Part shown: positions 1-64,000 of the stretch, piece after piece
How positions within the stretch are numbered: position 1 is the first letter of the stretch
Layout: each line of letters begins with the position of its first letter
From: Eledone cirrhosa
Lineage: Eukaryota
Direction: 5' to 3'
Length of the DNA stretch: 64,000 bases
NCBI GenBank assembly: GCA_964016885.1
Contig: OZ024740.1
Span: forward strand, 294,004,001 to 294,068,000
Position numbers and translations under genes: made by a program
The notes under the pieces: model-generated
The model's input: the letters and a program-made list of their open reading frames with translations, nothing else
What the model was told of the DNA's origin: nothing
Database searches by the model: none

Positions 1-990
1 CCAGATGGTTCTATAGAAATAGTGGACACTTTCCGTTACCTGGGTGACAAAATCAGCAGTGGTGGAGGGTGCTCCGAAAGTACAGTAGCTTGAGTCCGAA
101 CGGGATGGAAAAAGTTCAGAGAGCTTATACCACTATTGGCCGCTAAAGGTTTCTCTCTAAAAATAAAAGGCAGGCTGTATGATGCCTGCATACGAACAGC
201 GATGTTACATGGCAGTGAGACATGGGCCTTGTGTGCAGAGGATATACACAGACTGGAGAGGAACGAAGCTTGCATGCTCCGTTGGATGTGTAATAGTAAT
301 ATACGTGAACGGCAAAGCATAAATGAACTAAGTGAGAAATTAGGAATAAGAGGGATCAGACGCTGTTTACTCGAGAGAAGACTATGTTGGTATGGTCACG
401 TGATGCGCATGAAAGATGACAGCTGTATAAAAAAGTGCGGGCGATCAAAATAGACGGTAGCTACGGAGTAGGCAGACCCAGAAAAACTTGGGACGACTTG
501 ATAAAATCCGACCTCACACACTTACACCTCTCCAAGACAATGTCACTGGACCAAGATCTTTGGCGCTACACAGTAATACAGAAGACCCGCCTTGCCTAAG
601 TACAAAGCAAAACCTACAGTCAGTAGGCACCTCTTAACCAAAATACACCCCCATCCCTCTACCCCCACCGCCATCTACACCACCCCTTTCGATTGTAAAG
701 CTATGTTGGTACCACAACATCCAGTCCTAAATAAATGAGGTCGTGTAGATGTCACAACAAAAAAACACACAGTCCACGCTGTAATGTGTCCGTGTAGGTA
801 ACACGGTAAAAACCTCCCAGTCCACACTGTAAACGTGGTTGGTGTTAGGAAGGGCATCCAGCCATAGAAAACCCGCCAGACAGTCCTGAGCAAGACAACC
901 AATCTTGCCCCAAGTGGGACAATTCCCGTCCAGACCCATGCTAGCATGGAGGATGGACGTTAAACAATGATGATGATGATGATGATGATA
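1..990 (+). mobile_element. RTE-clade LINE 3' portion (post-RT ORF remnant, 3' UTR, (GAT)n tail)
   Basis: Reads ..FRYLGD..VA*VRTGWKKFREL..LHGSETW..LCWYGHVMRM..GRPRKTW with an in-frame stop and a frameshift; 3' UTR with CCACACTGTAAA units; ends in gatgatgat at about 968-988. Confidence 0.9.
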
Positions 991-1159
991 AAATTATATT
1001 AAAATAAAGTATCTCCTTAGAGTCGTATCAACAAAAATGCTCTATAAAGCCATCCACAGAAATATTACTGTTAGAACAAAACATTTTTAAATGGCTAATT
1101 TCATATATTTAAATGTTTAAATTATTTAATATTTCTACCTTTTAGTTTTCCAGATTTTT

Positions 1160-1572
1160 GTAAAGTAGTTGTGTAGATGTCACCACAAAAAACACCCAGT
1201 CCACACTGTAAAGTGGTCATGTAGGTGCCACAATAAAAAGCACCCAGTATACACTGTAAATGAAGTTGTGTAGGTGTCACAACAAAAAACACACAGCCCA
1301 CACTGTAAAGTGGTTATGAAAGAGTCACAACAAAAAGCACCCAGTCCACACTGTAAAGTGGTCATGTCGGTGTCATGACAAAAAAACCCAGCCCACACTA
1401 TAAATGTGGTTGGCGTTAGAAAGGGCATCCAGCCATAGAAACCAACCCCAAATCGGTTCTGTATGAGCAAGACATGGTCATATGACTTCAGTTTGCCTCA
1501 AATAGGACAACCCATCTAACCCATGCTAGCATGGAAAATAAACATTAAATGATGATGATGATTATGATGATT
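1160..1572 (+). mobile_element. RTE/SINE 3'-tail module with about 6 tandem CCACACTGTAAAGTGGT units
   Basis: Roughly 45-bp repeated units, GGTTGGCGTTAGAAAGGGCATCCAGC box, CCCATGCTAGCATGG end, (GAT)n tail. Confidence 0.75.
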
Positions 1573-1630
1573 TATTGAAATATTTTAACAATTGATTAAA
1601 CAAATATGTTTGCTTTCTCATGTATTGAAA

Positions 1631-1822
1631 CCCATTCGGCCAGAACTCTCTCACTTCTTTCTGTTCAAACTGGCTTAACTGGCCACTTATACTGATGTTA
1701 AGGTATTGTTCTCATAATAAATATCAAAATCTCATAGATGCAATATTATGAGATAATTATGTGAGATAAAGTGTTTACTGTGAAAATACAATAGTATATA
1801 GAGTAATGTGAATGCTAAAGGG
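1631..1822. mobile_element. TTAA (piggyBac-type) MITE, family A, left end degraded
   Basis: Right end AATGCTAAAGGG|TTAA; body matches copies at 4383, 6829, 21524, 38342, 51291. Confidence 0.7.
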
Positions 1823-2329
1823 TTAAGCACTATAACACAAAAGTAAATGTAATGAGAGACAAGAGGCTACAGTGTTTGGCATTCAAGCAGACAATGTACA
1901 TTTTGAGGACTCTTCAGTTTGGCCTAGCATGTGACAACCTCTCTAGTGCTGGAGCCATGCTAAAACATACTTAGTAAACCCTGTAAAGTATTAGTGTTGG
2001 TCTCACAATAAAATGTACCCAGTTCACACTGTAAAGGGGTAGTGCTAGGGTCACAAAAAACACAGCCTGTAAACCTTGTAAGATGATTAGTGCCAAATAT
2101 GGAATGTAGTGAGTAGGATTGGTTACTTTGATCAGTGTGGCAAGCCATTGTAAAATGATGATTATGTGTGTGTTTGTGTGTATGTATATGTCTGCGTGTG
2201 TGAATATGAATTAGAACTATAAATTATCATAAAAAATATAAATAAGAGACAAACAACATGTTTTCTATTATAAGAACATTTGTTCCTATCTATTGATCGG
2301 GTGTTGTCTGCTGTTTCTAGTATGTCAAG

Positions 2330-2550
2330 GGCGGTGGATTGGCAGTATCGGTAGAGGGTCGGATGCTATGCTCTGAGCATAGAGTTACGGTCATTTATGA
2401 TCTGAGTTCAAATCCCGCAGAGGTTAACTTTGCCTTGCATCCTTACGGGGGTCGATAAAATAAAGTACCAGTCATGCACTGGGGTCAATTTAATCGACTT
2501 TCCCCTCCCCGAAATTTGCTGGCCTTGTGCCTATATAAGAAACCATTATT
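2330..2550 (+). mobile_element. tRNA-headed SINE with Meta-like central domain
   Basis: GGCGGTGGATTGGCAG head, GAGTTCAAATCCC B-box, CATCCTTACGGGGGTCGATAAAATAAAGTACCAG core; related copies at 8045, 27460, 31868, 39520, 48843. Confidence 0.75.
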
Positions 2551-3071
2551 TAGTATGTCAGTAACAATGTCTGTCTGTGTGTCTTTTCTCTTCTTTCATA
2601 GCACTCTATGTTCTGGTGCCATTCTTTTTTCATTTCTTTTTGGCTATCAATCCTACTCCATCTCCCCAGGTTCAGATTTGTTTCCTCCGTCTTCTCATCC
2701 TCCCTCTTGGAGTTGGCATGGAGGGTTCTGACAACACACACACACATTCCACAAGTTATCAGGAAGAATCCACAAAACCTCAACATAGATGTCAAAGAAG
2801 ACAAGACCTAAGCCATCAAAAATGTCTCTACATGGTACCTCACTTGCTAGAAATAGCAACCAATTATCCATCAAGCCCACACAACTATCTAACAAAGACA
2901 GCATTGATCAAACACTAGAAAACATGCTGTGTATATTAATCCTTTTGTTACCATATTTCTAATGAAATACATTGTGTGTATGTTTCAATTATTTTGAAAA
3001 TAATGGACAATTTCTTAAAGTATTTAGTAAAATAGCTTTTTCATTAATAAGCTTATGTTTGGAATATTGCA

Positions 3072-3236
3072 TACACCTGATGTACCCCTTCCATACACAT
3101 GCACACATGTGTATATCATGACTCATGCACTGTTCATTTTCCTGACGTTTGTACATTACCCTAAGTACTATACATACACTTTTGATGAGTTGTAGTGCAC
3201 CTGAGCACTGTACCCAATATTTTCATTATTTCATTA
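3072..3236 (+). mobile_element. CR1-like LINE 3' UTR fragment
   Basis: Matches 43935-44090 (..TTTGATGAGTTGTAGTGCACCTGAGC..TTTCATTATT). Confidence 0.75.
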
Positions 3237-3299
3237 TATCAAACTTTTCTTCCATAAAATTATGGTTGAAAGTTTTAATGTATGAACACTTTGACAAAG

Positions 3300-3760
3300 G
3301 TAGTTTTAAATCAAAGAATAAGTGACAGTTTTAAATCATAGAAGGGTGGATTTTAAATCATAGAATAAGGGCAGTTTTAAATCATAGAATAAGTGGCAGT
3401 TTTAAATCATAGAAGGGGCAGTTTTAAAACATAGAATAAGGGCAGTTTTAAATCAGAACAAGAACAGTTTTAAATCATAGAGGAAGTGGCAGTTTTAAAT
3501 CAGAACAAGGGTAGTTTTAAATCATAGAAGAAGGGCAGTTTTAAATCATAGAAGGGCAGTTTTAAATCATAGAAGAAGGGCAGTTTTAAATAATAGAAGA
3601 AAGATAGTTTTAAATCATATAATAAGGGTAGTTTTAAATCAGAACAAGGGCAGTTTTAAATCATAGAAGGGCAGTTGTAAATCATATAAGGACAGTTAAA
3701 TCAGAATAAGGGTGGTTTTAAATCATAGAAGAAGGGTAGTTTTAAATCAGAACAAGGATC
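3300..3760. repeat. Minisatellite, about 21-25 bp unit GGGCAGTTTTAAATCATAGAA
   Basis: About 20 degenerate tandem copies visible. Confidence 0.9.
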
Positions 3761-4331
3761 AGTTTCAGGTGGGTTAGTATAAAAAGGGTTGGTGAAAATC
3801 TTAAATATTGAAATCTACAAAATCTATAAATGGAAACAAAATGTTAAGAATTGTGTTTAAAAGCCATTAGGGAGACTACTAATTCCATTAAGAAACTTAT
3901 TATTGTAGTTGTGTAGTCCTAGGTCAGCCCTGATTGAGTAGACCAGTGGTACATAGGCTGTCACTCAACTTACTAGATGAACTCAATAGATTTGTAACTC
4001 TGGATTGGCCATACCAATAGAATTAATTTTGAGGGAAGTTTAGCTGTTATTTTTTAGCAAATTCAACAACTATATGTAGACATCCTTTTAGGCTCCAGTA
4101 GAAAGACTTTGATACCAGAGGTGAAATATCTAAAGTGAAATTCCCCACCCCGTCATCAACATTAGAAGTGAAATGTCAGTTTATATGCTAGAGAAAGTGT
4201 TTCATTAGAGACAGTTACAATCCTAAAATTGTTAATGAAACATTAGGGACTGCTACAATCCTATAATCTAATTTTCATATAGCTTATTTGTTTCTATTTA
4301 TAATTTGGGTCACTTTTAACATTTAATTTTC

Positions 4332-4755
4332 CTTATTTTCATTAAACTGACATTTTTGTTGTTTCTACCTTATTTTCATTAACCCTTTAGCATTTAAACC
4401 AGCCATATCTGGCCAGAATTCTCTGACCTCTTTCTGTTCAAACCGGCTGTAACCAGCCACTCATATTGATGTTAAGGTATTGTTCTCAAAATCTCGTAGA
4501 TTCGATATGTGAGATAATTATGTAAGATTAAGCCTTTACCACAAAAATACAATAGTATGTATAATGTAAATGCTATAAGGTTAAACTGACATTTTTGTTG
4601 TGTTTCTACCTTATTTTCATTAAACTGACATTTTTGTTGTTTCTACTTTATTTTCATTAAACTGACATTTTTGTTGTGTTTCTACCTTATTTTCATTAAA
4701 CTGACATTTTTGTTGTGTTATTTTCATTAAACTGACATTTTTGTTGTGTTTCTAC
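4332..4755. repeat. Minisatellite, about 37-39 bp unit (TTATTTTCATTAAACTGACATTTTTGTTGTGTTTCTACC), interrupted by a MITE
   Basis: Units on both sides of 4383-4580. Confidence 0.85.
4383..4580. mobile_element. TTAA (piggyBac-type) MITE, family A
   Basis: TTAA(4379-4382)|CCCTTTAGCATTTA...TAAATGCTATAAGG|TTAA(4581-4584); neighbouring empty repeat units have a single TTAA. Confidence 0.9.
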
Positions 4756-4796
4756 ACTGCCTAGTGTTTATCAATAGAACTATGTTTTATTAATTA

Positions 4797-5731
4797 CTAG
4801 CAGTAAAGCCCGGCGTTGCTCGGAGTCGCTCAGTAGCTGTGTTAAAGTTACAATGTTAAGTTTCTTTCTTGGCTTAAAAACTGTAGTGTCTACTGTGCAG
4901 ACTTGCATGTGGTGTTTTTGATTAATATTCCCTCAACCAACAATATGCCTTATGAAGTTAAGAAAACATAACGATAACCCGAATGTTATAACAAAAGAGG
5001 ATGCTGGGGATAGAAACTGCACTGGTTATTTATTAACAAAGATCGAAAATCTAAACACTGCAACGCAGAGAAAAACATTAGCGTAACCAAATTATCAGTT
5101 ATGTCTGTCTGCACGCCTATATCACCTCTCTGCACGACTGTCTGTCTGCACGCCTATATCACCTCTCTGCACGACTGTCTGTCTGCACGCCTATATCACC
5201 TCTCTGCACGACTGTCTGTCTGCACGCGTATATCACCTCTCTGCACGACTGTCTGTCTGCACGCCTAACGACGAAATATTTGCTTGTTTTACGTAGTCTT
5301 TAAATAGACTTGTTTTCAAGTAAAAATATTGTTTTAAAATGCTTTTAAATGGAAATGAAGCAAAACGGAAGCTTAGTGTTCGAACTGATGAATTTTGCAG
5401 GTCAATATTTTGCTGGCTCGACAACTGTTCGTGTGTATTGTGTTAATGTCATTTTAAACGCTGAGAAAGCCAGCGTAATTTTTTACGTAAGACGCTCAAT
5501 GTAAACAGAACAAAGGGAAATAACTGATAACTTACGCTCAAAAATCGATACATTATATTCGATTTCGTCACATAGGGTGGGTCAATTTGAAATTTTTTTT
5601 TTTCCGATGTCTTCGCTAGGGCTCAATGTACAAGTATAGCAATTTCGGTGCAATTCCGTGAGAGATTCTAAGAGGAGATGTGTGCCAAAAATCGATAGAC
5701 AGACAGACAACCACAGTTTTATATATATAGA
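4797..5731 (-). mobile_element. Non-autonomous Helitron (copy 1)
   Basis: Minus strand begins TCTATATATATAAAA, has (CTGT)n near the 5' end, subterminal hairpin CCGAGCAACGCCGGG and ends CTAG; internal 33-bp tandem at about 5103-5266. Confidence 0.8.
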
Positions 5732-5735
5732 TAGA

Positions 5736-6397
5736 CTAGCAGTAAAGCCCGGCGTTGCTCGGGGTCGCTCAGTAGCTGTGTTAAAGTTACAATGTTAAGT
5801 TTCTTTTTTGGCTTAAAGTCTGTCTGCACGACTGTCTGTCTGCACGCCTAACGAAATTTACAGATACATATATTTTAAATAAACTTATATAATTTTTGCT
5901 TTTTTTTTACGAAATATTTGCTTGTTTTACGTAGTCTTTAAATAGACTTGTTTTCAAGTAAAAATATTGTTTTAAAATGCTTTTAAATGGAAATGAAGCA
6001 AAACGGAAGCTTAGTGTTCGAACTGATGAATTTTGCAGGTCAAAATTTTGCTGGCTCGACAACTGTTCGTGTATTGTGTTAATGTCATTTTAAACGCTGA
6101 GAAAGCCAGCGTAATTTTTTTAATTTTTGCACGCAGAAAATGTAAACAGAACGTAAGACGCTCAATGTAAACAGAACAAAGGGAAATAACTCGTCACTTA
6201 CGCTCAAAAATCGATACATTAGATTCGATTTTGTCACATAGGGTGGGTCAATTTGAAATTTTTTTTTTTCCGATGTCTTCGCTAGGGCTCAATGTACAAG
6301 TATAGCAATTTCGGTGCAATTCCGTGAGAGATTCTAAGAGGAGATGTGTGCCAAAAACCGATAGACAGACAGACAACCACAGTTTTATATATATAGA
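5736..6397 (-). mobile_element. Non-autonomous Helitron (copy 2, head-to-tail with copy 1)
   Basis: Same 5' TC and 3' hairpin-CTAG termini; high identity to copy 1 with reciprocal indels. Confidence 0.8.
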
Positions 6398-6663
6398 TTG
6401 TACAATGATTGTTTCAGCTGTTTTAGAAAAGTTTTTGGTCTTGCTGATTAGATTATAATATTCCAGGTTAACCATCCCTCAAACATTTGGATTTTATAAT
6501 ATACAAAGGTGTATATATGGTAAAGTTAGGACTAACATACTTAATGTTATGAGCATCATAAAATACAACTAGAAATAATTATGTGATGAAGACATGACAA
6601 TATTAGTCAATAATTAATATTATTTTAATCATTTCAGCAAGTACCGGTGATACTTCTAAAAAT

Positions 6664-6689
6664 GTTTTGGTCCTATTAGACCTCATCAG
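6664..6689 (-). ncRNA. Degenerate hammerhead ribozyme core
   Basis: Minus strand CTGATGA-GGTC-TAATAG-GACC-AAAAC (GAAA changed to AAAA at a CpG), enclosed by 12-bp inverted repeat TTCAGCAAGTAC/GTACTTGCTGAA (6633-6719). Confidence 0.5.
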
Positions 6690-7028
6690 CAAAGCTTAGA
6701 CTATACTGTACTTGCTGAAGTGGCAATGAGAGTACATGAGCAAAGATTAAAAATTAATACAGTGAACCCTCATTAAACCAGATCTTGTTAAGTGAAATAT
6801 CAGATAAACTGGATGAAATCCGAGTTAACCCTTTAGCATTTAAACCGGTCATATCTGGATAGAATTCTCTCCCCACTTTCTGTTCAAACGTTATAACTGG
6901 CCCCTCATACCGACATTAAGGTATTTTTCTCAATATAAATAATATCAATATCTCATAGACTCGATATTATGTGAGATAATTATGTAAAATAATGCCTTTA
7001 CCACAAAAATACAATAGTAAATATAGAG

Positions 7029-7598
7029 CAGGGGTGTGCAATATATTCCATTGGCAGACCACTTTTGAACATGGGAACAACTTTAGGGCCATTAATATTT
7101 ATTAAGCAGTATTCCAAAGATTTACCACAACTTCTTTCCATAACATTGAACTGGGAAAATATAACACACATAACCCTATCAGTGAAGCCCTTTAGTATAA
7201 GTCAACTAACCCTATCAGTGAAGCCCTTTAGTATAAGTCAACTAACCTTATCAGTGAAGCCCTTTAGTATAAGTCAACTAACCCTATCAGTGAAGCCCTT
7301 TAGTATAAGTCAACTCACCCTATCAGTGAAGCCCTTTAGTATAAGTCAACTCACCCTATCAGTGAAGCCCTTTAGTATAAGTCAACTCACCCTATCAGTG
7401 AAGCCCTTTAGTATAAGTCAACTAACCCTATCAGTGAAGCCCTTTAGTATAAGACAACTAACAGAAAATTGTATTATAGTTACGAAAAAAATTCTTAATA
7501 AGCCTACAAGGTAAAAATTAAAAACGGTCATTGCGGGCCACTCTGACTGGTCTGGCAGGCCAGATTGTAGCCCATGGGCCGCCTGTTGCACGCCCCTG
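7029..7598. mobile_element. hAT (Charlie-like) MITE
   Basis: TIRs CAGGGGTGTGCAA / TTGCACGCCCCTG; perfect 8-bp TSD ATATAGAG (7021-7028, 7599-7606). Confidence 0.9.
7171..7460. repeat. 36-bp minisatellite, about 8 copies, inside the hAT MITE
   Basis: TAACCCTATCAGTGAAGCCCTTTAGTATAAGTCAAC repeated. Confidence 0.95.
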
Positions 7599-8044
7599 AT
7601 ATAGAGTAATGTAAATGCTAAAGAGTTAACAGAGTTATAGACTTCTGTGCCATCTTTGAGTATCAGTGTTGAAGGGGCATATATTCTGGATATGTTAGGT
7701 GAGCACTACACATGCACTGAAGATGGTGAATTTATCATAAATATACAGCACATCCAATAATATAATCATGAATCATAATGGGAAACTATTTTTTCTGTCC
7801 CCTGTTATGAAATATTGTGGCATTTGTTGTCAACTAGCATTTTGCACATCACAGCTTGTATCTTGTTATGTATGAAGCAGATGGTGTGATAATGGGAGAG
7901 ACCAAATTAAGATCTAAAGACGAGCAACATTTCAAAAGTATACATCCTGTTTAAGAAATCAACCATTTCTTTCTAGCACTCATATTTTCTGTTTACTATC
8001 TAACCCTTTAATTCCCCTGTTATTCTAAACAATATTGTATGGGT

Positions 8045-8235
8045 GGCAGTGGATTGGCTGTATTGAGTTAGATAAAATGCTATTGTGGTATCTGTTCTGG
8101 CTTACACTCTGAGTTCAAATCCCGCTGAGGTCAACTTCGCCTTTCATCCCTCCAGGGTCAATAAAATAAAGTACCAGTCAAGTACTGGGGTTAATTTAAT
8201 TAGTTTTATCCTTCCCCAAAAATTTGCTGGCCATG
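8045..8235 (+). mobile_element. tRNA/Meta-like SINE copy
   Basis: GAGTTCAAATCCC..GCCTTTCATCCCTCCAGGGTCAATAAAATAAAGTACCAG. Confidence 0.7.
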
Positions 8236-9957
8236 TTCATTATCATCATCACCGATTTTACATCCATTTTTCCATGCTTGCATGGATCAGACAGGTCATC
8301 TGTGTCGAGAGACAAATCTGGCCAGGATTGACCTTGCCGTTACCTTGTTCGGAAGGGACTGGAAATTTGGCTGGTGTTTTTACAGCTAGATGCCCTTCCT
8401 AATACCAACCACATTTTAGAAATCAATATTAGCTGCTTAGACAATCGGGATAAAATGAAGACCCTTCCACCCCTATTAATATGGCTTAACAACGGTTCAC
8501 TGTATATTGAAAAATGGAGTAAATATGTGTCTTTATCAATAAATAGACTAAAAACTATTTTCTATTTCTTCGTCAATATTTTTCTGAAATCTGTTTAATA
8601 TATAAAGACAAACATCACAGATAAATGACAACTGTAATATATAAAACATAGCACTGCATTTTTTTTCTCATATGTTGGTCATGTGATATGTCAACAATTC
8701 TTTCCATTTGGTTTCTTGGTAAACATTGGGTACTTGTTCACAGTATCTACTGTTTCTTGGTAACATCAATTATCTGGACTTTCTTCTTTTTTCCATCTCT
8801 CCTAATAGCAGTCTCTACCTCTTCTTTCTTTCTCCATCAATAATCTCTCACTTGCTCTCTCTTTAAATGTTTAATTGTTACCATTTTAATCTTTGAACCT
8901 TTCATCAAACCTTTCCTCTTTTACAGTTCCTGAAACACACTATACACACATACAAACACACACTACACATACACGCACACCACATACACTACACATACAC
9001 ACAACACACTCTCCACATTCATACTATACTACACATACACTACACTATATACACACATGATATTATATAATATAAATATCTTGAGTATGTTAAGTATATT
9101 TTACATTAGATATGATGTGAGAAGCCAGAGAATAAGACCCGTCCCACCCTTGCAAGCAGGGAAAAGCGGACGTATGATGATGATGATGATGATCTTTATT
9201 GTATGACATCACTGTTAATTTGATGAATAAAAAGAAATTAGAAATATCTTAAAAACTCAAATAATTGTAAACTATTTTATTGCAGGTAAATTTGAGTATG
9301 TTAAGTATATTTTACATTAGATATGATGTGAGAAGCCAGCGACCCCAGTCTGCCTGAGGGGCCTGTATTTCTGACTAAGTACTGACTTGGTTTGTAACAA
9401 CCCATTCAATCCTTGCTAGCAGGGAAAACGAACATTAAAGGATGACACACACAAACACTTGTACACACACACACACACACATACACACATACATACAAAC
9501 ATATATATATATATATATATTATAACATCCTTTTTACATTTGTTTCTACTTATATGTGAGAGAGAGAGAGAGAGAGAGGGAGAGATAGTGTGTGTGTTGT
9601 AAACAGTTTTAAAATTATATATTTCTGTGGATTAACTTAAATTTTGACTAATGATGTCTCCTTTGGGGATGCCGTCTATAGAAAAGGATGTGAAAAAACA
9701 ATTTCTAGCTCTTTCCAGATATTTATTCTCATAAATAAGATGAAAATAATGTTTAGAAAAATATTAATTTCTATTTAGATACAAATTAAAAATGAAAAAG
9801 TTAGTTTGGAAGAATTTTTTTTAAAAATTACATAGACTCGCCACTACCACAAAAAAAAGTGCAAATTTGAATCACCTTAATGTACTACTATGTTTAATTA
9901 TACAGTACATTCTACATTATGTACATAATCCATTTTGTGTATGTAAACATAACCATT

Positions 9958-10155
9958 GTTTTAGAATTGAAATAGAAACAGAAGTATTGCTGTAACATTG
10001 ACTACATACTATAGTCTAAAACTCACTGAATGGAAAAAGATGGGTATCACACACACCATTTTTTCCCGTTCAGTGGCTTTATATGCCCCCTTATTAGACT
10101 ATATTATGTAGTCAATGTTACGACGATACTTCTATTTCTATTTCAATTCTAAAAC
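9958..10155. repeat. Long imperfect inverted repeat (fold-back)
   Basis: About 60-bp outer arms GTTTTAGAATTGAAATAGAAA.. / ..TTTCTATTTCAATTCTAAAAC plus inner arms CACTGAATGGAAAAA / TTTTTCCCGTTCAGTG. Confidence 0.85.
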
Positions 10156-10449
10156 TCCGCTTGCTACGTTCGAAAAATATTTCCTATATTCATTGTTGCT
10201 GTGAAGATTGAAGATTATGCTTAACAACTGGACTATTGTGCTTCTGGATCTTCTTAAACCTTTTTATACTAAACCTAACCCTAAACTGCTTCTGGTTCTA
10301 TGAAATATAACTTCTCATTTCAAAGGGTTCCTACTTAAATTAAAATCTTCCAGCATAATAATTAAACAATTAATAATTTTAGTAAATCCCTTCACATTCT
10401 TCATTCATTCAAATATAGTAATGAAAGAGTTTTCCCCAGGCTCTCTCTC

Positions 10450-10487
<38 letters not shown>

Positions 10488-11449
10488 TGTGTGGAGCTGG
10501 TTATTTGCTAAACTTTCTGCATTATTCTTTTATGACAGAACACAATTATAAAGCAACATCTGTTTCTATAACTTTATCTCATCTTCATGTTATTCTTCTC
10601 TATCTCATGTTATCCTTCTCTATCTCATCTTCATGTAATCCCTCTCTATCTCATCTTCATGTTATCCCTCTCTATCTCATCATCATCTATCATTAATATA
10701 GAACAACTTTGGAATATTTTATGGCACATCTATGGTATCTTAAAATTGAACCATTATTTTCAGCCCAACTTTAGCAGTACTATGAAGTAAATTGTACAAA
10801 TAGTAGTATAGTATTATAGCTTATTTTATATTTAAAGCTATTTATTGTTTTCATTTTATAATTAATTCATTATTAATTAAGGAATTAAACTACTCATTAG
10901 AATAAGTAGAATCTTAAATTTAAGATATGTTTAAGACATAGATGCTATTATTTTAATTTCATGGCTAGAGTTAATTTGAATCTATTTAGAGTTAGAAAGT
11001 TAGAATTTTAATAAATATCATTTAAAAAATTTACAACACTTGTGTTATAAAATAGTCATTATCCATACATATAAAAAAAAATTAAATTAATAGAGATCAA
11101 TTAAAATAAATCTTAATATTATGAAAACACACAAGGTCTTGAAATGAAAGTAATAAATTAATTTTGAATAAAAACTAAATCCAAATTTGTCAGTGAAAGG
11201 CAATGTAATTTTTAAAATTTACCCGAATAGACCAAAGTATATAAACTATGGAAAAAACAACAAAACATGAAATCATTGATAGTCAACATCATTTCATATG
11301 TATAAGCAAACAGGCATAACTATGAAAACATCACAGATACATAAGAACGGTGAATATAGACAATTCATTCTTCATCAGTATACAAATATGCTCATAGTTT
11401 TGAAGATTAAATGTGTGCCCACCCATATGCACATACTACCACAAATTCA

Positions 11450-11543
11450 CACACACACATACATACATACACATACATGTTATAAATACATATATATATA
11501 TATACATACATACATACATACATACATATACATACATATATAT

Positions 11544-11576
<33 letters not shown>

Positions 11577-11595
11577 TATATACATATATATACAC

Positions 11596-11629
<34 letters not shown>

Positions 11630-11663
11630 ACACACATATATATACACACATATATATATATAC

Positions 11664-11694
<31 letters not shown>

Positions 11695-11705
11695 CATATA
11701 TATAC

Positions 11706-11740
<35 letters not shown>

Positions 11741-11839
11741 TATATATACACATACATATATACATATATATATATACATATATATACACATACATATATA
11801 CATATATATATATACATATATATACACATACATATATAC

Positions 11840-11870
<31 letters not shown>

Positions 11871-12133
11871 CATATATATACACATACATATATACATATA
11901 TATATATACATATATATACATACATACATATATATATACATACATATATATATACATACATATATATATATATACATATATATATACATACATATATATA
12001 TATATACATATATATATACATACATATATACATATATATACATATATATATACATACATATATACATATATATATACATACATATATACATATATATACA
12101 TATATATATACATACATATATACATATATATAC

Positions 12134-12214
<81 letters not shown>

Positions 12215-12219
12215 CATAC

Positions 12220-12310
<91 letters not shown>

Positions 12311-12345
12311 GTGCTATATATGTATATAGCACTATATATATTTGG
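11450..12345. repeat. About 0.9-kb compound (TA)n/(TACA)n microsatellite in the probable MARCH 3' UTR
   Basis: Directly visible; begins about 140 nt after the stop codon on the gene strand. Confidence 0.97.
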
Positions 12346-12481
12346 AATGTACATTGTTTTCAGTGATCACATTAAAAACCTTGGTCGGGACCAATTTTAA
12401 AGAACTGTAAGAAAAGGAAATTTTCAAAGATATACAATTTCACAAACCCATAAAAAAATTATGTACAATGAAAAGAAATTA

Positions 12482-12856
12482 TCAAGCTAACTGTACATCT
12501 CCACATAGACTTGAAGATGAGTCTTTCTTACAACTTTCACACAATTTGCTCTCTGATGAATGTTCATAAATATTTTCAATGTAAATTACTCTGTTATATG
12601 CTCTCCATCTATGACATAAATTCACATACATTTTACACTGGACATACATGAAAACAAGGCCCCCAGTGAAACCAATGGCTACAACAATAATTTTTGTCCA
12701 AAATGGCCACTCAAGGACACCTCGCCTCATTTCTTCAGTGGTTCGATCAATAAGCACATAGAGAGACCATACAACACATGTTATGGCTACAATATGGAAT
12801 GTCACTGAACAGATAATCTTTCTTTTCTCAACTGAAGTCATCTGTAGTCTCTCCCA
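12482..12856 (-). CDS. MARCH8: MARCH1/8-type E3 ubiquitin ligase, last coding exon (two TM helices and C-tail)
   Basis: [71 protein letters not shown]; acceptor (T)n-gcAG at 12858-12857; TGA at 12484-12482; phase 0. Confidence 0.93.
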
Positions 12857-14110
12857 CTGCAAAAAGAAAAAAAAATAATAGTAGACAAAAGAAAAAACAA
12901 AAAAAAAAACCCAGAATTTTATATTTAATTTTTCAACTACACTTTACCGAATTTATGAATATTATTATCCAAGGTTGGATAACAAGATGGATAACATCCA
13001 TAAACTCAGTTTCATTTGGGGATCCAGCAGGATCATTTGAAGATGGTTGTTTCTGATAGGACTCTCAGAAAGGCATGTCTGAGAACTCTGTCCACATGAC
13101 AGTAAAGGACCTACTCCTTTAGTGATTTCAGTCATTAGACTATGGCTACACTAGGGTTTAGTTGATTATATCAACCCAGTACATATGTCACCAATCTCTA
13201 TTTTGCAGAACTACTAAGTTATTGGACATAAACAGACAGCACCAGCTGTTAAATGATTTAGATGTAAACAAAAACACATACATACTCACATTATAAACTT
13301 TTGTATAGCTTCTGTCTACCATATTTCACTTATAAGGCATTGATTGACATGAAGCTACAGTAAAAGAAATATCCAAGGTGCAACTTAACTCAAACCATAT
13401 GGTTTGTAAAGCCAACTTCTTAACCATATTGCTATACTACTGTTGTTGTATAGCTCTGACCAATCAGACCTATAATCAAAGGCATTCTATATCCAAACAT
13501 CTTGACTTTTATTCAGACACAGATATCCTTTGTTTTTTTAACATTGCATTATCATATTTTTAATAGAAGATACTGCCTATTGTTTTCAAATAGTTTTGAA
13601 AATAATCAAAGATTTAAAAGAATTATTTATCTGGAAATTAGAGTTGGCTTAACAAAGGTTCTGACATAAAATTATGATAGAAGGTTTCTAGATAAATATA
13701 AACACTTTGAAATAAACAGCTTAATATCATGAAACCAGGGCAGTTTCACGCAGTTTGGCATCAAAAGGTAATTTAACTAACTTTCTTATTATTAATCTGG
13801 TTTTTAAAACATAACTTAATAATGCTCCTTATATAAAACTATGATAGAGGTTTTTTTAGATAAATATAAATAATTGAAAATGAGAGGTTTTTATACCAAA
13901 GAATGCTTATAGTATAATTCTTATGATGTAGCCACCAGTTTTGATTTGAAAAAAACAACACTATTTATTAGTGTTAAAATATATGCAAGTGATTCATAAA
14001 GGTTGGCTTGAATATTTGCACCCTTCAAGTAAGGTGTATAACTGTTGCTCCATTCAGATTTACTTTATAAAAGCGATACTTACAACATGTTTTATTATTC
14101 CTAGATAGCA

Positions 14111-14375
14111 GGAGGCGCATGGCCTAGTGGTAAGGGTGTTAAACTTACAATCATAATGCTGTGGGTTCAATTTCTGGGCTGTGTTGTGTTCTTGAGCAAA
14201 ACACTTGATTTCATGTTACTCTAGTATACTCAGCTGAAAATGAGTTTCAGCAATAGCTGGAGGTTTAACCATGCGATGGACTAGCGTCCTGTCCAGTCTT
14301 GTACTCTCAGTTGCTTCATGCCACGAAACCGGGATAAACACTGGCCTGCTGAGCCTCCAGGCTTGAAACAGACTT
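14111..14375 (+). mobile_element. tRNA-headed SINE with CORE-like domain
   Basis: GGAGGCGCATGGCCTAGTGG A-box, GGTTCAATT B-box, GTGTTCTTGAGCAAAACAC core. Confidence 0.7.
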
Positions 14376-15206
14376 TAGATGCCAGTAATGCTTATTTATA
14401 TACCTTAAGTTTTCACTTGATTTATAGAATGTTATGTATGTATTTGGTTCTAAATTTAGTGACATCTAAGAAGTCTACATTAGTAAGGTTGTCAGCTACA
14501 GTGATATTTAATCCTAAACTATTAAATGTAGCCATGTGATTTTAGCATGTGTCATCATTAGGTGTGACACAGCTAGTCACAGTACAATGTTGGAGTCTGT
14601 GAACTGCCTCTTTAAAACATTCAGTATATACAAGCTGACTAGATTCTATATTTAAGAGGAATCAAATATAGTGTGGAAGAGAAAGGACTGCACATATACA
14701 TGCATGTGATATATATGAAGGATGTAAAGAATTGCAAGGCGTTTTAAGTGGATGGAACTTGTGGAAGAGAGAAACCCAAGAAGACATAGGGCAAAATGGT
14801 GAAAACTGACCTTGAGAAGCTAAACCTCACAAAAGTGATGACAAAGGAATGTTGAGTGATGACAAAGGAATGTTGAGTGGTGACACATAGTTCTAAAGAA
14901 GACCCAGAGACCCATGCTAGCATGGCAAAACAAACATTAAAAAGTTGGTGGTGATAGATATTGGGATGTATAATATATGTACATTTGGGTCTTTCTCTTA
15001 TTAAGTTCCTGTTGAGCCTCCAACTACTGCCTCCTACTTTATGTCATCTGGTATCAGATCTGTTTGTTTCCAATAACCCCCCCCCCCCCACCCTTCTTTG
15101 CTACTAACAAACATCCTTTCACTCACACACCACACTCATTACTCACACATCTCACTCATTACTCACACTCACCACTTACACACTCTTACTATTACCCATC
15201 TTTATT

Positions 15207-15328
15207 GTTAGTTAAACCACTATGTGTAGGTCAATGGTTAGTTAAACTAATGACACTGACATAGTGGTTTAACTAACTACCACTGTGTCATTAGTCTGAC
15301 TAACTACCGACCTAACATAGTGGTTTAA
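15207..15328. repeat. Nested imperfect palindrome in the last intron
   Basis: TTAAACCACTATGT at 15212 is complementary to ACATAGTGGTTTAA at both 15259 and 15315. Confidence 0.75.
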
Positions 15329-15342
15329 ATAACTTTCACAAT

Positions 15343-15864
15343 ATTGGTATTTTATGGTAACAGAAATAGATAATGTTGGTATTGTGTGGTAATAGAAATA
15401 GATAATGTTGGTATTGTGTGGTAATAGATATTGATAATGTTGGTAGTTTGTAGCAATAGAAATAGATAATGTTGGTAGTTTGTAGCAATAGAAATAGATA
15501 ATGTTGGTAGTTTGTAGCAATAGAAATAGATAATGTTGGTATTTTGTGGTAATAGATATTGATAATGTTGGTAGTTTGTAGCAATATAAATTGATAATGT
15601 TGGTATTTTGTAACAATATAAATTGATAATGTTGGTATTTTGTAACAATATAAATTGATAATGTTGGTATTTTGTAGCAATATAAATTGATAATGTTGGT
15701 ATTTTGTAACAATATAAATTGATAATGTTGGTATTTTGTAACAATATAAATTGATAATGTTGGTATTTTGTAACAATATAAATTGATAATGTTGGTATTT
15801 TGTAGCAATATAAATTGATAATGTTGGTATTTTGTAACAATATAAATTGATAATGTTGGTATTT
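15343..15864. repeat. 32-bp minisatellite, about 16 copies
   Basis: AATATAAATTGATAATGTTGGTATTTTGTAAC and variants. Confidence 0.95.
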
Positions 15865-15886
15865 AAAAAAAAAAAGTATTTCTCAC

Positions 15887-16162
15887 CTCTTGGAATGGCT
15901 TTACTTTCGTTGTCATGATGAATTCAAATTTACATAGTTCACATGATTTAGTATCTGCACTTTTAATCCATTTTTGTAGACAAGCTTGGTGCACCCATCG
16001 CAAACTGCCAGAACATATGCATGGCGCTACAAGGGGAGCTTCTGTTTCTCCTTCACAGTGACAAATGCGGCATATGTCCATATTACTTGAGTACTTTGAA
16101 ACATGGGAATCACAACGTTCTGGAGGGAAGATAGGTGTTGAACTGACATGTTGTACTGATTC
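15887..16162 (-). CDS. MARCH8: MARCH1/8-type E3 ligase, RING-CH (C4HC3) exon
   Basis: [53 protein letters not shown]; acceptor ttgcAG at 16164-16163, donor GTGAGA at 15886; 276 nt, phase 0/0; joins KPFQE|WERLQMT. Confidence 0.93.
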
Positions 16163-16875
16163 CTGCAATATAAATGTCATTAATAGAGAATGATATTTTA
16201 CACTGAATGGTTAATTAAAGAGCAATCATAAACTAGCGACCATACAAATGCGACATTTGATATTCGATAGTTATCATTTATTGTCACTGATTATAGCTGG
16301 GAGAAAGTTCAGGGAAGGAGTGAACATAGAAAGATTGTCCATTACAACATAACTATTTGAATGGCATTGACCTACCTGCTAGAAATAGCAGTCAAAGCTT
16401 CCTGAAATTACATCCTACCATCTTAAAAGAAAAAGGAGACATTTAATAATGTCATCCTAGACCAAAGGTTCTCAGCGGGGGGCATATGCACCCCCAGGGG
16501 GCGTTTGGGAGCAAGGGAGCATTGGGGGGGGGGGGGCGTTTGGAGCTTTGGAGTGCACTGGAAGGCTCTTTATTTTGGTAAGTTTTATAAGCCATATTTG
16601 TATGTCTTTGACACTGTGAATGCATTTGAATGAGCGTGCAGACAGCATAACTATGGTCTGACTGCAGGTGTTCAGGCGTGTTTAGACATTAACCGCCAAT
16701 TAAGATCCTAACAATGGAAAAATCCACAGTCAACTGGGTCAAGGACACTTCAACCGCAGCCAGTTAGAATCTTGTCTTTCCTTCACCGATAACAATGTAT
16801 TTCAAGTCTGAAATTATTGACTCAACCGTAACGAGTTAACACTATGTAGATCTATTTTATTTCCTATTGTATAAA

Positions 16876-17155
16876 TCATCATCATCACCGTTTTACGTCC
16901 GTTCTTCCACGCTAGCATGGGTTAGACGGGTTGTCCTGTTGTGGGCAGTGTCTGGTCGGCTGACCATGCCTTGCTCATACAGGAACTGATCTGGCTTGAT
17001 TTCTACAGCTGGATGCCCTTCCTAACACCAACCTCATTTACAGTGAGTGCTGGGTGCTTTTTCGTGGCGCCTACACGTCCACTTTACAGTGTGGGCTGGG
17101 TGCTTTTTTGCCGTGGCACCTCCACGACCACCTTGCGGTGGGGGGAGTGGGGGCA
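16876..17155 (-). mobile_element. RTE/SINE tail module
   Basis: (CAT)n then CCACGCTAGCATGGG..GGATGCCCTTCCTAACACCAACC. Confidence 0.75.
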
Positions 17156-17208
17156 TATTATAATATTACAAATAAAAAAAAATAATAAAAAAACACAGAA
17201 GCGGGTAG

Positions 17209-17638
17209 CACACACATCTAGGGCCACATACAACACATAATCAGATAATACACACATCTAGGACCACATACAACACATAAGCAGGTAATACACACATCTA
17301 GGACCACATACAACACATAAGCAGGTAATACACACATCTAGGACCACATGCAACACATAAGGAGGTAGCACACACATCTAGGACCACATACAACACACAG
17401 GCAAGTAATACATACATTTAGGACCACATACAACACATAAGCAGGTAATACAAACATCTAGGACCACATACAACACATAATCAGGTAATACAAACATCTA
17501 GGACCACATACAACACATAATCAGGTAATACATACATCTAGGACCACATGCAATACATAAGCAGGTAATACGTACATCTAGGACTACCTACAACACACAG
17601 GCAGGTAATACATACATCTAGGACCAAATACAACACAT
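17209..17638. repeat. 40-bp minisatellite, about 11 copies
   Basis: CACACATCTAGGACCACATACAACACATAAGCAGGTAATA. Confidence 0.95.
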
Positions 17639-17639
17639 T

Positions 17640-18693
17640 GCTACAGACGACGCAAGAGCAATGGTCGGCCAACATAAGGGTTTCGTCACTCTCCTGAAGA
17701 GAGAAAATCTATCTGTATTTGTTGTTCATTGTGTCATTCATCGACAACACTTGGCTGTGAAGAAACTCAGCAAGCCACTGAGCAAGTCCTTGCAGGTGGC
17801 CCTTGATGTCATCAATTTTATCAAACGGTATTTCCTCAATGAACGAATTTTCCGGCAACTGTGCCAAAATAATGACAGAGAATTTGTCAAGCTGCTCCTT
17901 CATAATGAAGTGAGGTGGCTTTCAAAGGGCAAGTGCCTTACTCACTTCTCTGAACTGTTCGACTCTATCATTGAGTTTCTGCGAGGACGCAACACAGAAC
18001 TGTACAAGAAAACCCTCGATGTGAGGCAAAACTGCACCTACCTCACCGACATCATCGACAAATGCATTAGCATCATTTTGGCTTTGCAGAGGAAGAAGAT
18101 CATCTTGCTTAAAGCAAGGAATGCTGTGAAAACATTCCTGGCCAAATTGAATGTCATCGAAAGGAATCTTTGTTGACGGGAATTCTATAATTTTCCTAGT
18201 GTCGCCAATGTTCAAAACATTGTAAGCGATGACTAACTCCAAATTTATACCGCTCACCTCCGTGCGCTACAAGACAACATGAGAGAACGGTTTGTCGACC
18301 TTTTGCCGATGAACATCCCAACGTGGGTAGCAGATCCCTTCATAGCTAACGTCGATGATTTGGACGTTATATTTCAGGAAGAATTCACTGAACTTCAAGC
18401 AGATGACATGATCAAAATTAGATTTCCCAAAATAGGTGAACCCCTTTTTTGGATGCAAGAGGAAATTCAGCGTCGATTTCCACACCTACATGCAGAGGCT
18501 AAGAGATTTTGCTCTGACTTTTCCAAGCTCATACTTAGTCACGAGGAGGTTTGGTGCTGTTTCCAGACTGCACAGTAAGGCTCACAACCGCTACAATGTA
18601 ATTACATGTGGAGATCTCCGGCTACATCTTACAAAAATCCAGCCTGACGTCAAAGAGTTAGCTAGACTCCATAAAGTTCAAGGGTCCCATTGA
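17640..18693 (+). pseudogene. Disrupted hAT transposase (Buster/Charlie, ZBED5/8-like); probable left end of the element near 16462
   Basis: TDDARAMVG, HCVIHRQHLA (CxxH), EVRWLSKG, then FPSSYLV.RRFGAV..RYNV..GDLRLHLTKIQPD; stop at 18174-18176 and frameshifts; Charlie-like terminus CAAAGGTTCTCAGC at 16462. Confidence 0.88.
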
Positions 18694-19087
18694 AATGAGG
18701 TCAAAGTTAAAGTAAGTTGATTTATCCGAAAACTTAGATATGCTATTGTTACAAAGCAAACTAACAATTTTTTTTATTTGTAGTTGCAGTCTGACTGGAC
18801 TGGAAACCATCTACTACAATTCACTTACTCATTTGTTGTATATATTTTACCATTTACTAATAAATATACCCTCCCGCATGGTCATGAAAACCCTCTTCCA
18901 TGGTCTCTAAGCTCACAAAGCAGAGGGGACATCAATGACAATGGTGCAAATGTGTTGGCTTGCCTCAAAAATTATTAGAAGAAAACTCTAGTGCCCCTTG
19001 TGACGTGTGATTGAGTGTGCAGATCTCTCACCTTTTTTTACTTCTTTTATTATTTTTCCTCTTTTTTTTTAGCTTGTACTGAATAAT

Positions 19088-19415
19088 GGAGGCACATGGC
19101 TTAGTGGTTAGTGCATTCGCCTTGCAATCGAAAGGTTGTGAGTTCAATTCTCAGACCAGATGATGTGTTGTTTCCTTGAGCAAGAAACTTTATTTCACAT
19201 TGCTCCAGTTTACCCAGCTGTAGAAATGAGATGATAGGACTGGGGTCCATATCATTCCACTGGAAAGTGGTCGTGGAGGTGCCACGGCAAAAAAAGCACC
19301 CAGCACTCACTGTAAATGAGGTTGGTGTTAGGAAGGGCATCCAGCTGTAGAAATCAAGCCAGAATCAGTTCCCATCCCACCCTTGCAAGCAGGGAAAAGC
19401 GGACGTAAAATGATG
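19088..19415 (+). mobile_element. Young tRNA-CORE-RTE-tail SINE
   Basis: A-box TGGCTTAGTGG, B-box GAGTTCAATTC, CORE-like CCTTGAGCAAG, RTE-type tail; near-identical to 22989 and 28044. Confidence 0.85.
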
Positions 19416-20454
19416 AAAAAAAAAAAAAATATCATCACCGTTTAATGTCCAAAGCTGTCTCTTTGTGAGGGATCAAGTCGGGTGACTATGATTCGCTCAC
19501 ACAGAACTGATTTGGCTTGGTTTCTACGGCCCTTCCTAATACCAACCCCATTTACAGTGTGTGCTGGGTGCCTTTTGCCGTGTAGCCTATATATATATTC
19601 GATATATTGATTTCTAATTTAGGCATAAACCAGAATATTTGAGGGAATGGTAAAGTTGATTAAATCAACTGCATTACTTGACTGGTATTCTATTTTATTA
19701 AGTCAAGTATTAACTCTAGTTGACTTCAACAGGATTTGAACTCAGAATGGAAAGAGCCAGAACAAATACTGCAACAGCATTCTCTCTGACACTCTACCTA
19801 TTCTGCCAATCCACCACCCTTATTTAACCTATATATATTGTGGATTTTAGAATGTTTATTTATAAACATACTGTATATCTTTAGATATACGAAATCCACA
19901 CACACATACATATATAATCAGAATTTAAAGGAAGAGAATCAAATTACACTTATTAAATACGTTTATTCATTTACAATCATTTCAAATGCCAAATATTTTA
20001 ATGGTAAGATTTCAAAATAGAACAGGGTGAATCCAAACATTTAACATCAATTCACATACATATATCTATCCATACACTCTCGTCAGAACAAATAAACAAA
20101 GTTCAACAAGAATGTCAGCTTAGAAAATAAACATTACATCACACATCAAGAAGAATAAATTTCATCTATAATACACATTCTAGTATTGAAAATAAAGATA
20201 TTTCTGCTTGCAAAACTGAGATAGAATATATCTGCCATTATATATAATATAAATGTAAACATGATCAATTCAACTTCATTACATTTTGTCTGAAACACTG
20301 AGATGAGGAATAATAATAATAATTATTATATTCTGATTTACTTAAGACTAGTGTCCTTATAATGTTACAGCACCCAAGATATAATTATTTACTGATTTAC
20401 TCAGACTAGAGTCTTCACCTCATAATGTTACAGCACCCAACATATAAATTCTTT

Positions 20455-21335
20455 CAGATGCTGGGAAGGCTCTAAAGAAGTAGTTGATAGCACCTGTTGC
20501 CTAGGTGACCTAATTAGTAGTAGTAAAAGCTGTTTCAAAGGCATAGCAGATAGAGTAAAAACAAACTGGAAAAAGTTCAGGTTGCTGTTATCTCTGCTAA
20601 CAACAAAGGAATTCACTAAAAGAATGGAGGGCAAATAACATGATGCTAATGTACAAAATGTGATATTGCATGGTAATAAAACATGGTCCTTGAATGTGGA
20701 GGATAGAAAGAAATGAGGCAAGCATACTCCACTGGGTGTGTAATGTTACTATGCATTAATGACAGAGCACAAAACGAGCTGATAGGAAAACTGGGTATAG
20801 GAAGAATCATCTGTAATGTGCAAGAGAGGAGATTACACTGATATGAACATATAATCTATATTATAATAAAAGTATAGTCTGTTTGTCTGTCCGTCCCTCC
20901 ATCCGTCAAACTCATTTTATATCGAGAGTGGGAGTGCCAAGCGAGGGATATGTACATAGATAGAGAGAGAAAAGGGAACACTGTGTGTTTTCGAGGTGAC
21001 AGAAAGAGGTAGATAGATAGAAAGTTATGAGATCACCCTCATCTATATATAGAGAGAAAAGGAATGTCATTTGTTTAGAGAGAGAGTGTGTGTGTGTGTG
21101 ACAGAAAGAGAGAGAAGACGTCGCCCTCATCTAGTGCACATAAAAGACGACAGTGCAGTAAATCCAAATTAAATTTCCTGTGAAAGAGGTAGATATAGGA
21201 AGAAGTATTGAAGGTTGATCTTAAGAGATTGAACTTGAAGGAGATTTCAAAGGTTTGTAACAAGTAGTGAGACACTGTGCCATAGAAGAACCACGAAACC
21301 AATATCAGCATGAAAAACAGATGTAAAATCATGAA
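20455..21335 (+). mobile_element. Old RTE LINE 3' fragment split by a Helitron
   Basis: Decayed ..CLGDLISS..NWKKFR..LHGNKTW..LH*YEHIM|HIKDDS. Confidence 0.75.
20855..21134 (+). mobile_element. 280-bp non-autonomous Helitron-like element
   Basis: A|TCTATATTATAATAAAA ... CATCTAG|T, no TSD; removing it restores the RTE ATG codon. Confidence 0.75.
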
Positions 21336-21523
21336 GATATTTTTTTATCTTTATTTTATGGTACAAAAAGCAAAAAAAAAAAAAAAAAAAAAAATGCTAA
21401 ATAGAAATGTTATTGTTGGTTAAGTTAATCCTGATCCAACAGATCTATGATCAAGAAATGTTCCAGTCGTGACCATCCTGTCCTTTTGTATATCAGGGAC
21501 TATATTTTCCAATGTATCTTTAA

Positions 21524-21729
21524 CCCTTTAGCATTCACATTACTCTATATTTACTATTGTATTTTCACAGTAAAGGCTTTATCTCACATAATATTGAATC
21601 TATAATTTTGATATTATTTATTTTGAGAAAAATACCTTACCGTCGGTATGAGTGGCCAGTTACAGCCGGTTTGAACAGAAAGAGGTGAGAAAATTCTGGC
21701 TGGATATGGCTGGGTTAAATGCTAAAGAG
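21524..21729. mobile_element. TTAA MITE family A (opposite orientation)
   Basis: TTAA|CCCTTTAGCATT ... AATGCTAAAGAG|TTAA. Confidence 0.85.
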
Positions 21730-22988
21730 TTAAGATGATAAAGTGTGATTTCAGAAAGATTTAGATGTTACTTCTAGCACAGAGGTTCTAGCAACTTTTA
21801 GCAACTTTTAGCACAGAGGTTCAGTCTACAGTCCAATATGTTTGTAGGCAGGACTATATAGACAAATCTAACATTTTCCTCCATTGACCTTCTCAATCTC
21901 ATTGTGTGTACATTTGGTGGCCAAATAAACAAAACAAACAAAAAATGAATAGAAACTTAGGTTCAGATATATAATCCTGTTTACTTTACCTACAATAAAC
22001 TATGGTATATATAGAAATAATGTATATATGTTATGTATACAGGCATATCTGTGTAGTTAAGAATTTCACCTTGCAATCATGAGTCTATGAACAAACAATC
22101 CTCCTACATCTTAGGTTAGTGACTTATACCGTAGACTTGATTTGACTGAAATTTTGTTAATGAACATTTTTTGGAAGCCTTGGCACACACGCATGTGTGT
22201 GTGTGTGCATGTGCGCATGTGTATTGATGAGGGATGACCAATAAATTAGTGCAATGAACAAAAATACCATGTCATTATTGGTCCGGCAGTATTGATAGAG
22301 CATCGAGCAATATGGTTTGCATCATTTATTTATGGCCTTTTACATTCTGAGTTCAAATCCCTCCAAGGTCAACTTTGCCTTTCTTCCTTCTGGGGTTGAT
22401 AAAATAAAGTACCAGTCAATTATTAGGGTCAATATACCCCCTACCCCCAAAACTAAAAGACCTTATGTCTAAATTTGAAACAATTATTAATCAGAGACTG
22501 AGTTACATCTTTATACACCAATGTGAACTTAGCCATTTGCTATATAGAGTTCAATAAAATAAATACAAGGCAAAACACTGACTAAAACCTTTGAGGTTGG
22601 TCACCCAGCATAGTCTCAGTCTAAAAAATACTGATTTCTAATTTAGGCACAAGGTACAATTTGTGAGAAGGGAAAAATATATGACTTATACTTTATTTTA
22701 ACAACCTTGGAAGAATGAAAAGCAAAGTGACCTAAGCCGGATTTGAACTCAGAACATACAGAACTGTCTAAAAAAATATTGCTACCAGTAAAAAATATAG
22801 AAATATGTTTGTGTGGACTACTTGTTCAAGGCATGTAATCAAATATAATGCAGACTGGTATTTTACTGAACAGTCTTTTGTGAATTCAGAAACCATAAAA
22901 ACAAGTAAAACCACATCCCTCACACTGTCAGACTTATGTATATATATATATGTATTGTATATGGAGGCTTATGTATATATATATATAT

Positions 22989-23319
22989 GGAGGCACATGG
23001 CTTAGTGGTTAGAGCATTGGCCTTGCAATCGAAAGGTTGTGAGTTCAATTCTCAGACCGGATGATGTATTGTTTCCTTGAGCAAGACACTTTATTTCACA
23101 TTGCTCCAGTTTACTCAGCTGTAGAAATGAGATGATAGAACTGGGGTCCATATCATTCCACTGCAAAGTGGTCGTGGAGGTGCCACGGCAAAAAAGCACC
23201 CAGCACTCACTGTAAATGAGGTTGGTGTTAGGAAGGGCATCCAGCTGTAGAAATCAAGCCAGAATCAGTTCCCGTCCCACCCTTGCAAGCAAGGAAAAGC
23301 GGACATAAAATGATGATGA
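22989..23319 (+). mobile_element. Young tRNA-CORE-RTE-tail SINE
   Basis: Near-identical to the 19088 copy; (GAT)n tail. Confidence 0.85.
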
Positions 23320-23944
23320 TACATCTCTGTTCTATCAAAATATTTAATTCTTCCTATAGTTAAAATTTTCAATCGTTATCATCCTCGTTTAATATCAATT
23401 TTTTCTCGCTTGCATGGATTCGACAGTCAGATCAGGTGACATCATGCTCATCATCATCATTTTATGTTCGCTTTTCCTTGCTTGCAAGGGTGGGACGGGT
23501 CCTATTTAGCACAGCATCTCTCCATTTGTGCATGGTCCTTTGTCATCTCCTCCGTGAGCTTCAGCGATCTGAGGTCAGCTCTCACTAGTTCCGCCCATAA
23601 TTTTCGTGGTCTTCCTCGTGGATATGTATTTTGGGTTGGTGTCAATGGCTGGATGCCCTCCCTAACACCAACCACATTACAGAATGGACCAGATACCCTT
23701 TATCATAGCACCAAAATGATCAACTAACTGGGTGGACTGGGTGATTTTTCATTGTCACCAGCAGGACCACCTTACAGGGCAGAATGGTCGCTGTTTGTCA
23801 TGTCCCCAGTACAACCTCCTTACAAAGTGGACTGGGTACTTTCTTTTTATATATCCCGAGCATGATAAATATACAGGATGGGCTAGGAGCCTCTTGTCAT
23901 GTCACCAGCATGACTACCTTACAGAGTCAATTGATTTGGGTTAG

Positions 23945-24885
23945 ATCATGACCATAAGTAAGTGTTGGCATGAATACCAAATTGAAGATAGTGAGTTTAG
24001 CTTTTACGCCTACCTACTTTCTTCTGATTACTGAATGCTGGTGCATTACTGCACCACCTCTTGTAATTCTTTGCATTTAATTCAGCCTCCTGCCTTCCAT
24101 CACTCGTAAACAAGGTCCCAAGATACCTGAACTTCTCTACCTGCTTTAGCGGAACTCCATTTACATGTAGGCTGCACTGCGCAGGCTTCCTTGAGAGGAC
24201 AAGTGTCTCAGTTTTCGCAGCACTGATTTTTATTCCAGCCATGCAGTACTTGGCATCAAACCTATTGAGTGCAAGTTGAAGATCACCTTCTATTGAGTTA
24301 AGTAACACCATGTTGTCTGCAAATTCCAGTCGACTGATTTTACACTCACCAGTCATCATATCACTTCCAACCCAGCTGCAAATATCAATCCTGTTTATGT
24401 AAATAATGAATAAGAAAGGCAACAGTACACACTCGGCAGAGTCCAACTCCCACATTGAATGGCTTCAATTTAGCACCATTTATCCGAACACAAATACTGA
24501 GGCATTCATATAGAGACATCAGGGCAGTAAGAAGCTGACCATCAATCCCATACTCCTGCAGAACCTTCCACAGTAGGTCCCGAGGAATGCAGTCATATGC
24601 TTTTTCAATGTTGACAAAACAATATACTTCTTGGCAATACTCCTATGATCTCAAAGACCTGCCACAGTGTGAATATTTGGTTGGCTGTATTGTCCAGGGC
24701 AAAAACCACACTGTTCATCAGCTAGCTTGGACTTGACAATCTCCCTACATATCTTTGCTTCAGTATTCAGTAATGACCAAAAGAATATGATCGCAAATAC
24801 AAGCGGCCAAAATAAGGTTCCTCTGAAGGGTCACTCCAGATAGAGCTGCTACTTCTTCAAATTGAGAGATCACAGCTCTGATACT
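23945..24885. mobile_element. RTE-type LINE (second family) with inverted 5' segment
   Basis: 23945-24768 reads RT on minus (EQCGF, FADNMVL, QVEKFRYLG, PTLTYGH); 24770-24885 continues on plus (VMTKRI..IQAAK), collinear with the 40058-40780 copy. Confidence 0.8.
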
Positions 24886-25280
24886 ATAGGTCAACAAATG
24901 TCAAACAGAGGGGCTTACTTTTAACTAAGTACTTCTCCTGTAGTTGCTTCACTGGGAAGAGGGCATCAATGGTTCTTTTACCTGGCACAAATCCAAACTG
25001 CATCTCATCTAGGTTAATTTGGCCCCTAATCAGCTGTGCAATAACCCTTTCTGTAACTTTCATGAACTGGTCCATCAACTTAATACCTTGATAGTTTCTC
25101 CTGTCTAGTGGATCTCCTTTGCCCTTGTAGTAGTTGATGATGCTGCTGCTACACCAGCCATTTTGTATTACTTGGTTTACAATACAGGTGTTATGATGTT
25201 CCCTACCAGGACAGATACTTTCAGCATCTCAGTAACTAACCCCTCCCCTCACAATGGTCCAGCTGCTTTTCCAGTTTTCC
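24886..25280 (-). mobile_element. RTE RT fragment (same family as 61500-64000)
   Basis: MKVTERVIAQLIRGQINLDEMQFGFVPGK..QLQEKYL..FVDL. Confidence 0.85.
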
Positions 25281-25708
25281 CTGAAACAATATCTGTATTT
25301 AATTTCAATTCAAATCTTTATGATTAATTTGAAAGTGATAGACAGACAGGCAAACAGACAGATAGATAAAAAGCTAGACAAACAGGCAGAGAGCCAGATA
25401 GACAGACATATAGATAAATAGCTAGACAAATAGGCAGAGAGCCAGCCAGACAGACAGACAGACAAATAGCTAGACAAACAAGCAGAGAGTCAGACAAACA
25501 GACAGATCTCCACTCAGATATTTTATTTATCTGTAATAAATGGTACAAAAATGTATACAATTAAATAAACAGATACAATTAAATACTGGTAATTAACACA
25601 ACAGAAAAGTGATAGTGATAGTCAAAACAAATACCTGCTTTCACAAAAATAAGGCATTAAAAGACAATGTTCTTAGCCTAAGCAGCCTTACACAACTTTT
25701 CTGTTTAA

Positions 25709-27140
25709 CCCTTTAGTATTTACATTACTCTATATACAAGGGGGGATCAAAAAGTTCGCGGAATTTTTCAGAAAATAATCTATTTTTCCAAAAATATGAT
25801 TTACCTTCAATTTATTTTTCTACAGAGTTGCCATCCAGATCAATACACTTCACAAGGCGATGCTTCCAGCTTCGTAAGCCGTCTCTAAAGAAAGTTGAAG
25901 GCCTTGTTCGAAGCCATGTGTTGGCAGTGTTTTTAGCTTCTTCAACACCACTAAAACGGGTTCCTTTTAGCATTTCCTTGAGTTTTGGAAAGAGGAAAAA
26001 GTCTGATGGGACTAAATCTATAAGGCGGGTGAGAAAGCACTTCCCATTGAAATTCTCGAAGAACTTCTTTTGCAACCCGCGCAGAATGCGCTGGTGCATT
26101 GTCATGGTGAAACAAGATCCCACCATGAAGTTTCCCTTTTCATTTCTTCACTAAAACATTTGCATAGTAAGCTCCTGTCACAGTTCTTTGACCTTCAAGA
26201 TAATCTATTAGTATCACCCCATCTGAATCCCAGAAAATGGTGGCCATCACTTTTTGATCCGATTTTTGAGATTTGAACTTGATTGGCCCCAATGATCCAC
26301 GTGGAAGCCACTGTTTTGACTGCTGTTTGGATTCAGGATCATACTGGTAGATCCAGGTTTCATCTCCGGTGATGATTTTGGTCAGGAAATGCTCTTCATC
26401 AACTTCAATTTTGTTTAATATTGCCAAAGACAGATCACTTCGAAGAATCAGCTGATGAGGGCGCAACGCTTTTGGGACCCATCGCGCTGAGAGCTTGCTT
26501 AGTCCAAAATTATCATGCAGAATTGAATTTGCCAAACCATATGAAATGTCTAGGGACTTAGCTAACTGATTAACTGTTATTCTTTGATCTTCTTCAATTA
26601 AAGTCTGAGCAGCCTCAACGTTTTGGTCATTTTTTGATGTCCTGGTCTTCCACTGCGATGGTCGTCTTCAAGGTCGTCTCTCCCTTGTTTGAATCGCTGA
26701 ATCCACTTGTAGACAGCAGTTTTCTTTGGAGTAGTAGTATCGTAAACTTTAACTAAAGCCTCCATAATCTGTGTCCCTTTCCATTTGAGTTTCACCAGAA
26801 ACTTGATATTCGATCTTATCTCAAAATAACTATTTTCCATTGTTCCAAAAAGAGTGTCAGTACTGTAAAATAGTCCGCGCATAACTGACTGCAAGTGACT
26901 AATAGCAAGGTAAACACCCAGTGACAATGTTCTGACATGTTTAATATTGTTTTAACCTGATTTTTTTCTTGCTACGATAAAATTCCGCAAACTTTTTGAT
27001 CCCCCCTCGTATACTACTGTATTTTCACAGTAAAAGCTTTACCTCACATAATTATATCACATAATCTACGAGATTTTGTTATATATTTTGAGAACAATAC
27101 CTTAATGTCAATATGAGCAGCCAGTTACAATGCTAAAGGG
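25709..27140. mobile_element. TTAA MITE family A carrying a nested mariner
   Basis: TTAA|CCCTTTAGTATT ... AATGCTAAAGGG|TTAA. Confidence 0.8.
25737..27009 (-). mobile_element. Full-length (1273 bp) mariner transposon with frameshifted transposase
   Basis: About 31-bp TIRs CAAGGGGGGATCAAAAAGTTCGCGGAATTTT (2 mismatches), TA flanks; ORF pieces with HTH, WVPKAL, ITGDETWIYQYDPESKQQSKQW, DLVPSDFFLF. Confidence 0.93.
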
Positions 27141-27144
27141 TTAA

Positions 27145-27373
27145 CCTTTTTGTGACCATATTTCTAACAAAAATATATTGCTTTGTATTTATATTATTAA
27201 AATAATCAATGATTATGAGAGGTTTTGTGAAGTAACTTTCAAAGTGGTAATAAAGAATAATACCTACTTACTGAAATCTAATTAGCTGTCATGTGATAAT
27301 TAGATTTCAGTCCAATAGTTAAATTTAAACACGTTAAATATAGCCAGTTTTGGACAGGTTGGTGTTTAAAGGG
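27145..27373. mobile_element. TTAA MITE family B
   Basis: Shares TTAA 27141-27144 with the family A element; ends AAAGGG|TTAA. Confidence 0.65.
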
Positions 27374-27459
27374 TTAAAGAAAATAAGAAACAAGTGGGGC
27401 TATTTTCAATATCTAACCTCTCCCACTGCCATTATAATCTGAAGAATATTTGATCTAAT

Positions 27460-27652
27460 ATTGGTTTCTGATTTAGGCACAATGCCAACAATTTTGGGGA
27501 AAGGGAAAGTCGATTAAATAAATCCCATGCATTACTGGTACAAGGCAAAGCTAATCTTGAGAGGATTTGAACTTAGATCGTAAAGGGGCGAAACCCTATG
27601 CCATAAAGCATGTTGACCAATGCTCTACCGATACTGCCAATCCACCACCCTT
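27460..27652 (-). mobile_element. tRNA/Meta-like SINE
   Basis: Reverse complement of the 2330-2550 family. Confidence 0.7.
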
Positions 27653-28043
27653 GTTTGATCCAATATTAATAAAGAAAAAAATTAATGTCAGTATTTGAAT
27701 ACATTTTGCACTGCTACCTATTATAGCCACTAATATCTGAAAGATGGTAGTATAAAATATTAGACTTAGTGATCTACCAAGTCATCAGTTTCTGTAGAAA
27801 GTTTGAAAAATCTTGTAGTAAGCTGATAGGCAGTAGTTGTTAAACTTATAATTATAAGAGGTGTTAATTGTATATTTAAATAACAGAAAGGAGCGGGGGG
27901 GGGGGGGGACTTGGTTTTTCCAAGAAAAATATCAGTAGTTAATTAACATCCTTCTTTATCCAAGCAAGAGAGAGACAACTCTGAATGTTTGGGCCTTACT
28001 AGGCTTTGTCTGTAACAGTATATCCTTCAACATTGCTTGTTGG

Positions 28044-28388
28044 TCATCATCATCATCATTTTATTTTACGTCCGCTTTTTCCCTGCTTGCAAGGGTGGGA
28101 CGGTAACTGATTTTGGCTTGATTTCTACAGCTGGATGCCCTTCCTAACACCAACCTCATTTACAGTGAGTGCTGGGTGCTTTTTTTGCTGTGGCACCTAC
28201 ACAACCACTTTGCAGTGGAATGATATGGACCCCAGTCCCTATCATCTCATTTCTACAGCTGAGTAAACTGGAGCAATGTGAAATAAAGTGTCTTGCTCAA
28301 GGAAACAACACATCACCCGGTCTGAGAATTGAACTCACAACCTTTCGATTGCAAGGCGAATGCTCTAACCACTAAGCCATGTGCCTCC
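28044..28388 (-). mobile_element. Young tRNA-CORE-RTE-tail SINE, inverted relative to 19088 and 22989
   Basis: Reverse complement match over about 330 bp. Confidence 0.85.
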
Positions 28389-29467
28389 ATTGGTATTATA
28401 GTAAATGTTATTTGAACTACCACAACCAACAGCCACAGGTAACAAAAGGCCTGGTTTTAACTTCTATAAATAAATCAAAGATCCTTCAGCTGAACTTATC
28501 AATAACTTCCGTATCTGATGCTTTAAAGTTCAAATGTTACAATAATTTATTTATAGTCAAGAACTGAGTCATTGGAAAATACACAAGATATAAATCTTGT
28601 ACTATAAATTCACTAATACATTTTAAATAGAGCCATGTTCAACCAGCTCAGAATTTAGAAAGGAACAAATCTTAGATAAAAGCTTCCACAATGTAAGTAT
28701 TTTAACTAACTAGGTCCTTTACGATGCCAATAACTGCAAATTATAATTGAACTGTATTTGAAAGTCTAGAGTTTAAAAGTTCTACAGGATACAAGGAAAT
28801 AATATTCTGAATGAAGCCTGGTTTAGATTCTATGCTAAAGCCTATTATTCCCATTTAGTCCTTTGCCACCATGGTCCTCTCCTGCATACTTGATCCTTTC
28901 TCACCTTTGTCTCTCCCTCATTCACATCCTTAACTCCCTCTTCCTCAACATACTATATCAAAATGGAAAGCCCCTCCAAAGTACTATACCAGATGCCATT
29001 TCCTCGTGCTTTCTCTCTCCCCCCACCAACCCAACACATACTCTCTCCCCACTCCCCCACAACTTGCACCACCAAATTAATCCTTGAATTCCCTGTTCCT
29101 TGCCCAGCCATACCAGCCAGGAAAAGTTGAGCACACCTGACAATACCTAAGGTGTCACTTACTGTAAGGCTACCCCCCCCCCCTCGCTCCATGGACTAGC
29201 AACAGGTAGCCTGCACTCCACTCTCATCACTTTCCTGCCAGCCTAACTAAGGATACAAGTGCCCTAGTGTTGAAATGTGGTAGTGCTGGTTCAACAATAA
29301 AATGAGTTCAAAATGCAAATGAGCAAGACACATTCATCTGACCTGACTAGTCTCAGAACATGACAACCTGTCTAACTTATGCAAGTATGGGAAATAGATG
29401 TAAAATGGTGATGATGATAATATATACACACATACACACTTATCCTTATTATGGGTAACTGGTGAGA

Positions 29468-29571
29468 CTTGTTACTCTGGAGTATCACCTATGTACTCAC
29501 AAGATCATCAGACAAGACTTTTCTTGTCTGACGATTCTCTGAGTATACAGGTGAAACTCCAGACTATCATG
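29468..29571. ncRNA. Back-to-back inverted pair of type-I hammerhead-like motifs
   Basis: Minus: CTTGT-CTGATGA-stem II-GATA-CTC-CA-GAG-TA-ACAAG; plus: CTTGT-CTGACGA-stem II-GAAA-CTC-CA-GAC-TA; about 42-bp palindromic arms. Confidence 0.6.
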
Positions 29572-30028
29572 GCTCATCATTTAGTCATAATAAAGAAAAT
29601 TATTAAACTCTACTTCGGTATTGAGAACTCATTCTTGCATATGTCAACATCACATGGATATATATTGGATATATTATATGCAAACATATTTATATATATA
29701 TATATAAATTAATTATATGCAGTCTTTGTTACACACTCTGTATTTATGAATATATAACTTTATTATACACTTTGGCTGCTTGCGCACTTCCTACTAAATA
29801 TCTTAATTACCAACACGTGTGCAATTATATGCAAATTAGTACACCCATTTCAGAATGATACTAGGAGCAAATGGGTTATATGAGGTTTGTCCCAAAAGTA
29901 AGGGAACTGATGTTTTAGTTAAATATATATTACACATACATGAAATTACAACAGAGAAGGTGTGGTAAGATACCAGGTGGACCATGACACATCAAAGTAA
30001 TCGATACTTAGGGTAGTAGAGTGGGTAG

Positions 30029-30176
30029 TAGGAAAAGACTCAGGACCCCAACGGCCGAGCTCCGGTCGTTTCGACAACTAGATCCGAACTAAGCCACCAC
30101 TATACTGGTGGCATAGTTCAGATCTTGCTGTCGAAACGGCCGGAGCTCGGCCATCGGGATCCTGACTCTTTTCCTA
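30029..30176. repeat. GC-rich 148-bp fold-back hairpin (palindromic MITE-like)
   Basis: 71-bp arms with 9 mismatches and a 6-nt loop CTATAC; TA at both ends. Confidence 0.85.
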
Positions 30177-30181
30177 TATAC

Positions 30182-30237
<56 letters not shown>

Positions 30238-30328
30238 GTCAAGTTGTAGCTCTTTGTGTTTTCTTTTGTTTATCTTTGTTAATTTCTTGTAAAGTATTCT
30301 AAAAGACATCCCAGAAATATGACAATCA

Positions 30329-31650
30329 ACATGTAGAGGATGGTAAACTTTAGAACTGTCATAAAACTACATGTTAGAGGATGGTAAACTGTGTAGTGCA
30401 GTAATGTTGCTACATGTAGAGGATGGTAAACTGTGTAGTACAGTAAGGATGCTACATGTAGAGGATGGTAAACTGTGTAGTACAGTAATGATGCTACATG
30501 TAGAGGATGGTAAACTGTGTAGTACAGTAATGATGCTACATGTAGAAGATGGTAAACTGTAGTACAGTAATGATGCTACATGTAGAGGATGGTAAACTAT
30601 GTAGTACAGTAGTGATGCTACATGTAGAGGGTGGTAAACTGTGTAGTACAGTAATGATGCTACATGTAGAAGATGGTAAACTGTAGTACAGTAATGTTGC
30701 TACATGTAGAGGATGGTAAACTGTGTAGTACAGTAATGATGCTACATGTAGAGGATGGTAAACTGTGTAGTACAGTAATGTTGCTATATGTAGAGGATGG
30801 TAAACTATGTAGTACAGTAGTGATGCTACATGTAGAGGGTGGTAAACTGTAGTACAGTAATGTTGCTACATGTAGAAGATGGTAAACTGTAGTACAGTAA
30901 TGTTGCTATATGTAGAGGATGGTAAACTGTGTAGTACAGTAGTGATGCTACATGTAGAGGGTGGTAAACTGTAGTACAGTAATGTTGCTACATGTAGAAG
31001 ATGGTAAACTGTAGTACAGTAATGATGCTACATGTAGAGGATGGTAAACTGTGTAGTACAGTAATGATGCTACATGTAGAGGATGGTAAACTGTGTAGTA
31101 CAGTAATGATGCTACATGTAGAAGATGGTAAACTGTAGTACAGTAATGTTGCTATATGTAGAGGATGGTAAACTGTGTAGTACAGTAATGATGCTACATG
31201 TAGAGGGTGGTAAACTGTGTAGTACAGTAATGATGCTACATGTAGAGGGTGGTAAACTGTGTAGTACAGTAATGTTGCTATATGTAGAGGATGGTAAACT
31301 GTGTAGTACAGTAATGATGCTATATGTAGAGGATGGTAAACTGTGTAGTACAGTAATGATGCTACATGTAGAGGGTGGTAAACTGTAGTACAGTAATGTT
31401 GCTATATGTAAGAGAATGGTAAATTGTGTAGTACAGTAATGATGCTACATGTAGAGGATGGTAAACTGTGTAGTACAGTAATGATGCTACATGTAGAAGA
31501 TTGTAAACTGTGTAGTACAGTAATGATGCTACATGTAGAAGATTGTAAACTGTGTAGTACAGTAATGATGCTACGTGTAGAAGATGGTAAACTGTGTAGT
31601 ACAGTAATGATGCTACATGTAAAGGATGATGCTACATGTAAAGGATGATG
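30329..31650. repeat. 42/40-bp minisatellite, about 31 copies
   Basis: GCTACATGTAGAGGATGGTAAACTG(TG)TAGTACAGTAATGAT. Confidence 0.95.
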
Positions 31651-31867
31651 CTACACTGCCACATGTTAAGTTCAATCTCAGTAAACAGTTATTGATAAGA
31701 TTGATCAATAAATATACTTATAATGTTTCATTACGTCACCTCCAGCACTCACCATCCCTTCTATAGTTGAAATTCAGGTCATAAGTAGCCAGCAATATGG
31801 TAACCAGTATAGAATCTTAGTAATAATTCTGCTGCTGCTGGTCATGATGATGATGATAGTGGTAATA

Positions 31868-32385
31868 ATAATAATTGTTTCTACTTTTGGCACAAGGCCA
31901 GCAATTACCCAGTGCATTACTGGTACTTTATTTTATCGACCCCGTAAGGATGAAAAGCAAAGTTAACCTCGGTGGGATTTGAACTCAGAATGGCAAGGGC
32001 CATAACTCTATGCGTCAAAGCATGGCGTCCGACCCTCTACCGATACTGCCAATTATAATAATTGTTTCTACTTTTGGCACAAGGCCAGCAATTACCCAGT
32101 ACATTACTGGTACTTTATTTTATCGACCTCGTAATGATGAAAGGCAAAGTTAACCTCAGCGGGATTTGAACTCAGATCGTAAAGGGACGTTACTGTGCTG
32201 GAAAGCATGTCTGACCCTCTACCGATACTGCCAATTCACCGCCTATTATAATAATTGTTTCTACTTTAGGCACAAGGCCAGCAATTACCCAGTACATTAC
32301 TGGTACTTTATTTTATCGACCCCGTAAGGATGAAAGGCAAAGTTAACTTCGGCGGGATTTGAACTCAGATTGTAAAGGGACGTAA
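31868..32385 (-). mobile_element. Tandem trimer of an internally deleted tRNA/Meta-like SINE
   Basis: Three head-to-tail units each starting ATAATTGTTTCTACTTT.GGCACAAGGCCAGCAATTACCCAGT. Confidence 0.85.
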
Positions 32386-32401
32386 ATAATGATAGTAGTA
32401 T

Positions 32402-33170
32402 ATCATCATCATCACCATTTTATGTCCATTCTTCCACGCTAGCATGGGTTAGACAAGTTGTCCTGTTGTGGGCAATGCCAGGTCAGGTGATCATGTCTTG
32501 CTCATACAGAACTGATTTTAGCCTGGTTTCTACAGTTGGATGCCCTTCCTAACACCAACCTCATTTACAGTAAGTACTGGATGATTTTTACCGTGGCACT
32601 TACACGACCACTTTACAATGTGGACTGGAGATTTTTTGTTGACACCTACATGACCACTTTACAGTGGGAAGGGGGTGGGGGCATATTGTCTATACGCTTC
32701 AGCTTTGGCTTGTACCTGTGGGAAGTTGGGTCTTCTGTATTACTGCTTAACGCCAGAGGTCACGGTCCTGTGTCATTGCCTTTGAGAGGTGCAATTGGGC
32801 AAGATCAGCTTTTATCACCTCATCCCAGGTCTTCTTGGGTCTCCCCACTCCAAGCTTTCCATCGACTTTTAGCGCTCTGCACCTTTTTATGCAGCTTTCA
32901 TCCTTCATACGCATCACATGTCCATACCAGTGTAATATCCTCTCCTGCACACAGCATTTGACTTCTCTTACGCCTAGTCTCTCTCTCAATTCGTTTATGC
33001 TTTGCCGTTCACGGATATTACTATTTCCCATCCATTGGAGCATGCAAGCTTCATTTCTTTCTAATCCACGCAAGTCTTCTGCACACAATGCCCAGGTCTC
33101 ACTACCATGCAACATTGCTGTTCGTATGCACACATACAGTCTACCTTTCATTTTGAGGGAAAATACTTTT
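32402..33170 (-). mobile_element. RTE LINE 3' end with 3' UTR and (GAT)n tail
   Basis: ORF 32747-33151 LHGSETW..WYGHVMRM..GRPKKTWDEVI; same family as 1-990. Confidence 0.9.
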
Positions 33171-34859
33171 GTTATAATAACATTAATATCAAAGCCAACA
33201 AATGAGCCCCTATGTAGTTGCTAAAACAGCTAGAAATAGTATCCAAATCTCCTTCAATCCACATCCCACCATCTTAATCCTTTAGTAACTAATCTGACCA
33301 AAATCAGCCCTGGTTCTATAGAATAAAGCCACTCATTTTAAAGGTTTCCAATTTAGATTAAAATTTTCCAACATAATTTTATATAAGAACCTTATATTAC
33401 ATTACTATCTTAGTAATGAAATAATTAATAATTTTAGGAAATCCATGAAAATTATTCATTACATAATTAAAACATTGATGTAATGTGCTTGGAAAAAAAA
33501 AGAAGGGTTGGATATTCAGAGCTGAAAGGTCTTTTATGAGAGTTGACCTGAATATATAAACATCATCACCATCAACATCATTTAATGACATTTTCCCTGC
33601 TAGCAAGGATCAAATGGGACAAACAATAACCACAATGACAGTAATAATAGTATCATTACTGTGTAATGTCACTGATAGCACTGTAGTTGAGAAAGATGGA
33701 TATTTTTCATTTGTGATTCACTACTTGATATTTCAGATTGTACAAAACAGAATTTCAAGATTTGGGTCTTCAACAATATCTTATCTACAATTGAAACTTT
33801 TGTTGGTGTTTGAGGGGCTTTTTTTTTTCTCTCTTTCTTTCCACTGAATGATGAATCAGAGAGTGCTTTCAGGATCAAAGAGAACCACATAGATGTAAGG
33901 GGTATACGGAGAGCAAGGAGGGAAAAATGAAAGAAAGAAGGAAGGAAGGAAAGAAAGAATTATTGAATGAATGAAATAAAAAAAAAAAAGAATGGAAGGG
34001 TGAGAGGTATTTAAAATGGAGTACAGGACTGTCTCCTTGTTTAGTAATATGAAAGACTGGGCAGAGAAGTGAGCCAATATGAAAGACAATAATGGTTGAC
34101 AGTAAAGCTCTAAATTTATGATAGAAACAGGAGGTCTGTATAGCCAAAAATAACTATCAAAATAAAATAATTTAATAAGAGGTCAATGTCAACTGCTGAC
34201 TATGAAATCTAAATAATGAAACCATTAGCTCACTCATTTCAAACAGCTACCTTCTCACTAAGTTGGAATATATCCAGGCATGATTAGCCTGGTATCTATA
34301 TCTATTAGGTAATAAACCAATGCTACCACATCAATACAGAAAATAAATGGCATAAACATGCACTAAATCTGGTTTGTTGGCATGGAGTTGCTCACCAACC
34401 ATTCCAATCTCAAGGCCCTAGATATGTTGTCTGCTTTTCTCTAGCATTCTCAGTGACATTTGCTCTTTTGAACTAGCAGACATAGTCTCACTCATTTTTT
34501 TCCTAGCATTGCTATAGTGACACCTGTTCCTTCAAAATGGTTGGTTGGTCATGTATTACATGACCTAAGCCTATCCAATTCCTTTGTACCTCATGCTCCT
34601 CTCAACATAATACTGGACAAACTCCCACCTTCTCAGATCCTGCACAAACAACTTTTCCTTAGAATGTTATCTCTCAGGAATTCCTCTCTGTCCAGGTAAT
34701 TCCTGCCATCATTGACTTACAATTATTCAGTCACATGGATGTCACCTGCCTTGGAAGGACTGAAGAGGCCTTGGGCAAAATTCCTGCCTCAAAATCAAAC
34801 CATCAAAACAAAAACAACAAATATTCTAAGACATACCTGTCCAAAATGAAATTCACATA

Positions 34860-34935
34860 CTCTTGGGTCCCAAATAATAGGGGGGGGGGGGGGAATAAGC
34901 AAGGAGGTGGGAGAAGATTATTCGAGACCCGAGAG
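34860..34935. mobile_element. 76-bp mini-MITE (TA-flanked)
   Basis: TA|CTCTTGGGTCCCAAATAAT ... ATTATTCGAGACCCGAGAG|TA. Confidence 0.65.
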
Positions 34936-36589
34936 TATATCATAATCAAAGGCTTTAAGGAAAACACGTACACTGGTAATACAGTCATCTAAAGCGCTTC
35001 AGACATCACTTAGAAACATGTTGAAAAGTTTTCAGAATGAAAGGAGTTTGAAACATTAGATGTGAGAATAAAAATGATATCAAAGATATCAAAAATATCC
35101 ATCAGTTCCAAAGATGGGTCCTCCATCAGTTCCAATGATATCCATTCAGTAAACTTATCTTAACAAAGCTTCTTACATAAAATTACAATGGAAGCTTTCT
35201 AGATAAATATAAAACACTTTATAATAAACAGTTTCATAGCAGAGGGTGTTTCAGGCAGTTTGGTATTGAAAAAGAGTTTTCTACAAACCCTTAACTAAAT
35301 CCCAAAGCTGAATCAGTGTGTATTATACATTATATGAACACACACACAAATATATGCATATATTCTAGTTTCTAGTTCCGTAACTCCTGAGTGGGTCGTA
35401 GGGGCACCACAGTGACATACAGCGTTTCTAGGGTATTTTTTAAAACCTGGTGGAACCCATCGCCTCTCCAGGTTTGAATACAGATTTCTTCCAAAGAAGG
35501 ATAGAGAGAATGAGACAATGGAAGTAAGAAAGAATCAACTCTAGTATAAGACTGGTACATTTTTATCGACCTTGAATTGATGAAAGAGTACATATATATA
35601 TTCTCACACTTCAAAGTGGTTATGAAGGTGTCATGACAAATAGCACCAGCCCACATTGTAAAGTGGCCGTATAGGTGTCACGACAAAAACCACCCAGTAC
35701 ACACTGTAAATGTGGTTGGTGTTAGGAAGAACATCCAGCCGTAGAAACCAAACCAGAACCAGTTCTGTATGAGCAAGACACGCTCACCTGACTCGACTTG
35801 CCTCAAATGGGACAACTTGTCTAACCCATGTTAGCGTGGAAAATAGACGCTAAACGATTATGATGATATATATATATATATATATAATCATCATCATCAT
35901 CGTTTAACGTCTATCTTCCATGATGATGATGTATATATATATATATTGTTTATTAATTTACTGGTTTCAGTCATTGGACTGTAGCCAAACTGAGGCACCA
36001 ACTTCAAATGTTTAGCTGATCATATCAACCTGAGTATTTATATTCAAGACTGGTTTTGGCAAAACTACTTTTATTATCAAAATATGAAGATTAAATGAAA
36101 AAATGGTGGGTCTTTAAATACTTTCATTACTGAATGTAAAGATTATATTTTAAAATATAACACGTTGATTTGTTCCTTACATCATCATCATCATCATCAT
36201 TGTTTAATGCCTGTTTTTTATGTTTGTGTGAGTTGAATGGCCTGTCACATTCTGAGGCTAGACAGGTCAGATAACTGTATCTTGTTCATACTTTGGCATA
36301 GTGTCTACAGCTGGATGCCTTTCCTAATGCCAACTACTTCATGCCATATACCAGGTTTGTTTACTCTTTGCACCACCACTACCATCTGACAGGGTGGACT
36401 GGATAATTTTGTCGTAGTACCAGCACTACCATTTTACAGTGTGGGCTGGATGCTTTTTTTCGTGGTACCAGCAGTGTTACTTTACAGTGTGGCTGGATGC
36501 TTTTTTCATGATACCAGCAGTACCACTTTACAGCATGGGCTAAATGTATTTTATTGTGGCTCTCTCTCTCTATATATATATATATATAT

Positions 36590-37190
36590 GAACAACAAAA
36601 CAAACGAATTGCGAGCGAAACTGGGCATAAGAGGGATCAGATGCAGTGTGCAGAAGAGGAAAATGTGTCGGTATGGACATATGATGTGTATGAAAGATGA
36701 CAGCTGAATAAAAAGGTGCTGGTGGCTCAAGGTTGATAGAAGCTATGGTGTAGGAAGACCTAGAAAGACTTGGGATGAGGTGATAAAAGCTGACCTTGCA
36801 CAATTACACCTCTCAAAAGCAATGACACAGGAACAAGATCTCTGATGTTATGCAATAATACAAAGTCCCGTCTTCCCATGTGCACAGGTTGAAGCATACA
36901 TTTAATAAGCACCACTTTCTCCTCCCATGTCCTCAACCCTAGATGTACCTCTCCAATCCCCATGCACCTCCTCCACACCAGCTCCCAGTCCACACTGTAA
37001 AGTGGTTGTGTGTCACAGTCAACACTGTAAATGTGGCAGGGATTAAGAAGGGCATCCAGCTGTAGAAACCAAGCCAGGAACAGTTCTGTATGAGCAAGAC
37101 ATGGCCATCTGATCTGGCTTGACCCACAATGGGAAAACTCATCTAACCAATGCTAGCATGGAAAAATGGATGTTAAATGATAATGACGAT
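36590..37190 (+). mobile_element. 5'-truncated RTE LINE 3' end
   Basis: ELRAKLGIRGIRCSVQ..YGHMM..GRPRKTWDEVI, 3' UTR and GAT tail. Confidence 0.85.
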
Positions 37191-37310
37191 GATAAATATA
37201 TTTATATATATATGTGTGTGTGTGTGTTGGAATTTCGTATTTCTAAAGAAATACGGTATGTTTATAAATAAACATTTAGAAAGCCATAGCTATGCAAAAA
37301 CACTGGCAGC

Positions 37311-37329
37311 TATCGCCCCCTGGCGGTGT
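37311..37329 (-). promoter_or_regulatory. CTCF-like motif
   Basis: Minus strand ACACCGCCAGGGGGCGATA resembles the CCRSYAGRKGGC core. Confidence 0.45.
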
Positions 37330-37350
37330 CCAGCAGCAGCAAGGGGGACA

Positions 37351-37394
37351 ATCGTTGATGCATTTTAAACTGAACTGGTTCTCATCAGGATGAT
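37351..37394 (-). ncRNA. CpG-decayed minimal type-I hammerhead motif
   Basis: ATCATC-CTGATGA-GAAC-CAGTTCA-GTTT-AAAA-TGCA-TC-AACGAT; palindromic stem III ATGCAT. Confidence 0.5.
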
Positions 37395-37434
37395 CCTCCC
37401 GTTCTTGCAACTGCTGGACTTTGAAAACAAGCGA

Positions 37435-37484
<50 letters not shown>

Positions 37485-38341
37485 TCATACACACTTCTTT
37501 GGTCGCCAGTAAGGCTGTTTGATTTTCATTAACATAAATTTGGTTATGATTTTCTGACATAAGCAATTTTTCTTTTTGTGATGAGTGCACAAAATTCTAT
37601 ATTTAAATGTCAAACATTATACTATAGAAATGAGATCAAAATGTGACATTTTGTAAATGTTTTGCTGCTATTGAAAGCTACACTTTTTATCTAATCAATG
37701 CAAGGCAACCTTGTTATTAATGCTATCATCTTAATGTAAAGAATCTAAAACTTGTTATTATCCACAATCATTATCATCATTATTTTGATGTTTTTCTCAG
37801 CTTATATGGGTAGGAGAAATCCTCCTCTCCAGCGCAACATCCTCCACTTGTCTCTTTTGTTTGTCATCTATTTCAATAAGTTCTACATTTTAATATCAAC
37901 TTCAGTTTTCACCACTTCTGCCTAATTCTATCATATTTATTTATCTATTGCTGAAGACTTTATAAAAATGTGGATAAAATTGAGTTATTGTGAAGTGTTT
38001 AACCATAAAATGTATTTATGTGAGAATGACTTAAATATCTGCTCCAGGGACAATGCATTTTACATTTAAGCTTATGGGATTGCAAGAGTAAATAATTCAG
38101 AGTGCTTAAAGAGTTAATGCCATAAAATTCAGACACACACCAATATAAAAATATATTTGGTATTTAAAAGATATAATGTAAAATTTACCAACACATACAC
38201 ACACACCTTTTCTGTGGGGCATGCACCCTATACTCAAAATCACTGATTTACAACTTTTCAAATATGATGAAGATAGTAACTTTTCTCATTAATTGATATT
38301 AATGATGTTTTTACACTTTAGAAAACAATCATTTCTATTAA

Positions 38342-38548
38342 CCCTTTAGCATTTACATTACTCTATATTTACTATTATATTTTCATGGCAAAGGTTTTAT
38401 CTCACTTAATATCGAATCTATGAGATTTTGATATTATTTATTTTAGAACAATACCTTAACACCAGTATGAATGGCCAGTTATGGCTGATTTGAACAAAAA
38501 GAGGTGAGCAAATTCTGGCCAGATTTGGCTGGTTTAAATGCTAAAGGG
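38342..38548. mobile_element. TTAA MITE family A
   Basis: TTAA|CCCTTTAGCATTT ... AAATGCTAAAGGG|TTGA. Confidence 0.85.
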
Positions 38549-38792
38549 TTGAATAAAAATGTTTTTTTTAATTAGTGTTGTTTCCAATTCTATAAAAAAT
38601 ATCTGAATTAAATAAACAGAGAAGTATATTTATATATTTAAGAGATAGATTCTTTTTTTCTGTCCATCATACAAATAGCAGTCATGTCATAAGGGTCAAC
38701 GCAGATTGTGTTGTAGTTAACTTTTGGTTCCTCTCACATAAAACAAAGTGCCTATCTTTTTAGCATTTTATACATTTCAGTCTACCATATAT

Positions 38793-38824
<32 letters not shown>

Positions 38825-38832
<8 letters not shown>

Positions 38833-39310
38833 ATACTTTGGGAGGGTCATGTTGCCAATAAGAAACACATGCACCAGTTGCTTTCACTTCAATTTATTAT
38901 AATAAATTTATAAATTTATAAATTTCTGGTTGGTTGGTTGGTTGGTTCCACAACCAGATAGTTGTTTATATATTGTCATAGTTCTTTCGTCACACACTCT
39001 GTGAAACAAAATGGCGTAGGACAGAACAAAGGAGAGGCACAGAAACAAAGAAAGGAATACCCAGTCACTGAAGAGGTCACAGAGTGTGTGACGAAAGAAC
39101 TATGACAATATATAAACAACTATCTGGTTGTGGAACCAACCAACCAACCAGAAATTTATAAATTTATAAATTTATTATAATAAATTGAAGTGAAAGCAAC
39201 TGGTGCGTGTGTTTCTTATTGGCAACATGACCCTCCCAAAGTATAACAATATCGGTTTCAACACACGATTTCAGATAAAGAATCTTGCTAAACAAATTCA
39301 GAAACGAAAT
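38825..39310 (+). mobile_element. Penelope-like non-autonomous element with a near-perfect inverted duplication, sitting in (TA)n
   Basis: Arms 38825-39004 and 39077-39252 differ by one substitution and one TTGG unit; 72-nt spacer; contains the hammerhead motif. Confidence 0.65.
39064..39106 (+). ncRNA. Minimal type-I hammerhead ribozyme
   Basis: GTCA-CTGAAGA-G-GTCACA-GAGTG-TGTGAC-GAAA-G-AA-C-TA-TGAC: stem I GTCA/TGAC, 6-bp stem II, 2-bp stem III, CUA cleavage triplet (cut after 39102). Confidence 0.7.
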
Positions 39311-39519
39311 ATATATATATTCATATATCTTCCATTATATATATTCACAATAATATACTTTAGATATGACAGATAATTCAGAACATTGATGGGTTTATGC
39401 ATACAATGTTTATAAAAGAATTCTAAATGATTTATTTACAAATCCAAAGTGAAATAAATGTTTAGAAAACAATGGATGATTATTTGAACACTGACTGCTA
39501 TATACTTTTATCAAATAAA

Positions 39520-39704
39520 TAATTGTTTCTACTTTAGGCACAAGGCCAGCAATTACCCAGTGCATTACTGGTACTTTATTTTATCGACCCCGTAAGGATG
39601 AAAGGCAAAGTCAACCTCGGTGGGATTTGAACTCAGATCGTAAAGGGACGTAACTATGCTGGAAATCATAGCGTCCGACCCTCTACCGATACTGCCAATC
39701 CACA
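39520..39704 (-). mobile_element. Internally deleted tRNA/Meta-like SINE (monomer)
   Basis: Same GCCAGCAATTACCCAGT deletion junction as the 31868 trimer. Confidence 0.8.
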
Positions 39705-40057
39705 AATAATATTACTAATATATGTTTTCATGCTATTATATATTTGCTGATTTTCAATATCTTTCTCGGTTGTGTCTTAGGGGAATAGTTTAATATCAAT
39801 TGCTGCAATACTAATTACGTTAGTATTAACATATTTAAAAGCTAATCAGAAATAAATATGGGATAAGAAAAATATTTTTTTTTTAGTCTGGTAAGTATGG
39901 GAAATAACACTGGACAGTTTTTGTCTTATTCTGACTTTCTCAGAAAAGCACAGCATTCACTAAACTATCATGTCGAAGTTAAAACTGAAAATATGCCTTA
40001 CCCAGGGATATAGGAAAAGTTAAAAGCTCTGTCTGTATTTTACAAATTAACCAAGAG

Positions 40058-40780
40058 AAAATCAGTGCTGCGAAAACTGAGACACTCGTCCTCTCAAGGA
40101 AGTCTGCACAGTGCACTCTACATGTGAATGAAGTTGCACTGAATCAGGTAGAGAAGTTCAAGTATCTTATGGCCATGTTCACAAGTGATGGAAGGCAGGA
40201 GACTGAATTAAGTGCAAGAATTGCAAGAGCTGGTGCAGTAATGCACCAGCTTCAGCATTCATTAATCATAAGAAGGGAGGTAGATGTAAAAGTCAAACTC
40301 GCTATCTTCAATTCGGTATTCGTGCCAACTCTTACCTATTATCAAGAATCTTGGATAATGACCGAAAGAATACGATCGGGAATACAAGCAGCTGAAATGG
40401 GGGTTCCTCTGAAGGGTCTGTAGAGTAACGTTACTTGATAGAATGCATAGCTAGGAGATTAAAGAGTCACTCCAGGTAGAGCTGTTACTTCTTAAAATTG
40501 AGAGATCGCAGCTCCAATACATGTGGTTAGAGTGTCTCAGGAAAGAGTCACTGGACAGATTTTATGGGCAAAACCAACCAGCAGGAGACCCAGGGGTAGA
40601 CCCCGAACAACGTGGTTGGATAACATCCATGAGCTTGGCTTGTATTGCTAGAGATCCAGCTGAATCAGTTGGAGACGGTTGCTTCTGGCAGGACAAGCTG
40701 GAAGGGGTGTTTGAGGATTCTGCTCCCATGGCCCTCTCAGGAATAAGTGGACAAAGAAGAAGAACCAAGAGAAAAGAATG
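40058..40780 (+). mobile_element. RTE-type LINE 3' fragment (second family)
   Basis: ISAAKTETLVL..QVEKFKYL..FVPTLTY..IQAAEM..RPRGRPRTTWLDNI. Confidence 0.85.
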
Positions 40781-42571
40781 AAAGAATATACAATCACACT
40801 TTCTGAATTTAGAAGGAAATAAAGATTATTAATGTCAACTTATCACTTTATCAAGGGTGAGGCATACATTGTTTTGAGGTGTTGTAATGGGGCATTGGAG
40901 AAGAAAATTTAAGAACCATTTCTTGTAAATGAATTTGATTTAGTCAGAGAGGATTTATAAAAATTTACAGAAACTTATTTTTTACTCCTTGCTCTGTAGT
41001 ACTCATTTAATTATAATCATTAAGAATCAAAGAAAGAATGTAGAGTAATTACTTTAATTATTTCATCTGAGATGATGTTGATGGGTTTATATTAATTTTG
41101 TTTGAAGATAGGTATTCTTGTTTTTGTAGCCAGTGTTGTTGTTGTTTGCTATAAAGAGAAAAAAATGTCATCTACATGTTCTGGCCTGTATTTTTTCCAG
41201 CTAACTTCAGGTATATTCTATATAACCATTGAATATAAAGAGAAATTAGAGAAAATAGCTATCAGGAAACAGTGTAGAGTACAGACCAGCTACATCAATG
41301 GTATCAGAAAACACTGTACAGTACAGACGAGCTACATCAATGGTTATCAGGAAATACTGTAGAGTACAGACCAGCTATATCAATGGATATCAGTTTAAAG
41401 TTATTCCCCAATTCTGAAACAACTGTTTTTAGTTACGTTTTTCTGTGTGCATGGAATAAAACATGAATAAATTCCCTGGAAATTTTAAGAGAAAACACAA
41501 GGTAAGTTATACTGATAGAATTAATGCCTTGGTTAACTGTTTTACTGAACTTGAATTTTAATAGAATATAATCTAAGCAGTTTAAATATTTTATCTCCTT
41601 TCAAATTTTCTGATAGCATGCATTTAACAAGAGTGAAAAAAATGAATATGTGCTTCTTATGTTTAAAAATCAATAAAAGCTCATAGAGTATTATATTCTA
41701 CAGAGCAGCCAAATGGTTTTTATACAATGTTACTGAATCAGAAATATATTTCTAGGGGAAATAATGAAAGCAAATATAATTTCTTCTGGTATTAATTTTT
41801 TCTTCAGTGAAAATGTCATGTGACAAAATAGGATTGCAAACATTTCAATGTATTTTCCATGTGATGAAACAATATATGGCTTATTTTGATTAAATTGAAA
41901 AGCTATTATTTTTCTTCAGAGATGGAGATTTATTTGAATATCATTGTGCATTACTGCTATCATCCATTCCATCTAACATATTTGACTATTAAAAAAAGTA
42001 GGTGTTACAATTTGTCATGTCTGTTTGTTTGGTTGAATGTTTGAGTATCCAGTGTGTTATCTCAGAAATTATTGAAGCTAAGATGTCCAAAAACGATTTT
42101 ATCAATAGTTATTAAGAAACATTACATTTTATTTTTCATTCTTTTTTTAAATTTTGCATTCTTTGGAAGTTATTTGGATATTAAATATGCCCCCAAGTGT
42201 AGCGAATATGTCATATCTTTACAAGATACAGATTATAAAGTTAGTTATATGGAAAACAAATATATTTACATTCATGCAATACCTTCAAATATTGATGACC
42301 ATAGTAATGAGTAATACAAATAGATTCAAATGATTAACATCAAGCTGGCATTCTATCAGTACAAGAGAATACCAGTACAGTGAGGGTTATGATAAATACA
42401 AGAGAATACCAATACAGTATGGGTTATGAATAAATAAATATGCTGAGTCATATCCATATGTATTTAGTCTTGCAGTGAAATCATGTCCATGAGAATGATT
42501 TTGGTAACTTAAGATGACAGTTGAACTGGCTAATTCTATTGTCATTTAACAACTTACCAGGATTAGCTTAC

Positions 42572-42589
42572 CTCCCTACAACCAAAATA
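42572..42589 (-). other. Candidate 18-nt microexon of the MARCH gene (alternative donor gives 32 nt, 42558-42589)
   Basis: cttttttatttcAG|TATTTTGGTTGTAGGGAG|GTAAGC..CCTG|GTAAGT: strong acceptor plus two consensus donors. Confidence 0.4.
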
Positions 42590-43439
42590 CTGAAATAAAA
42601 AAGACTACTTAGTAAAAGTGTCAACAAAACTGTGTCAAACACATTTAAATAGTAGTGCTAAATGGATGACCCTCTTGGAACTAATTCCACAAGACAAATA
42701 CACATGGATATAATTCATCAAAGTTTAACGTCTGTTTTTTCTGCTAACAAAGGTTGAATAGGTCGTCACAGAATGGGTCAGTATTCAAGTGGAGGTATTG
42801 ACCTCCCAGATGGCCCAGAGACCTGCAACTTATTTACCAATGTCCTTGCACTCTATCAAGTGCTCAAACAGGTAGGGAGCTCACATCTTGTTTACATATG
42901 TTCCTGTGCTCTACAGAGTGCATTTTATCATGGCACTAGCACTAGGGATGTTGTCATATCTTTGGTACAGCTGAAGAGTCCTCCCAACCCTTTGAATATT
43001 TTTTCATTTTTCTAGATGGATCTTTGTCATCAGCATCATTTTCACATCCAGGCATAAGTTGGATGAAGTTATTATCTAGTGTGAACTAAACTGAAGAGTC
43101 ACCTCAACTCTTCATCAGTTCATATATGGTCCTCCCAACCCTTTGTATAGCAAGATTTCTATGGCTGGATGTCCTTTACAGAGTGTGCTGAGTGCATTTA
43201 TCATGTAGCTGACCAACACTGGGGAGACTTATGTCCATGACACAACATATATATATATATACTGGTGTAGAGTTGTGGGAACACACGGAAATGACATTCC
43301 CTTACTTTGGTGGGTAGAGAAAATGGCATTTTGTCATCATTTCAAATAAATTCAAATTGTCTAATTTCAACCTTTAAAAGAACTAGGAGAAAGAGTCATT
43401 AACTGTTTTAATTCCTTTTGCTAAAAATGAAAGTGATGT

Positions 43440-44105
43440 CAGCCTCTCTCCAGCTATCTATTTAAAGCTGTATATATTTATTTAAAGCTGTATATATGGT
43501 GCAGCCACACTTAGAATTTGCATCACCAGTCTGGAACCCCTATCTTGCTCAGAACATTGACCGCCTGGAAACTGTTGAGAGACGTGCAACCAAGCGAATA
43601 CCCTCCATCAGGCATCTACCATACTCTGAACGCCTTGCTTCCCTGGGCATGGATACATTGAAGCTCCGACATCTGACAACTGACTTGGTAAACACCCACA
43701 AAATTATTAACCATCTTGCCAACAACAACCCTGAATACCTTTTTGATTTCCATGTGTCTAACACACGTGGGCATGCCAACAAAGTCAGAAAACAGCACAG
43801 CTCCCATGACTTTCTGAAACATTTTTTCACACTCAGAGTTGCTGAAGCATGGAACAAACTACCTGCATCGGTTCTTAGCTGTCAAGACACTGCATCCTTT
43901 AAAACCTCCGTGCTTCCTGAGATTTGCCAAGACTACACCTAATATTCCCCCTCCATACACACGCACACATGTATATCATGACTCATACACTATTCACTTC
44001 CCTGACATTTGTATTTTATTGTATGTACTATACATGCACCTTTGATGAGTTGTAGTGCACCTGAGCTCTGTACACAATAATTTCATTATTATTATTATTA
44101 TTATT
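43440..44105 (+). mobile_element. CR1-clade LINE 3' end
   Basis: VQPHLEFASPVWNP..LETVERRATKRIP..PYSERL..NTRGH..FFTLRVAEAWNKLP; 3' UTR; (ATT)n tail. Confidence 0.9.
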
Positions 44106-44427
44106 TGAGTCTCAGTTATTGCTGTTATTTAACTGGAAAGTTTGTTGAAATGAATATCAAGCCGCTACCTGCAACCTCAGATATTCAGGACGTATCGGAG
44201 GGTTCTTGCTGTTCCCAGCAAGCATGCCTTTTGAAGTGTTCCAAAAAGCGAGGCTGGACTAATTTTCTTTAACCATCCTTGGAAACTCTTTGAGATAGTA
44301 CCTAGTGCGCCTATGACAATCAGGACGACTCTGACTTCATGGCAGTTCCAAATCCTTTTTACCTCCTGGTATCGGTTAATTTTCTCCCTCTCCTTTTCTT
44401 GCACTCTCGTGTCAAATGAGCAGGCTC
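44106..44427 (-). mobile_element. 5'-truncated R4/Dong-clade (RLE) non-LTR retrotransposon
   Basis: ACSFDTRVQEKEREKINRYQ..IVIGALGTI..LQKACLLGTARTLRYVL* fits a C-terminal restriction-like endonuclease; (TAA)n on both flanks. Confidence 0.8.
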
Positions 44428-44869
44428 ATTATTATTATTATTATCACCAACAAATTGTTACCAAACTTGGGATATAGATTGATTAGTCTTGTGAGGGTCA
44501 TTTTGGCATTGACATTGTCAAACATACGTCATTTCTACATACTTTTATTACGTCAATGCAATATACATTTATCCATATCAAATCTACGTACACTTATTAC
44601 CAAATGTACATAATTTCTACATACATTTATTGCCAAATGTATATAATTTATACACACATTTATTACCAAATAAACAGTGTGTTCTACTTTTGTCGAAACT
44701 GAATGAGATCCAGCTAAGTCAATATAACGATTCTTTAGTTGTAAGGATTGTGTTATAAATATAAATTATTTTAGAAAAGAGCTAAATATATATTCTTATA
44801 TAGAACTGAGTAAGTAAAACAAGTTTGTGCAATAAATAGGGCAGAAATAATGCAGTGGAGCTTTGATTA

Positions 44870-46740
44870 GTGTACAGATTTATTGTTATAATAAACAGTG
44901 TGACCAGCTCAAAACTACTGTACAGATTTATTGATATAATAAACAGCGTGACCAGCTCAAAACTACTGTACAGATTTATTGTTATAATAAACAGTGTGAC
45001 CAGCTCAAAACTACTGTACAGATTTATTGTTATAATAAACAGCGTGACCAGCTCAAAACTACTGTACAGATTTATTGATATAATAAACAGCGTGACCAGC
45101 TCAAAACTACTGTACAGATTTATTGTTATAATAAACAGTGTGACCAGCTCAAAACTACTGTACAGATTTATTGTTATAATAAACAGCGTGACCAGCTCAA
45201 AACTACTGTACAGATTTATTATTATAATAAACAGTGTGACCAGCTCAAAACTACTGTACAGATTTATTGTTATAATAAACAGTGTGACCAGCTCAAAACT
45301 ACTGTACAGATTTATTGTTATAATAAACAGTGTGACCAGCTCAAAACTACTGTACAGATTTATTGATATAATAAACAGCGTGACCAACTCAAAACTACTG
45401 TACAGATTTATTGTTATAATAAACAGTGTGACCAGCTCAAAACTACTGTACATATTTATTGTTATAATAAACAGTGTGACCAGCTCAAAACTACTGTACA
45501 GATTTGATATAATAAACAGCGTGACCAGCTCAAAACTACTGTACAGATTTATTGTTATAATAAACAGTGTGACCAGCTCAAAACTACTGTACAGATTTAT
45601 TGATATAATAAACAGCGTGACCAGCTCAAAACTACTGTACAGATTTATTGTTATAATAAACAGTGTGACCAGCTCAAAACTACTGTACAGATTTATTGAT
45701 ATAATAAACAGCGTGACCAGCTCAAAACTACTGTACAGATTTATTGTTATAATAAACAGTGTGACCAGCTCAAAACTACTGTACAGCTTTATTGTTATAA
45801 TAAACAGTGTGACCAGCTCAAAACTACTGTACAGATTTATTGATATAATAAACAGCGTGACCAACTCAAAACTACTGTACAGATTTATTGTTATAATAAA
45901 CAGCGTGACCAGCTCAAAACTACTGTACAGATTTATTGATATAATAAACAGCGTGACCAGCTCAAAACTACTGTACAGATTTATTGATATAATAAACAGT
46001 GTGACCAGCTCAAAACTACTGTACAGATTTATTGATATAATAAACAGTGTGACCAGCTAAATACTACTGTACAGATTTATTGATATAATAAACAGTGTGA
46101 CCAGCTCAAAACTACTGTACAAATTTATTGATATAATAAACAGTGTGACCAGCTCAAAACTACTGTACAGATTTATTGATATAATAAACAGTGTGACCAG
46201 CTCAAAACTACTGTACAGATTTATTATTATAATAAACAGTGTGACCAGCTCAAAACTACTGTACAGATTTATTGATATAATAAACAGCGTGACCAGCTCA
46301 AAACTACTGTACAGATTTATTGTTATAATAAACAGTGTGACCAGCTCAAAACTACTGTACAGATTTATTGTTATAATAAACAGTGTGACCAGCTCAAAAC
46401 TACTGTACAGATTTATTGATATAATAAACAGCGTGACCAACTCAAAACTACTGTACAGATTTATTGTTATAATAAACAGCGTGACCAGCTCAAAACTACT
46501 ATACAGATTTATTGATATAATAAACAGTGTGACCAGCTCAAAACTACTGTACAGATTTAATGTTATAATAAACAGTGTGACCAGCTCAAAACTACTGTAC
46601 AGATTTATTGATATAATAAACAGTGTGACCAGCTCAAAACTACTGTACAGATTTATTGATATAATAAACAGTGTGACCAGCTCAAAACTACTGTACAGAT
46701 TTATTGATATAATAAACAGTACAAGCAGCTCAAAACTGAA
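44870..46740. repeat. 48-bp minisatellite, about 39 copies
   Basis: TGTACAGATTTATTG(T/A)TATAATAAACAG(T/C)GTGACCAGCTCAAAACTAC. Confidence 0.97.
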
Positions 46741-48548
46741 ATCTTATTTGAAAATAACAGATCATTTTTGTCATACAATTCGTTAGGAAATTTACTTCAC
46801 AATCACGAGTTCCCAGGTTCAATCCCACTACATGGTAACATGTCTTCTTCCATAGTCTCAGCTTAATTAATGCCTAATGAAAAGAATTTGATACACGGAA
46901 AGTGTGAGGAAGTTTTTCCTGTGTGTGTGTGTGTGTGTTTCATTGACAAATGTCAATAAAAGTTGTAGATATCAACAAAAGAACTGATAAACCAGTGCTT
47001 ATAAAACAAAGATCACATGTGGTATTTGTTCCACTCAAGTTGCATAAAAACTGCTATTTTATATGCAGTGAGCCAGAGGTTGACCTATTATAAATCTCTA
47101 ACTAGTGAAGCTAGTGTTCACAAACCATTATATAGAATGAAATAATTAAAATAGGTGGAGCTAGCTAACATAGTGTCTAAAGTCCAAAGATTCTAGAGGT
47201 ATTACAAGAAATTGCTTCTCTGATTGCCAACGGATAAATTCATTCTTTACATATATGGCCCATGTTAGAGCTTGAATATTATGGTAGTGAAACTAAGTAC
47301 AAAATAATGGTAACAAGTTAAGAATGATTTGTTGAATAAGTATTATGTTAATCCAAAATGTTGATAAAATATCTAGCTGTCAGACATTTGTATTAAGAAA
47401 TAACCAAGATATACAATTCAAATAGATCAGAAAATTTATAAGTAATTCCATGATCAACTAGTTTAGAAATTTAAGCCTCTGGAGTGAGATATGATATATA
47501 GAACCAATATATTTACAATATACCCAGTACATCCTCTGGTACCACGAAAATTCACCCAGTACACACTAAACTGGTTGATGATAAGAAGGGTATCAAGCCA
47601 AATTTCCCAAACAAAGGGTATCAAGAAAACTTCCCAAACAAAGGGTTGGGAGGACTCTGCAGTTGTGTTAATGATGTGGACCTGAAAACCTCTCTAGTGT
47701 TGGTGATCTATACAATAAATATACCCAGTACACTCTGTAAAGTGGTTGGTTATAGGAAGGACATCTAGCTATAGAAAGCTTGCTAAATAAAATGATTTGG
47801 GACAGATTGGTAAACAAAAACGTTAAGAGTCTACCACCCATGAGAAGGTTTATCTGCTGACAACTTGACTTTTACAGTAGACTCTGTTGAAGAATAGTAT
47901 AAGTTTAAAGCTTAAATAAAATGATCATTATTCAAAAATAATCTAACAGTTAACATGGCAAAGATTAAGATAAGATGCAGCTAATTCTTCCTGTTACACT
48001 TCCCTGTTGCAACTTAACAATGGTTAACATAGGATTAACTAATAAATATTATCTACAGAGAAGTGTACAATGAAAGCTTTAGTTTGGTTTGCTTGAAATA
48101 TACCCCAAGACATTTAAAACAAAAACAAAGATAATCAAATTCAAGGTGAGATTGATTTCTGAAGGTGGAAAGAGAAAATATATTTTATAAGTAGTATAAT
48201 ACATAAGCTATTTATAAAGATATGCAACACTAGGTATTTGCCACTATTCATCTAGCCATCCATAATGGTTTTGTCATGTCTTAACTCACTCTATCAAGTA
48301 TTTAATCCTACTGTACTACATTAATAAATTTGGTCTACTTTTTAACACTGTTCTGATTATTGAGACTCACACCTTAAATGTAGAAAAGCAGATAAACCAA
48401 CAGCTATGAAATGAGAGTATGTTTTTAATAGCATACCTTCAACAAGTTATGACTAGTTTTCTTTTCAATAGCAACAGCACTTTAAATGCAAGTCATTACT
48501 GTCAAAAACAATTACTTGGGTCAAATGAATACTAATACCTGAATTTAA

Positions 48549-48772
48549 CCCTTCCGTTACCATATTTCTAATAAAAGACATTGCTTATGATTTTCAATTA
48601 ATTTTGAAAATAATCAAGAATTTGGAAGGATTTAGTAATATAACTAACTTCCTCATTATTAAGCTGATGTTTGAAACATAAGAAACGTTTTTTAAATGTG
48701 GAAGGGTTTTAGATAAATATAAGCATGTTAAAATAAACAGGGACAGTGTCAGATGGCTTGGTATCAAAAGGG
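48549..48772. mobile_element. TTAA MITE family B
   Basis: TTAA|CCCTTCCGTTACCA ... TGGTATCAAAAGGG|TTAA. Confidence 0.75.
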
Positions 48773-48842
48773 TTAAAATGTTATTTAAATTCAAATATAA
48801 CAAATATTTCCATTTTGTTCCTCATATTTTACATATAGCAAA

Positions 48843-49065
48843 TAATGGTTTCTAAATTAGGAACAAGGCTAGCAATGCTGGGAAGTGACGAAAAAGTCAA
48901 TTATATCCACTCCAGTACTAGACTGGTATTTTATTTTATCAACCTTGGAAGGAGAAAAGGCAAAGTTGAACTCGGTGAGATTAACTTGTGATGTAAAAGA
49001 GCGGAAATAAATATTGGAAAGCATTTTGACTGACACTCTACTGATTCTACCAATCCACTGCCCTA
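48843..49065 (-). mobile_element. tRNA/Meta-like SINE, decayed
   Basis: Reverse complement of the 2330 family. Confidence 0.6.
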
Positions 49066-49189
49066 CATACATTTTATTACATTTTACTAGTTAGTGTAAA
49101 TATTCATTATTTCCCAGGAACATTATTGATTATACCTCAATAACCATGTTTCATCTAAATGTATGTGTAGCAAGAGTTGCCTCCCTTGT

Positions 49190-49561
49190 TGTGACGATCA
49201 CATCACCAATAGATTAACGCTCTCTAGACAGGAAGTAGCTGGAGTTACTTCTCGTTGGGGGTGGCAGAACCCTTTTTGTCACTTCCGTCTTGAGACCCTA
49301 TAAAAGGGATACTCAGAGCGATCTCTCTCTCATTTGCCCTTTCGGCTGCTGGCCTTCGGCCAGGCGCGTTCACCGAGTCTCTACTCTCTGGCAACCCTAA
49401 CATGGTCTCTTGCGAGCTAACTACAAAACAGTAACAAATAACTTTACTTCATATTTCATCTACTCTTGACATGTCAACAATTCTATACTACATAACTTCA
49501 ACTTGTTAATTAAACTTTATACACAACTGAGTCTTTTGTTATATTCAAACACGCCAGTACA
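49190..49561 (+). mobile_element. Solo LTR (Gypsy-like), 372 bp
   Basis: TGT...ACA termini, 4-bp TSD TTGT (49186-49189, 49562-49565), TATAAAA at 49299, ATTAAA near the 3' end. Confidence 0.7.
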
Positions 49562-51290
49562 TTGTTATATATATATTATTAAATTTATCGGTACAATGAA
49601 ATGTTTTAAGATATATAATCTAGTCAAGCCTAAATGAGAAGAGTCATTATAAATAACCATTTCAGACAGGCACACTGGTGACACTCAAACTATGTAATGT
49701 TGATTGTCAAGTGATCATGTTATCTATTACACAATAGAGCAGCTGTCCTTCTCAAATTAGACAATAAATTGTTTCTGCTATTTCAGCTGCACTATGACTA
49801 GTATAACATCTGGATCTTCTCATTCTCTGGGGTTAAGCCCCTCATCTGAGATGCAACATGCAGTGACACTTTCACAAGTTAAAGATTGCAAACTGCTGAA
49901 GTATCAACCACACTCCGTTAATTTTGTCATTGAATCTGTAGCAGTAGAGACTTTCAACATTCTTAATCCCTGGACAAACTCCTTACTTACTACTATCAGG
50001 GTGGAATTGGCTATCCACAGGAGTAAGCCCTATGAGTCGGAATGGGTATTTCAATGCATCTCCCTTGCTATTCTTTGAGGCAACACTTTCTCAATTCTGT
50101 TCAATGTGACCTCAAGGCAGTTTGTACATGGGATTCTACAAGCCAGGGAGGGTTTTCCCTCACTATCCAGGCCTGTATCATTGGGGTAGTGATGTTTGAG
50201 TATTCTTTCTCAAGTTTTTATTGGTATTTAGGCCACTTCATAATACACTATTATTACTGTATGGTTCGCCTTCCACCAATGGTAAGACTATCTTTATGTT
50301 TTAGTTCTCTAATGACTGCATCAGTTCATTACCCGATCATTATACAATATATTCATTGATATATAAATATATTGTAAGTTTACCGCTTAATCTCTTCCAC
50401 TCACTTTCTGAAAACAACAACAAAAAGTCATATTTAAAATCATCTGGTTTTGAGCTAATATAACTCACCATTGTCTTGGCAATAGCAGGATAGACTATTC
50501 TACAAATGTCCACCATAATAAGGGATTTTGCCTCAGTACAATGTGAAATAACCTTATAATGTCTGATAGGGTCTATAATGGTTAATATTGTTTCCATTAA
50601 AATCTTGGCAGGTAATCTATTACAATAGAGAATTACATTTAGTTTTAACTGTAATAATTTAATTTAAAAAAATGTATTAGTAAAAAATCCAGCATGTTAA
50701 TTCAAATTTTTATAGTATCTTTATTAGTGGATAGAGTGTTGTGAAAATTTTGGTATCAGAATAAAGAAATTAATTTTTTAATGTGGTGCAATCCTAATGC
50801 TGCTTTGTACTATTTGAAAATGTCTTGCTAATGGTGTTTCATGTCCTTTGTTAATTCAACTGTTTATAGCATCTTTACTAATGGACATACTGTTGTGAAC
50901 ATTTCTAGTATTAGTGTGAAGACTAAATTTTTTATGTGATGCAGTTATATATTTGTACTTTACAAGAATTTCTTGTTAATGTGGTTTCATGAGGAACAGA
51001 GCATTAAGAGTTGAAGTCCAAAAATAGATAAAATAAACTCGAAGTAATGGTCAAAGGTAACTTCCATAAATTACATCTTATTTCCTTTATCATCATTTAT
51101 GACCAACACATTCATTATGTCTAAATATTAATTCTTAACGTCCTGTACCACATGAAACCGCATTAGCAAGACATCCTCAAAAAGTATAAAAGAGCACTTA
51201 TTAACTATCATATTCAAAATTAAAACCTTTATTTATTGCAAATTTTCATGTCTTGTCCAATTGTAAATGTTGTATATACATTTGAATTAA

Positions 51291-51511
51291 CCCTTTAACA
51301 TTTACATTACTCTATATTTGCTATTGTATTTTCATGATAAATACTTTACCTCACATAATTATCTCACATAATATCGAATCTATGAGATTTTGATATCATT
51401 TATTTTGAAAACAATACCTTAACATAAGCACGAGCAACTGGTTATGGCCGGTTTGAACAGAAAGAGATCAAAAAATTCTAGCCAGATAAGGCCAGTTTAA
51501 ATGCTAAAGGA
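51291..51511. mobile_element. TTAA MITE family A
   Basis: TTAA|CCCTTTAACATTT ... AAATGCTAAAGGA|TTAA. Confidence 0.85.
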
Positions 51512-52114
51512 TTAAGAAACCTGTTTTTATATATTTTTGGCTAAATCATAAGATGTTAAGCGTTAAAGATAGTACTACTAGAACTGTGTGTACTGAAAAA
51601 GTTATTCATATCCTTGTTTGTATTTGTAATTCTTTTATTTTTATAGTTTCAATTTATTGAACTTACAAGTCTTTATAAATCCGAACATTAATTTGAAACA
51701 CATAAAAAGTTGAATTAATCTAAGTATTAGCTGACGGATATCTGAATCGCTAGCAATAATCTAAACAAAAGCTGACAAATTGCAAAATTGAATAATCCAT
51801 GCAACCAAGTAGCCATATCATTGAAAATGCTTAAGCAGTTTACAATCAGTAGCTAGAAAGTTCTAGAAGGAAAAGAAAATATCAATACTTAGAATCAATT
51901 ATCAATACAGACTGTCAACTATAAGATTAGGTTACAACCACACCTTGACTGAAATTTGTGTCATTGTGATATATCTAAGTTTAAACATGAGGTTATGAAA
52001 GCATAATCTCATTCACTGTATCATAACACCGACAATCATCATCATCGTTATTATTTAACAGCCACTTTCCCTGCTAGCATGATATATCAAAATATATATA
52101 TATATATATATATA

Positions 52115-52860
52115 AGCAGGCACAGACCTGGCTGTGTGGTTAAGCAAGTTAGTTTCTCAACTATGTCATTCTGGGATCAGTCCTGCTGCATGGCACTTTC
52201 AGCAAGTGTCTTCTGCTATAGTTTTGGGTGACCAATGCTTTGTGAGTGGAATTTGGTAGATGGAAACTGTAGCAGCCCATAGTATATATCATCACCATTT
52301 TACGTCCATTCTTCTACGCTAGCATGGGTTAGATGGGTTGTCCTGTTGTGAGCAGTGTCCAGTCGGCTGACCTTGTCTTGCTCATACAGGAACTGATTCT
52401 GGCTTGATTTCTACAGGTGGATGCCCTTCCTAACACCAACCTCATTTACAGTGAGTGCTGGGTGTGGGCGCATATTGTCTATATGTTTCAACTTTGGCTT
52501 GTTCCTGTGGTGGGTCTGGTCATCTGTATTACTGCGTGACGCCAGAGGTCACAGTCATGTGTCATTGCTCTTGGGAGGTGCAATTGGGTAAGGTCGGCCT
52601 TTATCACCTCATCCCAGATATATATATATATATATATACACACACATATATATATATATGAGTGTATGTGTTTATATATATGTAAATGTGTGTGTGTGCA
52701 TCTACCCATATGTGTGTTAGCAGTTCAACAAAAAAAAAGAGATCAATAAAGTATTAGACTTGAAAAATATGTACTGGGCTTGATATGATCAATTAAATCA
52801 AGGTGGTGCCCCAGTATGACCGAAATCTGATGACTAAAACCAGTAAAAGAATAAAGGCAT
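52115..52860 (+). mobile_element. tRNA-derived SINE interrupted by an antisense RTE 3' end (about 52288-52617)
   Basis: Head TGGCTGTGTGGTTAAG..GCAAGTGTCTTCTGCTATAG..GGTAGATGGAAACTG; tail CAAGGTGGTGCCCCAG..CCAGTAAAAG. Confidence 0.65.
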
Positions 52861-53296
52861 ATGCAATATTGTACCTTCCTTATTTAGGACATTTTGGGAG
52901 TACACTTTTGTCACTATGAGTAACAGCAGATAAAATAATTATACATTTACTGCAAATACCCAAATATAATCTGATCCCAAATATAAGCTGACCAAACCTA
53001 TTTTATGTCTGAGAAATAGACAAAAATCTAAACCCTGTTTATAAGCTGAGGCAGGTAATCAACACGTCATGTTTAGATTGAGCGGTTTTGAAATTCTCAT
53101 GAGTGGAGAATATATTCACAAAGTTTTAATATTTTGATATTTAGAATATCTTATGTGTTGTTTAGAGTATAGTTTTTGATTCACAAGTCGATTATGTTTT
53201 GTTTTGATTTTTTATCAATTCCAACTGTTTTAAATACCATATTAATTCAAAACATATATAAAAAAAAAAAACAATACGAAATACGATTTCACGTTG

Positions 53297-53410
53297 AAAG
53301 TGAAACCATTGTAATATTCATCTCCAAAGTGAAACCAGGGTAATATTCATCTCCAAAGTGAAACCAGGGTAATATTCACCTACTAAATGAAACCGGAGTA
53401 ATATTCGCTG
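53297..53410. repeat. 29-bp tandem repeat, about 4 copies
   Basis: AAAGTGAAACCAGGGTAATATTCATCTCC. Confidence 0.8.
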
Positions 53411-53532
53411 CCAAAAATAAAAATATTTTTAGCACCTTGTTTACGTAGAATTTTGAAGTTGGTGAAAATTGACAAAACATTGAGCTGACCCTATTTTACC
53501 ATCAATTCTTTTGTCACATTTTTTTCAGTATA

Positions 53533-54335
53533 CAGTTGTGCCCCGGTATTCGTGCAGGTTACGTTCCTAGAGTACCCGCGAAGAGTGAAAAACCACAAAT
53601 ATTGGACATGGTCCATAAATATGCCTATAAACGCCAAAATATAACATCTAAACTATAATAAAGTAAGGAGTGCGGGACTGCGTACGGTTTATTTCTTTTG
53701 ATCCAGTTAGTAAAATAAGTTGGATTACTTTGAATAAATAATGAATGAATATTACATAATTTATCTACTAAATTTCGTAGCTGTTGATTAAATATATTTT
53801 ATTCCTTATTTAAAGATTCACTTCTTCAAAATTTTCAAATGTCAACACTTCCAGTTAGCAATCACTTAAATAAACATTCATATATTTCCGTCACTAATTT
53901 TCTCCTAATGCAGTTTATATATAATATCGTCTTTTTTTAATGTATCATGGATTACGTTACTGGTTACATAAGAGAGTGTAACAGTCTTCGTTCAATTTCT
54001 GTGTATATTGTCAATTACGATTTTATTTGATGTATCATATCTACATGTATATATACTTGCATATAATATCAATATGCACACTACACATGCTAGCAGAAAA
54101 ACCACCCGAGGGAACGTCTTATGTGAAGGGGTGTCCAATAGACCGGCAAATACGGTATATTGTTATTAATAATTTAGCGTTAAAAAAATGTATTGCCAAG
54201 ATAAAAGCCATTAAAAAATTCACAGAAGATATTTACTATTCCGCGAATAAGTGGTGGTTTCCACGAACAATTATTAGTTAGATTCTAAGAAAAATTACAT
54301 GAATAACCGGGACCGTGAATGCGAGAGGTACAATG
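53533..54335. mobile_element. pogo/Tigger-like non-autonomous element
   Basis: TA|CAGTTGTGCCCCGGTATTCG ... GTGAATGCGAGAGGTACAATG|TA (degenerate TIRs). Confidence 0.6.
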
Positions 54336-57300
54336 TATATACAAGCATATATGGTAATTTTTTTTCTAATTTCATGATGCTTATATATAATAAAATGACT
54401 TAAAATACAAATGCTTAAAACAAATATTTAAATAATAAATATTATAATTCACTATGGCTGCATTTGGATAAAATGATTTATAGTATTACTCATGTCCAAT
54501 CACTAGAAATACAGTATTAAAGAAGATGGTGATTTGAAAGAAAAGAAACTGAGAAATGAAATATCTATTTTCCTCTATTTCTTTCCTCATCATAGAATAA
54601 TTACAGTTTATCTACCTGTCTATCTATTTCTCTCTCTCATATATATATATATATCATCACCGTTTAACATCCATTTTCCACGCTAGCATGAGTTAGATGA
54701 GTTTCCCCATTGTGAGACAAACCAGGTCAGGTGACCATGACTTGCTAATTCAGGACTGGTTTTGGCGTTGTTTCTATGGCTGGATACCCTTCCTGACACC
54801 AACCAAATTTGTATGTGGTGGGTGCTTTTTGTCATGATACCTTCACGACCACACTTTACAGTGTGGGCTGGGCGCTTTTTGTCAAGTTACCTAGACGACC
54901 ACTTTACATATGTGCATATATATACATATAGCTATGTGTGGGTAAATATATATATATGCCATGTGTATCCTGGTTTTTAGAATAGACATACCATATCTCT
55001 GCCTGTCATAAGAAGCAACTACAAAAGGATTGGGATGAGGAAGGGCATCCAGCTGTAAAACATCTCTAAAAACTATCCTTTCAAAACCCATGTCAGTATT
55101 TAAGATTGGCCATAAAAATGATGATGCATATTTCAGGAAAATCTTACTTAATACAAACACTATAAGCATTTGCTCTTTGTTCATAACTTTCTATATATAT
55201 GTGTGTACATTTTTTAATTTAGCGAAAATATTTTTAACATTCCAAGGATTATGAAAAAACCAATTATATGCTGGAAATTATATTTATTATCGGGTGTTTG
55301 GTTGTTTTTAGTTAAGAGTAATCTATCTATAAATATAATTTCCAGCATGTAATTTGTCCAGGATCCTTGGAATGTTAAAAATATTTTCACTGAATTATAT
55401 AAAGAGTGAATGTTGATTGTGTTTGTATGAAGAGAAAGAGAGAAAGAGAGAGATATCACTTAAAACAAGCTGACAGTTTCAAGTGATATCTCACAATAAC
55501 CAGGGTTATATCCATGATTGTGTCAAAAAATTTCAGCTTTACTTCTCATAGTCAGAAAATATTTCAGTAAAGAACTGATTGCTATTGTGCTATATCCATC
55601 CTCTGCATTTTCTGTCCAGCAAGTTACTACAATAATCTTTTTCTTCTTTGAATTTACTGGTAAGACTACCATCATCAACTAAGCCATTTCACTTGCCTTA
55701 ATTTCTAATATGACCCTAATAAAGATCAACCCCCAGCAACCACCATCACTAAACTTCTGCAGTAAATATTACACCAATCCCTTCTTCACAACTATATTCA
55801 TAAGGAATACTATCAACATGTTTCCACTCAATTATTAAAAGGTTTCATTGGTCATCAACCAGATTCAACTTATCCAACATCCAGTATAGGCTACACAAGT
55901 TGCCCACATAAGATCAATAGAACCAGACTGAAGCATGGTATACCCTGTGAGCTAAACATAGATCTCTGGCATTCAAACAATTATCTCCATGCCAAATATC
56001 TACCTTACAATAACCAGTTGTTACCTTGAACAAAAGACATTTAATTGAAGCTGACCAATCAGCATGAAGTCTCTAAGTTAAGTTAGTTCCATCAAATAAA
56101 GTTTCTATCAATATGTCCTCAAGATATAATCAAAGACCTTGGGATGACTAAGACAGATGACAATCAGAATATTTTCACAGAAAGTATGTATGTATGGTTC
56201 CGTAACTCCTGAGGGAGTTGTAGGGGCACTATATTGACATACAGCATTTCTAGGAACTTTATTTTTTTAACATGGCGAAGCCCATCTTCTGTCGAGGTCT
56301 GAATACAAAAGATTTCTTCAAGAAGATTGAGAGAATAGAAGTGAGAAAGAGATATAGAGGAAGAATCCACCCTACTACTTGACTGGTACTTTTTATATTA
56401 AGCTGAATGGATGAAAGGCAAAATTGATTTCAGCAGGATTTGAACTGAGAGAGCAGAGAACCAAAACGAATACCGCAAAGCATTCTATCTGACTTTCTAA
56501 TGATTCTGCCAATTCGTTGCTTTTTAACACAATATGGGAATAAAAATGTGGGGTTAATGATTATCTCAGAAATATAGAAATGTCATAACAATTTCCAATC
56601 CAATTAATTCTTTGATTATACAAGCCAGTTAGGGAGCCTCTATGCAGTCAAATAGCAGTCACATTTCCCTTAAATCACATAACTTAGAAAATGGAAAAGC
56701 ATACTGGTTAATATAGTCCTGGTCTGCTCAATAGTGGATAACCTAAGACTAAACAAAAACAAGATCAATTCTTTGATTATATATTTCACAATATATTCCC
56801 TACATACCTGATTTATACTAGGATATACTTTTAGCTGTCAAGATTGCCCTAATCATAAATAATCAAAATTAAAATGTTACCTTTACCACCAAAAATTAAC
56901 ATATATTGTAACAATATCACGTGGATTTCTAACACAGTCCAGCAAATTAGCAACTATTTCTAGTCAGCTATTATAAGAAACAGTATTTAAATAGATCCGG
57001 TTCTAGCATATGAATGAGATGTCTTGTTCAATATGTCAGTAAACTACTCATGAGCTTTCATTGTCCCTTTACTTGAAATAGCACACATCTTTCAGTACAT
57101 CCAGTAGTTAGTTATACTGCCTACCTTATTATTTTACACTAATAATCATGGAAAAACATAGCTATGTTCACCTTCAACCTTTTCAATTTGATACACTTTT
57201 TCAATTCTTAAGCCACTATAGTCCTCTCAGACTCAACAATGAGAACTATATTGATATATAAAATACATATTAAAGTGTTCAAAAACAGTTCATTGTGAAA

Positions 57301-57536
57301 TACGAGACTTACTAAATATGAACCTAGGTTCTAAGGGAGCTTTTATGTCATCATAAGGACAAAGATTTAACAGGGGTATAGTGGGTGAGAGGCCTGATAC
57401 AGCTACTTAATATCTCCACCACCCTATATATATATATAGAAACGCACAGAAGCATACACCCACCTCTATATACATATACACTTTCAATACATACATACAT
57501 ACACACAAACACACATTATATATATATATATACACA

Positions 57537-57870
57537 CAGTGGAACGTCAGTTCACAAACATAATTCATTCCCAAAGCCGTTTGTCACCCAAAATGTTCAT
57601 AAACCAAAACTATTTTTCCCATATGTTAAGGGAGAAATACAGTAAGAGAGTCTGTGTGTGAAAGACAAATAGATATCATCATAGTAACTAACTACACAAA
57701 AAGTGATGCTTTCCCGCTGATACTCCAAGCTTGTTGCCAACCATTGTTGCTGGCTTGTGTGTTCGTTACTCAAGGCACTGTTTGTGAACCAAGACATTCT
57801 ATGTTTGGAAAAATTGTTTGTGAACCGATTTATTCATGATGAGAGGCATTCATAAACGGAGGTTCTACTG
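57537..57870. mobile_element. Tigger-like MITE
   Basis: CAGTGGAACGTCAGTT ... AACGGAGGTTCTACTG. Confidence 0.6.
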
Positions 57871-57914
57871 TGTATATATATACATTCTGATACCAATACA
57901 GCTTTTTTATAAGA

Positions 57915-58400
57915 AACGGGTGGTTTTCTGCTAGCATGTGTAGTGTGTATATTGATATTATACACAAATATATATACATGTAGATATGATACACCAAATA
58001 AAACTGTAATTGACAATATACACAGAAATTGAACGAAGTCTATGTTACACTGTCTTATGTAATCAGTAATGTAATCCATTATACATTTAAAAAAAGACGA
58101 TATATATAAACTGCATTAGGAGAAAATTAGCGACGGAAATATATGCGATATTTTTATAAGTGTTATAATATAACGGCCACTAACCGGAAGTGTTGACATT
58201 TGAAAATTTTAAAGAAGTGAATTTTAAAGGTCTTTAAATAAGCTATAAAATATATTTAATCAACAGCCACAAAATTTAGCACATAAATTATGTAATATTC
58301 ATTCATTATTTATTCAAAGTAATCCAACTTATTTTACAAACGGGGTAAAAAAATATATTCTGAACCCAATCCCACACTCCTTTCTTTATTATAGTTAAGA
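57915..58400. mobile_element. Inverted partial copy of the 53533 element interior
   Basis: Reverse complement of about 53650-54110. Confidence 0.75.
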
Positions 58401-58859
58401 TATACTGCTGACTTTCATATCACTAAGCTGTGAAACATTTATACAGGACATAAACAAACATCATTACATGCATTGATTATAAACATCCTATATACGAAAC
58501 AGTTTTTAATATTTTAATAACTTTTCTAGTTTGAGGGAAGTGATTTTCTATAGATTGTTTTGTTTTGTTTTTCCCTTTTTCCTCACCTTCTGAAGAGGTT
58601 ATAGGATTCTCATGTAAATCATTTTTTAAATGTTATTTTCCAGCATGTGTTGATGGTTTAAAATTTGTGAAATTTCTAGTTTAAAAATTTTGTTGAAGAT
58701 CTGTCCATGGTGAAATAAAGTTATGTTATAAGCAAAGAATTATACTATTAATAAAGATATTTCAAACAATTGTTTTATGTTGAGCACCTCCATAGAGTCT
58801 ATGGATTTTATCCGTGAAATCTTTAGATATTGTTTAATATATCAGAAGTATAAAGTATT

Positions 58860-60500
58860 CCACCTTGCAAGATGGCATGTCAGAGCAAACCAAGATGTTG
58901 TTGGGGAAAAGTGTCCAAAATGATAGTGAAGCACTTGACCTTACTGATGCCAAAAAGAAAAGGGCATGGAAGTCATATTATAAGAGAATGATGCAGAAAG
59001 AGATTAAATAGATCTACACTGAGTCTACCCATCTGAGGGAACAATAATAAAAGTTGACAACAGTATGATAAACAAAGAGACTAAGGATCTAAAAGTAGGA
59101 AAGGCAGTTGAATCATCTAGTATAGTTACAGAGATGTTAAAAACATCCAGCATGGTAGGTTACAAGCTATTCAGGCACATAATGAGTAGTACAAGACAGT
59201 ATCCTACCCAATGACTAGTGCAGCAGTATCATTGTGAACTACTACGAGGGCAAAGGAGATGCATTGGAGAGGTAACTACAAAGGTATCAAGTTGATAGAT
59301 CAGGAAAGTGAAGGAAAAGGGCTACAGCACAACTTATTAGGGACATAATTAAGCTTTATGAGATACAATTCGGCTTTATGCTAGGTAGAAGTACTACTGA
59401 TGCCCCCCTTACTTGTGAGACAACTGCAGAAGTACTTAACTAAGAGTAAGCCTCTATAGCTAGATCTGAACTAAGAGTAAGCCTCTATAGCTAGATCTGA
59501 AGAAGTCCGTTGATAGGTTTCCTCTATCCATAATTTGGTACGCACTTAGGAAGCTAGATGTAAACAATGGCTTGTGAGGGCATGTAAGCCATGTATAGCG
59601 GTGCAATCAGCAAGGTGAGAGTTGGCAATGAGTACACTGATGAATTTGGAATGCAGATGAATATCCACCTGGATTCAGTCCTCAGTTCACTTTTGTTTAT
59701 CATTGTTCTTTAGGCCATAACAGATGAATTTAAGACTGGCTGTTCACAGCAGCTCCTATTTTCTGATGATCTTGTTCACATAACTGAATTCATGGATGAG
59801 TTGGATGCAAAACTCCAGACATGGTAGAAAATTTGAAAACTAAAAATCTTAAAAGAAATCCTAGTAAAGACTAAAATCTTAATAAGTAGGAAGGAAGACA
59901 GAACCCTGATACTGTCAGGGAAATGGTCTTTCTCAATATGCCAAAAGAAATGGGCAGAAATTCCATAAGGAGCACTTAATGCAATATATGGACACACAAG
60001 AGATACAGTGGGAATACAAGTATTTAACAGAGAAGATATACTTTGTAAGCAGAAGATGTAAAGGAGTAAGAAACACTAAGAGAAAACATTATATAGATTC
60101 CCTCAATTGACAGCCTTTGTTACCTAAGTGACATAATCAGTAGTGGGAATGATGCTCTGGAAGTATAGTAACCAAAGTAAGAACAGGCTGGAAGAAGTTT
60201 AGGGAGCTAATACTTCTGCTGACAACATAGGGCTTCACTGTGTGTGTGTACTGTGATGCTATATGTTAGTAAGACATTGTCTTTGACTGCAGAAGGTCTA
60301 CAAAGGCTAGAAAGAAATGAAGCATGTATGCTTTAGTGAATGTGTAATGCCAGTGTGCATGACTAACACAGCATAAGTGACTTTAGAGAAAAACTAGGCC
60401 TGAGAGGAATTGAATGTAGTATGAAAGAGATAGAACTGCATTGGTATGGCATATGATGCATATAGAAGATGACAGCTGTATAAAGTGCACACTCACATAC
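58860..60500 (+). pseudogene. Heavily decayed RTE LINE (RT region to 3' ORF end)
   Basis: Remnants of QDVVGEKC, NYYEGKGDAL, QFGFM.GRSTTDA, GSVLS, FSDDL, RTGWKKFREL, WYGI; many stops. Confidence 0.85.
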
Positions 60501-61499
60501 ACAGGGATCATAGATGCACTTGTCAGAGAGTGAGCATACAACACACACCATTATAAACAAAAATACACACATACTTCAATATCATACACACCCACATCAA
60601 CACTATATATATATATATATATATATATACGGGATAACAAATTATTGTTATAGGTAGTCCACTTAGATGTAGTCCAGTTATGGTACTCCGGGTAGTGGAT
60701 GATATCAACACTTGGCTAAGTTTGACTCAACTAGGCGTTTCCATAGTGATGTTGCGAGTACACTGTAATTCCTATGTTGTAAACACTTGGAGTAATAATA
60801 AATCAGGAAAGAAGAGTGACACGGTTTGCTATACAAAAAAGGTTTTTAATCTCATTGTTTCTCTGAACTGGTAAGTCTAGAAATCGCTATCCGCTTATTT
60901 TCACATCACTCAATAGCCAATACAAAGTTATAACCAGTCAGTTCATCGGAGCTTGTGAGAATGAAAATAATATACAGGCATGGCTACTATATGTAGTAGT
61001 AATGGCATTCAGTCAGAACAATAACAACAATATCAACAATGCTAGCAATAAATTATTTGAAATAATCACAACATCAATCTAGGTGGGAAGTATAGTATAT
61101 CTACGATTTTAGCTGTAAAACTAGCTGACATGAGGTAGATGTATAAAATTGACATGTAAAAGCTGTCGTAGGGTGTATTATATCTAGTGTAAAGATAAGC
61201 CGGTGTCTTTAAACAATGTAGGTCAGGTGGCCGTAAGAGTCGGTTATTATCTGACAGATGAAGGATTTATCACTGTAGTGAGATTTGTGTGGTCTATATT
61301 AGATGAGAGGGTTGTCTAGCTTTCTCATCATCAATAACATACATGTATAAGACAACATTAACAAAGTAGCAAAATAATGAGCAAGTTAATACAGAGGTTA
61401 AGGAGGCATATATATATATATATACACACATGCGCACAAACATATATATATATATATATACACATATATACATACATATAAAGAGAAAACATGCTGACT

Positions 61500-64000
61500 A
61501 TAATTATTGCACCAGAGCACCGGCCACATGTAAAATCTATGTTCTTAGTTAGCTTACCTGTGATCCCACTACATCTTTTATGCACCCATACTTTGCATTT
61601 GGGACATAAAATGGAGTTTCTACCTACGCCTTTCCTACACACTGAGCATGGCCATTTCCCGGAAGGGACCGGCGCCTTATTTTCTTTCCTACAAACTAGA
61701 ACTTTAGTCTTAGCCAGGTTAATTTTAAGGCCTTTCGATTCTAGGCCGTGCTTCCATGTTCGGAATTTCTTCTCTAGCTCGGCCATTGATTCAGCTATGA
61801 GCGTGAGATCATCTGCGTATAAGAGTTCCCATGGGCAGCCGCTCTTGAACTCCACTGTTATAGCCTGAAGGGCAATAATAAATAGTAGGGGGCTAAGAAC
61901 AGAACCCTGATGAACACCAACTTTTACGCTAAACTCTTCACTATATTCGTTGTTAATTCTAACCTTGCTGACTGTTTCTTTATACATGGCTTGTATAGCT
62001 CTCACAAGCCATTCGTCAACACCTAGTTTTCTAAGAGCCCACCAGATAATGGAACGGGGGACTCTGTCGAAGGCTTTCTCCAAGTCGACAAAAGCTAAGT
62101 ATAGGGGTTTACTTTTAGCTAGGTACTTCTCCTGTAGTTGTCGTACAATGAAAAGAGCGTCTGTGGTACTTTTGCCTGACACAAACCCGAACTGCATTTC
62201 ATCTAGATCAATTCTCTCTCTGATTAGTTGCGCTATTACTTTTTCCGTGACCTTCATGACCTGGTCGATTAATTTAATGCCTCTATAGTTACTCCTATCT
62301 AGGGCATCTCCTTTACCCTTATAACAGTTAATGATGATGCTGCTATGCCAGTCCTTCGGAACAACCCCATTCTGTACGACTTGGTTTACTATCCGGGTGA
62401 CCATGGTGTGTCCCACCGTTCCAGATGCCTTCAACATCTCAGCAACTATTTCCGAAGGCCCAGCCGCCTTACCTGTCTTCATATCTTTGATTGCCTTACT
62501 TATTATACTACCTTCAACTAACACTACTGGTCCCTCTATTGGGTCTATGTGGGGGAGACTGTCTTTCTCCCATTTATTCTCCTCATTTAGTAGCCTTTCG
62601 TAGTGACACTTCCAAGCTATCTTCTTATCAGCGTCAGTGATGGCAAGTACGCCATCATCATTTAGTACACACTTCTCCCCGACAATATCACGGTTTTCCT
62701 TGACACATTGCCTAGCAATCCTAAACACCTCACGTTTTTGGTCCTCGCGTTGTAGAACATGCTTGAACTTTCTTTCCTCTGCTTCCCTTCTTGCGAAGTA
62801 CACTTGTCTCCTAGCTTCCCTCCTGGCCACTTGATAGTCTTCTCTACTTCCCCCATCCCGCCATACTTTCCAAGCCTGCTTTTTGGCCTTAATTGACTCC
62901 TCCACCTTACTGTTCCACCACCATGTTACTCTCCTCCTACCTACAGGCCTGCTCAACCACAGACTTCGTCTGCCGCCGTCAGCAGGTTTGCTTTCAGGAA
63001 TTCCCACTGTTCCTCTATATTGTACGACTCTAATTGCTCTTCCTTACTGTCGAAATTTATTTCTGGCTGTGGGGTCCTTTAGCTTCCATATTTTTCTCCT
63101 GAGGATAGTCCTGTTCTGCTGTCTAGACGTCTCGTCCTGATTATTAGGTCGCTAATTATCAGTCTATGTTGGGAGGTGCATTCTTCATGGGGGAGGGATT
63201 TAGTGTTTACAACAGACACTCTGTCACGTCTTCTGGTAAGGATATAATCTACCTGGCTGGTATGTTCCCCTGATCTGTAGGTGATCAGGTGATTGTCACG
63301 TTTTTTGAAGTTAGTGTTACAGATAGTTAGGTTATTTGCGTCACAGAATTCCAGGATTCTGGAGCCTTCCTCATTTCTAGTACCAAACCCATAGCCTCCA
63401 TGGATTTCGTCGTAGCCGTCACAATGTTGTCCAACGTGACCATTTAGGTCGCCTGCAATAATTATATAGTCACTGTCGGTTATTTGGGAGGTAGTGAGCA
63501 TCAGTGTCTCATAGAATCTGTCTTTTATAGTGCCGGGCAGTCCGGATTGGGGTGCGTACGCAGATATTACTGTCACCATAGTTCTATTGAGGACAAGTCT
63601 TATTTTAATTATTCTGTCGTTCACTCTATTTACGTCTATTATCTTATCTGCCCACTTTTCTGCTACCATGCATGAATCCTACTCCACCCAACCCATTGTC
63701 ATTTCCCACCCAGAAAAGCTTATAGCATTGTTTTTTACCCACAATGAATCTAGCAGACCCACTCCTCCACCTGGTCTCTTGAATACAACAAACATCGACC
63801 TCCTTACGTTCAAGCATTTCTACAATCTCGTTAGAGCGACCCTTTAAGGTGCCTACATTCATGGTACCAACTCTGAAGTTTTGGATTGCGTTTGGAGGGT
63901 GGGAGCGGTGGGGCGCGGGGGGAGATGGGGTGATGTTAGCCATCCGCGGCCGAAACAAAGAGGAGTGCTCGCATTCTCGTCCACGAGGTGAATTTGTCTT
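61500..64000 (-). mobile_element. Long RTE LINE: APE endonuclease, RT and PHD-like finger; frameshifted and 3'-truncated
   Basis: VGTMNV, IQETRW, SAYAPQ, GDLNGHVG, SQVDYIL, SQHRL (APE); QFGF, DLEKAFD, HQGSVLSP, LYADD (RT); CSVC..CPKC..H..C..CGRC; breaks near 63670 and 63000-63110. Confidence 0.93.

What the first reader, a model, noticed from the sequence alone, without database searches (positions are those of the whole stretch)
6633..39106. Recurrent, sequence-unrelated hammerhead relics across one locus
Motifs at 6664-6689 (-), 29468-29571 (both strands), 37351-37394 (-) and 39064-39106 (+), with weaker traces at 29238-29290 and 34756-34785, have different stems but the same core. Lesions repeatedly hit the CpG at C11.1-G12 (CGAAA to CAAAA, TAAAA or TGAAA). 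This suggests several small ribozyme-bearing retroelement families being inactivated by gene-body methylation decay. It is the best candidate here for a poorly described system.
Basis: inference. Interest (0 to 1): 0.75.

Follow-up and report, generated by a model that had tools for sequence, protein, structure and literature searches.

The report
Penelope-type hammerhead repeats in octopus intron
Four of the six spots are copies of four octopus repeat families that carry a small, predicted self-cutting RNA motif: one family is the tail of a Penelope-type jumping gene, the others likely use the same copying machinery, and the C-to-T wear seen in two copies looks like ordinary ageing of the whole repeat rather than targeted shut-down of the motif.

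Summary
The four main sites are minimal type I hammerhead motifs in four unrelated multi-copy families of an Octopus genome; three lie in a 92-kb MARCHF8 intron. Family A (39064) is the 3' end of a Penelope-like element (RT plus GIY-YIG directly upstream in longer copies), intact here, with 16,112 exact cores genome-wide. Family C (37351) is an ORF-less 342-nt tandem unit (retrozyme-like). B and D are old, short families with Penelope-type inverted insertions. The two weak traces fail: 29238 has no core in its family, 34756 found no second copy. CpG lesions at C11.1-G12 hit 2 of 5 complete cores; B's TGAAA is its family state. In C, CpG decay is 7.8-fold, element-wide, and stronger in CpG-poor surroundings; the core is not hit harder. 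The locus is not special: 24 intact motifs in 400 kb sampled across the genome (shuffles 0.25), about 10^5 genome-wide. Sense-strand depletion did not replicate (12 sense-only, 16 antisense-only). This is a known class (Cervera and de la Pena 2014, 2020), and the scan has noted such octopus elements before on other DNA.

The parts
39003..39310 (+). Family A, direct copy: 5'-truncated 3' end (pLTR) of a Penelope-like element, with about 57 nt of extra tail at this end, next to a TA-rich run
39064..39106 (+). Intact minimal type I hammerhead of family A: helix I 39064-67/39103-06, core 39068-74, helix II, G12 at 39093, predicted cut after 39102; antisense to MARCHF8
38826..39004 (-). Family A, inverted copy, cut off inside helix II (no CUGAAGA); ends in a (TA)n run
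37226..37443 (-). Family C: part of a 342-nt ORF-less tandem unit (retrozyme-like); hammerhead 37394-37351 with both CpG transitions (37367, 37366), so G12 is lost; sense to MARCHF8
   Evidence: lesion present in read contigs at single-copy depth
29443..29650 (.). Family B: fold-back pair of two short hammerhead-bearing 3' ends; edges approximate
29523..29571 (+). Family B plus arm: core letters intact (29528-34, 29553-56), helices worn; U at 11.1 is the family state
29468..29516 (-). Family B minus arm: core broken at A14 (not a CpG change)
6530..6730 (-). Family D: old repeat (70-87% identity to other copies); hammerhead core 6689-6665 with G12 to A at 6668; 5.8 kb past the MARCHF8 stop codon; edges approximate
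29238..29290 (+). Rejected trace: part of a multi-copy repeat whose majority has no hammerhead core
34756..34785 (+). Rejected trace: core-like letters, no second copy found, likely chance
15887..16165 (-). MARCHF8 coding exon (RINGv)
12482..12859 (-). MARCHF8 last coding exon
16166..64000 (-). MARCHF8 intron that holds A, B and C; it runs on to position 108192 in window numbering (92 kb), where the first coding exon lies; inferred from the O. bimaculoides protein and GT/AG ends, no RNA evidence

Best explanation
The four main motifs are minimal type I hammerhead sequences inside short, dispersed retroelement copies: family A is the 3' end of a protein-coding Penelope-like element, family C is an ORF-less 342-nt tandem unit, and B and D are older short families that were likely copied by the same Penelope-type machinery. 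Mechanism. [quoted passage not shown] (2, inferred) Its enzyme primes at AT-rich or (TA)n DNA, copies the RNA from the 3' end and usually stops early, often adding an inverted second copy; what is left is the hammerhead-bearing stump, so hammerheads pile up without their ORFs. (3, inferred) ORF-less units such as C borrow this enzyme, probably from a circular or multimeric RNA. (4, inferred from PMC4209133 and PMC11167929) With a helix III of 2-4 bp and a palindromic loop, single copies cut poorly without a dimer partner or the element's protein, so the host tolerates them on either strand. (5, shown as a pattern, cause inferred) Old copies lose CpGs across their whole length, faster in CpG-poor and so probably methylated domains such as this half of the MARCHF8 intron; loss of G12 is a by-product in a minority of already immobile copies.
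For: RT-like ORF with YVDD motif, CX4CxxC linker and GIY-YIG (PF01541, E 4e-5, over cut-off) ends directly upstream of the family A hammerhead in L025/L091, on both arms of an inverted pair; its best relative is an Octopus vulgaris RT-domain protein (69%). 16,112 exact A cores, control 0. 17 of 54 aligned C copies (one is the reference) run across the unit junction, natural tandem spacing 342 nt, longest ATG ORF 67 aa. Inverted pairs in A, B, C and D loci. Loop III is palindromic in C and D, near-palindromic in A and B. 24 strict motifs in 400 kb against 0.25 in shuffles, in at least 10 sequence groups. CpG transitions 287 of 1229 against 294 of 9787 at other sites in family C; loss 110 of 187 in CpG-poor against 73 of 185 in CpG-rich flanks. 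Intact sense-strand motifs stand in introns: 4 in this intron, 22 in 971 kb of gene bodies.
Against: No ORF was found attached to B, C or D, so their link to Penelope enzymes rests on insertion shape only. Pfam gave no RT family for the family A ORF; its RT identity rests on the motif and on database names. Cleavage, expression and circles were not tested. Methylation was not measured; CpG o/e is a proxy, and CpG loss is still 39% in CpG-rich flanks. In the first gene set, single-orientation insertions leaned antisense (13 against 5, p 0.096) while SINEs (15:17) and LINE ORFs (29:27) did not, so a mild cost of sense copies is not excluded.
Confidence: 0.82

Rival explanations
1. One reading: intronic hammerheads harm the host pre-mRNA, and gene-body methylation plus selection disarm them at C11.1-G12, leaving intact copies mainly antisense.
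For: Both CpG-broken cores of the window (C, D) are on the MARCHF8 strand and the intact one is antisense; in this intron 4 of 8 sense copies are broken or truncated and 0 of 7 antisense copies of these families (hand count). First gene set leaned antisense (motifs 15:31; insertions 5:13). Intact insertions are rarer in CpG-poor gene bins (13.7 against 104.5 per Mb). CpG loss follows flank CpG depletion.
Against: Pre-stated replication in four ion-channel genes went the other way (7 sense-only, 3 antisense-only, 1 both; pooled 12:16, p 0.57). The core CpG is not lost more than other CpGs. Only 2 of 16 mutated cores in genes and sampled stretches had G12 to A (library biased to young families). 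Many families have no CpG at this place (15 of 24 sampled motifs). The low density in CpG-poor bins is matched by scarce (TA)n runs (2.9 against 14.6 per 10 kb).
Confidence: 0.1
2. B, C and D are retrozymes that spread through circular RNA by enzymes other than those of Penelope elements (for example the abundant RTE LINEs).
For: C is an ORF-less tandem unit of typical retrozyme size; no Penelope ORF is attached to B, C or D; RTE LINEs are present in the window.
Against: Inverted 5'-truncated pairs and ends at microsatellites match the layout described for Penelope insertions (PMC8557442, passages); bioRxiv 2026.07.22.740005 argues for a Penelope origin of animal retrozymes (parts 1-2 of 5 read). 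No poly(A) or LINE-like tail was seen at C or B ends.
Confidence: 0.06
3. The motifs are chance matches in an AT-rich, repeat-rich window.
For: Core + helix II alone is near chance in the window; no Rfam hit; two of six sites did fail.
Against: Family majorities restore full cores and paired helices; 16,112 and 162 exact cores with control 0; 24 against 0.25 in sampled DNA.
Confidence: 0.02

Closest known systems
Minimal hammerheads of metazoan Penelope-like elements (Cervera and de la Pena 2014, PMC4209133; parts 1-2 of 4 read)
   Same: Type I, helix III tiny with palindromic loop, unpaired base after A9, short helix I, many unrelated consensus families per genome, mostly single or as opposite-strand pairs 100-700 bp apart, few in full elements.
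   Different: The parts read name no cephalopod. Their 'remarkable' counts are about 4,000 and 9,000 per genome; one octopus family alone has 16,112 exact cores.
EN+ Penelope-like elements with C-terminal GIY-YIG, Neptune/Nematis type (Craig et al. 2021, PMC8557442; passages)
   Same: Family A: RT, CX4CxxC linker, GIY-YIG, hammerhead near the 3' end, 5' truncation, inverted copy, tail at one end, microsatellite targets.
   Different: Clade not placed on a tree; tail here about 57 nt against the 30-40 nt described.
Metazoan non-LTR retrozymes (Cervera and de la Pena 2020, PMC7229834, passages and section 15; Li, Clavereau and Pollet, bioRxiv 10.64898/2026.07.22.740005, parts 1-2 of 5)
   Same: Family C: 342-nt ORF-less head-to-tail unit, 37% GC, type I hammerhead (mussel 350-390, axolotl 330/350 nt). 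Family B has a U-U mismatch at the base of helix II like axolotl HHR_Amex2.
   Different: C was seen only as monomers, dimers and inverted pairs, and is aged; circles and cleavage were not tested.
Poseidon element of Anolis (PMC11167929; passages)
   Same: pLTR hammerhead, AT-rich target preference, genomic tail.
   Different: There cleavage was shown to need the element's protein; untested here.

Membership tests
Minimal type I hammerhead ribozyme | Core CUGANGA, GAAA, UH in order | tested here: met
   Family majorities A-D; window copies A and B plus arm intact, C, D and B minus arm broken
Minimal type I hammerhead ribozyme | Helices I and II paired, helix I open | tested here: met
   centroid fold of A shows both helices
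Minimal type I hammerhead ribozyme | Short helix III with palindromic loop (dimer form) | tested here: met
   C and D palindromic, A and B near-palindromic
Minimal type I hammerhead ribozyme | Self-cleavage | not testable with these tools
   Needs an in vitro assay
Minimal type I hammerhead ribozyme | Match to an Rfam hammerhead model | tested here: not met
   No hammerhead family among 70 matches at E<=5
Penelope-like element (family A) | RT followed by GIY-YIG endonuclease in one element | tested here: met
   frames are interrupted in the copies read
Penelope-like element (family A) | Hammerhead in the terminal repeat; partial tandem or inverted repeats; tail; microsatellite target | tested here: met
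   L018 tandem, L091 inverted ORFs, window pair with a one-sided tail
Penelope-like element (family A) | RT groups with PLE clades on a tree | not tested
   No named PLE references were at hand
Penelope-like element (families B, D) | Attached RT/GIY-YIG ORF | tested here: inconclusive
   None attached in the B and D loci held (about 41 and 23 loci, some duplicated, 1.5 kb flanks); old, short copies
Non-LTR retrozyme (family C) | Head-to-tail unit of 150-450 nt, no ORF, type I hammerhead | tested here: met
   342-nt unit, 17 of 54 copies cross the junction, longest ATG ORF 67 aa
Non-LTR retrozyme (family C) | Expressed as self-cleaved linear and circular RNA | not testable with these tools
   No RNA run was available
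Hammerhead (sites 29238 and 34756) | Core present in a multi-copy family | tested here: not met

The most novel reading that the evidence does not exclude
This octopus genome carries on the order of 10^5 intact minimal hammerheads (about 25-70 per Mb, roughly ten times the density of the axolotl count of 126,247 in 28 Gb, though descriptors differ), so most long pre-mRNAs hold several sense-strand cores, some in tandem. They would form a genome-wide set of latent cut sites, silent as monomers but switched on by dimer pairing or by Penelope protein when the elements are expressed, for example in neurons or germ line, with methylated housekeeping introns being slowly cleared of them.
Probability: 0.12. 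Interest if true: 0.7.

Novelty: new member of a known kind. Interest (0 to 1): 0.3.

Why it matters
As it stands, this adds octopus families to a described class and corrects the idea of a special ribozyme-decay system. The useful remainder is scale. With about 10^5 intact motifs, families of very different age, and methylation limited to some gene bodies, Octopus is a good genome in which to ask what Penelope hammerheads do (PMC8557442 calls their function unclear): whether single intronic copies ever cut pre-mRNA, and whether the host selects against them. The small test here (971 kb of gene bodies) found no consistent sense-strand cost.

Tried and rejected
Rfam scan: no hammerhead family. 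Single-copy folding: no z-score support. Core + helix II scan in the window: near chance. Sites 29238 and 34756: rejected. Search for Penelope ORFs attached to B, C, D: none; nearby ORF pieces in L057, L109, L124, L132, L136 and L202 were not continuous with them. Pfam on the family A RT: no family. Antisense bias: seen in MARCHF8 plus 18 myosin genes (motifs 15:31, which include a six-motif array and two minisatellite false hits; a hand count by insertion gave 5-6 against 18-19; the scripted count, after dropping 10 motifs with no homologue elsewhere in my library, gave 5:13), then not replicated in four ion-channel genes (7:3, 2 motifs dropped); only 320 of 600 kb planned were examined. Depletion from CpG-poor gene bins: confounded with (TA)n density and absent in the 40 sampled stretches (60 against 50 per Mb). 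RNA: no RNA holder listed, which is no evidence on expression. Read depth over family A is about 10^5 times single-copy depth, but the tool says this is no copy number. Paper searches with no result: hammerhead + intron + antisense + orientation bias + retrotransposon; hammerhead + CpG + deamination + Penelope. Hammerhead + octopus + ribozyme gave no octopus survey; PMC13282606 lists Penelope elements in O. vulgaris with no mention of ribozymes in the main text; PMC6962438 reports 235 Rfam hammerhead hits in giant squid. Supplements were not read; they may list cephalopod motifs.
Full report
Setting. The window lies in a 3.0-Gb genome (G000:C1:294004001-294068000). Two minus-strand exons encode MARCHF8, 99% identical over the RINGv part to the Octopus bimaculoides protein; the species was not determined. 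The first coding exon lies at 108193-108309 in window numbering, with GT/AG ends. Sites A (39064), B (29468) and C (37351) therefore lie in one 92-kb intron, and D (6664) lies 5.8 kb past the stop codon. The gene model comes from protein homology only.

Observation. Judged singly they are weak: Rfam gives no hammerhead, core + helix II is near chance (4 relaxed sites, shuffle mean 1.6), and folding z-scores are flat. Each of the four is a dispersed repeat, and the family alignments restore a full minimal type I hammerhead with unrelated stems, a 2-4 bp helix III and a palindromic or near-palindromic loop. Exact core patterns with the CpG left free gave 16,112 (A), 21 (B), 162 (C) and 3 (D) matches, with reversed-pattern controls of 0. 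The weak traces fail: the 29238 repeat has no core in its majority and 34756 found only itself.

What the families are. In L025/L091 the family A hammerhead follows an ORF with a YVDD motif, a CX4CxxC linker and a GIY-YIG domain (Pfam E 4e-5), on both arms of an inverted insertion. The window copy is a 5'-truncated end plus an inverted, shorter copy, with a tail on one side and TA-rich runs at both ends; this is the layout given for Penelope-like elements in PMC8557442 (passages). Family C has a natural tandem spacing of 342 nt; 17 of 54 aligned copies (one the reference) cross the unit junction, and the unit has no long ORF, as in non-LTR retrozymes (PMC7229834, passages and section 15). B and D are older, short and often inverted; no ORF was found attached, so their tie to Penelope enzymes is inferred from insertion shape.

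CpG decay. Two of five complete cores carry CpG-type lesions (C, D). The C lesion is present in read contigs at single-copy depth (probably the same sample as the assembly). B's U11.1 is the family state (15 TG, 0 CA; p 6e-5), and a U-U mismatch at the base of helix II is described for a cleaving axolotl motif. In family C, transitions run at 287 of 1229 CpG positions against 294 of 9787 others (7.8-fold). The core CpG survives in 32 of 54 copies, the other ten CpGs in 273 of 557 (p 0.16). Loss tracks flank CpG depletion (rho -0.52, 38 loci). Hand counts of the first 100 listed matches: C 70 CG, 17 TG, 9 CA, 2 TA, 2 other, so 11 lose G12 to A; A 96 CG (all from the start of one chromosome). 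Both counts lean to young copies because the other letters had to match. Octopus methylation sits on a subset of gene bodies (PMC9476566, passages), and the window half of the intron is CpG-poor (o/e 0.24-0.39) while its 5' half is not (0.49-0.88). Methylation-driven decay is thus a fair inference, but it is element-wide ageing.

Is the locus special? No. Forty evenly spaced 10-kb stretches hold 24 strict motifs against 0.25 in 8 shuffles, and allowing G12 to A adds none; they fall into at least 10 sequence groups. Scaled up this gives 1.2-3.1 x 10^5 (bootstrap on 28 hits of a slightly wider descriptor). The sample holds 5 exact family A cores where the genome count predicts 2.2, so a calibrated figure is nearer 0.8 x 10^5. 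The window has only one intact motif; its worn look reflects a domain with few young insertions and few (TA)n targets.

Sense against antisense. The MARCHF8 intron has 4 intact sense and 6 intact antisense motifs. In MARCHF8 plus 18 myosin genes (651 kb), single-orientation insertions were 5 sense, 13 antisense and 8 on both strands (p 0.096), with unbiased SINE and LINE controls. A replication stated beforehand in four ion-channel genes (320 kb) gave 7, 3 and 1. Pooled, 12 against 16 (p 0.57).

Mechanism and comparison. Penelope-type copying from the RNA 3' end with early stops leaves hammerhead-bearing stumps and inverted pairs (inferred). PMC4209133 (parts 1-2 of 4) describes this pattern across animals and found no monomer cleavage for a minimal motif; PMC11167929 (passages) found that a Poseidon hammerhead cuts only with the element's protein. 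Weak monomer activity would explain why intact sense copies persist. No cleavage, expression or circle was tested here. Earlier notes of this scan describe similar octopus elements; my reading was recorded before I saw them.

Verdict. Real motifs at four of six sites; new octopus members of a known kind; CpG decay real but incidental; interest 0.3, mostly for the scale and the testable question of intronic cutting.

Noticed in passing
family B loci L198-L218; window 29510-29528: Most family B copies begin right at the 5' strand of helix I and then fold back into an inverted copy. This suggests an RNA 5' end or a template switch at the ribozyme edge; unexplained.
   Followed up: partly
window 39003-39016; loci L001-L030: 25 of 58 family A 5' ends fall 64-69 nt upstream of the core, at a motif that resembles a YY1 site (resemblance recalled, not tested); possibly an internal start site. 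The loci were chosen by likeness to the window copy, so the share is biased.
   Followed up: partly
L251 (G000:C3:169285801-169295800): Array of six intact hammerheads at 310-nt spacing plus an inverted copy in a myosin intron; a young retrozyme-like family.
   Followed up: no
window numbering 77171-106523 (L139-L142): Nine more intact hammerheads of at least six families in the CpG-richer 5' half of the same MARCHF8 intron, with Penelope ORF pieces in L140-L141.
   Followed up: partly
L158-L197: Penelope ORF pieces in about 12 of 40 sampled 10-kb stretches: these elements are a large part of this genome.
   Followed up: no
window 61358-63678 (-): LINE with endonuclease-like, RT and PHD-like parts; further LINE pieces at 94-453, 23997-25228, 32747-33220, 39989-40423 and 43466-43942.
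   Followed up: no
window 19097 (+), 22998 (+), 28379 (-): Three near-identical tRNA-headed SINEs; used as an orientation control.
   Followed up: partly
window 44724-46786, 30287-31679, 11369-12351: 48-nt and 42-nt minisatellites and a 1-kb (TA/CA)n tract.
   Followed up: no
window 17622-18578 (+), 25812-26951 (-): ORF pieces that look like hAT and mariner transposases (naming recalled, Pfam gave no hit for 17622-18173).
   Followed up: no
hammerheads listed: Many families have AATAAA within 60 nt downstream of the cut site, a possible second source of orientation effects in introns.
   Followed up: partly
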